Part shown: positions 1 through 64,000 of the stretch, one piece after another | Layout of the letters: each line of letters opens with the position of its first letter | Position numbering within the stretch: position 1 is the first letter of the stretch | Source of the DNA: Octopus bimaculoides | Taxonomy: Eukaryota | Direction of reading: 5' to 3' | DNA length: 64,000 nt | NCBI RefSeq assembly: GCF_001194135.2 | Contig: NC_068993.1 | Span: forward strand, 61,521,896-61,585,895 | The notes under the pieces: generated by a model | The model's database searches: none | The model's input: only the letters and a program-made list of their open reading frames with translations | Told to the model about the DNA's origin: nothing | Program-made: the position numbers and the translations under genes

Positions 1-678
<678 letters not shown>

Positions 679-1242
679 GAGAAAGACTGAAAAATCTCTT
701 AAATATATCCTATTCATAACCATGTATGATACTAAATAAGAAGGAATAAACAAATCATAAAATATAGTCTTTCACCATACTTTAATAGGATAGAAGTATG
801 TGATGTACTTATACATCTGGATTGTGGGTACACTTTTTCTGTATGTTGTGTATATTCTTTCAGGTATATTATGTTGATTCTTGTTTTATCATTATTGTAT
901 TTTATCAAGAGACCAATTCTTTTGTTGGTAATGTCTTTAATTTCATCTATGACATGGTTCCTTCATGAGTTTATGGTGAAAATTAATGTTAAGTTGTCAT
1001 TGCTGTATTAAACTTTACATAAAAACAAAATTGGTGGAAACATTTTTTGAATTAATATCATCAATGTTTTTTTTTATGTCCATTGTTAATGCTGGAATGT
1101 GTTGGACCACATCATCATCATCATCATTATTGTCTGATGATTATAAAGATTGTCATCTCAAGCATTTTGTCATTTCAAGTGTAAATTCCAGAGTTCTAAT
1201 TGCAACAGTCTCTTCATATTTTTTATATTAATTTAAACTCTA

Positions 1243-1248
1243 AATAAA
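1243..1248 (+). terminator. Candidate poly(A) signal of ZF1
   Basis: AATAAA inside a 3'UTR block (..tttgaaatctaaataaaactggttt..) conserved at 16835 (ZF4), 24388 (ZF5), 37151 (ZF7), 4019-4024 (ZF2, -) and 9276-9281 (ZF3, -). Confidence 0.6.
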
Positions 1249-2293
1249 ACTGGCTTACTATGAAATTATTCGTTTTCTACTTTTTTAATAACCAAATCTT
1301 GTTTGCACATTTTCTAAACTGATTTTCACCGATTGTTCACTTTAAAGCTATTTAATATATTGACACAATTTGATAGAAGATCTGATCTGATGTTATGAGG
1401 AAGTGAATGAGATATAAATAATAGGATGATATTGTAGATGAAATGTAAAGATATTTCCTAATTAAAATATTGTAGTATAGCAACACCCATTTAAGATTGC
1501 TAATTGTATCAAGAACAAACATGATAATACAAAACCTCTATATGAGTCATTGCAATATTCAGAAGCAGAATAACTGAATTGCTGGAAATCTTATTTGTTG
1601 TTTTGGGGAATGCTGTTAAAACATCAAAACATTGATGTTTTGTACAGACAACATTTCTCATTCACTCACAGTAAAAGCATTTTTTAATATGAGTTTGAAC
1701 TTTCTAATATTTATGCTGTAAACAAAGAACCTGGATTTCATTATTTAATCATGTTAGGGAAAAAGTAAAGGTCAGATGTTTCTTACAAACCTGCTTGTTG
1801 TTGGCAACGGAATTGATGGAGACGAGGAAAGCATTATTTAAAGACTTCAGAAAAATGGACAGGATTTGGATTTTCAACAGTGAAATTACAAATATTTAAG
1901 AAGTGAGTTGGTGGAGAGTAGCAAGCATGTATTAACCACAATGTGTTTGTGCTATTTATTAACCTCTACTAAATGAAATCACTGGTTGAACTTAACACGA
2001 ATCAAACAAAATGTTGGACAAAGTGTAATACAGAAATCCACAACACTGCTCCTCCTTTCAATTTGTCATCCTCCTAATTGCTACAATCTGTTCTTGTTAT
2101 ATTCATCATCATCATCATCTTCATTCTTTAAGATTTTCCAGGCTGGAACAGGTTGGACAGTTTGGCCGAATCTGGCAAGCTATAAAACCACCTCAAGTTC
2201 CAATGTCAGCTTTGGTTTCTATGGCTGGATGGTCTTCCTAAAGCTGCAGACTGTTTAGCTTTAGAAAGGGTGCATATAATGTATGTATATATA

Positions 2294-2460
2294 TTCACAA
2301 TGTAACCTCGTGGGCATCGGTACCATTTTCCTCTTTCTCCGTTCTTCCATTCTCCGAACTTTCCATCTTTCCGACGAAGGGCTACGCCCGCAACGTCATA
2401 CACTCTTTCCTTTCCTGAGCGTCCAATAACACTATCCATATCACGTCCTCACTTTATTGT
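2294..2460 (+). mobile_element. Penelope-like element terminal fragment
   Basis: ccgacgaagggctacgcccgcaacgtca...tcctgagcgtccaataacac; same terminal motif family in reverse at 44130-44200 and 54190-54350. Confidence 0.5.
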
Positions 2461-2471
2461 TTTTTTTAACT

Positions 2472-2522
<51 letters not shown>

Positions 2523-2789
2523 ACATATGCATGGAAGGAGAGTTTTCCTGTTGTGAACACCACTGAGAGGCCAGCTATCTGAATTGACATCAAGTACGAT
2601 AGATAAAGCAAATTAAGGTTATGAAGACAGAGAAAGGTCCTCATCTTCCAGAAATTACTGCTGATGCATTTAAAATATCTGGTGGAGTGGAGCATAGCCT
2701 AGTCACCAGTATATTAAGTTGTCTAGAAAGGGCCACACCCAATGAGTAGATTAGCAGCCTTATAGTCAACTGTTACAAAGATGATGTTT

Positions 2790-3725
2790 TAGTCAAAAGT
2801 AATTACAGAGGTATCAAATTGCTGTAGGAAGTCACAAAAATTACCAAAAGGGTTTATAGCTGAACTAATTATGAAGGGAATTAACCTAGATGAGATGCAG
2901 TTTGGTTTTGAGCCAGGGAGAAGCATTACTGATGCCCTCTTTTTAGTAAGGTAACTGCAGGAGAAGCATTTGGCCAAAAATAAACCACCAAACTAGGTAC
3001 TTGTTGATATGGAGAAAGCCTTTGACTGGATCCCTTACTTTCTCATTTAATGGATGCTGTAGAATCAAAGAGAAATGAATGGCTGGTAAAAGCCATCCCA
3101 ACCATTGCCATTCTCATTGCTGACCTTCGCCTTACAAACAAGGGTACTGTCAGTAAGGTGAACATCAACAATGAATCTAGTGTGCAGGTAGGAGTCCCCT
3201 ATGGCTTGGTTCTCAGCCCCTTCTTATTTATCATAATTCTCCAGATGACAACAGAGAAGTTTAAGCCTGTGGAATCTCGTCTATGCTGATGATCTTGTTC
3301 ATATAACTATATCTACACTAGAATTACGGAAGAAATTTCAGGCATGGAAGTAAAACCTGCAATCAAAGGGCCTTAACTGTGCAAAGCCCAAAGTTCTAGT
3401 AAGCAGGGAAGCAGACAAATTACTAACTCCTTCAGGGAAACGGCCTTGCTGAAAATGTGGAAAATGGTGCAGGTAGAAATTCCATACACTAATGCTCATT
3501 GTAAGCTATAGTCACAAAAGGTGCAGTGGAATCCCAGGAAGGTTAACAGAGAAAGTAGTCTTTGTGTGTGGTAGATGTGCAGGAACTGTAAACACTAAGA
3601 ACATATAGGAAATAGATTTCCTCAAATGTTCAGGTGAATCCTTACAGGTAGTAGAGAGTTTTTGTTACCTAGGTGACTGAATTAGCACTGGTAGAGGATG
3701 CTCTGAAAGTGTAGTTGCTAGAATA
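2790..3725 (+). mobile_element. Decayed RTE-clade LINE fragment (reverse transcriptase region)
   Basis: EMQFGFEPGRSITDALFLVR*LQEK...VDMEKAFD from 2889, GVPYGLVLSPFLF, YADD at 3282-3293, then V..FCYLGD-like motif; many stops and frameshifts. Confidence 0.85.
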
Positions 3726-3737
3726 TGAACTGACTAG

Positions 3738-3790
<53 letters not shown>

Positions 3791-4018
3791 TATAAGAATG
3801 GCATCTTGTACCTCATACTTGATGTGGATATACTATCAACAGGCACAAAACTGCAGTATTTGTCTTGAAATGTAAAAGCTTCTTGTACAGACATATATAT
3901 ATATATATATATAGTGCTAATTATTTTGAGATTTTGCATGATTTATAGTTGAATATGAAGACTTGGTTAGATGTTCCAAATATAAAATAAAAGAAGAATA
4001 ATTTAAGAGTAAATCAGT

Positions 4019-4024
4019 TTTATT
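4019..4024 (-). terminator. Candidate poly(A) signal of ZF2
   Basis: TTTATT on + inside the paralog-conserved 3'UTR block. Confidence 0.55.
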
Positions 4025-4480
4025 TATATTTCAAATTATTATAAATATACACAAAGATTGGTGCAGTCAAACCTTTGGAATTTGAGATTTACAGTTGAAA
4101 TGACAAAATGCTTGAGATAATATGGTCCAACACTGACAATGGACATAAAAGCATTGATGATAATAATTCAAAGATTTCTCCAACAATTTTGCTTTTATGT
4201 AAAGTTTAATACTACAATGACACTTGCAAATGAACATTAAATTTTTCCATAGTCATGAAGGAACCATACCATAGATAAAATCATATATATTACCAATAAC
4301 TGAATTAGTCCCTTGATGGAATAAATAGAAGAATATACTTAATATACATGTAAAAGATATAAGCTTTTAGTGAGAATGATAACCACAAACATCTTCCATG
4401 TGGTTCATCGTATGTAAAAATACATATGTGGTTAGTTTTAAATCATCATGCTGAAAGAATGATTTATCACAGATATTTCA

Positions 4481-4588
<108 letters not shown>

Positions 4589-4591
4589 TTA

Positions 4592-5435
<844 letters not shown>

Positions 5436-6117
5436 TTCTTAACAATGAAATCTATCAGTATTTCAACTCACAATATATGAATATGCTTGTTGTTTTCTTT
5501 TCTATAATTTATTTCAAACAAATATTCCTTCAACTATATGTCCATCAACTGTACTGCAAAGTCCTTTATAAATGTAGCTAAGTCCATTTAGAATGCAAAA
5601 TTATTTTGTATTTCCAGACATGGATTATAAAAGTGTTGCTAATAATCTCACTCAGACGAAACCTTTCACCATAATTCACCAGATTTTAGATAAACATGGT
5701 CGTATTTGTTCCATATAACATTTTCCCTTTGTCTCTAAAAGATGATAAATATTGATGATGCTTCTGATGTAAAAAAATGATTTTCTATACCAGTGTCACA
5801 TAGTATTCTGAAATAATAAAGAAAACATTATAAGACAGAGAGGATATTTAAACAGAGTAGAATCCACAGCAGAAATTTAATTAATTTTCTATACTGAGAA
5901 ATTGTAAAAGTAAACCTTTATCTGGATTTATTCAGTGTATTTGAACATTTTAACGTGTATATTTATATTATCAAAGTATAATAAATCTCTACAAAAATGT
6001 ATTGAGCAATCCTGCAGTTTAGGCTAAATTGTTTTTGTAACTTGACATAAAAGCAGACATAACTGCATAAACAAGTGCCATTCCCTTAATTGTTGCATAA
6101 AGAAGTTTCAATCTCTC

Positions 6118-6465
6118 ATGGCGCTCCGTCAGTTACGACGACGAGGGTTCCAGTTGATCCAATCAACAGAACAGCCTGCTTGTGAAATTAACGTGCAAGT
6201 GGCTGAGCACTCCACAGATATGTGAACCCTTAACGTAGTTCTCGGAGATATTCAGCGTGACACCGAGTGTGACAAGGCTGGCCCCTTTGAAATACAGGTA
6301 CAACAGAAACAGGAAGAAAGAGTGAGAGAAAGTTGTAGTGAAAGAGTACAGCAGGGTTCACCCCCCTCCTCTTGCTGGAGCCTCGTAGAGCTGTAGGTGT
6401 TTTCGCTCAATAAACACAACGTCCAGTCTGGGAATCAAAACCATGAGTCTACTGCCCTAACCACA
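6118..6465 (-). mobile_element. tRNA-derived SINE family C
   Basis: Reverse complement of the head at 8834 plus the tail at 45058-45340 (…gctgaatatccccgagaactacgttaagggt…ggaaccctcgtcgtcgtaac). Confidence 0.82.
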
Positions 6466-7762
6466 TTAAATGTATTCGGGTGCGTGGGGAGGGGGTAGAT
6501 ATCGAGGAACATTAATACATGTCTCAGTAACAAAGAAACGAGGAAGGTATCAGGTGACTGTGAGATATGCTAAAAATAACAGCTAAATCGCTCTTAAATT
6601 AGTCACACATTTTGCTTTTTTTTTTTTGCATAATCATACGAATACCTGAGTGTAGAACAGAAATTCGCAAATATTTTCTGAAAATTTCCCAAAATAAAGA
6701 AGTTGTGAGAGGTTACATGGGTGCTTAAATCAGAATTCTGTCACAAATTTTCCCGAGGGTAGGGAGAGGAGTTTCAGAAAATTCATAAATATAAATGTAC
6801 ATGTGAGTGTGTTTGACAGCCAATGTTGGTTTGTTTATGTCTCCGTAACTTGGTGAGTTCGCCTAAAGAAACCGATTAAATACCAGGTTTTAAAAAAACA
6901 AAAAAACGTAGTAAATATGGTTTCGGTTTTATCATTAATGGTGACCTTACACAATTTAATAACATTTACTTTTTCTGTAGAATTGGGAAAAGGTTGAGAG
7001 GAAAACTTCCCAAACAAATGGTCATGGGTTCAGTTCCACAGCATCGCCTGAAGTCCAATAAATGAAACAAAAATCTAATGGCGAAAGTGCGAGAGAAAAA
7101 TTCATTCGTAGTGGTTGGAACGAAAGATATTTTCAAAAATGCGACTTCGAAGAAATAATTTTTCAAGAATGGAATGGTAATTTCAGGACGAAGGGAAGAA
7201 AGGATTTGTCAAAATCACGGGTTATTAAATGCAAATTACAAGGGTTTCACAAAAAGTAACGAAAAGAAATCGTGAAAAGCAGGATGAATAGTGGGGAGTG
7301 CGCTTTTGTTTTTTGCTTTCTAAATGCGAATTACAAATTATTCTGAATGTGGAATATACTAGAATGAAGAATAATTATTTAAAAAAAAAATTCATGTGAA
7401 TCGTGACAGCGATTCCGAAGGCACAAAAGAGAGGAAGAGAGAAAGAAAGAGAGAGATATTTCAAAAACAAGCGAAGATACATAAGAGACTTTAAAAAAAA
7501 AAAAGCAATTTACATGTTTTGCATTATGCGATTCTATAAAATACCGAAATATGCCAAAGAAGAAGAAATAAACCTCCAAGAAAGTCCATTTTATTGGTGA
7601 TAGCTATTCCGAAAGCTCATTTTGACAAAGGAAATTACGATTCTGATCCAAAATTTCGGCGGATTATCGTAAAATATTAAATTGAGGGAAGGGAAGAGAA
7701 CCGCCCCTCCCCAATTCTTTGTCCTTTTCTTTTATATAAATTTGAACACTATAAATACTCAC

Positions 7763-7870
7763 TCCTCGTTTTATCTTTGAATCTCTTTGATAAATTCAAT
7801 TAACACGAGAGAAAGTTCTCCCTCACCGGAAATGGTTATGGTAGATGCTGGGCGGAAGTAATAAAATCTG
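7763..7870 (-). other. Putative non-coding first exon of ZF2 (donor GTGAGT at 7762-7757; acceptor CAG before 5807)
   Basis: Reverse complement aligns with 32570-32660 (gaact...tgttaat.gaatttatc...gtgagtatt). The start is approximate. Confidence 0.6.
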
Positions 7871-8116
7871 GATAAACATTTATTATCATAAATACTAGCA
7901 TATCCGTGTCGTCAAAAATACCGACAGTTTTATTAATGATATAAAGTGGTTCATCAACGCAATGGAAGAAACCATTGCTATATGTTAGCTATGTAGTAAA
8001 TATACGAGATATTTTCTTTTTTGGTTGTCAGCGTCCATTTTCGGTTCGAATTGATTTCATATTCAGTGTAATAATACACTTTTATAGGCTAATTAACGAG
8101 GTGAAAGTAATTTTCT

Positions 8117-8632
8117 TTTACTTGCTTCAGTCAGTTGATTGCGGCCATGCTGGAGCACCACCTTTTGTCGAGAAAATCGACCCAGGACTCATTCTTTGTA
8201 AGCCTAGTACTTATTCTATCAGTCTCTTTTGCCGAACCGCTAAGTTACGGGGATGTAAACACACCAGCATCGGTTGTCAAGCGAAATTGNNNNNNNNNNN
8301 NNNNNNNNNNNNNNNNNNNNNNNNNNNNNNNNNNNNNNNNNNNNNNNNNNNNNNNNNNNNNNNNNNNNNNNNNNNNNNNNNNNNNNNNNNNNNNNNNNNN
8401 NNNNNNNNNNNNNNNNNNNNNNNNNNNNNNNNNNNNNNNNGGGGGGGGGGGAGACAAACACATATATATATATACGACGGGCTTCTTTCAGTTTCCGTCT
8501 ACCAAATCCATTCACAAGGCTTTGGTCGGCCTGAGGCTATAGTAGAAGACACTTGCCCAATGTGCCACGCAGTGGGACTGAACCCGGAACTATGTGGTTG
8601 GTAAGCAAGCTACTTACCACACAGCCACTCCT
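8117..8632 (-). mobile_element. tRNA-derived SINE family A, full length (spans a gap)
   Basis: Reverse complement of the element at 43346-43780 (GGAGTGGCTGTGTGGTAAG head, GGTTCAGTCCC B-box-like motif, central microsatellite, 3' module). Confidence 0.85.
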
Positions 8633-8833
8633 AGCTATTATCTTAGTCAATCGTAAGCCACAGACACATACATAGCTGTTTCGATAGAAAGAAGCAGATA
8701 TGAGAAGTCTTTTGCCTCTCAAAGTGCCTGTTACGCTAGCAACACGTGAATCCTAGCAGTCTTTGAAAAGTCTTTTATCTGCGAGGAAGCACGTGTTGAC
8801 AAATTTGACGCTCTGTTCTGTGTGATTATGGCA

Positions 8834-9094
8834 GTGGAGGTGCAATGGCCCAGTGGTTAGGGCAGCGGACTCGCGGTTTCGATTCCCAGACCGGGCATTG
8901 TGAGTGTTTATTGAGCGAAAATACCTAAAGCTCCACGAGGCTCCGGCAGGGGATGGTGGCGAACCCTGCTGTACTCTTCCACCACAACTTTCTCTCACTC
9001 TTTCTTCCTGTTTCTATTGTGCCAGTAATTCAAAGGGTCAGCCTTGTCACACCGTGTCACGCTGAATATCCCTGAGAATTACGTTAAGGGTACA
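8834..9094 (+). mobile_element. SINE family C, 3'-truncated
   Basis: gtggaggtgcaatggcccagtggttagg (A box) ... gtttcgattccc (B box). Confidence 0.82.
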
Positions 9095-9275
9095 ATAATG
9101 ATGAAATCACATTGTAACGTTACCTGAGAATGGGAAATATATTGTTTTTAGACAGCTTCTGACTTGTCTCCCATCAACCAACTCACTATATCACATCTCA
9201 ATTGAAATCAATACAAGACCTGGTTAGATGTTCCAAATACAAAATAGGAGAAAAATAATTGAAGAGTAGACCAGT

Positions 9276-9281
9276 TTTATT
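9276..9281 (-). terminator. Candidate poly(A) signal of ZF3
   Basis: TTTATT on + inside the paralog-conserved 3'UTR block. Confidence 0.55.
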
Positions 9282-9564
9282 TAGATTCCAAACTGTTATG
9301 AATATTCACTAAGGCTGGTGCAGTCAGAATTCTGGAATTTGAAATCTACAGTTAAAATGATGAAATGTCTGAGAAACATTGACAACGGACACAAGAATAT
9401 TGATGATGATGATAATTAAAATATGACTCCACATACTTTGTATTATGTAAATTTTAATACCACAATGACACTTGCAAAATAATATAGCCATGACTTTTCC
9501 CATATGAATACATTAGTTAATAGATTACTGTAAGACAACAATCTACTTCAATGATCACAAATGA

Positions 9565-10512
9565 TTACTCTTTAGCATGAATACGTTTGTGTACAGTTAC
9601 TGCAGTACGTTGAGTGAATGCTTTACCACAGATATCACAATGATATGGTTTTTCTCCAGTATGAATACGTTTATGTCCCTTTAAATCATAACTCCGAATA
9701 AATGCTTTACCACAGATATCACAATGAAATGGCTTTTCTCCAGTATGAATACGTTTATGATCAGTCAAAGAATTACTTCGAGGGAATGATTTTCCACAGA
9801 TATCACAATGGTATGGTTTTTCTCCAGTATGAATGCGTTTATGTCCCTTTAAGATACTACTTTGAACAAATGCTTTACCACAGATATCACAAGGAAATGG
9901 CTTTTCTCCAGTGTGAATGCGTTTGTGTCCTGTCAAGGCACTATTTTCATGGAATGTTTTGCCACAGATGTCACACCGATAAGGTTTCTCTCCTGTATGA
10001 ATGTGTTTGTGTACAGTTAATTCATCATTTCGAGAGAATGATTTGTCACAAATATTACAGTCATAGGGCTTTTCTCCTGTATGTATACGTTTGTGTTTAA
10101 TTAGCTGATTGCTTTGATTGAACGACTTACCACAGAAGTCACATTGAAATGGTTTTTCTCCAGTATGAATGCGTTTGTGGTCAGTCAGGTTAGTACTATT
10201 GGGGAATGATTTACTGCACATATCACATTGATATGGTTTCTCTCCTGTGTGAATGCGGATGTGATTAGTTAAAATATCTTTACGAACGAATGACTGACCA
10301 CAGATATCACACTGATATGGTTTCTCTCCTGTATGAAGACGTTTATGAATAGTTAACTCACTATTTCGAGAGAATGATCTACCACAGATATCACAGTGAT
10401 ATGGTTTCTCTCCTGTATGAATACGAATGTGAATAGTAAGATAACCTTTTGTAGTGAATGACTTTTTACAAGTATCACACTCGTATGAAGACTTTGCCAA
10501 CTTTTTTGCCAT
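9565..10512 (-). CDS. ZF3: C2H2 zinc-finger protein (11 fingers)
   Basis: ORF with TGEKP linkers. The ATG at 10512 ([12 protein letters not shown]) is chosen by homology to the paralogous starts; the ORF-track start at 10536 is a non-ATG codon. Confidence 0.93.
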
Positions 10513-10817
10513 TTCTTTAGAATAAGAATAAGTCATTTAACTCATTTAAACAATTTTTCTTCTTTCACTGAAGTATATATGTTTATTTTCCTTTTTATAT
10601 TTCTAACAAATACACCTGTTATGTGTCCATCAACTGTGATCTATGCTGCAAAGTCGTTTATCTACAAGGCAAAATTATCTCTCATTTATTCTAGACATTG
10701 ACATACACAAATATTGCTAAAAGTCTCACTCAGCAAAAACATTTCATCATAATTCATCAGTTTTATATAAACATGGTTACAATTGTTCTGCATAACATCT
10801 TCCTTTGTCTTTAGAAG

Positions 10818-10990
10818 ATCATCATCATCATCATCATCATCGTTTAACGTCCGCTTTCCATGCTAGCATGGGTTGGACGATTTGACTGAGGACTGGTGAA
10901 ACCGGATGGCAACACCAGGCTCCAGTCTGATTTGGCAGAGTTTCTACAGCTGGATGCCCTTCCTAACGCCAACCACTCAGAGAGTGTAGA
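10818..10990 (-). mobile_element. RTE-type 3' tail with (GAT)n, inserted in the ZF3 leader exon
   Basis: (CAT)n-gtttaacgtccgctttccatgctagcatggg... interrupts sequence that is continuous in ZF2 (5730-5770). Confidence 0.75.
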
Positions 10991-12544
10991 CCACTCGCCT
11001 CTGATGTAAAAAAAAAAAACAACTTTGTACCAGTTTGAGCCAGGATCCTGAAATAAGGAAAAGAGTGTAAGATATAAAGAATACTTACACAGCAGAAATT
11101 TTTATTTTGTTTCAATATCGATAAATTGTATACATGAATCTTGAATAGAACAACTGAATTCCTGAAGTGTATCTATATATTTACATTCTGTTATAACAAT
11201 TAATCAGACACTCCGTTGGTGATCAAAAGAGCAGCCTGCTTATGAAATTCATGTGAAAATGGTTGAGCACAGAATAAAACAATAATTAAAGGAATCCATA
11301 GATGAAAAAATGGTTGCGAACCCGCTTTAGAATGACGAAAAATAACGGGAAAGAAAGCAAGAATTATGTTAATCCGAAGGCTCAATAGGAAGGAAAAGAG
11401 GGGCAGAAACATTAAAAAAAAAAAAAAANNNNNNNNNNNNNNNNNNNNNNNNNNNNNNNNNNNNNNNNNNNNNNNNNNNNNNNNNNNNNNNNNNNNNNNN
11501 NNNNNNNNNNNNNNNNNNNNNNNNNNNNCTCCGTACCTCAAGGGTATGCCCTGGCACTTCGTCACTATCTCGCTCTTTTACTTGACCATCCCATTTGTAT
11601 TCCGATCCCCGCTTTTGTGAGTATGCCCTGGCACTTCGTCACTGTCTCTCTCCTTCTCCTCCCTCAGGCTGGGCAACCACGTGTGCCCTTCACAACAGCA
11701 CATCCGTTTCCGTCCTCATTCTTAATCACTCTCCCTTTGACCAGGTAACCATGTACTTCCTCTACAGCAAGACACCTATTTCTGCCTCTCTGTCTCCTTT
11801 CATCATTTGATATAAGATCACCTCCTCCAATATACCCTCCCCTCTCAAATAAAATTTCTCTTGCAAGTTACTTGGTGGCCCTGTCAGTGCAGGTGCCACT
11901 TGAAATGCATCCACTCCACTCTGTAAAGTGGTTGGCATTTGGAAGGGCATCTAGCTGTAAAAACCATGCCAAAACAAATAAACAGACCAAAATATCAGTC
12001 TGTTTATACAAACTTACCAAAAATTGCTTATATGTCGGCGGTCATTATATCTCCTTTCCCAACATACATAGACCACAACTGATATGAGTATTACATTATT
12101 TTATGACTTGTGCCCTTCACGAAACATTTTCTTTCTAATTATCTAAAACATTTTTCTAGAAATTTAGCCACCTGTCAGCTTTATGCCATGAATGGATGAC
12201 AACAAAACCAAAGATGTGGTGTGTCCCACTGACGGTCGATTGTGGTTAAATAACACATCATAGCCAGAAATACAAAACAACTATTCAGCTGATAAGACGT
12301 GGACGACCTGCTTGAAATAGCAGCCTAATTTCCCTCAAAGGCAGAAGTGTCGAACATGTCTCCTTCGCATTTCGATGTTACGATAACAGACACCATCTAC
12401 CGCGAACTTTTCTTTCCTGCCTCTTAGCTATGCTGCATTAATTTTTTTCCGTCCGTTACTCAGCGCCAATTTGGAATCGAGCTGTTCTCGAATTCCTACG
12501 AAACTATGGTCAACAATAAATCTTAAATTGTGTCTATATATTCT

Positions 12545-12655
12545 TTTATATTTTCGATTATAAACGTATTTCTTGGTTATTTCCAACCACGACCACTTCT
12601 AGTAAAGAACTTTCAAGTTGATCGACTCAACCAGCGAAATATAAAGGAAAAAGAA
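12545..12655 (+). other. Putative non-coding first exon of ZF4 (donor GTAAGT at 12656; acceptor CAG 15170-15172)
   Basis: Block ccaaccacgacca...gaactttcaagttgatcgactc...agcgaaatata...aagaa|gtaagtattta, repeated upstream of ZF5, ZF6 and ZF7. Confidence 0.65.
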
Positions 12656-14518
12656 GTAAGTATTTATAGTATTTAAATTATTTCGAAGTCAGAGTTTCGG
12701 AATAACTCATTGTCTGATGGTGGTGTAGGAGATGAAAATGTCAAAGAATTGGCGAGTTTATTTCCCCCTCTTTCATTTTTTTTAATGCTTCATACAACAG
12801 AAGTTACGATTCAGAAAGGATTTGTTTTCTTAAAATTTAAATATTTTATATTTTAACCCTCTCCCCAATTCGTGAGCCTTTTTCCTTCCCCAGGAAATGC
12901 TGATTGCTGTTTTGAAACTTTCGGTTTGGCTGTCCNNNNNNNNNNNNNNNNNNNNNNNNNNNNNNNNNNNNNNNNNNNNNNNNNNNNNNNNNNNNNNNNN
13001 NNNNNNNNNNNNNNNNNNNNNNNNNNNNNNNNNNNNNNNNNNNNNNNNNNNNNNNNNNNNNNNNNNNNNNNNNNNNNNNNNNNNNNNNNNNNNNNNNNNN
13101 NNNNNNNNNNNNNNNNNNNNNNNNNNNNNNNNNNNNNNNNNNNNNNNNNNNNNNNNNNNNNNNNNNNNNNNNNNNNNNNNNNNNNNNNNNNNNNNNNNNN
13201 NNNNNNNNNNNNNNNNNNNNNNNNNNNNNNNNNNNNNNNNNNNNNNNNNNNNNNNNNNNNNNNNNNNNNNNNNNNNNNNNNNNNNNNNNNNNNNNNNNNN
13301 NNNNNNNNNNNNNNNNNNNNNNNNNNNNNNNNNNNNNNNNNNNNNNNNNNNNNNNNNNNNNNNNNNNNNNNNNNNNNNNNNNNNNNNNNNNNNNNNNNNN
13401 NNNNNNNNNNNNNNNNNNNNNNNNNNNNNNNNNNNNNNNNNNNNNNNNNNNNNNNNNNNNNNNNNNNNNNNNNNNNNNNNNNNNNNNNNNNNNNNNNNNN
13501 NNNNNNNNNNNNNNNNNNNNNNNNNNNNNNNNNNNNNNNNNNNNNNNNNNNNNNNNNNNNNNNNNNNNNNNNNNNNNNNNNNNNNNNNNNNNATACATAC
13601 GTGTTATATTTCAATAAAAGTTTCGAACTGAAAAAAAAAAAAATGATTTTGTTTGTAATTTTGTCAGTGCAAATCAGCTGTTAACATGCCGTACAGACAA
13701 AACTTTTTATAACCTGGCAAAAGTATGTGAAAAGAAATCTTTATTCTTGAACGTTATGACGGTGTGTGTGGGGAGTGGAAGGAGAATTAAAAAAGGGAAA
13801 GGACTATTACAAGTGTTTCAGAATGTAGAAATGACAAAAAATAAACGAAAAAGAAAACTAATTTTAGTGGTGGCTGCTATTCCACAAGTACAGAAAAAGG
13901 AGGAGGGCAAAAGTTTTAAAAAAGCCCACAGATTAAAACCTTTTTATTAAAAGGCTCCACCAGTGTTTCAAAGGTGTGGTGTGAACCAAGAAGTTTGGAA
14001 CTATCCAAACTAAAACAGAAATTCCAAATTATTTGGAGACAGCGTTTCCGAAAGTCGGCCAATGTCTTTTTTTTTTTTCACGTCATTTCTTTGTATTTGA
14101 TATTCCAAAACACTTGCTATATACATTGAAAAATAAAATTTCAACCTCCTCTTTCATCGTACCGAAAGGTTTCCAGTCGTATGTTCTTAGCTTAAATCGT
14201 TAGTAGTCTTATGTGTGCATGCATTTGAATTTGATCTTCCCACCCAGAACAGTTCTTGGTGAATAGTCCTTGCTGCATTTTTGTTGTTGTCAGTATTGTT
14301 ATGTTTATCATTGTCTGTATGACAGCTAAACCTTTCTTTTATTGCACTCAAAGTTTTTTCGAATTTTAAACATCTGTAACGTTTTCTTCAAATTTTTTCT
14401 CCACAAGATCATGGATTCACTGCAATAAGAGTGGAAAACTACATCAATATAACCAATTTTCAGATTTTTTACTTCTGTTTAAAAAATGCAGATTCTGTGA
14501 ATCAATTTAACTAGATCC

Positions 14519-14895
14519 TCAAAATCTATACTGCTCAGTTATTTGAGCAAGTAAATGTTCAAACTATATTGGAGTACCTCCTCTGCTGCATGAATTCAGT
14601 TAAATATGTAGGGAACAAGCCTGAGGAGGTACTGTAAATATGATTGTATCTGTATTTGGTTTGAACCCATATTCCTTCCATGTGATTTGTGTGGACACCT
14701 GTGGTTTCAATTACAAATGACATGAAATGGTTTATAGTGAAGTACAAGAATCCATGACTTGGTAAGTTCTGATATACTGTTCATTCATCAATAAATATAC
14801 ATCCTGGGTGGACATGCTGGAGTTTCATTGTTTTGCAGGGGTGCAGTTGATTGGCTATATGGATAAGAAACACTTTTCGTGAATGTTTAATTCAT
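14519..14895 (-). mobile_element. Merlin (IS1595/ISXO2-like) transposase remnant, C-terminal part, in ZF4 intron 1
   Basis: ...[27 protein letters not shown]...[10 protein letters not shown]; typical NH..FV...TG.HTN..E..W and YL.EF motifs. Confidence 0.8.
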
Positions 14896-15561
14896 ATCCT
14901 TTTGTTATCAGCTGTTGTCCTATAATATTTTCTCATGGCTAGACATGTGTTCAAGGATGACTGGAATCAAATAACCCTGCTTGCACAATGGTGGCAGTTG
15001 CTTACAGCTAACATGTGACATTAAGGTGATGAGACATATTTCTCTACTCTAATTGTTTGGGTTAATGTGTATTCTGTACTACATTTTTCTATTGATAAAT
15101 TATAATTTCCTCTAAAGACACTATCCTTTTTAAGTATCCTCTGTAATGTGTAGTGTTTCTGTATCATTTCAGGATACTGGCTGAAACTTGCAGGAGAAAT
15201 TTATTTACATCAGAAGCATCATCAATATTTATCGTTATTTAGAGACTAAAAATGTTATTCAAAACAACTGTAACAATGTTTTTTTTTTAAATTTGATGAA
15301 TTCTGGTGAAATGTTTATCAGCAACATTAGTGTATGTCACTGTCTGGAATGAGAACAAAATACTTTGCATTTTGTATAGACTTAGATATATTTTTATAGG
15401 ACTTTAGCTTGGATCATAGTTGATGGACATATAGCAGAAGGAATACTTGTTAGAAATAAATTATAGAAAGAGAAACAAGAAACACATTTGAATATTGTGG
15501 TGAGAGAAGGAACATTAATGTCAAATAAATCAAAAGATTGATTTTTTTTTACTATGGTGAG

Positions 15562-16548
15562 ATGGCAAAAAATTTAAGAAAGTCTTCATATGAATGTGAT
15601 ATCTGTAAAAAGTCATTCACTACAAAAGGTCATCTTACTACTCATGTACGTATTCATACAGGAGAGAAACCATATCAGTGTGGTATCTGTGGTAAAGCAT
15701 TCAATCAAAATGGTGAGTTAACTATTCACAAACGTCTTCATACAGGAGAGAAACCATATCATTGTGATATCTGTGGTCAATCATTCACTCGTAAAGATAT
15801 TCTAACTACACACATACGCATTCACACAGGAGAGAAACCATATCAGTGTGACATGTGCTGTAAATCGTTTGCTAAAAGTACTAACTTAACTGATCACAAA
15901 CGCATTCATACTGGAGAAAAACCATATCACTGTGATTTCTGTGGTAAGTCGTTCAATCAAAGTAATCAGCTAATTAAACACAAACGTATTCATACAGGAG
16001 AAAAGCCATATCACTGTGATATCTGTGACAAATCATTCTCTCGAAATGACGAGTTAACTGTACACAAATACATTCATACAGGTGAGAAACCATTCCACTG
16101 TGATTTCTGTGGCAAGTCTTTCCATGAAAATAGTTCATTGACTGGACACAAACGCATTCACACTGGAGAAAAACGATTTCATTGTGATGTTTGTGGAAAA
16201 GGATTCATTCGAAGCATAGATTTAAAGGGACATACACACATTCATACAGGGGAAAAACCCTATCACTGTGATGTATGTGGTAAATCATTCTCTCGAAATG
16301 GTGACTTAACAACACACAAACTCATTCATTCTGGAGAGAAACCACATCATTGTGATATCTGCGGCAAGTCATACCGTCGAAATAATGAGTTAACTATTCA
16401 CAAACGGACTCACACTGGGGAGAAACCATTTCATTGTGCTAGCTGTGGTAAATCATTCTCTTACAATTGTCGGTTAAATAAGCACAAATGTATTGGTATG
16501 GAAGAAAAACTCTATCATCATAATGTTTTTGGTGAATCATTCTCTTAG
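15562..16548 (+). CDS. ZF4: C2H2 zinc-finger protein (11 fingers)
   Basis: [15 protein letters not shown] start at 15562, homologous to paralogs; last finger ends HKCIG; TAG at 16546-16548. Confidence 0.93.
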   Translation: MAKNLRKSSYECDICKKSFTTKGHLTTHVRIHTGEKPYQCGICGKAFNQNGELTIHKRLHTGEKPYHCDICGQSFTRKDILTTHIRIHTGEKPYQCDMCCKSFAKSTNLTDHKRIHTGEKPYHCDFCGKSFNQSNQLIKHKRIHTGEKPYHCDICDKSFSRNDELTVHKYIHTGEKPFHCDFCGKSFHENSSLTGHKRIHTGEKRFHCDVCGKGFIRSIDLKGHTHIHTGEKPYHCDVCGKSFSRNGDLTTHKLIHSGEKPHHCDICGKSYRRNNELTIHKRTHTGEKPFHCASCGKSFSYNCRLNKHKCIGMEEKLYHHNVFGESFS

Positions 16549-16834
16549 CATGGTAATTTAACTATTCACATTTGTACTCTTACATGGGAGAAAACACATC
16601 ACATTGTTATTTGTCGTATTTCACCAGTCACTGCACCCCCCCCCCCCCCACCTTTCCTACTTTTTTGCATTCTTATGAACTCCCTACTCGTGCACCTTGG
16701 GCAATCCTCTACTATCTTACCTTGAAAGTATACTGTGGTACATTGCCACCATCTCTTGCTCATACCCCCTCTCACTCCCTCCAGGGTTCGGACTGCACCA
16801 ATCTTTGTGAATATTCATAACAGTTTGAAATCTA

Positions 16835-16840
16835 AATAAA
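16835..16840 (+). terminator. Candidate poly(A) signal of ZF4
   Basis: AATAAA in the conserved block. Confidence 0.55.
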
Positions 16841-17929
16841 GTTGGTTTTCTCTTATATTCTTCTTCTCTTGTTTTATATTTGGAACATCTAATCAAGTCT
16901 CTGCTATAAATTCTGCACAGAACTTGCTAACTGGATCAATGTATGATGAAAGCTGCACATTTTCTAAACTGATTTTCACCGATTCTTTACTTTAAAGCTA
17001 TTTAATTTATTGACACTATTTGATAGAAGATATGATCTGATGTGAATGAGATGTAAATAATAGGATGATATTGTAGATGAAATGGTGATGTTGGTGGCTT
17101 TGTAGTGGAAATGTGATATAGGTTGATGAGAGCCAAGTTAGAGGCTGTCTAAGGACAAGATAGTTCCCATTTTCAGATAATGTTTAAAATGTGACATCCT
17201 CATTTTACAAGCATTTTAAATACATTTTAAATAGAAACTTACATATGTAATTGCTATTTGTATCAAGAACAAACAACATGATAGTACAAAACCTCTATAC
17301 AAGTAGTTGCAATATTCAGAAGCAGAATAACTGAATTGTTGGAAATCTTATTTGTTGTTTTGGGGAATGCTGTTAGCATTGTGTGAAAAGTAATCTTTGA
17401 AATATTAATGATTTGAATGAACAGCATTTCTCATCTGCTCACAGTGAAAACATCTTTCAGTAAGAATGAGCACATCTTAACAATTACAGCTGTAAACAAA
17501 AAGCTTGGATTTCATTATTTGACCATGTTAGGGTGGAATAAATGTTTTTGAACAGAGTTTAGTTTGGAAAAATATTAAAGCAAGGTTAGACCTTTTCTTT
17601 AGACTTCCTTGTTTCTAGCATTGGAGTTTGCAGAGACTGTAAAGCCATTATAAAAAGTCATTTCAGTTTTAAAGTATTTTAAGAACAAAGGATATAATTT
17701 ACATTTTCAGTAGAGTAAAATTACAAATGTTTGTGGAATGAAGTGGTGGCAAATTGCATGTATTAACCACAACGTATTACTGTTATGTTTGTTAACTCCT
17801 AGTAAATGAAATCTCGGGTTGAACTTGGTAGGAATAAAACAAAATATGGCAATTTATTAAATCCATAGGCCTTTCAATTTGTCATCCTCCTATTTGGTGT
17901 AATCACTTTAATTGTAATATAAAAATATT

Positions 17930-18330
17930 AATAGTGATTTCAAATTTTGGCACAAGGCCAGTAATTTTAGGAGAGGGAGTGAGTTGATTGCATCGACGCC
18001 TGAACTTGATGAGTATTCTATTTTCATAACGCAATGAAAGGCAAAGTTAACCATGGCAGGATTTGAACTCCAAATATAATGTGCAAGAAGAAACAGCATT
18101 AAGCATTTTGTCTCATGTGATTATTCTGTCAGCTCACTTCCTAAATAATAAATATTAGTTTCAAATTTTGGCTCCAGGCCAGCAGCTTTGGAGTTAGGGA
18201 TGAGTTGGCTACATTGCCCCCCTCCCCTCCCCCAGTACTCAACAAGTATTTACTTTATTGACTTCTCTTCCTAACCACCAAAAGGATGAAAGGCAAAGTT
18301 GACCTCCACAGAATTTGATTACCACATTAT
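17930..18330 (-). mobile_element. Two SINE family B copies
   Basis: gaaaggcaaagt(c)gacc...gatttgaactc core (reverse B-box GAGTTCAAATTC); tail ttggcacaaggccag. Confidence 0.7.
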
Positions 18331-18334
18331 TTTA

Positions 18335-18600
18335 GCAATCCCAGCTCTTATAGAGCTAATATTTTTGTATCGTTCATTAATACCAGATCCCATATTCTAC
18401 TCATATCTGCACTCGGTCTACTTAGGAGGTTATTGTGCCCTAGCATATGTGCTGCCTCTTTTCGTTTTCGTATTTTCCAGGGGTGTTCTCTGTCTATTAT
18501 TTTAACTTCATCCCATAGGGGAACGTGGTCTCTGTTTTTCCATACTGACAAGGCAAAAATTACTTTTAATTTCTCTGGGATTGCTAAACTAATGTGGTAA
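18335..18600 (-). mobile_element. Penelope-like element fragment (GIY-YIG endonuclease C-terminal region)
   Basis: Translation ...DHVPLWDEVKIIDREHPWKIRKRKEAAHMLG...LSRP matches the H.P.W..VKI.D.E....RK.KEA pattern of PLE endonuclease tails. Confidence 0.65.
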
Positions 18601-19049
18601 TCAAATACTGACGTCAGCACTTTCGGTTGAGATTCTCCAATCAAAATTGCAGACCTTATGTCTGAATTAGAAACAATTATTTATTAGCCCCATATCAGTC
18701 CTGCTCAGCAGACATGTAATGCAAGATATCTCTACATGACCGTTTAGTCTTTAATGGTATTGTACATTTTGTTAAATATAGTCCTCAATTTCGAGATTGA
18801 GCAATATAATCCAAAGGAAATTAGGCTGCTATTTCTAGCTGGTTATCTGTAGAGGCTTCCATCCGTTATGTAGTTTGGTCTTGAGAAACAATGACTAATT
18901 ATTCTTACAATCATTTTTTCATTTCTTGGTCACACTGCGTTTAATTTTTTTTTTTATTCGTTACATAACAGCTACTTAGAAAAAGAAACGTTATCGAATT
19001 TTATACGAAACAGTGGTTAACAATGAAGCTCAACGTTTGTCCATACATT

Positions 19050-19157
19050 TTTTCATAATTGATTTTTAACGTATTTCTTGGTTCTTTCCAACCACGACCA
19101 TTCCTTGGGAACAACTTTCTGATTGACTCTTATTAGCGAAATATGAAAGAGAAAGAA
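19050..19157 (+). other. Putative non-coding first exon of ZF5 (donor at 19158; acceptor CAG 22447-22449)
   Basis: Paralogous first-exon block ending aagaa|gtaagtattta. Confidence 0.65.
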
Positions 19158-21275
19158 GTAAGTATTTAATGTATTTAAATCTATATAAAATATTTTCGGC
19201 CTTATGGGTTTATAAAAAGGACAACGAAACTGGAACCTTTTTTTTTTAATATCTCAAAGAAGAGAAATTACGATTCTGAAAAGTTTTGTCTTAAAATTTT
19301 AATTTCTTATTTTTACTCCCCTCTCCCTAATTACCATGAAGTACTGCTTATTATTTCGAAACACTTCAATTTTCAATATTTCATTTAATTTTCTATATTT
19401 TCCCTCCACCTCTACATTTCGTGTCCGTTCATAAAGCTACACTTTGTACACCGAATACAATTCCTACCGACTTCTTTTCTCTATTTCGAGCATGGCTATA
19501 TCCTTGATAGGATCAGGGTCTTGTCTTCTTTCCTACTTGCTAATAATGCTTTTAATCTTTGCTAAATTCACTTTGTGGTCTCGATTCTGGGCTTTGTTTC
19601 AATGTCAGGAATTTCTTTTCTAAGTCTACAGATTCTAATTCTATAGGAACTAAGTGATGACGATGCCACTGTCCATGCCAGTTATCTAGTAAGAAGCGCT
19701 CGTATATCGGTGACTAGCTCAAACCTCACTTTCCTAGATATCTTAAGCACATTTTGTAGCGATTGAAACATCTATTATTTAAAAAATTTCACTGTGACCT
19801 TGCCTTCTTTGTTCCCATAGAGTTATCAAAGATGAATATGCTGGTATGGCCGTTTTCTATTCTATAAGCTTTAGTATACTAATGTGGTTTCTATTTCTAT
19901 TACGGTGTTCTTCCAGGCTCGCCCTAATGGCGTAGCGTGAACATCCCATCTTTTCTTTTCTCCATATTTTAAAATATTATCACAGCCCTTGTTTCCTATG
20001 AAACCTATGCCCATATTGTCTTTTTTTTTTTATCTTTACATATTTAAAAGCAGAGGAATGTGATTGCTAATTCTAGCATATCGAACGATCATGATGGGGG
20101 TATATTTGAGTTTCAAGCAGTTGGTTCTTGAATTCTTAGCTAGGAATCGAAACCTTCCCCTAAATGTTTCTGCTATCTTTTTGTTTTTTCTTCTGTCAAA
20201 ATGCAGTTTCTATCTGCTTGACTATATTGAAGGTCAACATTAGTTCCAGTTAGATAACTGACGGAAGATCTTATTTCTCTTGGCTTACTTTAGCTAGGAA
20301 ATTATCATAAAAAGGGAACCAAAACAATTTTTTTTGTTACCTGGCCACTATCTTGGCGCTGGTATTCCCTACTCTTTCTACTACTAGCTGACATACAGGT
20401 AGCATGTTCCTCTCCCTCTCTACACGACAATCTAGATAAAGTGAATTCTCGAACGCTTCCTCTTTTTCTTCCTTTGGCCACATATACAACAAAATGACTG
20501 CTGCAGTCTATCCGAATTACAACAAAACTTCTACTAATCTCTGTTCAACAACTCGAAGCCAGCAGTTTTTTTTTTAATTTTGTGACGGTAAATAAAGGCT
20601 ATTTTAATTGTTATTTATTTCTTGTCAATTATACCAAACACCACCGCATTTATAACAGCATCCGTTACGTTCCTGATCAACTGCACATCGTTGTTACGAC
20701 TGGAGATCACGAATCAAACGCCTTGCTGTTTTTAACCAACATACAAAACCGTTACAAGTTAGTTGAAAAGAAATTAAACCCGGAATAAATTAATGAAAGA
20801 AATCGTCGTCGTGGTTTTAACGTCCACTCTTCCATTCGTGTATCGGTCTGAGTTCGAGGCAGATTTTTCTATGGCCGAATGCCCTTTCCTCTTGCTAATC
20901 TTTCCCCGTTTTCAAGCTAGGTAATATTTCTCTACGGACAGACCTGTTTTTGCAGAATATTGGAAATGAATGGTATTCATTTACACCAATGACACAAAGT
21001 CAAGGGGAGACACACACGATGAGGTTCCTTCAGATTCCATCTATCAAATTCATTCGAATAGAAAAGACTTGGTCAAGATCTCATTCAGTGGATGGAATCC
21101 AAAGACATGTGGTTGCTTCCTAACCACACAACCATGTCTGCACCTACATGTATTCAATAACTGGTGTTTACAAATATTTCTTTCAGAGAATTTTCCCAAG
21201 CAAAATGAGATAGTGATGAAAATGAAAAGTGCTCATTTTATTTCAAGTGGAAATGTGTATATGGTTGTGTGCATT

Positions 21276-22000
21276 CAAAATCTATACTGCTCAGCTATCT
21301 GAGCAAGTAAATGTTCAAACTGTATATTGGAGTACCTCCTCTGCCACATGAATTCAATTAGATATGTAGGGAATAAGTCTGAGGAGGTACCGTAAATATG
21401 ATTGTATCTGCACTTGGCATGAACCCATATTCCTTCCATGTGGTTTGTGTGGACACCTGTGGTTTCAATTACGAATGACATGAAATGGTTTATAGAGAAG
21501 TACAAGAATCCATGACTTGGTAAGTTCTGATATACTGTACATTCATCAATAAATATACATCCTGGGTGGACATGCTGGAGTTTCATTGTTTTGCAAGGGT
21601 GCAGTTGATTGGCTGTATGGATAAGAAACACTTTTAGTGAGTGTTTAATTCATCTCCACCCAATAACCAAGTGCCATTATAGTGCACATCTTGCCTGTAT
21701 TTCCTGTGCATGAACTTAGATTTGCCCGTTGCCAATCAGTAGAATTGCCTATCAAAACCTCAACTAAAACATCTTGGCCAAAATTGACCAGTTAACTGTA
21801 GAGCTTCAGCTTCCAATATGTATCATAGTTCATGCATTGTGACCTTTAACAGAACATTGTTTGACTTCCAATATAATCACTGTAAGATTTTGTCCAATGG
21901 GAGACAATGGTTATAGCAGAATGAATCTTTTCTAATCGATGTTTCCTGCAGTACATTTCCAGGGATAGCCATCTTGCAAGTGTGAACATTTCTCAAATGA
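21276..22000 (-). mobile_element. Merlin (IS1595/ISXO2-like) transposase pseudogene, longer copy, in ZF5 intron 1
   Basis: Across frames: DGYPWKC ... SKFMHRKY...WLLGG...KCFL ... HPGCIFIDEC.VY.NL...GF...[18 protein letters not shown]...YLIEFMWQRR...LLAQIAEQY. Confidence 0.82.
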
Positions 22001-22861
22001 GCTAGATGTCCAAATCTTTCCAATCAACTTTTTATGATGGTTGCACAACAAAATTATGTCTGAACCATGTGGTTGGTTAGTAAGGTACTTGCCACACAGC
22101 CACTCCTGTGCACATATATATATATATANNNNNNNNNNNNNNNNNNNNNNNNNNNNNNNNNNNNNNNNNNNNNNNNNNNNNNNNNNNNNNNNNNNNNNNN
22201 NNNNNNNNNNNNNNNNNNNNNNNNNNNNNNNNNNNNNNNNNNNNNNNNNNNNNNNNNNNNNNNNNNNNNNNNNNNNNNNNNNNNNNNNNNNNNNNNNNNN
22301 NNNACACACACACACACACACATGTAAAAATTTAATGATACACAAGAGTTCAGTTGTTCAGGTAAAGGTTTCCTTCTACAATTTATAATAAATTTCTGCT
22401 TTAGAAACTACTGTTTAAATATATCTTACTCTTTTTCTTATTGTTTCAGGATAGAAGCTGATACTGGCATAAAAGAAAAAAAATTGTATTCATATTAGAA
22501 GCATCCTCGATGTTTACGAGCTTTTGGAAACTGCAGATGTTATACAGAACAAATATGACCATGTTTTTATAAATGTGGCAAAAAGGTTTCCTCTGGTTGA
22601 GAATATTGGCAACCTTTGTGTAAGTCACTATTTAGAATGTGTTTGAGATAATTTTGCATTCTAAATAGACTTAGATATTTTTTTTATAAAAGACTTTGCA
22701 GCATAGATTGCAGTTGATGGAAACATAGCAGAAGGAATGTTTGTTAGAAGTGAATTATAGAAAGGAAAACAACAACACTTATTCACATATTGTGGTGAGA
22801 GAAGAAACCTTGTTAAATGAATTGAAAGATTGATTTTTTTTTTGTTTTTTATTCTTAAGAG

Positions 22862-23929
22862 ATGGCAAAAAAATTAGGGAAATCTTCATATGTGTGTTGT
22901 ATTTGTGAAAAGTCATTCTCTTCAAAAGGTCATCTTACTACACATATACGTACTCATACAGGAGAGAAACCATATCACTGTGATATCTGTGGTAAAACGT
23001 TCTCTCGGAAGGATGAACTGACTACTCACATTCGTATTCATACAGGAGAGAAGCCATATCATTGTGATATCTGTGGTCATTCATTCACTCGTAGAGATAT
23101 TTTAACTACACACATCCGCATTCACACAGGAGAGAAACCATATCAATGTAATATGTGTAGCAAATCATTCTCTAAAAGTACTAATCTAACAGATCACAAA
23201 CGCATCCACACTGGAGAGAAACCATATCAATGTAATTTTTGTGGAAGATCATTTAATCAAAGTAATCAGCTAATTAAACACAAACGTATCCATACAGGAG
23301 AAAAGCCCTATCACTGCGATGTCTGTGGTGAGTCATATCCTCGAAATGATGAGTTAACTGCTCACAAATATATTCATACAGGTGAGAAACCGTATCAGTG
23401 TGATACCTGTGGAAAATCATTCCGTCGAAATGGTGATTTAACTATTCACAAACGCTCTCATACTGGTGAAAAACGATTTTATTGCGATGTTTGTGGTACA
23501 GGATTCAGTCAGAGTAATGATTTAAGGGGGCATATACGTACGCATACTGGGGAGAAACCCTATCGGTGTGATATCTGTGACAAATCATTCACTCGAGGGG
23601 ATGAGTTAACTGTGCACAAAAACCTTCATGCAGGAGAGAAGCCACATCAGTGCGATATCTGTGGGAAATCTTTCAGTCGAAAATATGATGTAACGACACA
23701 CAAATCCATTCATAGTGGAGTGAGACCGCATCAGTGTGACATCTGTGGTAAATCATTTCTTCGCAAGAATCAATTGACGACTCACAAACGTAGTCATACT
23801 GGAGAAAAACCATATCATTGTTATAACTGTGGTCAGTCATTCAGTTACAGTTATCGGTTAACTCAGCACAAATGTATTGGTACAGGAGAAAATGTGTATC
23901 ATGATATTTTTGGTAAATCATTGTCTTGA
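22862..23929 (+). CDS. ZF5: C2H2 zinc-finger protein (12 fingers)
   Basis: 355-aa [18 protein letters not shown]... made of tandem C2H2 repeats; last finger ends HKCIG. Confidence 0.94.
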
Positions 23930-24387
23930 TTTAATTATTCACATTTGTATTCTTACGAGAGAAAATGCATCACTTTATTTGTAGTATTTCATTATACTAT
24001 AATTGGATCCTTGCATGTCTTATACATAACTGAACTGTATGTGTATTTTTCTTGCATTTTAATGCACATCCTTTTATGTTATGTATATTATTGTTTTATT
24101 AATTTTTTGTATGTGTTCCATCTAGTGATTACTTCTATTGTTAGTAATATCTATAATTTTATCTGTGGCATGGTTCCTTCATGGTGAAACTTAATATTAA
24201 TTTGTTGTTGCATTATTAAGCTTTACCTAAATACAAAATGTGTGGAGCAATCTTTGAATTATCAATGTTTTTATGTCCATTTTAAGGAATGTGTTGGTCC
24301 ACATTTTGTCATTTCAAGTGTAAATCTCAAATTTCAGAGTTCTGACTGCACCAATCTTTGTGAATATTTATAATAATTTGAAATGTA

Positions 24388-24393
24388 AATAAA
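24388..24393 (+). terminator. Candidate poly(A) signal of ZF5
   Basis: AATAAA in the conserved block. Confidence 0.55.
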
Positions 24394-25149
24394 ACTGGTT
24401 TACTCTTAAATTATTCTTCTCTTATTTTTTATTTGGAACATCTACCAAATTCTTCTTTTTGATCTCAACTATAAATTATGCATAGAATTCACTGACTTGA
24501 TCAATGTATGATGAAAGTTGCACAATTTCTGAACTGATTTTCATTAACTGTTTATTTCAAACCTATAAATTTGACACTATTTGATGTTATGAGGAAGTGA
24601 ATGAGATGTAAATAACAGGATGATATTGTAGATGGAATGGTGATGTTGGTGGCTTTGTAGTGGAAATGTGATATAGGTTGATGAGAGCCAAGTTAGAGGC
24701 TGTCTAAAGACAAGATATTTTCCATTTTCAGATAATAATTAAAATATGATTTCATCATTTTACATGCATGTGATTGCTATTTGTATCAAGAACAAACAAC
24801 ATAATACAAAAACTGTTTGAGTCATTGCAACGTTCAGAAGCAGAATAAATGACTTGCTGGAAATCTTAGTTTTGTGTAAAAATTATTTTTCCAAACATTG
24901 ATGGACAATAGTTTCTCATCAGCTTAAAAATAAATGAAAACATTTTTCAGGAAGAATGTACACATGCTAATATTTACAGCTGTAAACAAAGGACTTTGAT
25001 TTCATTATTTAACCGTGTTGGGACAAATATCTTTGAACTGAGTTTAGTTTGGATAAATCTTCAAACAAGATTAGTCCTTTTCTTCAGTCTTCCTTATTTC
25101 TAGCAGTGGAGTTGGAGACAATAAAGCCGAGAATAATGGATAGCATTTG

Positions 25150-25778
25150 AATGGATCTGATAGATGGAAACTGAAAGAAGCTTGTCATGTATATATATAT
25201 ACACACACACACACTCGCGTATGTGTCTGTGTGTATCCTGCCCCCACTGCTTGACAACCAGTTTTAATATGTTTATGTCCATGTAACTTAGTGGTTTCAC
25301 AAAAGAGAATAAAAGAATACTAGACTTAAAATAAGTACTGGGGTCAATTCATGCAACTAAAAATCCCTTGGGTTGGTGCCCCAGCATGGCCACAGTCTAA
25401 TGACTGAAGCAAAAGAAATATATATGTATAGGCACAGGAGTGGCTGTGTGGTAAGTAGCTTGCTTACCAACCACATGGTTCTGGGTTCAGTCCCACTGCA
25501 TGGCAACTTGGGCAAGTGTCTTCTGCTTAAGCCTTGGGCTGACCAAAGCCTTGTGAGTGGATTTGGTAGACGGAAACTGAAAGAAGCCTGTTAAATATGT
25601 ATGTATTTGTGTGTCTGTGTTTGTCCCTCCACCATCGCTTGACAACCAATGCTGGTGTGTTTACATCCCCATAACTTAGTGGTTCGGCAAAAGAGACTGA
25701 TAAAATAAATACTGGGCTTACTAAGAATAAGCCCTGGGGTCGATTTGTTCGGCTGAAAGGCAGTGCTCCAGCAAAAGA
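25150..25778 (+). mobile_element. Two tandem SINE family A copies (5'-truncated 25150-25416; near-complete 25431-25778)
   Basis: High similarity to 43346-43780. Confidence 0.85.
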
Positions 25779-25934
25779 ATATATATGATCAGCTTATTTC
25801 CGTTTCCCTCAACTAAAATCCTCTCAAGGCTTTGGTCATTCCAGACCCATAGTAGAGGTCACTTGGCCATAGAAATAATTTAGACATATTTTTATATATG
25901 AACATACTAAAATAATCAACAATTGTAGAAAAGT

Positions 25935-26280
25935 TTGATCGACCCCAGTACGCAACAGGTACTTAATTTATCGACCCCGAAAAGATGAAAAGCAAAGTCG
26001 ACCTTGGCAGAATTTGAACTCAGAACGTAAAGACAGACGAAATACCTATTTCTTTATTGCCCACAAGGGGCTAAACATAGAGGGGACAAACAAGGACAGA
26101 CAAAGCGATTAAGTCGATTACTTCGACCCCAGTGCGTAACTGGTACTTAATTTATCCACTTTGAAAGGATGAAAGGCAAAGTCGACCTTGGCGGAATTTG
26201 AACTCAGAACGTAACGACAGACGAAATACCGCCAAGCATTTCGCCCGGCGCGCTAACGCTTCTGCCAGTTCGCGGCCCTT
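25935..26280 (-). mobile_element. Tandem/nested SINE family B copies
   Basis: Two gaaaggatgaaaggcaaagtcgacc...gaatttgaactcagaacgta cores. Confidence 0.8.
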
Positions 26281-26324
26281 CTGTAGCAGAGTATATCAAG
26301 AATACATTATTGAACATAAACGAA

Positions 26325-26620
26325 GGTGCGTGGCTCAGTGGTTAGGTTATCCGGCTCACGATCGAAAGGTCGTGAGTGCGATAGCCGGTGGCGCGTTGTG
26401 TCCTTGAGCATGATACTTTATTTGACGTTGCTTCTGTTCAATCAGCTGCCAAATATGAGTAATAACTGCATTTCAAAGGGTTACGCTTGTCACACTGAGT
26501 CACGCTGTATCTCCCCGAGAACTGCATCGAAGGTGCGCGTGTTTGTGAAGTGTTCAGCCACTCGCACGTTCATTTCACGCTAGGATCAAATGGAACACTC
26601 GTCGTCGTAACGAAGTGCCA
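26325..26620 (+). mobile_element. SINE with a different tRNA head and the family C tail
   Basis: tggctcagtggttagg head; 3' half aligns with the family C tail. Confidence 0.7.
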
Positions 26621-26889
26621 GTTTGTTGAATACGGTCCTCCAATTCAAGGCTGAAATATATAATCCGAGGGAAATTAGGCTGCTGTTTCTAGCAGGTCAT
26701 CTATACATGTTCCCTTGCTGCTATGTAGTTTTTGAACCCTGGGAAACTTATGAACATTTTCCCATCTGTTGGTCACATTGCATTTCATTTTTTCTTTTAT
26801 TTATTTATTATACAGAACCTACTTAGAAACGAGCCGTTATCGAATTTTGTACGAAACAGTGGTTCACAATGAATCTCTGAGTGTTTCCA

Positions 26890-26994
26890 TATATTCTTTT
26901 AGATTTTTGATTTTAAACATCTTTCTTGATTATTTTCTGGCGAAGAACTTCCAAGTTAATCGACTCTTATCAGCGAAATATAAAATAAAAAGAA
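26890..26994 (+). other. Putative non-coding first exon of ZF6 (donor at 26995; acceptor CAG 28506-28508)
   Basis: Paralogous first-exon block ending aagaa|gtaagtattta. Confidence 0.65.
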
Positions 26995-28331
26995 GTAAGT
27001 ATTTAATGTTTTTAAACCTATATAAAATATTTTTGGACTGATGGGTTTATGAAAAGGCCAACGAAACGGGAACCTGTTTCTTTTTTTTTATTTCTCATAG
27101 AAGAGAAATTACGATTCTGAAAAGTTTTATCGTAAAATTTTAATTTCTTATTTTTGCTCCCTTTCCCCAATCATCATGAAGTATTGCTTGCTATTTCGAA
27201 ACGCTTCAATTTTCAATATTTCATTTCATTTCTTAAATATTTTCCCTCCACCTCTACATTTCGTGTACCCTTAATAGAATTCATACTGACTTCTTTTCTC
27301 TATTTCGAGCATGGCTATATCCCTGATAGGATCAGGGTCTTGTCTTCTTTCCTACTTGCTAAATTCACTTTGTGGTCTCTTATTCTGGGCTTTGTTTCAA
27401 TGTCTGGAAATTCTTTTCTAAGTCTACAGATTCGGCTATAAGAACTAGGTGATAACGATGCTGCTATGGCAGTTATCGGGTATGAAGGACTCGTATACCG
27501 AGAGACTAATCCACACCCCACCTACCCAGACATGTTTAGCTTCTCAGTACATATTAGTTTTTTTAATTTTTTATAGCGATTGAAACATCTATCAATTAAA
27601 AGATTTTGTAGCTATGCTTTTGGTCTTTTAGAGCTTAAACAAACTCCTAGCCTAACCTAAATCGTTCATAGGCTTATAGGTACATCTTTTAATTTGATTT
27701 TCCGTCTTGAACATCAACTATTTGACCATTTCGTGGATAGCCCTTGTTCCTTCTTTGCCATAATCATTGCGTATGACAAGCGATAGTTTTATTGCACCCA
27801 AAGCTTTTATTTTAAAAAACAACAACCATTCAACATGTTGCAGTTTGGTTTTAACTATCTTTATATATANNNNNNNNNNNNNNNNNNNNNNNNNNNNNNN
27901 NNNNNNNNNNNNNNNNNNNNNNNNNNNNNNNNNNNNNNNNNNNNNNNNNNNNNNNNNNNNNNNNNNNNNNNNNNNNNNNNNNNNNNNNNNNNNNNNNNNN
28001 NNNNNNNNNNNNNNNNNNNNNNNNNNNNNNNNNNNNNNNNNNNNNNNNNNNNNNNNNNNNNNNNNNNNNNNNNNNNNNNNNNNNNNNNNNNNNNNNNNNN
28101 NNNNNNNNNNNNNNNNNNNNNNNNNNNNNNNNNNNNNNNNNNNNNNNNNNNNNNNNNNNNNNNNNNNNNNNNNNNNNNNNNNNNNNNNNNNNNNNNNNNN
28201 NNNNNNNNNNNNNNNNNNTTGTACATGTACAATCATGATTTTAATTCAGTATTCATTCCAACTACCTGACAAATGGGAACGTGAAACTCTTGAGTAACAG
28301 TTCTGTGATAATTTTGCAGCTTTAATAAAAA

Positions 28332-28374
<43 letters not shown>

Positions 28375-28888
28375 ATTGTAGTGATGTGCAACTGTTTAGC
28401 TGAAAATTTACTTCTACAATTTATAGAAATAAAATAAAATTTTCTGCTATAGAATCTCTATTGTTTAAATATCCTCTATATCTTACACTGTTTCTCTTAT
28501 TATTTCAGGATACTAGCTGACATAAGAATTATATCTTTACATCAGAAGCATCCTCAATATATATCATCTTTTAAAGGCAAAGGAATATATTATACAGAAG
28601 AAATATAACCATGCTTATATAAGTCTGGTGAATTATGGCGAAATGTTGCTTCTAAGATTATTAACATTTGTGTAATTCACTGGCTGGAATAAGTACAAAA
28701 TAATTTTTCATTCTAAATAAATTTAGATAAATTTATAAAGGTCTTTGCAGTTAATTGATAGACATATAGCAGAAGGAATATTTGTTAGAAATAAATGATA
28801 TAAAAGGAGAACAAGCAACATACTGTGGTGTGAGAAGAAAATGTTTTTAGTTCAATGAGTTGAAAGATTGAGTTTTTATCCTGAAGAA

Positions 28889-29860
28889 ATGGCAAAAAAC
28901 TTAGCAAAGTCTTCATATGAATGTGATATCTGTAAAAAGTCATTCACTACAAAAGGTCATCTTACTACTCATGTACGCATTCATACAGGAGAGAAACCAT
29001 ATCACTGTGATATCTGTGGTAAAGCATTCAATCAAAATGGTGAGTTAACTATTCATAAACGTGTTCATACAGGAGAGAAACCATATCATTGTGATATCTG
29101 TGGTCAGTCATTCGTTCGTAAAGATATTTTAACTACACACAGACGTATTCATACAGGAGAGAAACCATATAAATGTGATATGTGCTGTAAATCATTCTCT
29201 AAAAGTACTAACTTAACTGATCACAAACGCATTCATACTGGAGAAAAACCATACCAATGTGATTTCTGTGGTAAATCATTCAATCAAAATAACCAGTTAA
29301 TTAAGCACAAACGCATTCATACAGGAGAGAAGCCTTATCACTGTGACATCTGTGACAAATCATTCTCTCGAAATGATGAATTAATTGCTCACAAACACAT
29401 TCATACAGGTGAGAAACCATATCAGTGTGATACCTGTGGTAAATCATACCCTCGAAATAATCAGTTAACTACTCACAAGCGCACTCACACTGGAGAAAAA
29501 CGGTTTCATTGCGATATTTGTGGTAAGGCATTCTCTCATAGTAATGTTTTAAAGGGACATAAACGCATTCATACTGGAGAAAAACCCTATCACTGTGATA
29601 TCTGTGACAAATCATTCTCACGAAATGATGAATTAACTATTCACAAACACGTTCATACAGGAGAGAAACCATATCAGTGTGACATGTGTAGTAAGTCATA
29701 CCGTCGCAAAAACCAGTTAACTGCTCACAGACGTATTCATACAGGAGACAATCCATTTCATTGTGACAACTGTGGTAGATCATTCTCTCACAGTAGTCGG
29801 TTAACTAAGCACAAATGTAATAGTGTAAGAGAAAAACTATATCAGCGTAATATTTGGTAA
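28889..29860 (+). CDS. ZF6: C2H2 zinc-finger protein (11 fingers)
   Basis: ATG at 28889 ([12 protein letters not shown]); tandem fingers; last finger ends HKCNS; stop arises from a frameshift in a decayed terminal finger. Confidence 0.93.
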
Positions 29861-30424
29861 ATCATTCTCTGAAACATGACAATTATTCACATCTGTATTC
29901 TTACATGAGAGAAAACACATCACTTTGTTATTTGTAGTATCTCATCGTACTATAATTAGATCTAATTATATTTAATATTCAACTGAACTGTATATATATA
30001 TTTTTTATGTATTCTCGTATATTCTTGTTTTGTTATTTTTTTTATGCATTCCATCAGATGACTAATTTTATTTGTAATATGAAAAGTTGTATCTATGGTC
30101 CCTTCATGACTTTATTGTGGCACTAAATGTTAATTTGTCAATGTAGCATTAAACTTTAAATAAATGCAAGGTGTTTAGAGTAATTTTTGAATTATCCTTA
30201 ATGGTGTTCTTTTGCCCATTGTATGCAGGTAAACATTGGTTGATGGGAGACAAGTCAGAGGCTGTCCTAGGAGAAGATATTTCCCATTTTCACCAGAACT
30301 TCTGAATAAAAAATATATATGTATATAAAAATAAAAATATATACTAAAAATGAAGAAAATATATACTAAAAATAAAATAAATATATACTAAAAATAAGAT
30401 AAATATATATAGGAAAAAAAAAAA

Positions 30425-30965
30425 GCACACATGTCGAGCAGAGGTTGGCAATACCTGTGCTGAGTTTTAGGTCCAATGAGGCTTGCACAACACCTCATAA
30501 ACCCTCTCCACTTTGTTGACATTATCCAGAGACAAGCCGGAGCAAGATGTCTGGTGCCAATATGAGTTGCAGGCTCAGGGATGTGGGAGCGCCGTGATCT
30601 CTAGCACAAACCAAAGATCCCCAAAATGTCCAATGCCATTCCCTGCATATTTGGTTTCATATCAGAGTGACCTTCTCCTAGAGACATGCTTCAACAAAAG
30701 CTGAGGGGTGCCTCACTCCCAGTGGTCTTTCAGCCCACCGGACACCATCCCGGAATTTCTGTGTACCCGTGCTATTGCTAGATAGCTGTTGAGCCTGCAC
30801 TAGGTCCATCCGATCTTTCAGCAGGTCTTGTTTTTAATCCTGTTGGGATTCTAGCAACCCTCCTCACCAGGGTAGCCGAGTGGGGGTGCCAGTTTAGTCG
30901 TCGGCAACCCGACCATGCAACAGGTTGTACTGGATTACGTGTTACCAGTAGCACTTATGAGAGCC
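30425..30965 (-). repeat. Unclassified GC-rich interspersed repeat, possibly a non-LTR 5' region
   Basis: Abrupt ~50% GC block after an A-rich tract in 30% GC surroundings; no ORF. Classification is unsupported. Confidence 0.35.
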
Positions 30966-31146
30966 TCATATGTGACCTGACATATTTTTCCCCAATATTA
31001 ATAATTTCAATAATCCTGAACATATACCAATGACTTTTGCATTATATCATAGGGATTAAACCAGTGGAAGACCTCAAATTAATTATGTGTGTGTGTGTAT
31101 ATATATATATTTATATATATATGTGCATCTATATATATGTATAATA

Positions 31147-31210
<64 letters not shown>

Positions 31211-31741
31211 GCATATATGGATACAGGACATCACCAATGGTTCAAACAACATGAAATAAATAAACAAACGTGTTAAATACATAAACGAGAAAAAAAAATG
31301 GAAAACAGGACAAGTAAACACAGAGAAAGGACCCTTCATCAGTTGTCGGCTGTCTATCTACTTCTCATTTTGAGCATTGAACGACAATATGAGTCTTCAA
31401 AGACAGTTGCTCCCATAAGTACCAAAATAAAATTTGGTATTTATGGAGATTCAAAGTTGGGAATAAAAACAGGACAGTGGAGACATACAAGGAAACCGAA
31501 TGAAAACAAACATGGTGGGTCGTTAGACCAGAACGAGAGAAAAATAGTGAACACTGTAAGAAACATTTTTTTGAAGAGTGAATAGATAGAAGAGAGAGGA
31601 AGAAAATGTCTGCACTTTTGAACGTCTGTGCAGAAAAGAAAGATGGACACATGAGGAAAAGATGGATGTTAAATGATGATGATGATGTTTAGTAAATTCA
31701 CTTTTTTGAGGCAATGATTTATAATAGATATCATAGCTGCA

Positions 31742-32130
31742 ATGATGGCTGTGTGGTAAAATGTTTACCTCTCACCCACATGGTTCTGGGTTCAGTCCTA
31801 TGTGACATCTTAGGCAAGTGTCTTCTACTCTAACCTTGGCCAGACCAAAGCCTTGTGAATGGATTTGATAGAAGGAAACTGAAAGAAACCTGTTGTGTCT
31901 GAGTGTGCATGTGTTTGAGTCTTCGTGTCTTGACATCATGTGATAGTTGTAAACGAGTGTCACCGTCATACAAGCAGTGTCATTCATTTCCAATAGTCTG
32001 CATGAGAACATGTCTAACCATGAGGAAATAACACCTAGCTTGGAAACAGGTAAGGGTTAGTGAGAGGAAGGGCATCTGCCTTAAATAAACCCTGTGCAAC
32101 CCATATGCAAGCATGTAAAGAGGACTTGAC
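31742..32130 (+). mobile_element. SINE with a family A head and an alternative RTE-type tail
   Basis: Head as family A; tail contains ggaagggcatc...cccatatgcaagcatg, as in the (GAT)n-ended tails at 10818-10990 and 36874-37120. A reverse-oriented relative lies at 20805-21145. Confidence 0.65.
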
Positions 32131-32539
32131 CAATCACAAACATATCCATATGGGGATATCCACATCATTGTAATCCTAACCCTCATTTAAAGTCACAGAT
32201 TTTTTTCTAAGACATTACCCTTAGGATTCAGTTTTGTGTGTGTGTGTGTGTATTTATACATGATAGAATATAGTTTTAAATTTCAGACTGAACAGTATGA
32301 TGTGACGGAAATTCGGCTGCTATTTCTAGCAGGTTGTGCTAGTACATAATGGAGCCATTGCTGCAACGTAATTGTTTAGCCCCGGAAACGACCCGATCAA
32401 ACAGAATTATGATTTTCTTTTCATGTCGTGGCTAAGCTGCATTGGTTGATTTCAATCAATACACAACACCAGTTATAGTCAAGCTGTTACCGAATTAACT
32501 ACGAAACTGCGGTTAACAATAAATCTCTAAATATGTCCA

Positions 32540-32650
32540 AATGTCCTTCTTTGTTTTGTTGCTTCTCTCTTGTGTCCACCGTTGCCAATTCCTCGGAGGA
32601 ACTTCAGTGTTGTTAATCGAATTTATCGACGAAAAACGAAAGGAAAAGAA
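32540..32650 (+). other. Putative non-coding first exon of ZF7 (donor GTGAGT at 32651; acceptor CAG 34265-34267)
   Basis: Paralogous block ending aagaa|gtgagtatt, most similar to the ZF2 copy. Confidence 0.6.
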
Positions 32651-34697
32651 GTGAGTATTCTCAAGGCAAAGTTTTAAAATATTTCATTGGTATATTTCAA
32701 AGGCATATATAATTAGGGGCAGCTTTTCTTTTTTAGTATCGTTGTATTTCATACAAAAGAAATTACGATTCTATGAAATTCTATCCGAAAACTTCAGTTT
32801 TTCTTAATTCTGCTTCTCTTCTTCTTCTTGTGTCCGTTTCCTTCCCCATGGCAGCTATTCAGAAACTATTTAGTTTTCAGCATTTCATTTTCTTTCTGTT
32901 CCTTTTTTTATATATTCCCTCCTACATCACTACATTTCTTGCCCGTCCATAGTAACATTAAGTTCGGCGAATAGAACTCCTATTTACTCCTTTTACACAT
33001 TTCAAGCATGGTCATTTTCCCGACGGGGATGTGGTCCCGTCTTCTTTTCTACTTACTAATACTTCACTCGATGGAGTTCTGGGCGGAGCTGAAGAATACG
33101 TACACCACCCGTTTTCGGCGTAACAAAAACCCTAACCCTAACCAACGTGTGTATTCTTTACTTTCGCCGAGTTCTGATCGAAGTACATCATCTAATCCGT
33201 CATAACTCCTATTTTTTGAATTTTCAGAATAACTTAGCGAATTTGTGTTCTACACACTGGACATCGTACGATTATGCAAATAAAAAAATATATATAATTT
33301 TCCTCCCCCACCAATCCTAAAACTTCCTCTCTTTTTTTCCAGTTTAAAAAAGAAAAACATCAGTTTTAAACCACGGACAATCCGAATCTACCATTTGTTT
33401 TTAACTAGTTCCTTTGATTTAAGGGAGATTTAGCTGTTGTTTCTAGCACATCTCACAACCTTCCTCGTTTATTTGTCACTTTGACGTATTTATGCTTTTC
33501 GATATTTTTCTCCCTGTAAACACATTTAATGGAATGATGATGTGGAAGTAACACACAGGTTTTGTTTAGCTTAAGGGTGGTCCATTGCCGGGATTTAAGC
33601 AAAAACAAAAAAAAAAATTTTTTATACCCCCCACCCAGCCTGCACCAAGCGAGTGTGTGTGGTGTAAGAAAAAACATTTACTCAGATAGAACTATGCTAT
33701 TAAAATATATTATTTTTTTACATAATTTTTTAAAATCATTGTCCCAGTTTCAAGTTTTCCAATACTGGTATGATCAATATGGATTAAGTCTAATTTGAGC
33801 ATCTGTAAGGATGGTTGGGGGTGAAATGATTTTAATCAAAAAATTTTTTTTACATAATCATACAAGATAGAATTTGCAAAGCACAAATTTGCAAAAATTT
33901 TCTGAAAATATAAAAAACTAGAAAAGTAATGATTGGTTTATGTGATGTGTTCCAATCCAGAATCGATAAGAAACATCCCCCTCTCCCTACACACACTATC
34001 GGCTTCTCAGTTGGCATCTGCCAAATCCACTCAGGGTTTCGGTTGATCTTGGGCTGTAGCAGAAAACACTTACCCAAGGTGCCACACAGTGGAACTAAAC
34101 CAAGAATCTTGTAGTTAGGAAGTAAACTTCCTACCACACAGCCATGCCTACACCTTAGTGGAGGAATTCAGATGTTCAAGTAAAAGAAATTAAATTTCTG
34201 CTATAGAATCTTTGCACTTAAAATAATTGTCCTCTCCATCTTATTCTCTTTTTTATTATTATTTCAGGATACTTGCTGACGTTGACATTAAAATATATTT
34301 ACATCAGAAGAATCTGCAACATTTATCATCTTTTAAAGACAAAGGAATATGTTATACAGAAGAAATATCACCATGCTTACATAAATTTGGTGAATTGTGG
34401 TGAAAGGTTTCTTCTGGGTGAAAATATTAGCAACACTTTCTGTAATTCACTGTCTGGAATAAGTACAAAATAATTTTGCATTCTAAATAGACTTTAGATA
34501 AACTGATAAAGAACTTTGCTGCATTTTTAGATATTTTGGTTAAAGATCATGGTTGATAGAAATACAGCAGAAGGAATATTTGTTATGAATACATTATAAA
34601 AAAAGGAAAATGAGAAGCATATGCATATATTCTGGTAAGAGAAGCAAATTTTTGGTTAAATGAATTAAAAGATTGATTTTTCTTTCATTCTGAAGAG

Positions 34698-35879
34698 ATG
34701 GCAAAAGATTTTGGAAAGTCTTCTTATGAATGTGATATCTGTGAAAAATCATTCACGACAAAGAGTTATCTAACTGTTCACAAACGTCTTCATACCGGAG
34801 AAAAACCATATCTCTGTGAAACTTGTGGTAAAACGTTCTCTCGGAATGATAAGTTAAATGTTCACAAATGCATTAAGAGAAGAGAGAAGCAATATAATTT
34901 TTCTTTTACTAAAGAGATGACAAAAATGTTAGAAAACTCATCCTATGAATGTTGTATCTGTAAAAAGTTATTCACTACAAAAGGTCATCTTACTACTCAT
35001 GTACGCATTCATACAGGAGAGAAACCATATCACTGTGATATCTGTGGTAAAGCATTCTCTCGAACTGATGAATTAACTACTCACAAACGTGTTCATACAG
35101 GAGAGAAACCATATGAATGTGATATCTGTGGTCAATCATTCACTCGTAAAGATATTTTAACTACACACAGACGTATTCATACAGGAGAGAAACCATATAA
35201 GTGTGATATGTGCAGTAAATCATTTGCTAAAAGTACTAACTTAACTGATCACAAACGCATTCATACTGGAGAAAAACCATACCATTGTGATTTCTGTGGT
35301 AGATCATTCAATCAAAATAACCAGTTAATTAAGCACAAACGTATTCATACTGGAGAAAAGCCATTTCACTGTAATATCTGTGGTGAGTCATTCTCTCGAA
35401 ATGATAAGTTAAATGTTCACAAACGCTCTCATACAGGAGAGAAACCATATCAGTGTGATATCTGTGGTAAATCATTCCCTCAAAATAGTGGCTTGACTAG
35501 ACACAAACGTATTCATACTGGAGAAAAGCCATTTCATTGTGATATTTGTGGTAAATCATTCCCTCGAAGTAACGCCTTAACTGCACACACACGTACTCAT
35601 ACTGGAGAAAAACCATATCATTGTGATATTTGTGGTAAAGCATTTTCTCAAAGTCCTGCTGTAACTGTGCACAAACGCATTCATACTGGTGAAAACCCAT
35701 ATCATTGTGATATCTGTGGTAAGGCATTTTCTCAAAGCCCTGCTGTAGTTGTACACAGACGTATTCATACTGGGGAAAACCCATATTATTGTGATATTTG
35801 TGACAAATCATTTCCTCAAAGAAATTCCTTGATTGATCACAAACGTATTCATACTGAAGAAAATCTATTCCATTGTTGA
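34698..35879 (+). CDS. ZF7: C2H2 zinc-finger protein (13 fingers, duplicated start module)
   Basis: 393-aa ORF; a two-finger module precedes a second start-like module ([12 protein letters not shown] at 34917) and 11 more fingers. Confidence 0.93.
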
Positions 35880-36204
35880 TGTCTGTGGTAAAGCATTCAT
35901 TCGAAATATGAATTTGAGGGAACATAAACATTTACTGGAGAAAACCCACATTGTGATATATGTGGAAAGTAATTATCTCAAAATCATCAATTAAGTCAGC
36001 ACAAGTGTATTGGTACATTAAAAAAAAAGCCCAAAAAGCCAAAACATACCACTAATATTTGTGGTAACCCTTTCTCATCCTCATGACTTAACCATGATGT
36101 GTATTCTTACCTGAGAGAAACTGCTCATGAAACTTTTGTTAACCATTTTCTCTGAAAAGTGCTTTAACAATAAGTATGTATTCATACCAGAGTATTGACC
36201 CTAA

Positions 36205-36425
36205 ATAAAGGTTTCAAATTTTATCACAAAGGCAGCAATTTTGGGGGAAGGGATGAGTCAATTACATCGACCCCATTGTTCAACTAGTACTTATTTTATC
36301 GATCCCTAAAGGATGAAAGGCAAAGTCGACCTCAGCAGAATTTGAACTCAGAATGTAGCAATAAATGAAATACTACTCAGCATTTCGTCTGGCATGCTAA
36401 TAATTCTACCAGGTTGCTGCCTTAG
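36205..36425 (-). mobile_element. SINE family B in the ZF7 3'UTR
   Basis: Full-length match to 61393-61605 (reverse). Confidence 0.8.
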
Positions 36426-36873
36426 TTGACCCTAAATAATCAGGAATAAATGAGTCATATAATAGAATATTTTCTCATACTTTAATAGGACATAAGTATT
36501 CCTTAAATATATATAAATATACCTGGATGTACATATATCCTATGTACACTTTTTCAGGTACATTATGTTGATTGTTTTCAAATTTTTATTGTTATCCCAT
36601 CAAGGGACTAGTTTTGTTGTTGGTGACATTTTTATTTTTATTTATGGTGTGGTTCCTTCTTAACTTTATGCTGAAACTTACATGCTCATGGGTGTAAGCT
36701 TTGAATTATCATCGTCAACGTTTTTATGTCCATTGTCCAATCCATGCCAATATGGAAAACAGGCATGAAATGATTATGAAGATGTAAGTGCTGGAGTGAG
36801 TTGGACCACATTTTCTCAAACATTTCATCATTTCAATTGTAAATTTCAAATTTCAGAGTTCTGACTGCACCAA

Positions 36874-37120
36874 TCATCATCATCATCATTTAACGTCCGC
36901 TTTCCATGCTGGCATGAGTTGGATGGCTTGAGTGAGGACTGGCAAGCCTGGAGGTTGCACCAGGCTCCAATCTGATCTGGCAAGGTTTCTACAGCTAGAT
37001 GCCATTCCTAACACCAACCACTCCAAGAGTGTAGTGGGTGCTTTTTACGTGCCACTGGCACAGGAGCCACTCAGGTGAATGGTGCTTCTTATGTGCCATC
37101 GGCATGGGAACCAGTCAGGC
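36874..37120 (-). mobile_element. RTE-type 3' tail with (GAT)n, inserted in the ZF7 3'UTR
   Basis: Splits the paralog-conserved ctgcaccaatc|tttgtgaatattc motif. Confidence 0.78.
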
Positions 37121-37150
37121 TTGTGGATATTCATAACAATTTGAAATCTA

Positions 37151-37156
37151 AATAAA
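37151..37156 (+). terminator. Candidate poly(A) signal of ZF7
   Basis: AATAAA in the conserved block, 30 nt after an RTE-type tail insertion. Confidence 0.55.
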
Positions 37157-38364
37157 GTTGGTTTGCTCTTATATTCTTCTTCTTTTATTTTATATTTGGA
37201 ACATCTAACCAAGTCTTGTACTCACTTCAGTTATAAATTACGCATAGAATTCACTGATTTGATCAATGTATGATGAAAGTTTCCCACATTTTCTAATCTG
37301 ATTTTCACCAACTGTTTACTTCTAACCTATATAATTTATTCACACTATTTGACCCTAGATATTATTTACTGTTATGAGGAAGTGAATTTATGTCAAGAAC
37401 AATTAACATGGCAATACAAAAATTTCACTGATTATTTGCTTTTGCAATCAACTTGCAGGTGCAAGAGCTACCTGTTGAAAGCTCTGCATCCTGATGCTAG
37501 TAAGCTTATGGAGTCATCAGGAGAGAATAAGTGATTTGCTGGAAATCTTATTTGTTGCTTTTGGGAATGCTGTGCCGCATCTTCAGCAAGTGTCTTCCAC
37601 TATAGCCCTAGGCCCACTAAAGTCCTGTTAGTGGATTTGGTAGATGAAAACTGAGAGAAACCGGTCATATCTGTATGTGTGTATGTATATGTTTATATAT
37701 ATTTATGATGACTTTCTATTTTATTCAAGGTAGGCACTGCCTACCTTGCCTACCTAGGTGGCACGTCCCTGGTATGTATGTATGTATATACACGTGTTGT
37801 ACAAACGTTTCTCACTATAATCCAATGACGAACAGATGTCTCTCTCTATGGTGACCTGATTTGTCATTTCATCTACTGAAAGTCTTATGACGATAGAAGA
37901 GTGGCAACATCTGCTGACGTAAACAGTCCGAAGTGTACGGGAAGTTACACCTATCGTATGTCACCTGTGCTTCAAGCCTGGTAGACCTGCAACAGGACTA
38001 AACATTCAACTGACAGGTCATGGATGGGAAGTCAGAAATGCCATCGATAACGAAGAAGCACATGGCGGAGCAATCACCGTGTGTGTGTATCGACCATCAT
38101 CATCATCATCGCCATCATCATTTGATGTCTGTTTTCCAGTAAAACAGTAACAATAAAGTTTATGCTGGCATATTCCCACGGGTGCTTTCCTGACTTTCTT
38201 TCACTAGTCATTTCGCGGATTCTGGTCAGTGAACTCCAACCTTGCGTTTTGAATCTAACTAAATTTCCTGTAACATTATTCCTCTGCCAAAAGTTGGCTA
38301 TAAATCAACAAATGAAAGGCGGATAGAAAATTGGGGAGAAAAAAAGAGAAACGAAAGTAAAGTT

Positions 38365-38600
38365 CCTTCCCGAATCACGTATACTCATGGGGCCCAGTTT
38401 CCATGGCGTATATATTTCCCGCCTGGATGGGACGCCGGTCCGTCGCGGGAATAATTCATTTTTGCCAGCTGAGTGGACTAGAACAATGCGAAATGCAGTG
38501 TTTTGCTCAAGAACACAACGCGTTGCCCAGTCCAGGAATCGAAACCACAATCTTACGATCATGAGTCCAACACTCTAACCACCAAGCCACGCGCCACCAC
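38365..38600 (-). mobile_element. tRNA-headed SINE with a distinct central domain
   Basis: Reverse strand has tggcttggtggttagag ... gtttcgattcct boxes followed by ttgagcaaaacact...gtccactcagctg...gcgtcccatccagg. Confidence 0.65.
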
Positions 38601-40572
38601 TGGATAGATTTGTCTCTTCGAAAATTTGCATCCTAATCAAAGAGTTTTTTTGTTTCTTTTACATAACGTGATGGTCAGTGTAAGCATGTAATGGGCTAGA
38701 AAAGAAAATTTGACTATTGTTTTGTGCAGGAATATGTATAACGGACATGTATGTGTCTATCTTTGAGTCGGAAAAGTCAAATTGCGTATACGTGTAAGTA
38801 AATTTTCAAGTGAATTTGAATATTAAGAACAAAATCACATGCTCAATATTCGAACTGTATAATGAAGTATAAATGCTTCTGGTGATATATATGTGTTACT
38901 AGTTGTTTGTGAGCGAAGTGAAAAGCAAGGTGAACCTGACAATATAGATATGTATTGGTTGATAAGCGCCTAGCAAAAGAGGTGGCGGTGTGTGTGTGTG
39001 TGTGTTAGTAGTCTGGGTGAAGTAAGTTATTGTAACAAGGAGCAGAGTCTGCTACTGTTGTGTGATATGTAAAGGTTGTCTTGGAAAGTTAGGCTAAAAA
39101 AAAAACAGTTTTAATCCAAACTAGGAGCGGCATTTGGTTAGCTATGTCAGGAACGCGAGCTTAATGTTTAAAATTCATAAGAACATAACCGTTGATATAG
39201 TGAAAGCACACATAGAATAAAGTAAATGTATAAGGATATATGTTTGTATGTAAGTGTTTCTTTAACTCTGTTCAAGCCTATAAGGAATAAAACCGGAGTA
39301 TTTCGCAACGAAAAGCATAGTACCATGCAAAGCGAAAACTCAATTGACTTGAAAGGTGGTAATATGGCGAAGGGATTGAAATAAAATGCCATGTAGACGT
39401 GTGAGAAGCGATTGAGAGATGCATAGCACTGCACCAGATGCGAATGAGATTTGTGCAATGTGACGCCGTTTGAAAGTGAGATTTGAGGAAAGCAAAGATA
39501 ACGCGAGGTTTCATACAAATGTATGTTGAGATGTGAAATGAAAAAATGACATTAATATCATGCAAGGTACTCGTGGTGACACATGTTTCCCACGAAAGCA
39601 AAGCTGAATGCAAGAGCGAGAACTGCAGACTACAAACAGTAGTGACTTTTATGTATTTTGCATACCTGTCAATTAGTATGCCAATGTGTGGGCAAAGAAA
39701 AAAAGATCTAATACCAAAAAAACAACAACAAAAAAACAAAACAAAAAGAAAACCCACACAAGAAATAAAGGAATGCCGCTTTCTGCATTTGTTAAACAGG
39801 TAGAGAAATATTGAAAACAGTGAAAAGTTGCAATGTTTAATAAGAATTCGAAACGAAAAAGATTGTTTCAACGCCAAGGAAAATTAACGAAATGAGAAAA
39901 CAAAAAAACAAAAACAAAAAAAAGACATTTTTCTTTGACGCGATGGAGACAAGGTCGACGATATTCAGCTCTGAAAAGAAAGCCGATTCTCCATCTTTCA
40001 GCGTCCGTTCTTTTAAGAATTGGTGAAAACAGTTATGTGAGATGATACTTTTATCGATGACGATACGATGATGTTCGAGTTTTTAAGTGATGCATGCTTG
40101 ATAAAGTATCACTACAGAACATTTTCGGTTATGGTGTGCTGTAAATAAAATCACTCTTAGAATATGATGGAACTGAGCACCAATGTTTATTGTAGCTCTG
40201 GCAATGATGAATAATAGAGGGAAAGCAAAGTGTCAACTGTGGAATATTTCTCGGATATCTAAATGTAGCGTAAAATCTGTCGCAAGACGTCTTAACAAAA
40301 TAGTTGTTCTTGCGTCGTCGGTCAACATTTTTCAAAAGCAAGATTAATGTATGTTGTACTGGTTAAAGATGTTTTTGAATACATTTTCTGTCTGTTAATA
40401 TTTCATCTAGAACTTAATGGCACCGGAATAAACGTTCAATGAATCACAACAATAGAGAATGTAAGTACAGTTAATATATATCTCTATATATTTCGCAACG
40501 CAATAAAGCAATAATGTAGCCGGATAGTGTATCTTGTCATTTTACAGCGTATCTGTAACATTATGTATGCGT

Positions 40573-40960
40573 AGGCGCAGCCACGGGTTTGTGGTTTAGA
40601 GGTTCGCTATGCAATGGTGTGATTTCGGGTTCGGTCCCTCTGTGCGGCACCTATGACAAGCGTCGTCTATTACAGCTCCAGACCGAACAATGCTTTGTCA
40701 TGGATTTGGTAGACGTAAACTGTGCAAGCTCGTCATATATGTGTGTGTGTGTGTGTCTGGCACCCCAACTGCTTGACAACTGGTGGTGGTTAGTTTACGT
40801 TCCCATAACGGTTTAGTCAAAAAATCCGAGTAAGTACCATACTTAAAAAATAAAGATAAAAACGAATACCTAAGTATTGGGAACGATTTGTTCAATTAAA
40901 ACTCTCAAAGGCGGTGCTCCAGCATGGCTGCAAACCAATGACTGTAACAAATAAAAAGAG
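40573..40960 (+). mobile_element. SINE family A, diverged copy
   Basis: Same modular layout, ending ggcggtgctccagcatggc...aatgactg.aacaa.taaaaga. Confidence 0.75.
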
Positions 40961-41375
40961 CAAAGAGAAAGATAAGCGAAAGGGTTTTTACTGTAGTGTG
41001 TGTACGAGTGAAAACGTATGCTTTCGCCCTTGAAACCCTTGAAGCCATTGGTAGGTTGTTTTCTGGTTAACACAATCATTTTTGCCTCAAAATGTTTACT
41101 GTCTACATAGGGGTTTTTCTCAATGTCAGTCATCAAATTGTTTACTGGCTTGCCTTTTTTTTTTTTACCTGTTGCTTTGACGTTTTTAGTCTCCTTGGTA
41201 ACGATTTCTTCTTGTTGAAGCCCTGAAAGTAGCCACAGATAGACAAGCATGCATAAATAGACGCGCATATGGTTGTCTATATGTGGCTCACACATATACA
41301 CATAGACGACTATGACATGCGTGCACGCACACGCATGCACACAGTCAGATATACGCACACATATCGACACACAAA

Positions 41376-41600
41376 CAGTAATCTCTCGACTATCGCGATT
41401 ACTACGTTCCAAAAACCACCCCGCGAGAGGTGAAAATCTGCGAAGTAGAAACAGTTCTCTACTGTATATTTTTTTTTATTGTCTTTATAATTTGCATATA
41501 TTTATTTTATTATAAATGCAAAACAACACCACGGAAGAATCGACGTCAGCTTAAATAATAAACCGCGATAAGTGAACCGCGATATGGCGAGGGGTTACTG
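41376..41600. mobile_element. Tigger/pogo-like MITE
   Basis: Imperfect TIRs cagtaatctctcgactatcgcg / cgcgatatggcgaggggttactg, followed by TA. Confidence 0.65.
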
Positions 41601-42104
41601 TACATACAAGCAGTCACGCACGCGCATAGGTGTGCTGTATGTTACATAATTGAAAACTGATTAAACCACATCAAGGCCATTCACTGCAGCAATGGGAAGC
41701 GGTGTTACGATATACTTGATGTATTCTGACAGCTGGATTGATAACGTCTGCATGGCTTATTACATTCTGGAGCAGGACATATTGGTAAATATTATTTTGT
41801 TGTCAGTGGAACCCGGGTTCTTTTTTCTTTTTTTTCTTTCTTAAATGAAGAGAAACTAATCAAAAAATGTATGGTGTTGATGAAAACAAACATACTCACG
41901 GGTCAGCAGATCTTTAACTACACACACACACACACGCGCGCACATACACACGCCCCCCCCCCCCGCGCGCATGATATGATCTAATTGTTTTCTTTGACAC
42001 AAACACCAACTTTATTTATGTGATGTAATTCGGCATCATTTATGTATTGCTTATTGATAATAATAATAATAATAATAATAATTATAATAATAATAATCCT
42101 TTCT

Positions 42105-42309
42105 ACTAAAGTCACAAGGTTTGAAATTTTGCGAGACGGAACCAATCGATTACATCGATCGCAATGCTTGAATAATTCCTATTTTATCGGCTCCGAAAGC
42201 ATGAAAGGCAAGGTACACTTCGGCGGGATTTGAACTCAGAGCATAAAGATAGACGAAATACCGCTAAGCATTTTACCCGGCGTGCTAACAAGTCTGTCAG
42301 CTCGCTGCC

Positions 42310-42310
<1 letters not shown>
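42105..42310 (-). mobile_element. SINE family B abutting an (ATT)n/(GTT)n/(AAT)n microsatellite
   Basis: Family B core; the head end is adjacent to the microsatellite at 42315-42430. Confidence 0.8.
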
Positions 42311-42314
<4 letters not shown>

Positions 42315-42354
<40 letters not shown>

Positions 42355-42386
42355 GTTATTGTTGTTGTTGTTGTTGTTGTTGTTGT

Positions 42387-42428
<42 letters not shown>

Positions 42429-42430
42429 TA
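42315..42430. repeat. Compound trinucleotide microsatellite (ATT)n(GTT)n(AAT)n
   Basis: Seen directly. Confidence 0.95.
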
Positions 42431-43211
42431 ATTCGTTTTATTGGCCACAAGGGCTAATATCAATTAAAAACATATAAGTACAAAGACAGGACGAAGGTTA
42501 CAAAAGGTTTTGTCCGAAAAGGTAGGAAAGTTCGTCTAAACAGAGGAAGAAAACGGAGAAAGATATAATAAATAAATAGATAAATAAATAGATAAATAAA
42601 TAAGTAGAACTCCCAAAGGGGGAGGCGCTTCGAAAAAGGAAAGGTTACACGTGGAAAAACCCATAAAATAATAATAATAATAATAATAATGTGAATCCCT
42701 TGTTGAAACATTTTTCTTTATATCCCAGGAGGATCATTATGCCAATAATAAACACACGCACTAGTACAGCTTCACTTTACTGTTGCCCAATTGGTTACTT
42801 ATTTAACTAAACTAGTCGATTGCTTTGTTTAATCACTCGGTTAATTTGTCAGCGGAAAGACTGACAAACACCTGGCTGGTTGATTAACCAAATGATTAAA
42901 CAAGCTGTCAAGATCGACGGATTTCCAGTTCTGAATTCTAGTATCATTACAATTTGGACATTTCAAAATAAAATTCAGATATTTTAAAATAATTATGAGA
43001 AAAAATATATCTTTATAATTATTGTTTACTAACCTGAATAAGAACAACAGTAACCCGGACAACGCCGAGTCATTCAGCTAGTTTTAAATAAACTAATTTA
43101 CATGAGTAATTTTATTAATATGGTTGCTGTTTTGTCTCTTTCAAATATTTTCTTACAGGAGAACAGAATTGGGGATTTCAAGGCAAAATTAAGGCAAACT
43201 CTCTTTTTAAC

Positions 43212-43263
43212 ATGGATGAAACTCAAGAATCTGAAGTAAAAACAATAAAAGAAGAAATTACAC
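43212..43263 (+). CDS. SLC22-like: SLC22-family transporter, probable coding exon 1 (MDETQESEVKTIKEEIT)
   Basis: Acceptor ttcttacag|g at 43158/43159, ATG at 43212, donor c|gtaaat at 43264. Phase 1 fits the acceptor at 44315/44316 (an alternative donor at 43236 with acceptor 44326 would also be in frame). Total CDS comes to 1635 nt (544 aa). Confidence 0.55.
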
Positions 43264-43345
43264 GTAAATAATTATTTTTAATATAACCGGATCCTGATTA
43301 AGATGTGAAATTTTACTGACTTATAAATATATTTTTTTAAATACA

Positions 43346-43509
43346 GGCGCAGGAGTGGCTGTGTGGTAAGTAGCTTGCTTACCAACCACATGGTTCCGGG
43401 TTCAGTCCCACTGCGTGGCACCTTGGGCAAGTGATCTTCTACAATAGCCTCGGGCCGACCAAAGCCTTGTGAGTGGATTTAGTAGACGGAAACTGAAAAG
43501 AAGCCCGTC

Positions 43510-43599
<90 letters not shown>

Positions 43600-43780
43600 A
43601 ACATCGCTTTACAACCGATGCTGGTGTGTTTACGTCACCGTTACTTAGCGGTTCGGTAAACGAGACCGATAGAATAAGTATTAGGCCTACAAAGAATAAG
43701 TTCTGGGGTCGATTTGCTCGACTAAAGACGGTGCTCCAGCATGACCGCAGTCAAAATAACTGAAACAAGTAAAAGAATAA
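43346..43780 (+). mobile_element. SINE family A, young full-length copy in SLC22 intron 1
   Basis: tRNA-like head with A/B-box-like motifs, (TA)n(TG)n core, 3' module; multiple copies in the window (also head fragments at 22059-22111, 33975-34152, 48350-48491, 50928-51085 and a tail at 60640-60752, all -). Confidence 0.88.
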
Positions 43781-44315
43781 AATGTTCTAGTTATATTAAC
43801 AAGGTGTATTTTGTTTTCAAATATTTCTCAGACGTTTAGCTTAGTGTTTCAACCTGCTGCTCAATTCTATCAATACCATAATTTATTATCTGATTTACAT
43901 CTCATCTGAAGAATATTCTGAAGAGTATTCAACGTAATTTAATTGAGTTCCAAATGCTGATTACCGCACATACTTTTGTAGGTACATGTTTTACTGTAAC
44001 AAATATTAAATGAATTCTTATCATTTTGACTTGTGTTGCAATTTATATTCAGCCAGAAACATGATGTTTAATTTTAGTTCAAATTTAAAGAAAACAAAAG
44101 ATGAAGAGAGATAAGAAAACAACAAAGAGGTGTATTAGTTTGACGCTCAGGAAGAAAGGAAAAGTATTTGTCGTTTCGAGCCGACGTTCTTCGACAGAAA
44201 GGGATGAGAGGGGGAAAAAAATAGGGAGAGAACGAAAAATCGGAGACAGAAAAAATGTGTAGGGATTAACGGTTTAACATGATGGAATAACTGGAATTCA
44301 TCTTCCATATTTCAG

Positions 44316-44683
44316 CTTTTTCACAGCGGGATATCACACAACTAATAGAAAAATGTGGCTTTGGACCTTTCCAATGCTGGTTCTACACTTTTTTGTTTGC
44401 GACAAGGCTTTTTACAGTGATGAGTGCAATGAGTTTAGCATTTATTACTGCAAATGTTCCTTTCGTGTGCTATCCTCCAAATTATGATACTTCAGCAATT
44501 CCTGCAGCTTTTACAGAGAATGAATATCTACAACTGTTTCAACCTGAAGACGATCACTGTTCTCTGTATAACAACACTTTAACTGAAATATTTCGTTCAA
44601 CGTCAACTGTCAATTTATCGAAAATACCATGTTCTTATGGACGGAAATTTCTAACAGAGAATTTTTCTACAGTTGTAAGCGAG
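44316..44683 (+). CDS. SLC22-like: SLC22-family transporter exon 2 (TM1 and large extracellular loop)
   Basis: Reads ...DITQLIEKCGFGPFQCWFY...CYPPNY...DHCSLYNN...CSYGRKFLTENFSTVVSE then |gtgagt. Shows the SLC22 N-terminal G.FG.FQ motif, loop cysteines and the T.VSE motif. Confidence 0.88.
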
Positions 44684-44895
44684 GTGAGTCAAAGAATGAA
44701 GCAATTACTGTAAAACAAGAGGTAATGTCACGTTATTTCATCGTTGCTACTGACCGTCTGTATATTGCAGGTACGTTACCAGCGAAACCGTTATTTTCCA
44801 ATGACTTATTACGCTTACATAATCGGGAAAAGCATGATTATTTCATAAGAAATCATATTTCTGATACACAGAGCAAATACATGAATCAATTCTAC

Positions 44896-44896
<1 letters not shown>

Positions 44897-44937
<41 letters not shown>

Positions 44938-44949
44938 GTCTGTCGGTCG

Positions 44950-45000
<51 letters not shown>
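44897..45000. repeat. (TCTA)n followed by (TC)n microsatellite
   Basis: Seen directly. Confidence 0.95.
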
Positions 45001-45003
<3 letters not shown>

Positions 45004-45057
45004 GCGCGCGTGTATGTCTCTAAAGCATACATATATACAGACATGCATATATGCATT

Positions 45058-45340
45058 TACTTTCACCACAACTTTCTCTCACTGTTTCTGTTGTACCTGT
45101 ATTTCAAAGGGTCAGTCTTGTCACACTGTGTGTCACGCAGAATCTCCCCGAGAACTACGTTAAAGGTACACTTGTCTGTGGAGTGCTCAGCCACTTGTCC
45201 GTTAATTTCACGAGCTGGCTGTTCCGTTGATCGGATCANNNNNNNNNNTGCTCAGCCACTTGTCCGTTAATTTCACGAGCTGGCTGTTCCGTTGATCGGA
45301 TCAACTGGAACCCTCGTCGTCGTAACCGACGGAGTGCCAC
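45058..45340 (+). mobile_element. SINE family C, 3' half
   Basis: Aligns with 6118-6350 (reverse); ~52 bp duplicated across a 10-N gap. Confidence 0.8.
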
Positions 45341-45504
45341 GATATAAGTATAATTAACGGGAAGTGATCTCATTCTGTACTTTCTAACCAAATGAAAAAT
45401 AATAACGATGATTACATTACAGATGGTACACGTTGAAATTAAGCAAAATTGAGCAATAATCTTGACTTTGTAATATTATCTATTTCATATTTATTTTGTT
45501 ATAG

Positions 45505-45608
45505 TTTGATTTAGTGTGTGGGAAAAAATGGTTAAAATCCACATTGCAGTCCGTTTATTTTGTCGGTTATCTTATTGGATCAATCATATTTGGTGTTTTA
45601 TCTGATAG
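45505..45608 (+). CDS. SLC22-like: SLC22-family transporter exon 3
   Basis: atag|FDLVCGKKWLKSTLQSVYFVGYLIGSIIFGVLSD(R)|gtaagc; 104 nt; DLVC signature. Confidence 0.93.
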
Positions 45609-45899
45609 GTAAGCTATATTTCAATAAATATTTTTCTTAAACATAATATTCAGTCTTAAATGTATATTCAGTTTATAGTTATTGATTTTGGTCACTTTCA
45701 TGATTTATGCATTCTACCAGAGTTCTTTCCTTTAGTGTGCGAGAATAATTTCCATTTAATAGTAGAATCAGTCATCGTCAGAAGAAAATATCTTCTTGAG
45801 TGCATGAAATATATTGCTGATATTTCCTCTTCTTGATTATGAAGTTAGAAATGGTGTAGTATTAGCTCAGACAAACAAGACAACTCATCCCGTCTATAT

Positions 45900-46480
45900 T
45901 GATTTTGAATTTTGGCACCAGGTTAGCAATTTTAGAGGAGGAGGAAAGTTGATATCATCGATCCCAGTGTCCAACTGGCACTTGTCTTACCGACCTCGAA
46001 AGAATAAATGGCAAAGTCGACCGCGACGGGATTTGAACGCAGAATGCTAACGATTCTGCCTTGTCACCACGTCTATGTTGGTTACAAATTTTGTTACAAA
46101 GCAAGCGATTTTAGAGGAGGAACGAAGGAAATAAGTCGATTGCATAGACACCAGTTTTTAACTGGTACATGTCTTGTTGATCCTGAAAGGATGAAAGGCG
46201 AAATCGATCTCGGTGGAATTTGAACTCAGATCGTGAAGGCGGATGTAATGCCGCTAAAAAGCTTGCCTGGTACGCTAAACGATTCTGTCAGCTCACTGTG
46301 TTGTCATCACGTGTGTATTCGTTTCTACTCTGGCACAAGGCCCGAAATTCTGGGGGATGGGACCAGTCGATTAGATTGACCCCAGTACGCAACTGGTACT
46401 TAACTTATCGACCCCAAAAGGATGAAAGGCAAAGTCGACCTCGACGGAATTTGAACTCAGAACGTAAAGACAGACGAAAA
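45900..46480 (-). mobile_element. Three tandem SINE family B copies in SLC22 intron 3
   Basis: Copies at about 45900-46065, 46080-46300 and 46325-46480. Confidence 0.8.
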
Positions 46481-46505
46481 AGTATGTCTTCTACTATAGC
46501 CATAC

Positions 46506-46589
46506 GGGCATATGGCGTAGTGGTTAAGAGCGGGGCTACTAATCCCAAGATTCCGAGTGCGATTCCAGGCAGTGACCTGAATAATAATG

Positions 46590-46644
<55 letters not shown>

Positions 46645-46810
46645 CTACATCGAAAACTACCTTAGGAATGAGAACCCAGGTTCGAAATTTCCCCAAGACA
46701 CCTGATGAAGGCTGGAGGGTATATCAGCCGAAACGTTGTGTTAACAACAAATAAGATGATGACAAAATTCCGTCAATTATAAATAATGTAAATAATGTAA
46801 ATAATGTACA
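46506..46810 (+). mobile_element. SINE-like element: tRNA head + (AAT)n + Penelope-like tail
   Basis: tggcgtagtggttaag A box, gagtgcgattcc B-box-like motif, then cctgatgaaggctggagggtatatcagccgaaacgttg and (aataatgta)3. Confidence 0.65.
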
Positions 46811-47139
46811 GAATGATATTGATGTCAGATCGGGAACTTGAAACATATTTTCAGGCGAAGATTAAGGTTTTATTTAAGAGAATTGATGATATTGATGAAT
46901 AATAATTTGAGATGTCAAACTGAATGAAATGGGTGTATTGTTTATTATGAAGAGAGTGAAACCAAGTGATGACGTCTCCTCTGCATTTCCAGAGCAGAAG
47001 CTTAGGGTTAGTTCTAACCAGGGGTAGAATACGGTCAATGATACATTTACTAATTCGAACTAAGTCGGATTTAGTAGAACTTAACTAATTTTTACATTTA
47101 CGTATCAATGATTAATTTACATTTCTGTTTTTCGTGTAG

Positions 47140-47294
47140 ATTTGGTCGGAAACTTACTTTTTTTATGTCGAACACATTCTTTGCTGTTTGTGGAATCAGC
47201 AAAATCTTCATGCCATCATCCATCGCGTTTATGATTTTCCATTGTATGCAAGCTTCTGGTTTTATGGGTATTTCAATCAGTACTTATGCACTCA
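47140..47294 (+). CDS. SLC22-like: SLC22-family transporter exon 4
   Basis: gtag|(R)FGRKLTFFMSNTFFAVCGISKIF...STYAL|gtaagt; 155 nt; completes MFS motif A (G.LSDRFGRK). Confidence 0.92.
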
Positions 47295-48124
47295 GTAAGT
47301 TATTCCAAAAAAATATTTTCCCCGCAAACTTTTATATGGATTTATTTGAATAGTGTATTTTTCTCTTGTTTATGCAACAAAACTCAAACACACATATATC
47401 TATAGAACATGCGCACATTATACATTATAATATTTATTTTATGGTATATATTATATAATATATATTATATATACGCGTGTACATATATGCGCATGTTCAT
47501 AACTTACATAAGCAACATACATGCATACATACATACGTACATACATACATACATACGTACGTACATAATATATACATACATACATGCATATATAAATACA
47601 ATATGAGCGAAGAAATATTGATTAAAATGAATAGCATAAATAAATACTTAAGGCAGGCCTTGAAGGAAGATAGTATGCCATTGAAGAGGTTGCGAATAGC
47701 AGCCACTCAAGAATTCGCGAATAGCGACGAAAGGACTTTGACTTACAAACAACCGGTTGGTTGTTTAATCAGCACATTAAGCTTGTCTTTTAAGGAAAAG
47801 GACAGGCTTATTGTTTGGAGATAAGGTGACAACCGTGGACACTGTGTTTCTTGCTCAAAAGCCATCGTCAGCACAATAATTGTCTAACATCATCTCCAGT
47901 AGCCAAAGGACTTAGAATCATATAAAACAGAGTAGAAGCTTAATCTTATTAATATTAACCATATCTTGGTTCCTCGTTGACAAGCGTCTGATATTAAAGG
48001 ATATTAAATGATGTAATATGCAAACTAGTATGTTCTTCGATACTACAAGATTTGGTGTGTACATAAACAGATTGGTTATAATATTATGTATATGTATTTA
48101 TATAATATACATAATATATATAGT

Positions 48125-48325
48125 GCTTTCAAATTTTGGCACAAGGCCAGCAATTTTGGAGAGAGGGTAAGTCGATTACATCAATCCAAGAGCTCAAATG
48201 ATACTTTTTTTTATCGATCTCGAAAGGATGTAAGGCAAAGTTGACCTCGGCAGAACTTGAACTCAGAACGTAAAGATGGACGAAATGTCGCTAAGTATTT
48301 TGCCCGGCGTGCTAACGATTCTACG
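48125..48325 (-). mobile_element. SINE family B
   Basis: Family B core and tail. Confidence 0.8.
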
Positions 48326-48729
48326 AACCCTCAAACACGCACACACAGAGGACAGGTTTCAACACAGTTTTCGCCTACCAAATTCACTCTCAAGGTCGAC
48401 CCAGGGCTAAAGTAGAAGACACTTTCTCAAGACTGAACCTAAAGCTACATGATTGTAAAACAAACTTCTTAACCACAACGCCATGCCTGTGACTGTTTGT
48501 GCATTGATATACACATTCTTAAAAATAAGCACACATACACTCACATATGTGTATTTGAATGTGCACCTATGTAAAGATATATTGATATTAAAATTTTAGT
48601 TGTCAGTGAAATTAACTGTTTTAATTATCAGACGAACTTAACTCATCTATATAACAATATTTCCCCATTATTTTATTTTTCAGAACTCAAAAGTACTTGT
48701 TGCATTTATGTTTATTTTATATTTCACAG

Positions 48730-48898
48730 ACTTAGAATTTGCCCCTTCAAGGTACCGTACACCTCTTAGTTTTGTGCATATGTCCATGTATACATTCACT
48801 TCGATGCTTTTACCAGCGTTCGCCTATGCCATACCTAACTGGCATTATTTAGAATTGACGGTGTGTCTTCTACCCCTGGCTAATTGTTTCCTTTGGAA
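48730..48898 (+). CDS. SLC22-like: SLC22-family transporter exon 5
   Basis: acag|(N)LEFAPSRYR...AYAIPNWHYLEL...FLW|gtgagt; 169 nt; splice phases consistent. Confidence 0.9.
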
Positions 48899-49883
48899 GT
48901 GAGTTAAGTATATTTTTCATTTTCTTCTTATACAAAATGAGACTAAATTCTTCAATTTCTCGGCAGATTTCTTCTATTTATTCGATTTAAATTTACCAAA
49001 AAAAAAAAAAAGAAAAAGAAAAAGTACTTGTTCTGAGCATTTTCGTAATTTGACTTTACGTTATTCATTTTTCCTTCAACTTACGAGAGACATTTCTGCA
49101 TCTTTTGCGGTTTTGGATAAATTGAAACCAGAAAACACCCACGGCATTACTAAGTCCCGGTGGTGAGGTAGAATGGATTCACTGCCATTCTCACATCTTC
49201 ACATCCTATATATAAGCAAAATATAAGTATAGGAATTTTAAAACCACATTCATTAGTATACAGGTGTTTCCGCTATGAGGAAGTGTTTTAATATTTAAAC
49301 GCTGTTTCAATAAAGGAACGCTTCATGTTAAAGCTCTGGGTGTACAATTCCTTATAGCAGAAATAACTGCAAGCTAATAAACATAATTAAGTTTTGTCAT
49401 TTTGTCATTCATATAGTATATGTATATATATATNNNNNNNNNNNNNNNNNNNNNNNNNNNNNNNNNNNNNNNNNNNNNNNNNNNNNNNNNNNNNNNNNNN
49501 NNNNNNNNNNNNNNNNNNNNNNNNNNNNNNNNNNNNNNNNNNNNNNNNNNNNNNNNNNNNNNNNNNNNNNNNNNNNNNNNNNNNNNNNNNNNNNNNNNNN
49601 NNNNNNNNNNNNNNNNNNNNNNNNNNNNNNNNNNNNNNNNNNNNNNNNNNNNNNNNNNNNNNNNNNNNNNNNNNNNNNNNNNNNNNNNNNNNNNNNNNNN
49701 NNNNNNNNNNNNNNNNNNNNNNNNNNNNNNNNNNNNNNNNNNNNNNNNNNNNNNNNATATATATGTAATTATTTGCCTGCAATAACTACAATATTAATGT
49801 GCATTAAATTTATTAGTAGAATTCATATTTTTGACAAACTCTATGTAAAGTGCTTTTTTTTCTTCTAACAAAACATGTTTCAG

Positions 49884-50132
49884 TTGTCTTCTCGAATCTC
49901 CAAGGTGGCTTATCGGCAGGAAACGCTTTCGAGAAACAAAAGAACTTCTTGAGAAAATGATGATGAAAAATAATCTCGATCATCAGGAGGTGTTCAATGT
50001 TTTTTGGGAGGATATAACGAAAGAAAGAAAACCGGTCAAAAGAAGATGGTCCTCGGAAAAGACTTATAGTTTTATCGATCTATTTAAGACGGTCCAAATG
50101 GCTACGATCACGATTAATATTTGCTTTAGTTG
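49884..50132 (+). CDS. SLC22-like: SLC22-family transporter exon 6
   Basis: ttcag|..CLLESPRWLIGRKR...TYSFIDLFKTVQMATITINICFS(W)|gtaaat; ESPRWL and DLF motifs; 249 nt. Confidence 0.93.
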
Positions 50133-50199
50133 GTAAATATCTACCATGTATTTAGACGCCTGATCGCATTTTGGTGTTATTCTATTTGTTGTAAATGTT

Positions 50200-50415
50200 G
50201 GTTTCAAATTTTGGCACAAGGCCAGTAATTTCGAGGCAGGGGATAAGTCGATTACATAGACGCCAGTACTCAATTGGTACTTACTTTATCGATCCCGAAA
50301 GGATAGAAAGTAAAGTCGGCCTCGGCGGAATTTGAACGCAGAACGTAAAGATGGACGAAATGCTGCTAAGCATTTTGCCCGTTGTGCTTACGATCCTGCT
50401 AGCTCGTCGCCTTAC
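50200..50415 (-). mobile_element. SINE family B
   Basis: Family B core and tail. Confidence 0.8.
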
Positions 50416-50892
50416 TTGCTGTAAAATATTCAGGTGAACTGAAGGCTATCCTAGTTTAAACATTATTGCAGAGCTAAAAGAGATTTCAAAGAAATGCATT
50501 TTGAAGCAATGGCAACGCCTGCGATTTGTAGCAATCCGGACAACATTTTGTCAGAAAATTTATGAGGATGACCAAAAAATTTTATAAAAGCAATACGAGT
50601 TTTTGTATTACGAATCAAATTCATAGTTAATGCTCAATGTAGTTGTAAAACAGTAATGGGCAAACTGCGGCCCACGGGACTTTATGAATGGCACATAAAA
50701 CGAAAAATTACCTTGAAATTTTGAAGTGATGCAGTTGAGAAAGATTGCCCATGTCTCTTATAATAAAATGATTGAGGCATGAAATATGGCAAAGTGTATT
50801 ATAGTAACAAACTGCACAGCAGCGATTGTAACTGATCATAGAATAAAATTTGATCATGATCATATTGGTTTCAAATTTTGGCACAAGGCCAG

Positions 50893-50930
<38 letters not shown>

Positions 50931-51261
50931 CGAGCTTCCACACATTTTCCGTCTACTAAATTCACTCACAAGGCATTGGTTGGCTCGAGGCTATAGTTCA
51001 AGACACTTATCCAATGTGCCACGTAAGGAAACTAAAACCGAAACCAGGTGGTTACATAGCGAGCTTCTTCGCCCCACATCCATGTTTTCGTCTATTATGA
51101 AATATATAAACATCACTCTAATGTATTTTATATTTGAATGTTTAATAGAAAAAATACCCCTCAAAATATTTTCTTTAATGGTAAATGAAATCCAACATTT
51201 GCAATACAAATGAAAAGAGCATATATTTATTTATGTAATATGTAGTTGTTTTATTTTACAG

Positions 51262-51476
51262 GTGCGTGATCAGTATGCTTTACTACGGAGTAACCCTTAA
51301 TTCTGTTGATATGGCTGGAAATCGTTATGTAAACTTTTTATTAATGATACTCGTGGAGTTTCCCAGCCATATATCTGCTTACTATTTATTTAGATTTTTT
51401 GATCATCGAAAGCCTATTAGTTTCTTTATGACGTTTAGTGGATTGAACTGCATCGTCTCAAATTTTGTAGCCGAAG
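51262..51476 (+). CDS. SLC22-like: SLC22-family transporter exon 7
   Basis: tacag|(W)CVISMLYYGVTLNSVDMAGNRYVNFLLMILVEFP...FVAE|gtaatg; 215 nt. Confidence 0.93.
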
Positions 51477-51560
51477 GTAATGCATAACACTCATTTTATA
51501 TTTTATACACATTGGAAATTAACGTCATCTTATCTGATTATATGTTATTGAAAATGACTA

Positions 51561-51746
51561 CCGTATTTTCCGGCATACAAGTCGAATTTTTCAGCTCCAA
51601 AAGGTAGGCCAATTTATATACCACTACAATTTTGGAGGACCAAATATTCAATGCAACTTGATTTGGAAAGATAGTGACAATCTTTGAATGTCTACTCTAT
51701 ATGTTTATACGATATACAACATCGACTTGTATGGCAGAAATTACGG
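51561..51746. mobile_element. Tc1/mariner (pogo-like) MITE
   Basis: TA|ccgtattttccggcatacaagtcga ... tcgacttgtatggcagaaattacgg|TG; 25-bp TIRs, 22/25 matching. Confidence 0.75.
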
Positions 51747-51986
51747 TGTTTGCATCAATTTTACTTGAATAATTTCATGTTCAATAAAAGGCTTCACAAT
51801 TATATTACATCACAGTAAAGGGCTAAAAAGGAGCTTTTAACTACAAAGTATTGAATCAAAAATATACCGTAGAGAAGAACTTCTGCTAAATGATAATGTA
51901 TTTCCCGTATTAACAAGCATGATGCTAAAATGTAATATCTGTCAAAAATATATTTCGGTAATAATCTTTGATTTTATTGAATTTAG

Positions 51987-52095
51987 GATCATTTTGGTTT
52001 CCTCTGGCAATGGTTATTCTTGGAAAGTTTGGAATCTCCGCAGCTTTTGCTTCAATTTATCTCTTATCTGCAGAAATATTTCCGACTGTTGTTCG
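51987..52095 (+). CDS. SLC22-like: SLC22-family transporter exon 8
   Basis: ttag|(G)SFWFPLAMVILGKFGISAAFASIYLLSAEIFPTVV(R)|gtaagt; E.FPT..R motif; 109 nt. Confidence 0.93.
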
Positions 52096-52559
52096 GTAAG
52101 TTTTTTTCAAATCTCTGTGAAAATGTGAGCATTACAATTAGCCAAGTCGATATCAATCTAAGCTGTTTTCTGAGTGTAGATAGGTGATGCTACAGTAGTG
52201 TGTCTGTAGCAAAAACATAACTCTAATTTCTTTTCACCTCATCAAACTGTCACTATTCATTGATCAGTTCGAATTTCTCGATATTGATTAAGACGATCAC
52301 AATACGCAGTAATTTACAACAGGAGTATTTATCTTCAGATTAAAAAGCAATGAGTGAATGATACATAAATTCCTTTTGAACATCACCCCAGTTTAACACT
52401 AGATAATTTAGAAATGTAGTTGCAATGATGCACACATAAAGATACTTTGCATAAACTAGATTAACTAAAGATAATGACTCGTCGCTTGTAGGGGTCGTGG
52501 CAATTCAGTATATAATATCCAGTTCCCCATTTCAAGTGGAATTCCAACCACGTTTCGTG

Positions 52560-53080
52560 GTTTGCTACCTCAACAGCTCCTTTATAGGACCCAGTGACTA
52601 AAGACATCATCAGGAGGAACCACATCCGGTTTCGGCCCCTACTCCTCTACCGTTTTCGACGTGGTGCCCCTCACTCACTTTCGGAAGTGTCTTCAACTCT
52701 TGTGTTGAGTGCACTTTTTTTCTCCTTTTTCTTTGGTCTTTTGTTCTTTGGTTTCTTCGATGGCAGCGAGCGAATGACCATCCTGCCAAATTTCCCTTTA
52801 AATACTCGCCGGTAGGCTCCAGGAGCTAGCACGAGCTAACTGTCACGTGACTCTAAGCTTCATTATCCTTGGGTACAGTCCAAATTGCAGTATCCAACAT
52901 TTCAATTTCCCCAGTAATGTTGTTCTGTCAATTGCCTTTAGTCCTTGTTCCACTAAATCGCGTGTTTCTTTGCTTTGTTTCTTATCATTTAGTAAATCTC
53001 TGTACCATCTGCCGAGACTCTTTACTGGTTGTTCTTTCACCGTTGATACATCTTCACCTCTTATCCTGAATTTCACCTCT
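52560..53080 (-). mobile_element. Non-LTR retrotransposon fragment, Hero-like (RT thumb region joined to a 3'-end-like segment), in SLC22 intron 8
   Basis: FRIRGEDVSTVKEQPVKSLGRWY...GLKAIDRTTLLGKLKCWILQFGLYPRIM. I recognise the PVKSLGRWY / GKLK.W..QFG..PR pattern from REL-type (Hero) LINEs. Confidence 0.55.
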
Positions 53081-53607
53081 ATTTGGACAATTTACTTGTT
53101 TTACTTAGATTTTGCATTTCTCTGTGAAACAAACCGTTGTCAGAAAAAGGCTGAATGTCTATAAAATGAATCTGTCATTGACCGTAGAGGGCAGAAGGTG
53201 AAGTATATAGTAATACATTAGCAAACATGATGAAATAAAATGAGAGGTTACTACAACTTAGTCTAGCAATATTCACAAGAGCAGTGAATATTGTAGCTAT
53301 GATTGAAAGAACAGAAAGATGTCATAGATTTCTGCTCTGTTAATGACTTAAAAAATAACAATTTAAAAAGAAACATTTTTATATGCCGCCCTAATAAAAG
53401 TTAGTGTGATGGTTGGACTGTTTTTGATGTGTGAGGAATACTTTTGTACAGGTCATATCTGTGAATATTCAAGCAGTATTTTTTTTTGGTGAGAAAATAT
53501 TCCTATTTTTCAATACTATAGAGTAAACAAAAATAATCAATAATGAGTGACAGACAAACGCTACTAGAAATACGTGGACATTAATCACAATTCTTCTTTT
53601 TTTACAG

Positions 53608-53821
53608 AGGAAATGGGTTAGGTGTTGCTTCAATGTTTGCCCGCTTCGGTAGCATTTTTGCACCTTTTATCCTTCAATTGTCATCTTACGTGAGATGGCT
53701 TCCTCTAAGTGTCTATGGCCTTTTGTCAGTGGTAGCTGGATTATTGCTGTTATGTCTACCAGAAACAAAGCACAGAGATCTACCTCAAACATTTGATGAT
53801 TTGAAAGCGTGGAAAAAATGA
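53608..53821 (+). CDS. SLC22-like: SLC22-family transporter terminal exon 9a
   Basis: tacag|(R)GNGLGVASMFARFGSIFAPF...LPETKHRDLPQTFDDLKAWKK*; LPET..LP.T motif. Confidence 0.93.
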
Positions 53822-54509
53822 AATAGTGATGAAAACGAAGAGGAGTTACGATAAAATAGAAAGGAAAAACAAACAAACAAAAATAAACTGTATATGCTTG
53901 AATTTATTAGGGAATTCTAGTTTCATAATTTTCTATGTTGATTCTTTAAAATAAATCATTTTGAAAACAAAACCAAGTGATTTCGTGTTACTTTTGAAGC
54001 TAATTAGCAAATACTTCATTAAATACTTCATTAAATATTATGCATAGGATTATTGTATCGTTTGTATTTACAATATTTTGTTATACGCATGTTATGTTTA
54101 TGTATATATACGTTCGTGTATGTGTATTTCTCTTTCACTCTCTCTCCGTTTGTCTGTATATATATATATATATATATATGGGAGAATAAACAAATAATAA
54201 CAACAGACGAGGGCAGGTGGTGTAAATAACAAAAGGATATATTAGTATGACGCTCGGGAATACGGAAAGTCTTTGACGTTTCGAGCTACGCTCTTCAACA
54301 GAAAGAATACGGAGACAAGGAGAAAAACACGGAGAAAAAAAATTGAATAGTGTTCAGTCAACGGTCAATCATATATATNNNNNNNNNNNNNNNNNNNNNN
54401 NNNNNNNNNNNNNNNNNNNNNNNNNNNNNNNNNNNNNNNNNNNNNNNNNNNNNNNNNNNNNNNNNNNNNNNNNNNNNNNNNNNNNNNNATATATATATAT
54501 ATATATATA

Positions 54510-54705
54510 TACTGACATGACACTCTGTCGGTTACGAGACGAGGGCTCCAGTTGACCCAATCAATGGAACAGCCTGTTCATGAAATTGAAATGCAAGCGG
54601 CTGAGCACTCCACAGACAGGTGTACCCTTAACGTAGTTCTCAGGGAGATTCAGCGTGACACAGAGTGTGATAAGACTGACCCATTGTAATACAGGTACAA
54701 CTCAT
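54510..54705 (-). mobile_element. SINE family C tail
   Basis: Aligns with 6118-6300. Confidence 0.75.
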
Positions 54706-55118
54706 GATTGGTCTTCGTTGCTAAGGTCACACTTTTGCCTTTTACTAAGAACCATTACTTTGAGCAATGATTGGAAGGTTTGCTTTGGAAATGTTGAAGA
54801 TATGCTGGTGACATGGGTTGTGTGTCACTATAAATGATATGACTCGTTTTTGTTTTCCTCTTCTTTGATTTGTTCTCAGCTGTTGTATGGGTATTTTATT
54901 GTCCGCTGTAAGCCATTTTCTATAAGATACCCTGACCAAAAGAGGGTAAGCATATGAAAGCCAATAGCATCAAATTTTAACTCCAGTTACATCGTAAACC
55001 CTACGTGGGTGTTCGCCATGTCGGAACTTTCGCTAAAATTAGAGCCTGCCCTTCTAAAAAGGAGCGGATACATTAAAAACTTTACTCCTGGGTAGGCTAT
55101 GTTCACGGCTGTAACACT

Positions 55119-55683
55119 GGATCTTTTTTAAAACGGGGGCCACATTTTTCATTAATGTTTTACGTAGTGTTTTTGGTACCGAAAGACTTTCAAACTTCGT
55201 ATACTTATTTATTTAGTGTTATAGAACAGAAAAATATTTTTGTATTCGAATTTATTTCATGTAAAAAATTGTCTTATTTCGATAATTTCAACCAATCACT
55301 GATAAGTATTCAGTTGTTTATATTTACTCCTTTGGCTGATTAAGCGGTGTAAAGCGCATTTAATTTCCATAGCTTCGTTTTGCTTTTTTCTTTTTAAATT
55401 TGCTGTTTTACCCTAACCCTAACCCTAACCCTATCACCGATAGAATTGTTTCAGAATCGTTTGTTTATGTAGTCGGCACTTAATGTATATCGGCTGAATG
55501 GACGTCAGTGATTGGTTGAAATTACAGAAATACGACAACTTTAACATGGAATAACTTAGGGATTTCTTTTTTTTAAAAGAAGACTAAGAGAAAAAGATGT
55601 TTTATATGACACATTCTACCAGTGTTCCAAGTTTCAAAGTGTTTCGTTAATGAAAAATGTGGCCCCCGTTTTAAAAAAGATCC
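55119..55683. mobile_element. MITE-like non-autonomous DNA element with perfect 36-bp TIRs and an internal (CCCTAA)n tract
   Basis: 55119-55154 is the exact reverse complement of 55648-55683; inner 19-bp inverted repeat at 55284-55302 / 55505-55523; telomere-type repeat at 55411-55433. Confidence 0.85.
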
Positions 55684-55950
55684 CTAACGTCATATTGAGT
55701 ACCCTTTCACAACTTAGATATCATTAACACAACGAGCATAACTGATTCAAAAACACAATGGGCGAAACCATTGCTAAATGTCTATAATCTAGTAAGTATA
55801 TGTACATACACGGAATGGAAGCACTAGCAGAATCAAATGAGGTTGTACCGTCTCGGTCGAAAATATCATCCACATAGAACATGTGTAAGTGTGTGTGTGT
55901 GTATATACACACACGTATATGCACATACACTTACATAGAGGCATGCACAC

Positions 55951-56025
<75 letters not shown>

Positions 56026-56488
56026 TATATATATATATCACGGAAACAGCCGAGTGTTTGTTTTGCTTTTGTCGAGTTATATCGAAGGGAATCAAAACTC
56101 TTATACTGCGTCTTTGTCACACGATATTGATAATTATGACACAGATATAAGTACTTAAATATTAACCCTGAAATAGATAAAAACTAGTTCCTTCAAAAAC
56201 CTGCTGGTTATAAATGGTAACTGAGGTAGAACTATTAAGACGTTAAAGTCAATGTGAATGTTTCAATGAACTGTAAGGGGAGATAACACTGTTCATTGTT
56301 ACTGAAAGTAAGTTCAGTTAAAGTGACATCTGAAATCTAAGGGGACGTAACTACACGAACGTCTCATTCTTTTGTAATTCAATCCCTATTCATGCTTCTC
56401 CATTTGCAGTATTTTTCTTTTTTGTTAAATCGTGGACATGCATTTCTGTAAATGCATATGCGTATGTGTGTTTGTGTGTGTGTGTGTG

Positions 56489-56562
<74 letters not shown>

Positions 56563-56909
56563 TGTTAGTGACTAAATGCTAACTAATCAAGAGAACCATT
56601 ATTGCTGTATGTCTTTGAAAATGTAGGCCGGTGAGATGGTTAGCTTTTGTAGATACATGAAAAATACTTCGCCCGTGTAATATCCGGGATTAATACAACG
56701 TTAATAATTTCCGAATAGGAAGCTAATTCTATTCAAGAATTTCTCAATGCTACTGACCAATTAAACTTGATCAATTCTTTATATATTTCCTTTTATTTTG
56801 AAGTGTTTTATTGAACATTCGAAACTATTGAACTATTAAAACAAATGATTAATAGGAGAATTCTAGAAATACTTGTATCTAAATTGATCTAAATTACTTT
56901 TGTTTTCAG

Positions 56910-57183
56910 AGTAAACGGCTTAGGTACAACTTCATTGTTTTCCCGCATCGGCAGTATATTCGCACCGTTCATTCTTTAGCTTTCCTCCTATGTAAAATGG
57001 CTTCCTCTAAGTATCTACGGCGTCCTTTCGGTAGCAGCGGGATTATTGCTGTTGTTATTGCCAGAAACACAGGATAGAGACTTATCGCAAACTCTTGAAG
57101 ATCTGAAGAGTTGGAAAACACAATATTGTGTTAGTAAAAAACCCAGTAACGATGGAAAGAAATTGGAAGAACTATCCTTTTAA
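56910..57183 (+). pseudogene. Duplicated SLC22 terminal exon 9b with an in-frame TAG at 56977-56979 (pseudo-exon or recoded alternative last exon)
   Basis: ttcag|(R)VNGLGTTSLFSRIGSIFAPFIL*LSSYVKWLPLSIYGVLSVAAGLLLLLLPETQDRDLSQTLEDLKSWKTQYCVSKKPSNDGKKLEELSF*. Same splice phase as 9a and no indels. Confidence 0.85.
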
Positions 57184-57849
57184 ATACATTTCAGAACTTC
57201 ACTTTTAAAATGTCTCAACTGATATTTTACAATAAATAATTTTGGAGGCAAAATCAAATGAGTTCATATTTTCTTTTGGACATTTTGTCTAATAAATGCA
57301 TTAAATATTCGATTTGTTTTGAGTCAGCAGTACAAGGCCTGATTTTGAAGGAATAAACCGTGGTTTAATAAATTATCAACAAAATATTGATGTCGCTTCT
57401 ATCACCCTCACAGTTGTATAAGAAAATGTCATTTTGCCAACTGACCATTTAAAACTCTTTAGTCAATGAATTGCATATTTTCTTTCGAATGTAAAACGTT
57501 CGAATTTATATAATTAGATTTTAAAATGTCTTTTAAAGCTCTGGATGAAGACGGGCAATTTTTATTTCTCAACCTCGAAAGTATGACCTCGATTGTATTT
57601 TGAAATTGGAGATTAGAGAACCGGAGAGATTAGTGCAACGCATTTGTATTCGACGCTCTGCCGATGCTGTCAGTACGCCATCTTAAGGTGGAACTGCTAC
57701 GATTTATTTTATCGCCTCTCAATGACGTATATACAATTAGTATGATTCATAGATGGTTATGTTAATTGCACGCCGCTTCCATTGAGCATCTTGGATAGAA
57801 AACTATGTTCATAATTATTTATTTATTACCCATGCGGGGGATGGAGTGG

Positions 57850-57972
57850 GGCTAAACACAGAGGGGACAGACAAAGTCGACACCGGCGGAATTTGAACTC
57901 AGAACATAACGGCAGACGAAATACTGCTAAGCATTTCGCCCGGTGTGGTAACGCTTCTACCAGCTCGCCGCC
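57850..57972 (-). mobile_element. SINE family B, partial
   Basis: aaagtcgacaccggcggaatttgaactcagaac...cagctcgccgcc. Confidence 0.7.
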
Positions 57973-58689
57973 TGAAATGCACCCGATTTATTATTTGTCT
58001 AACGATAAATAAGATTCTACGTAATTCAGTAAAGCAGGACTACGTCTTAGAAAAATATAAAAAGAAGTGTAGACACAACCTCAGTTTCTACGTTACACCT
58101 TGAAGATATAAAATGTTATCTAATGTCTTGTACATATAAACGCTCGCAGAAATATCTGCACAATGATCTCCAGCAGTTGGTAAACTGTGTGCATTTCAGG
58201 CAGCGCACGTTTTCTTATACGCATTAAAAAAACACAGATTTAACTTCACAAAAACATTGAACGTTGAACCTACTAATGATCAGACAACGTATTCCTTCCC
58301 AAAATGATACAGCTGGAAGTTAAAGTAAAAATATTGACAAGGTGCCCAAATGTCATTGATGGTAAAATAAGAGAGGCGAAGTAAGAACAAATGGTTGAGG
58401 TTTCGTTTTCTTTTAAAATCCACTCAAATCCAGTTAGCGTTACCAGAATATCAATGGATTCTAAAGTGGCTCGCAAACATAATTCAAATAAGCAAAATAT
58501 ATAGTAAATATATACAAATTATAAAAATAAATATAGTGAGATGCGTGGTTTTGGAGCGTTTTAACTTCTCTTTCAAGCAGATACATATTATATCCTGACA
58601 TTTTTCAAAATTATATTTTGCATATTTGGGTTATGTTTACTGGCCACATTATCATTATTTTTTTTTATAGAGAATGATAACTTATTTGA

Positions 58690-59034
58690 ATTTTAAATTT
58701 ATGTATGAATATGTGTGCGTGTATGTATATATGTGTGTATAAACATTTCTGTGTATGTGTTTGCGTGTATGTATGCATACGTGTGACCTTGATAACTGCC
58801 ATGAGGCAGGAAAGTATACTAGTCCTTATATATTTTATACTCTATATTTAATACTCAATATTTCATATATTCAATAAGACATTCAATACTTCATTTCATT
58901 TTACTATTTATATTATATATTCCATATTCTATATCCCACATTAATTTTATAAGAATATAAATAAAACATAGAAACAGACAGAGTTGGAACTCTTTTAAAT
59001 AATATATGCATATATATATATGTATACATGGATG

Positions 59035-59068
<34 letters not shown>

Positions 59069-59520
59069 CATGTGTATATATGTACATGTGCGTGTACGTA
59101 TGTGTATATGTATATGAGTACATATATACGTATATGCTTGTATATGTGATATGCGTCCGTTTGACATATCCGTATATGTGTTTGTATATATATAAGTGTG
59201 TGTGCGTGTTTATGTGGGCCTGTACATGTATATATGTTTATTTCTGTAGACGTGTGTCTGTGTGCGTATGTGTGCGTATTTCCTTATCTGCGTATACACC
59301 TGTATATCTTGTATATGTGTATATGTGTAAACGTGAATGAGAGTGTGCATGTGTATGTATATACTTATCGACATGTCTTTGTGTTCCTCATATGTGTGGT
59401 TAAGTGCATGTATTGTTATGAACATCCACTTGTTTATCTATTCTAACCTATATTTATACATGTGTGTGTGTGTGTTTGTGTTTATATGTGTGTGTGTGTG
59501 TGTGCTCGTGTGGGTATATA
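58690..59520. repeat. Degenerate (TA/TG) low-complexity tract
   Basis: About 800 bp of mixed TG/TA dinucleotides. Confidence 0.85.
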
Positions 59521-60136
59521 TGCGAGCATGCGTATTGGTGCCTTTTGTTCTATGGGACTAGGCGACCTTTGCCCCGCTCTGCTTACTCTTGAAGACTGCA
59601 CACTAGCGCTCCACTGAAATCTATCTTTAACATTTTGTTGATAAAGTTTTTATTGCCTCAATACATATCCAGACATTCGCCATAACGATGGCAAATCTTT
59701 TCCTGCTTTTACTCTTCTTTTTCTTTTTATTTCTCCCCTTTGACCCCTAACCGCACCCTCCACCTTGCACAAAAGCGTTCATTGATTGTTTAAAGTTACT
59801 TTATTTTCTTTTTTTTTCTTGTTATTGACTTTTCTAGTCATATGGAATTCCTTGCGGCAGTGTAAACTTCATTGATATAATTTCAACCTGATGACAAGCT
59901 ACACTGCGGAGAATTCGTTACGTAATACTTGCATAATGAGCTTCAGCTGGTTACGAAATATATGTAGCTTACATTTTACCTGTTCTACTCCTTTAAATTT
60001 TGGATTATATATGTATATATATATATATATATATGAAAATTTGTTTTGGGATTTGAAAATGCACTTGAATCTAAAATGCGTGTGGTAGAGTATTCACAAA
60101 CCAAACTAGTTTCGACAATTTTTTTGCTTAACAATG

Positions 60137-60184
<48 letters not shown>

Positions 60185-60508
60185 TTGTACACGTTTTTTA
60201 GATTCAGGTGCATTTTCATACCCCAAAGCAAATTCTCGTATACATAATATATATATANNNNNNNNNNNNNNNNNNNNNNNNNNNNNNNNNNNNNNNNNNN
60301 NNNNNNNNNNNNNNNNNNNNNNNNNNNNNNNNNNNNNNNNNNNNNNNNNNNNNNNNNNNNNNNNNNNNNNNNNNNNNNNNNNNNNNNNNNNNNNNNNNNN
60401 NNNNNNNNNNNNNNNNNNNNNNNNNNNNNNNNNNNNNNNNNNNNNNNNNNNNNNNNNNNNNNNNNNNNNNNNNNNNNNNNNNNNNNNNNNNNNNNATGTA
60501 TGTATGTA

Positions 60509-60539
<31 letters not shown>

Positions 60540-60824
60540 ATGTGTATGTGTGTGTGTATGTGTGTGTGTGTGTATGTGTATGTGTGTGTGTATGTGTGTG
60601 TGTGTGTATGTGTATGTGTGTGTGTGGGTGTGTGTGTATTGGATTTTCAGATAAATTCGTTCGTTTCTTTCCAATGCCAATTGAATTTATCTTTTGTCTT
60701 TTACTTGGTTTAGTCATTTGACTGTGGTCATGCTGGGGCACCGCCTTGAAGGAGATGAAAACGTAGCTCAATGTTTATGATTTTGTTGTGTGTTCCTCAC
60801 CAGAAAAAAAAAAAACGATTAGTA

Positions 60825-61742
60825 ACATCTTGTCCGTCTTTATGTTCTGAGTTCAAATTCCGCCGTGGTTGACTTTGCCTTTCATCCTCTCATGGATTAG
60901 TACCAGTTGAGCACTTAGGTCGATGTAATCAACTTATCCTTCCCCCGAAATTGCTAGCCTTGTGCCTAAATTTGAAACCAATATTACTTACAGGCATTAT
61001 CCTCATTTGAACTGTCAAAAAGGCGGCGAACTGGCAGGACTCTTAGCATGCCAGACAAAATGTTTAGCATCATTTCTTTCGACTTTACTTCCTATGTTCA
61101 AATTCCGCCAAGGTCGACTTCACGTTTTAATCAATTTGAAGTTGATTAAATAAGTATCATATGAACATAGAATAGTTGTTTATCACACGAGTGGTGACAA
61201 TTATGAATATGGCAATCGGCACATTTTTGAATTGCCTTAATGTTTTTAATCTAACAGTCGAGTTGGTTTCATTTCCAATTTTCTTATCAATTCAACAGAA
61301 CATTATAGTAATTTAGTATTGGTATGTTGATAATTTATGCACTATTGTAATTTTTGTCAATTAAGTACCGGTGAAATTATTATTATTATTATAAGGCGAC
61401 GTGCTGGCTGAATCGTTAGTACGCCGGGCGAAATGCATAGCAGTATTTCGTCAATCTTTACGTTCTGAGTTCAAATTCCGCCAAGGCCGACTTTGTCTTT
61501 CATCCTTTCGGGGTCGATAAATTAAATACCAGTTGCGAACTGGAGCCGAGCTAATCGACTGACCCACTCCCCGAAATTTCGAAGCTTGTGCGTAGTGTAG
61601 AAAAGATTATTATTATGTTGCTTTTTTCTTCTTTCTTCAAATTTTCTTCCATTTCTCGCCGAGTGTTTTCCGTACACGTAGGGCATAGAAGCTCATTGTA
61701 TGCATTCCCAGTTTACACACGCAAATTTACAGGTAAAATATG

Positions 61743-61774
<32 letters not shown>

Positions 61775-61985
61775 GTTGTTGTTGTTGTTGTTATTATAAG
61801 GCAGCGAGCTGGATGAAATGCTTAGCGGTATTTCGCTCGTCGGTACATTACGAGTTCAAATTCCGCCGAGGTCGACGTTGCCTTTCATCTTTTCGGGATC
61901 GATAAATTAAGTACCAGTTGCGTACTGGAGTTGATCTAATCGACTCATCTCCTCCTCCAAAATGGCTGCCAATATGGTAAAATTT
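60825..61985 (+). mobile_element. Cluster of four co-oriented SINE family B copies
   Basis: Copies at about 60825-60985, 61017-61150, 61393-61605 and 61798-61985. Confidence 0.8.
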
Positions 61986-62634
61986 TGAACGAAATGATTT
62001 AAATATAGGTGAGTGTGCGAAAGAATACATATTACATATGTTAGACAGGGTAGTCCTTTGAGGGAGACTAACGTTACATAATGAAGGAAAGCATGCATAA
62101 TTTAAGTATTAGCAAATTAGATTACGAATATAAAACAACATCTGTTTGATTATAATTATGCAGATTCCAATTTCGTTTGACAAAGTCAAATGTGCATTCT
62201 GTTTTGCAATTGCAACGTTTATAAATTATTATTTATTCATAAAATTAAAATTATAATTTATTTATAAAATATATAACTATTCATTAACTTAATTCTGACC
62301 ACATATGCAATGGATAAATACATATTTCTATAATAGTTAATGTTTTCAAAAGTTAATTAAAGAGTAATTTCTTTAACAGTTATGCAGGATCTATTTGGTG
62401 TTGCACATCAAACACAAAGCATAGAATGGATATGATACAACTTGATTGTTTGAACAAAGGGCAGCGAATCGGAGGAGTCATTAGAGTGTCGCATAGAAAG
62501 CCTTTCAATATGTTTTATCTCACTGCATTCAAGTTCGAATCTCATCGAAACTAGCTGAGCAAATTCGGAGGACAAATTTCGAAATTTGAAAAAAAAAAAA
62601 AAAAGAAACTCGGATTATAATGTGAAAATGGTTT

Positions 62635-62845
62635 TTAAAATTTTGGCACAAGTCCAGCAATTTTGGGAAAGGGTGATAAGTGGATTACAGTGACCTCAGA
62701 ATTCAACTGGTACTAATTTTTATCGGCTCCTAAAGGATTAGGGTCAAAGTAGATCTCGGTAGAATTTGAACTCATAACGTAAAAACGGACGAAATGCTAC
62801 TAAGCATTTTGTCCAGGGTGCTAACGATTTTGTCAGCTCGCCTCC
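62635..62845 (-). mobile_element. SINE family B
   Basis: Family B core and tail. Confidence 0.75.
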
Positions 62846-64000
62846 TGGGGTTATGATGATATAATAATATTGTTTAAAACATTTGTTCGAGGACTAATGT
62901 TTATTCTGATTTTTGGTGTGGAGAGTTATTTGTAAGTTTTAATAAAGACCTGTTACTAGGTCTAGCAGACTCATCCTGTACAGATGCACGAGAAACGCGT
63001 GACTTAATATAAGAACGGAGGGAAATTAACAAGGGACACAATCCATTTTAAAACAATAGTTGAGCGAACACCAATATGTTAGTTGCCGTCCCTTTGCGTT
63101 GAGAAAACTGAATGAAAATAAACAATAAAGTCAGATCCGTGGTTTATGTATTCTTACAAGGCGTCAAACACAACCTGGTCGTTATCCACCAACTGCATGC
63201 AAGAAATCTATTAAGGTGGCGATTGTGGTTGTTACGGAACATTTTTCATTGAAGTAGTTCAGTGAACCAAGATGGAATTGCAGTGAGAGGATACGGAATG
63301 ACTTTTATCATAAATGGAGAGAAACGAGCTGATTCGATGTATAAGGGTGGAGGTGAGGGGGTATGAAGTAGAGGAGTAGAGAGATCAGGGGTAAACACTT
63401 CAACTGGTTATAATGGTGTCAGCTGAAAAAATATAAAAATATTGAAAATCTATGTTCATTGGGAAGAAATCAAATCTTATTTAATTTATTATCACTAAAT
63501 TCAAATAGAGTGAAGTATAACGTATTTAGATAAAATAAAATAAAATAAGATAAGATAAAGTGGAGTAAATAAATAGGCTGAATAAATAAAGCAGATAAAG
63601 TAAGTATATAAATTTAATTCAACAAGAATTAAATTATATGTAATATGAGGTAAGTGAAAGCTGGAAATATAATAAGTGGTCGCTAAAGGAATTGTTATTG
63701 AAGAGGGAAGAATAAAGTAAAAGAAAATAAGGTAAGGCCAGTATATTAATTCAAGTAAGCTTATGCCATGTCACAACTATGTTTCAGTGAACACACGCAC
63801 ACACACACACATACACACACACGGATACTTTATGATGATGGCCGTCCACTCGTGACCGAGGAAGACCATTGCAGATCTTCGAGAACATTGTGCGCTCTAG
63901 GACTAACTTATATTTTGCATTTGCGGCTCCGTTGGTGGCTAATGAGCCCTGCTCTTGACAAGCATACACGTTATTTCCTGTCTGCATTTTCTATATGCTG

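Follow-up and report, generated by a model that had tools for sequence, protein, structure and literature searches.

A duplicated, probably untranslated 5′ leader in a cluster of octopus C2H2 zinc-finger genes, ending in a putative short relic of N-terminal codons

The window analysed here (the whole 64,000-nucleotide stretch of DNA) is part of Octopus bimaculoides chromosome CM046613.1. Six zinc-finger (ZF) open reading frames concern us: ZF2 (4722-5435, minus strand, 237 aa) and ZF3 (9565-10512, minus strand, counted from its MAK ATG), the exact products of which are absent from the annotation, and, on the plus strand, ZF4 (15562-16548), ZF5 (22862-23929), ZF6 (28889-29860) and ZF7 (34698-35879). 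The annotated coding sequences of ZF4 to ZF7 begin at the MAK ATG, such that for ZF4, ZF5 and ZF6 the start taken here is the annotated one; in the ZF7 frame a remnant of two fingers and the tail of a second leader are fused to a full finger array.

Each of these frames is preceded by a leader, as an earlier note made from the DNA alone had claimed, and both alignment and profile search confirm that the six are clearly homologous and lie where they were said to. On the minus strand they occupy 5436-5807 (ZF2, running from a TTTCAG acceptor down to its start codon at 5435, as the apparently untranslated 5′ part of the finger exon) and 10513-11047 (ZF3); on the plus strand, 15173-15561 (ZF4), 22450-22861 (ZF5), 28509-28888 (ZF6) and 34268-34697 (ZF7). 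A profile built from the six finds exactly six copies in the window (E = 1e-84 to 1e-108), with ~77% nucleotide identity to one another. Only the ZF3 leader exceeds 370-430 nt, and it does so because it is split by a 155-nt SINE-like insert together with a (GAT)n run (10818-10996), whilst that of ZF7 keeps a 21-nt segment, ATTTTTAGATATTTTGGTTAA, which it has in common with O. vulgaris relatives and which is deleted in the other five window copies. No assembly gap falls within any leader or finger frame of the six units (the nearest lie 147, 291 and 382 nt upstream of the ZF5, ZF6 and ZF3 leaders, respectively), so continuity and reading frame are not compromised by gaps in the leaders.

At its upstream end, each window copy begins directly after a polypyrimidine tract and the hexamer TTTCAG, with a CTTAC-like motif ~20 nt ahead of the CAG, at the distance expected of a branch point. 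The hexamer is invariant in 10 of 10 aligned sequences, drawn from three subfamilies and two species, and is also found at the leader of the O. vulgaris locus L008. Homology between the window units runs from about -480 through the open reading frame, and, at a neutral divergence as low as ~0.25, nonetheless ends ~100-130 nt upstream of the acceptor. From this conservation only, for transcription start and acceptor use alike, we infer that the leader is carried in the mature mRNA behind an upstream non-coding exon. One hint of the leader in a transcript comes from an annotated gene model, the only one to give it, with a first exon at 34610-34634 inside the ZF7 leader and a donor at 34635.

The leader is not confined to this cluster. 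Five O. vulgaris loci (L005-L009) carry it, with E-values from 1e-16 to 5e-61, and the earlier note's statement that similar leaders precede other octopus ZNFs proves correct: relatives stand before ZNF genes of at least four O. vulgaris subfamilies, which makes the leader older than the window cluster. The annotated O. vulgaris coding sequences start with MENELRR, MEKSEKL or MSEELRK, in all cases downstream of the leader homologue, and the first two of these starts lie ~330-750 nt downstream of the TTTCAG acceptor. In two of the four O. vulgaris subfamilies ~90% of the leader precedes the annotated start codon, and in the relatives with a long N-terminus this portion has stops in all three frames; the position of the annotated start implies that it is untranslated there too.

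The earlier note had read the whole leader as the remains of an acidic N-terminal effector domain of ~120 aa, dead before the cluster expanded and leaving behind finger-only competitors. The peptide strings on which this was built do exist in piecewise frames (FTSEASSIFI, KDKG..YTE(E/Q)I.PCL, NNFAF* and DGHIAEGIFVRNKL*K), as do the common stops: TTA-TAG-AAA at 5507 in ZF2, 15461 in ZF4 (with the TAG at 15464) and 22755 in ZF5, a TAA at the same site in ZF7 (34594), and TTC-TAA in ZF2, ZF5, ZF6 and ZF7. Stops common to paralogs count in favour of such a domain, but any set of non-coding copies at ~77% identity yields shared motifs and shared stops when translated, and the repeated peptides hold no information beyond that identity. 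Among the quoted stops, moreover, at least one is ancestral and no derived lesion: the aligned Ov5 and Ov7 leaders of O. vulgaris also carry the TAA of the ‘I*PCL’ motif, and it is the copies in ZF2, ZF5 and ZF7 that have lost it.

Direct tests for former coding give a similar picture. Reading through a leader takes a minimum of 5-6 stops and frameshifts, which is no different from composition-matched shuffles (mean 5.2-6.8, P = 0.42-0.63), and the antisense strand, with 2-6, never needs more than the sense strand in any copy. The codon-position check among paralogs that the note had proposed reveals no third-position excess: substitutions fall 73/83/85 over the three phases of the leader (p = 0.60) and 35/25/32 over its longest open stretch (p = 0.42), with 53/57/117 in the finger frame as a control (p = 4e-8), although this within-cluster comparison is uninformative under a model in which the domain had died before expansion. 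Between subfamilies, comparison with the O. vulgaris leaders Ov7a and Ov5a is likewise flat in every ungapped run (p = 0.31-0.79), at low power. The mean pairwise difference is 0.234 for the leader, 0.215 for third positions of the finger frame and 0.102 for first and second positions; between subfamilies the leader differs by 31-32%, and third positions of the first two fingers by ~40%. The leader thus diverges at about the neutral, third-position rate.

Searches of the databases return no protein that might represent an intact form. Pfam offers the leader translation one match, at E = 0.24 and 11.5 bits (cut-off 27), which is not credible, and no KRAB, SCAN, BTB or ZAD family rises above noise at E ≤ 10 in either the leader translation or the N-terminus of the relatives (Pfam has no model of FiNZ). 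A three-frame consensus of the leader has no match at E ≤ 1 among 5.8 billion proteins, O. vulgaris and O. bimaculoides entries included, and a leader profile run against 1.84 billion representative proteins gives a single spurious match to a tandem-repeat protein. A credible coding homologue exists solely for the last 36-52 nt.

This terminal stretch, immediately before each window ATG, runs collinear with codons 1-15 in one relative subfamily (MEKSEKLQELITSEQ-M), the internal methionine of which aligns with the present window start, and with ~27 codons of another (MENELRR...DFSDEE). In ZF7 it spans 34653-34697 (plus strand), and its 45 nt match in length the O. vulgaris MEKSEKLQELITSEQ, with 15 codons; translated in the frame of the present ATG it gives WLNELKD*FFFHSEE, with one TGA and with TGG where the old ATG stood. 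The ZF6 relic (28848-28888, plus, 41 nt) is frameshifted, its old ATG now TAG, and that of ZF5 (22810-22861, plus, 52 nt) has TTG at this position, an expanded T-run and in-frame stops. In ZF3 (10513-10552, minus, 40 nt) the old ATG has become TGT and there are in-frame stops, as there are in ZF2 (5436-5471, minus, 36 nt), where a ~30-nt deletion took the old start region. Only ZF4 (15518-15561, plus, 44 nt) keeps an ATG at the old position, out of frame with the main frame and opening a 7-codon uORF that ends in TGA. Every window copy has a stop before its present ATG; the alignment around the old ATG lies in a T/A-rich, indel-prone stretch, and base-by-base statements about it are approximate.

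The O. vulgaris locus L008 has the same short start, MSEELRKSSYDC, with ATT in place of the old ATG, whilst O. bimaculoides XP_014773923.1 retains MEKSENL. By parsimony over three lineages that retain the upstream start, the change would be a loss rather than a gain, and as the short form also occurs in O. vulgaris the loss probably took place before the cluster expanded. The timing proposed in the earlier note is thus probably right, but the loss concerned a short charged peptide that matches nothing in Pfam, and not a ~120-aa effector domain. The corresponding peptide of the relatives (15-35 aa) likewise has no Pfam match, and evolves faster than the leader. Since these relatives are themselves essentially finger-only, there is no basis for casting the window proteins as competitors or dominant negatives.

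What remains in favour of a larger dead domain is that the proximal 36-52 nt are truly coding-derived, and that one O. vulgaris subfamily has 45 open codons upstream of its annotated ATG, extending through the DG.I..IFV block, which could hint at a longer ancestral open reading frame; in two other copies a stop closes this frame 7-8 codons upstream. Set against shuffled-level lesion counts, flat codon phases, the empty protein searches and relatives whose intact N-termini begin beyond most of the leader, we regard a fossil domain as very improbable and its model as close to refuted. An origin from an exapted transposable-element fragment seems to us barely credible: octopus genomes are repeat-rich, a SINE has landed in the ZF3 leader and ORFs for reverse transcriptase occur close to the O. 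vulgaris ZNF genes, yet all copies found (six in the window and about eleven in the O. vulgaris loci) sit directly upstream of a ZNF frame in the same orientation, with none standing alone, and Pfam gives no credible match.

Two further readings concern what the leader does rather than what it was. It might lie outside the mature coding mRNA, as the 3′ end of an intron or as an alternative or retained segment, with the finger exon beginning at the T-run and AG by the ATG. A donor-like GT stands 60-90 nt before the ATG (TGTG|GTGAGAG, or CTG|GTAAGAG in ZF7, where the annotated gene model mentioned above uses it), a T-run and AAG immediately precede the ATG, and the many upstream ATGs would then be tolerated. 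The resulting mini-intron would, however, measure only ~40-75 nt (~40 nt in ZF2), and the invariant acceptor is the upstream TTTCAG, not the proximal AG; moreover, the O. vulgaris homologues of both the ‘donor’ and the T-run are coding or near-coding (CTGTGACAAGAG = TVTRE; GATTTTTCT = DFS), so that their resemblance to splice sites is incidental, and we consider this arrangement quite improbable. Somewhat less so, though still unlikely, is a functional regulatory 5′ UTR module (damping through uORFs, for example, or a protein-binding block) held by weak selection across octopus ZNF subfamilies. The leader has kept its full extent in at least four subfamilies and in two species, with an invariant acceptor before it, a block within it, GTTGATGGACATATAGCAGAAGGAATATTTGTTAGAAAT, is conserved above the rest (0.80 within the cluster, 0.70 between subfamilies), and there are 6-9 upstream ATGs per leader, opening uORFs of 1-21 codons. 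Such numbers sit uneasily with efficient scanning of a 5′ UTR, and we infer that they dampen translation, but they fall within 1-2 SD below shuffle expectation. Against selection there also stand an overall rate equal to that of third positions and the tolerance of large indels (the SINE of ZF3, a block of 384 nt in O. vulgaris and, in the third L007 copy, loss of the conserved block); for the best-conserved leader block RNAalifold predicts zero pairs, and thus no consensus RNA structure, and Rfam has no match at the gathering threshold anywhere in the window.

Weighing these readings, we favour, at a probability of about four in five and from sequence comparison, an untranslated 5′ leader that was copied with each gene and of which only the last 36-52 nt once coded. 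In an octopus-specific C2H2 zinc-finger gene it would make up the first part of the large terminal exon, extending from a conserved splice acceptor (with its CTTAC-like motif, pyrimidine tract and TTTCAG) to the start codon, and would have been duplicated in tandem together with the finger frame before drifting at the neutral rate. We suggest that translation ancestrally began at an ATG ~45 nt further upstream (M-E-K/N-..), that this N-terminal stretch was disabled in the lineage of the window cluster and of the O. vulgaris gene that shares its short start, and that initiation then shifted to a methionine which is internal in the Ov7 subfamily, dropping the short charged peptide.

N-terminal truncation through loss of a start codon, with use of a downstream in-frame methionine, is a common form of ORF shortening in duplicated genes. 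The octopus case resembles it in that the old ATG is replaced (TGG, TTG, TGT, TAG) or deleted in five of six window copies, that the present start corresponds to an internal methionine of a relative, and that the former codons are recognisable as 5′ UTR. It departs from typical domain loss in that only 15-27 codons of low-complexity charged peptide are concerned, with no folded domain, and from cases polarised by an outgroup phylum in that the direction of change would here follow from parsimony over the three start-retaining lineages. Expansion of octopus C2H2 ZNFs was reportedly described by Albertin and colleagues in 2015.

The tandem arrays of finger-only proteins described for the same species in a 2025 iScience article (PMC12513265) resemble our cluster; in the text covered by a term search, that article leaves the N-terminal regions, exons and UTRs of these ZNFs unmentioned. 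Vertebrate KRAB-ZNF and cyprinid FiNZ-ZNF genes (Wells et al. 2023, PMC10547256) likewise form lineage-specific tandem clusters of poly-finger genes with the array in one large terminal exon behind an acceptor, and FiNZ genes encode a glutamate-rich 28-aa N-terminal peptide before the fingers. Unlike in KRAB and FiNZ genes, where the effector part is a conserved coding domain, the octopus sequence between acceptor and fingers appears to be untranslated; the cephalopod passages of the same article say nothing on leaders or gene structure.

Taken overall the finding is an ordinary one. There is a small chance that the leader, or at a minimum the block in it that is best conserved (GTTGATGG.ATATAGCAGAAGGAATATTTGTTAGAAAT), belongs together with a 28-nt upstream element, GGAAATTAGGCTGCTATTTCTAGCAGGT, to a shared regulatory cassette, or, less likely, that the distal leader derives from a far older coding exon still intact in unsampled cephalopods. 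If true, such a cassette would amount to a common non-coding exon 1 or promoter joined to a uORF-rich 5′ UTR, and would co-regulate or throttle the whole octopus-specific ZNF family.

The six complete C2H2 poly-finger genes of this cluster (Octopus bimaculoides assembly GCA_001194135.2, chromosome CM046613.1, ~61.52-61.58 Mb; AT-rich, with a G+C content of 35% in the window) lie in tandem, ZF2 and ZF3 on the minus strand and ZF4-ZF7 on the plus strand, and each carries a leader in the same exon, between a TTTCAG acceptor and its present MAK ATG. These six leaders (5807-5436, 11047-10513, 15173-15561, 22450-22861, 28509-28888 and 34268-34697), first picked out in an earlier note, can indeed be aligned with each other over their full length, and a leader profile run against the window recovers exactly six copies (E = 1e-84 to 1e-108), all with a pyrimidine tract and TTTCAG directly 5′ of the leader. 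The peptide strings and shared stops read in them by the note are also there, including the TAG at 15464. Where we part company is over their origin: rather than the wreck of an acidic N-terminal domain of ~120 residues, dead before the cluster expanded, they very probably represent an ordinary 5′ leader, co-duplicated with the genes, combined with a small N-terminal truncation through loss of an upstream start codon.

The annotated products of ZF4-ZF7 begin at the same MAK ATG as that chosen in the note, whilst those of ZF2 and ZF3 have no exact counterpart among annotated proteins. Five assembly gaps fall across the span considered here, all of them outside the leaders and finger ORFs (the nearest being 147 nt 5′ of the ZF5 leader, 291 nt 5′ of that of ZF6 and 382 nt 5′ of that of ZF3), so gap continuity is irrelevant to claims about the leader and limits only statements on intergenic DNA. 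A partial poly-finger ORF at the left edge of the window (64-678, plus strand; 204 aa, without a start codon and listed from an internal TTG) lies on the strand opposite to ZF2 and ZF3, and has no accompanying leader copy inside the window.

Taken as a dead coding region, the leader has as many lesions as shuffled sequence. Counting lesions as the minimum number of stops and frameshifts needed to read through, with dinucleotide-preserving shuffles as the control, gives 5-6 per leader versus shuffle means of 5.2-6.8 (P = 0.42-0.63); the antisense strand carries 2-6 and in no copy exceeds the sense strand. Substitutions between the six copies are spread evenly over the codon phases (73/83/85, p = 0.60), as against 53/57/117 (p = 4e-8) in the control, the first 642 nt of the finger ORFs. 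These flat counts exclude a leader that was coding during cluster expansion; a domain that had died before expansion would be expected to leave no phase bias between paralogues, and the test therefore cannot support the note's model. With a mean pairwise difference of 0.234 in the leader, compared to 0.215 at third codon positions and 0.102 at first and second positions, the leader drifts at about the neutral rate. Three-frame consensus translations and a frame-corrected path gave no credible Pfam match (one, at E = 0.24, fell far below the cut-off) and, in a collection of 5.8 billion proteins that includes those of O. vulgaris and O. bimaculoides, nothing at E <= 1. An Rfam scan of the window returned no family, and the best-conserved leader block has no consensus RNA structure. 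Upstream ATGs number 6-9 per leader (1-2 SD below shuffles) and open uORFs of 1-21 codons, which should damp translation if the leader is part of the mRNA.

An open stretch beginning IYIRSIINIYHLLETK..., in a frame unused by the note, was considered as a possible real exon and rejected; ZF3-ZF7 have 49-67 open codons here, and the consensus 54. It has no ATG, there are stops after the acceptor in three copies, and substitutions within it, the longest open stretch in the leader, show no phase bias (35/25/32, p = 0.42); the antisense strand has comparable open runs, and O. vulgaris is closed at this point. Searched as a profile against 1.84 billion representatives it found a single match (protein P0135, E = 4.5e-6), which we regard as spurious, this being a 58-residue tandem-repeat protein matched four times on HL(V/M)NTGEMF.

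More telling are the relatives in O. vulgaris. A full-length ZF6 protein query yielded a ranking dominated by vertebrate ZNFs and no cephalopod relatives, and a 60-aa N-terminal query only 14 short proteins; the short O. vulgaris ZNF proteins among these led to five O. vulgaris loci (L005-L009), where the leader profile matches with E = 1e-16 to 5e-61, always immediately 5′ of a poly-finger ORF and in the same orientation. The genes form at least four subfamilies, told apart by their N-termini: MENELRRSEVECKRESEELDFSDEEKNEKSKTSFDC (L005, L006 and L009), MEKSEKLQELITSEQMIKEKKNLSYDC (L007), MRKEMTSYDC (a third L007 copy) and MSEELRKSSYDC (L008). Ten leaders, from three of these subfamilies and both species, can be aligned end to end. 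The TTTCAG acceptor does not vary among them, and 5′ of it lie a pyrimidine tract and, at the distance of a branch point, a CTTAC-like motif. In the MENELRR subfamily of O. vulgaris the distal and proximal parts of the leader are separated by a further 384 nt (L005 9553-9936, minus strand; likewise in L006), a block with an apparent internal duplication of ~80 nt. In the two long-N-terminus subfamilies the annotated start (RKI|ME...) lies ~330-750 nt 3′ of the acceptor, such that ~90% of the leader is 5′ of the start codon in the relatives too, and here it has stops in all three frames. The TAA of the string 'YTE(E/Q)I*PCL' is present in the aligned O. vulgaris leaders (Ov5 and Ov7) and gone from ZF2, ZF5 and ZF7; it is an ancestral stop removed by drift, not a lesion introduced by it. 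Leaders differ by 31-32% between subfamilies, without phase bias in any ungapped run, and third positions of the first two fingers by ~40%, a divergence that again fits roughly neutral change.

Coding potential upstream of the annotated start might be sought in the MENELRR subfamily, where 45 codons are open 5′ of the annotated ATG (EGSLQHLQILIKITFDGDISVEIFVKSNIREEGKPLCTVTRERKI; L005 9412-9546, minus strand, L006, and L009 15690). As L007 and one of the L009 copies have the frame closed 7-8 codons 5′ of the ATG, we take its openness to be chance, at an estimated ~4% a priori for this composition. Between MENELRR paralogues the annotated N-terminal peptide has diverged by ~11%, versus ~4% for the non-coding sequence 5′ of it. 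In L005 the annotated first coding exon (MSEFRRYILQ, ~10001-10030, plus strand) of a head-to-head neighbour, P0123, is antisense to the distal leader of the minus-strand ZNF, reflecting either a bidirectional arrangement or an annotation artefact; the product of P0124 is absent from the protein records.

It is only at its 3′ end that the leader contains former coding sequence. In every window leader the final 36-52 nt (36, 40, 44, 52, 41 and 45 nt in ZF2-ZF7) run collinear with the codons that open the coding sequence of the relatives. The relic of ZF7 (34653-34697, plus strand) is 45 nt long, as are the 15 codons that encode MEKSEKLQELITSEQ in the L007 genes, and reads WLNELKD*FFFHSEE in the frame of the present ATG; the present window start (SEE-M-AK..SSYEC) is aligned with an internal Met of the L007 proteins (SEQ-M-IKEKKNLSYDC). 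At the position of the old start codon there is TGG in ZF7, TTG in ZF5, TGT in ZF3 and TAG in ZF6, the region is deleted in ZF2, and ZF4 retains an ATG, although not in the frame of the main ORF: what it starts is a uORF of 7 codons, closed by TGA. From this point to the present ATG there is at least one stop in all six copies.

The long start is retained in two O. vulgaris subfamilies and in O. bimaculoides XP_014773923.1 (MEKSENL...), and is thus ancestral by parsimony. The short form is found in O. vulgaris as well, in L008, where the protein begins MSEELRKSSYDC, the old ATG is ATT and there is one in-frame TGA, and in the third L007 copy, with its MRKEMTSYDC start; the N-terminal loss in the window lineage, as judged from this distribution, is therefore probably older than both the species split and the expansion of the cluster. 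What was lost is a charged peptide of 15-27 residues, without a Pfam match and evolving faster than the leader; such a peptide does not amount to a domain, and those relatives in which it persists are still finger-only proteins. Lost coding sequence, as proposed in the note, holds for the last 36-52 nt only, and is refuted for ~90% of the span. The suggestion that the proteins act as dominant negatives is unsupported, the relatives being likewise finger-only.

Pairwise, homology between units begins ~480-510 nt 5′ of the ATG, takes in the ORF and reaches partway into the 3′ flank; among the window units it ends ~100-130 nt 5′ of the acceptor, although the neutral distance is only ~0.25. The extra length of the ZF3 leader comes from a SINE-like insert of 155 nt and the (GAT)n after it (10818-10996, minus strand); the insert replaces ~18 nt of leader and reads ..GGAAGGGCATCCAGCTGTAGAAAC..CATGCTAGCATGGAAAGCGGACGTTAAAC; we presume that it resembles an abundant octopus SINE. 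A 21-nt segment, ATTTTTAGATATTTTGGTTAA (34515-34535), also present in the O. vulgaris leaders of L005, L006 and L008, is kept in the window by ZF7 alone, the other five copies having a deletion in common; either ZF7 would be the earliest-branching copy, or the deletion may have spread among the others via gene conversion. The ZF7 ORF itself (34698-35879, plus strand) is a fusion of a two-finger remnant, an in-frame leader tail and a full finger array, the linker being the last ~30 nt of another leader, translated in frame. With an analogous fusion via a leader tail (..HCDISGKSFVKSNIREEGKPLCTVTREMKIMENELRR..) in O. vulgaris (L006 8370-9293, minus strand), this argues that leader ends have repeatedly been made into coding linkers by unequal recombination between units.

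A GT donor-like site 60-90 nt 5′ of the ATG, and a T-run with AAG immediately 5′ of it, resemble a mini-intron (GGTGAG ... T-run AAG). Both, however, have homologues in sequence that is coding or near-coding in the relatives (TVTRE; DFS), and the interval measures only ~40 nt in ZF2; we therefore reject a mini-intron and take the resemblance to be incidental. An annotated 570-aa model with Sugar_tr/MFS_1 domains (34610-34639) has its ATG at 34610, inside the ZF7 leader, and a first exon of 25 nt, with GT at 34635, so placed that the ZF7 ORF falls in an intron. This model is probably chimeric or read-through, but hints at transcription of the ZF7 leader.

Further upstream, a 28-nt element, GGAAATT(A/C)GGCTGCT(A/G)TTTC(A/T)AGC(A/T)GGT, occurs four times in the window, with none expected by chance (12306-12333, minus strand; 18816-18843, 26670-26697 and 32307-32334, plus strand). 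The copies lie 1.8-4.0 kb 5′ of ZF3, ZF5, ZF6 and ZF7, in the orientation of the gene, with 0-1 mismatch to the degenerate search pattern and flanks that cannot be aligned; the site expected for ZF4 lies in the assembly gap 12936-13592, and the element was not found in the O. vulgaris loci L005-L007. Containing an inverted repeat (CTGCT..AGCAG) and ending in CAG|GT, it is a candidate for the end of a non-coding exon 1, or for a promoter element.

In PMC12513265 a search by term brought up nothing on N-terminal regions, exons or UTRs of cephalopod ZNF genes, and PMC10547256 is silent on leaders and gene structure in its passages on cephalopods. The closest analogy is the 28-residue peptide of cyprinid FiNZ proteins (PMC10547256), which, unlike the octopus leader, is a conserved coding element.

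Outside annotation the significance of these findings is small. They do urge caution, in that 'peptide motifs' common to paralogous non-coding copies are not evidence of lost coding sequence, and they provide a gene-structure landmark for the family: an invariant acceptor, a leader of 330-750 nt and two alternative start positions. It was not the death of a large domain that left the octopus ZNFs of this cluster 'effector-less': apart from a short N-terminal peptide of charged residues, their relatives too consist of fingers only.

Follow-up and report, generated by a model that had tools for sequence, protein, structure and literature searches.

Partial deletion in tandem gene arrays gives rise to truncated pseudogenes, in which a lone 3′ exon persists together with intron and 3′ flank orthologous to a gene of the sister species, while the other exons are missing and the surviving sequence carries a disabling nonsense change and substitutions at conserved residues. 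Tandem-duplicated alternative terminal exons are a different arrangement, in which homologous last exons follow one another in one splice phase and each has its own acceptor and poly(A) signal. Finally, an in-frame UAG can serve as a recoding site, as at the amber/W site of hepatitis delta virus RNA and in coleoid recoding; UAG is a good triplet for ADAR, and coleoids recode heavily.

These three systems bear on an SLC22 (organic cation transporter) locus of Octopus bimaculoides, contained in a window (the whole stretch of 64,000 nucleotides analysed here, with positions counted from its first letter) that derives from assembly sequence CM046613.1. The gene in this window ends in exon 9a and is followed on the same strand by a second homologous last exon, 9b, which is interrupted by an in-frame TAG. 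Exon 9b resembles the truncated array pseudogenes in each of the respects listed above, and it shares with 9a the tandem order, single phase, acceptor and poly(A) signal of duplicated terminal exons, whereas its only likeness to the amber/W site is the A in its UAG. Here, by comparison with O. sinensis, we argue that exon 9b is in all probability a pseudogene relic, the orphaned final exon of a neighbouring SLC22 gene that was lost in O. bimaculoides.

The window gene and exons 9a and 9b

The following features of the window concern the intact gene and the two exons:

43212-53821, + strand: intact SLC22 (organic cation transporter) gene, a unique GT/AG model with nine coding exons
43212-43263, 44316-44683, 45505-45608, 47140-47294 and 48730-48898, + strand: exons 1-5 of the window gene
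49884-50132, 51262-51476, 51987-52095 and 53608-53821, + strand: exons 6-9 of the window gene
53608-53821 (214 nt), + strand: exon 9a, the genuine final exon of the window gene, encoding TM11-TM12 and the tail
53822-54179, + strand: 3′ flank of the window gene, 94.5% identical to the O. sinensis P0002 locus at aligned sites
56910-57183 (274 nt), + strand: exon 9b, the putative orphaned last exon, whose O. sinensis orthologue is the final exon of XP_029643937.1 (P0005)
56977-56979, + strand: TAG, in frame at codon 23 of 9b, where TM11 ends; CAG in O. sinensis

When spliced and translated, the coding sequence of the window gene is an exact match to P0001 (XP_014786502/XP_052828493). Pfam matches to both PF00083 (Sugar_tr) and PF07690 (MFS_1) are recorded for this full-length protein and for all octopus relatives, which places the window gene in the SLC22/MFS family. 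Its O. sinensis orthologue, P0002, shows 82% amino acid identity, and both genes have the nine-exon structure. Exon 9a lies behind a good acceptor (...tttttttacag before AGG), ends in a TGA stop at 53819-53821, is followed by polyadenylation signals (AATAAA) at 53882 and 53950, and is 93.0% identical to the last exon of P0002, with the intron and 3′ flank collinear as well; this collinearity (window 53245-54179, L002 28438-29361) stops in a (TA)n tract. All three NCBI isoforms of the window gene (X1, X2 and X3, with 570, 544 and 487 aa) end in 9a.

Exons 9a and 9b are the only copies of this exon type in the window, and the original prediction described their sequences correctly. They align without gaps, with identity at 155/214 nt (72%) and in 75% of the peptide positions (tblastn E = 4e-32), and they share a splice phase, each opening with one base that completes the exon-8 codon because exons 1-8, the last of which ends at 52095, total 1421 nt. 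The lesion is likewise as described, with TAG at 56977-56979 in place of the CAA at 53675-53677 in 9a, and so are the C-terminus of 9b, which is 20 codons longer than that of 9a, and the absence of further SLC22 exons on either strand between 53821 and 56910. In addition, 9b has a good acceptor (...ttttgttttcag before AGT), and the TAG is its sole in-frame stop ahead of the terminal TAA. The exon represents ~16% of an SLC22 protein and alone cannot form a transporter.

The O. sinensis orthologue of exon 9b and the breakpoints

Outside the exon itself, the comparison with O. sinensis involves five further features:

56549-56909, + strand: last ~360 nt of intron 8 of the presumably lost paralogue, with polypyrimidine tract and AG acceptor intact
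57184-61359, + strand: 3′ flank of the presumably lost paralogue, sharing collinear blocks with O. sinensis sequence downstream of P0005
56087-56494, − strand: intron 8 remnant of the O. sinensis P0022 orthologue, the third SLC22 gene at this site, 90% identical over 412 nt to L003 25200-24792
56460-56548, no strand: (GT)n tract at the proposed deletion junction, where P0022 intron 8 is joined to P0005 intron 8
54379-54488, no strand: intergenic run of 110 N (an assembly gap) bordered by (TA)n on both sides, also in GCA_001194135.2

The O. sinensis gene P0005 (569 aa) is a complete nine-exon SLC22 gene that is separate from P0002 and whose exon lengths and phases equal those of the window gene. 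Its last exon is orthologous to 9b (91.2% nucleotide and 83% amino acid identity), and the two have in common a 20-aa tail (...KKPSNDGKKLEELSF) that occurs in no other paralogue retrieved. The correspondence continues on both sides of the exon: upstream, 56549-56909 is 94.9% identical to the last intron of P0005 (L001 26793-27144) without indels; downstream, 57184-57402 is 93.6% identical to the P0005 3′ flank, the AATAAA at 57231 is conserved, and collinear blocks extend to 61359 (L001 35857). Over window 56558-57402 as a whole, identity to the last intron, last exon and 3′ flank of P0005 is 93.4%, again without indels. Exon 9b and its flanks are therefore orthologous to part of an intact gene of a relative, and the view that 9b is a duplicated last exon belonging to the window gene has to be given up, since the gene in question is a different one. 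In O. sinensis the counterparts of 9a and 9b do not share a transcription unit, P0002 and P0005 being about 89 kb apart, and no 9b-like exon was found within 10 kb downstream of the 9a orthologue.

Since exons 1-8 of P0005 share just 64% identity with the closest paralogue, P0005 is an old gene, not a recent copy; for the same reason we rejected the idea that a new O. sinensis gene was assembled around an ancestral shared exon. Among the proteins retrieved from both O. bimaculoides annotations, there was no orthologue of P0005 (best 64-70%) or of P0022 (best 63.5%), compared with 82-88% in true orthologue pairs.

P0022 and P0005 are arranged head-to-head in O. sinensis, and the segment matched by the minus-strand remnant (L003 25200-24792) lies inside the last intron of P0022, about 120 nt from its exon 8. 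At the (GT)n junction in the window, about 40.7 kb of O. sinensis sequence, comprising P0022 exons 8-1 and P0005 exons 1-8, is replaced, and the O. sinensis breakpoints carry matching microhomology (a short (GT)n on the left and GTTTGTGT on the right). The other exons of the parent gene are absent from this assembly; apart from 9b, the only SLC22 exons found in the window are the nine of the window gene. The junction sequence is uninterrupted and contains no N, the N gap being 2 kb away, and the deletion is probably real and not a fault of this one short-read-based assembly.

The N gap is non-coding, lies 558 nt past the 9a stop and 2421 nt ahead of 9b, and is crossed by no reading frame. Its right flank is a multi-copy SINE-like element, and its left flank is mostly unique, with one partial match that is arranged differently. 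The gap falls inside a 1.9-kb interval (54180-56086) that stands in place of about 47.7 kb in O. sinensis, and could therefore hide part of that stretch. Within the same interval, 1.2 kb of the window (54706-55890) had no match elsewhere in the window or in the 76+ kb of O. sinensis sequence compared, which covered the O. sinensis interval except for about 25 kb (64,098,653-64,124,044).

The in-frame TAG, selective constraint and transcripts

A C>T nonsense change was among the origins initially considered for the TAG, and the orthologous exon of the relative supports it: the codon in P0005 is CAG, so that 9b carries a disabling mutation with respect to a functional orthologue. The UAG of 9b is a plain CAG-to-TAG transition, which points to ordinary gene-family decay, not to an RNA-editing switch. 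The residue at this site is Q, H or L in 12/12 close paralogues and never W. The adenosine proposed for editing was not found in a stable RNA duplex, as the local fold around the UAG was no better than shuffled sequence (z = +1.67; 193/200 shuffles fold as well), and a search for a long-range partner within about 2 kb gave −25.4 kcal/mol versus −23.6 ± 2.7 kcal/mol for shuffled queries. The claim of an ADAR-favoured context is in itself uninformative, because every UAG is that triplet.

The original prediction also read the many synonymous differences between 9a and 9b as long purifying selection and proposed computing dN/dS. The signal is real: by the Nei-Gojobori method, there are 31.7 synonymous and 23.3 non-synonymous differences between the exons (dS 1.37, dN 0.166, omega 0.12). 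A like signal, however, separates the two O. sinensis genes, both of them intact (dS 1.14, omega 0.105), and what is recorded is the pre-speciation history of two independent genes, not that of a duplicated exon. Between 9b and P0005, omega is 0.67, but as the intact orthologue pair itself has an omega of 0.60 over the whole CDS, dN/dS cannot prove decay of 9b and says nothing on its present function. When the amino acid differences between 9b and P0005 were polarised, 8/12 fell on the 9b side and 4 on the P0005 side, a split that is not significant (p = 0.19). The changes on the 9b side include the stop and three substitutions (A7T, K54Q and P59S) at positions that are invariant or almost invariant among 12 paralogues; the 4 on the P0005 side are at variable sites. 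Conservation of exon 9b does not exceed that of its non-coding flanks (24/274 versus 32/571 differences, p = 0.10), and the sequence owes its still exon-like look solely to the low divergence between the two species (about 5-9% of aligned sites).

No isoform annotated in two NCBI releases joins exon 8 to 9b, and no gene is annotated in the 10 kb after 9a. A protein search with the 9b peptide, with X at the stop, returned no match, and a query composed of exon 8 and 9b returned unrelated short paralogue fragments only; since both searches also missed P0005, the word index is incomplete, and the absence of a 9b transcript is weak evidence. A literature search gave nothing specific. These observations suggest that 9b is not expressed as coding sequence, although with an intact acceptor and poly(A) signal and the same phase as exon 8, splicing into it is mechanically possible.

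Origin of exon 9b and comparison with known systems

If 9b is the relic of a lost neighbour, the ancestor of O. bimaculoides and O. sinensis would have had at least three SLC22 genes at this locus, namely the window gene, a reverse-strand P0022-type gene and a forward-strand P0005-type gene whose tail is longer by 20 aa. Within the O. bimaculoides lineage, ~41 kb (on the O. sinensis scale) would then have been deleted between the (GT)n tract and GT-rich microhomology, so that the reverse and forward genes became fused within their eighth introns. Exons 1-8 of both genes would have gone in this event, and the P0005-type gene would have kept its last exon, its 3′ flank and the final ~360 nt of the intron before that exon. 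About 48 kb may have been lost or rearranged in a second event, at a site that includes the N gap, which would have placed the remnant where it is now, 3.1 kb behind the window gene. The orphaned exon, having neither promoter nor upstream exons, would later have gained the CAG>TAG change and the changes at conserved residues.

This account depends on the assembly being correct, and it is conceivable, if rather improbable, that the P0005-type gene and its reverse neighbour are still present and that a tandem SLC22 array was collapsed or mis-joined at microsatellites, in which case 9b would terminate a neighbouring gene that is either normal or was disabled recently. The suspect sites would be the (GT)n tract (56460-56548) and the gap (54379-54488) that is flanked by (TA)n. 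The assembly is gap-rich (nine N runs in 64 kb), both rearrangement points coincide with microsatellites, a false join is possible inside a ~90-nt (GT)n tract of one short-read-based assembly, and fewer genes of this clade are annotated in O. bimaculoides than in O. sinensis, one of them (P0017, 352 aa) being a partial model. However, the decisive junction lies in uninterrupted sequence, and the right breakpoint in O. sinensis has only GTTTGTGT and no long (GT)n, so a false join would need a tract specific to O. bimaculoides. Neither O. bimaculoides annotation yielded a protein orthologous to P0005 or P0022, and the lengths of the N runs, which vary from 10 to 657, suggest read-pair estimates, not placeholders.

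Two further explanations give 9b a present-day role. It is quite unlikely that the window gene now makes a minor isoform ending in 9b, as exon capture after gene loss, with some transcripts bypassing the 9a poly(A) sites and splicing exon 8 to 9b. The proximity of 9b on the same strand, its intact acceptor, its phase and the AATAAA at 57231 would permit this, and nonsense-mediated decay would not act on the transcript, whose UAG lies in its final exon. The encoded transporter would stop at the UAG, after TM11, and lack TM12; with an edited or polymorphic UAG, it would instead carry the TM11-12 and tail of the lost gene. Such an isoform is nevertheless absent from two NCBI annotation releases, no exon 8-9b junction protein or fragment came up in the searches (with their incomplete index), 9a has its own poly(A) signals, and recent orthology with P0005 simply explains the acceptor and poly(A) signal of 9b. 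Least credible, with hardly any probability left to it, is the editing- or readthrough-dependent last exon of the original prediction, in which the UAG becomes UGG (Trp) by A-to-I editing, or is read through, to yield a full-length isoform with different TM11-12 and a longer tail. Apart from the triplet and the coleoid host, its support is a frame that stays open for 67 codons past the stop; yet 67 open codons are expected at such divergence, and the 571 nt of non-coding flank are also indel-free. The UAG is not conserved, as the codon reads CAG in O. sinensis, where it belongs to a separate gene, and neither tryptophan at this site in the close paralogues nor an RNA structure around it (local or, above chance, long-range) was found. 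The known leaky context of UAG is CARYYA, which the downstream bases in 9b (CUUUCC) do not match. Splicing of exon 8 to 9b would be required here as well, and all annotated isoforms end in 9a.

The main value of this comparison is as a correction: without a relative at hand, the orphan exon of a deleted tandem paralogue resembles a selected duplicate exon, and a coleoid host with a single UAG invites an editing story, whereas the O. sinensis sequence reveals an inherited selection signal and a simple transition. The locus also records turnover of an octopus SLC22 array: two genes that O. sinensis has were probably lost in O. bimaculoides, and a microsatellite marks the breakpoint. The 9b remnant merits annotation as a pseudogene fragment.

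Both the window gene and the 9b parent gene are typical of the SLC22/MFS family (Sugar_tr/MFS_1, a large loop after TM1, ...EIFPTVVR... and ...LPET...); 9a and 9b each encode TM11-TM12, and 9b is only a fragment. Exon 9b departs from amber/W-type recoding sites, as no duplex was found, the codon is CAG in O. sinensis and Trp occurs in none of the 12 close paralogues. The pair 9a/9b differs from tandem-duplicated alternative terminal exons in that the two belong to separate genes in the relative (dS above 1) and were, in our reading, juxtaposed by deletion, and in that 9b carries a stop and is used by no annotated isoform. Compared with other truncated array pseudogenes, two points set 9b apart: (i) an intact paralogue with the same orientation and phase lies 3.1 kb ahead of it, so that 9b mimics a duplicated alternative last exon, and (ii) its junction joins equivalent introns (intron 8) of head-to-head paralogues.

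The window gene, its last exon and a similar exon downstream

Octopus proteins were retrieved by a search with the joined exon translations, and a unique nine-exon GT/AG model of the window gene (43212-53821, forward strand) gave exactly P0001, the O. bimaculoides 'organic cation transporter protein' (XP_014786502/XP_052828493). GCA_001194135.2 CM046613.1 matches the window sequence exactly, gaps included, with window position 1 at 61,521,896. Exon 9a (53608-53821) is the end of every NCBI isoform, X1 (570 aa), X2 (544 aa) and X3 (487 aa); the 10 kb 3' of it contain no protein-coding gene call, and the downstream exon 9b (56910-57183) lies under none in this assembly.

Re-reading and alignment confirmed the sequence observation behind the original prediction: 9a and 9b share 155 of 214 nt in a gap-free alignment, 9b carries TAG at 56977-56979 where the matching 9a codon is CAA, and its C-terminus is 20 codons longer. 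Read from the second base, each encodes the end of an SLC22 transporter, with TM11-TM12, and when both peptides were searched against the window by tblastn, these were the only copies found. The shared splice phase was likewise borne out, because exon 8 ends at 52095 with two codon bases left over.

Isoform X3 lacks exactly exon 6 (49884-50132; 249 nt, in frame), which deletes the loop and helix segment flanked by LWK and CVISM; an N gap (49434-49756) stops 128 nt 5' of this exon. Tandem C2H2 zinc-finger repeats with HTGEKPY linkers form an intronless open frame of ~400 aa (34677-35876, forward strand), called by NCBI as a separate 393-aa gene at 34698-35879, inside the range of the long isoform X1 (start 34610).

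Correspondence of 9b with a separate O. sinensis gene

Among relatives, only O. sinensis P0005 (XP_029643937.1, 569 aa) has a 9b-like ending, with the tail ...WKTQKCINKKPSNDGKKLEELSF versus ...WKTQYCVSKKPSNDGKKLEELSF in 9b. P0005 is a complete gene, and the exact nine-exon models derived for it and for P0002, the O. sinensis orthologue of the window gene, have the exon lengths and phases of the window gene. They share a strand of CM016871.1 and are ~89 kb apart (P0002 stop ~64,088,652; P0005 last exon start ~64,178,089), and between them is a reverse-strand SLC22 gene, P0022, head-to-head with P0005. No 9b-like exon was found within 10 kb after the O. sinensis 9a orthologue. Over exons 1-8, no paralogue exceeds 64% identity to P0005, which is therefore an old gene. 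Whether the deletion described below is real or an assembly fault, 9b belongs to another gene, as its last exon, and not to the window gene as a duplicate.

A lone exon-3-like SLC22 fragment in the O. sinensis P0002 locus (L002 33736-33849), 4.7 kb past the P0002 stop, matches P0002 residues 140-170 with 60% identity across 38 aa and occurs in no retrieved protein; it may be another relic exon of the SLC22 array.

Window features and O. sinensis matches around 9b
up to 54179: collinear match to the P0002 locus
54379-54488: N run between 9a and 9b, non-coding, (TA)n at each edge, crossed by no reading frame
56087-56494, opposite strand: P0022 intron 8 match, 90% identity, ~120 nt from P0022 exon 8
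56460-56548: (GT)n tract, next after the P0022 match
from 56549: last ~360 nt of P0005 intron 8, 94.9% identity
56910-57183: 9b, P0005 last exon match, 91.2% identity
downstream of 9b: P0005 3' flank match, 93.6% identity

The P0005-like intron, exon and flank contain 0 indels in 845 nt, and more collinear blocks of the P0005 locus reach 61359. What the junction lacks, P0022 exons 8-1 and P0005 exons 1-8, occupies ~40.7 kb in O. sinensis, where the left breakpoint is a short (GT)n and the right is GTTTGTGT; these sequences fit a microhomology-mediated deletion. Further left, window 54180-56086 (1.9 kb) stands in place of ~47.7 kb of O. sinensis sequence; besides the N gap, it includes a foldback element, a SINE-like repeat and an unplaced 1.2 kb, the comparison covering all but ~25 kb of this O. 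sinensis interval.

The assembly is short-read and gap-rich and each rearrangement point is a microsatellite, so that an assembly fault might have produced the apparent deletion. However, the (GT)n junction lies in contiguous, uninterrupted sequence, 2 kb right of the N gap, its microhomology agrees with O. sinensis, and the searches yielded no O. bimaculoides orthologue of either the P0005 or the P0022 protein (true orthologue pairs are at 82-88%). On this sequence comparison, a real deletion in O. bimaculoides appears quite probable and an assembly fault improbable.

The foldback element (55119-55683) is MITE-like, with perfectly complementary outer arms of 37 nt (55119-55155/55647-55683), inner arms of 49 nt at 82% (55265-55313/55494-55542) and a telomere-like (CCCTAA)4 centre (~55414-55437); no second copy was found in the rest of the window or the fetched O. 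sinensis loci. The SINE-like repeat (~190 nt; 54513-54705, ~6117-6304 and ~45090-45339) recurs many times, both in the window and in each of the three O. sinensis loci, its copies being 75-87% identical; one of them adjoins the N gap 54379-54488 on its right-hand side.

Selection before and after the species split

Nei-Gojobori estimates of dS and omega
9a vs 9b, O. bimaculoides last exons: dS 1.37, omega 0.12
P0002 vs P0005 last exons, O. sinensis paralogues: dS 1.14, omega 0.105
9b vs P0005 last exon, orthologues: dS 0.122, omega 0.67 (16 non-synonymous, 7 synonymous, plus the stop)
9a vs P0002 last exon, orthologues: dS 0.106, omega 0.62
P0001 vs P0002 whole CDS, intact orthologue pair: dS 0.142, omega 0.60

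The purifying selection proposed between 9a and 9b is real as a signal (omega 0.12), but its history is that of two genes before the split: two intact O. sinensis last exons show the same signal (omega 0.105), which is therefore older than the species split and reflects two genes, each under constraint. Post-split dN/dS cannot separate a dead from a live exon in this fast-evolving family. Weaker indicators suggest decay of 9b: (i) 8 of 12 polarised amino-acid differences are derived in 9b and 4 in P0005 (p = 0.19), those in 9b including the stop and, at positions that 12 paralogues keep constant or almost constant, A7T, K54Q and P59S, and those in P0005 all falling at variable sites; and (ii) conservation of the exon does not exceed that of its flanks (24/274 vs 32/571 differences; p = 0.10). 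Since the 571 nt of non-coding flank are likewise free of indels, being intact except for one stop is expected at this divergence.

Between the window gene and its O. sinensis orthologue, dN/dS is 0.60, the protein 82% and the aligned introns 92-95% identical, and constraint in this SLC22 clade may be weak or selection positive. Between P0002 and P0005, the last exon has about twice the dS of exons 1-8 (1.14 vs 0.55; Fisher p = 0.0135) and a more conserved protein (omega 0.105 vs 0.40), a possible sign that exons 1-8 underwent gene conversion or that the last exon had a different history.

The stop codon of 9b

For editing, a 241-nt fold at the UAG was worse than shuffles (z = +1.67), and the best long-range partner within ~2 kb reached -25.4 kcal/mol versus -23.6 +/- 2.7 for shuffled queries. 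For readthrough, the bases 3' of the stop differ from the known leaky UAG context. Searches for a protein or fragment that ends in 9b or joins exon 8 to 9b found none, a result of low weight since the same searches missed P0005. An edited alternative last exon is not supported, given isoforms that all end in 9a, no better-than-shuffle fold and the codon of the relative. The original prediction had also offered a C>T nonsense mutation, to be recognized by CAG in a relative, and this option was right: the orthologous O. sinensis codon is CAG, and the residue there is Q, H or L in 12 close paralogues. Exon 9b is an ordinary pseudogene fragment.
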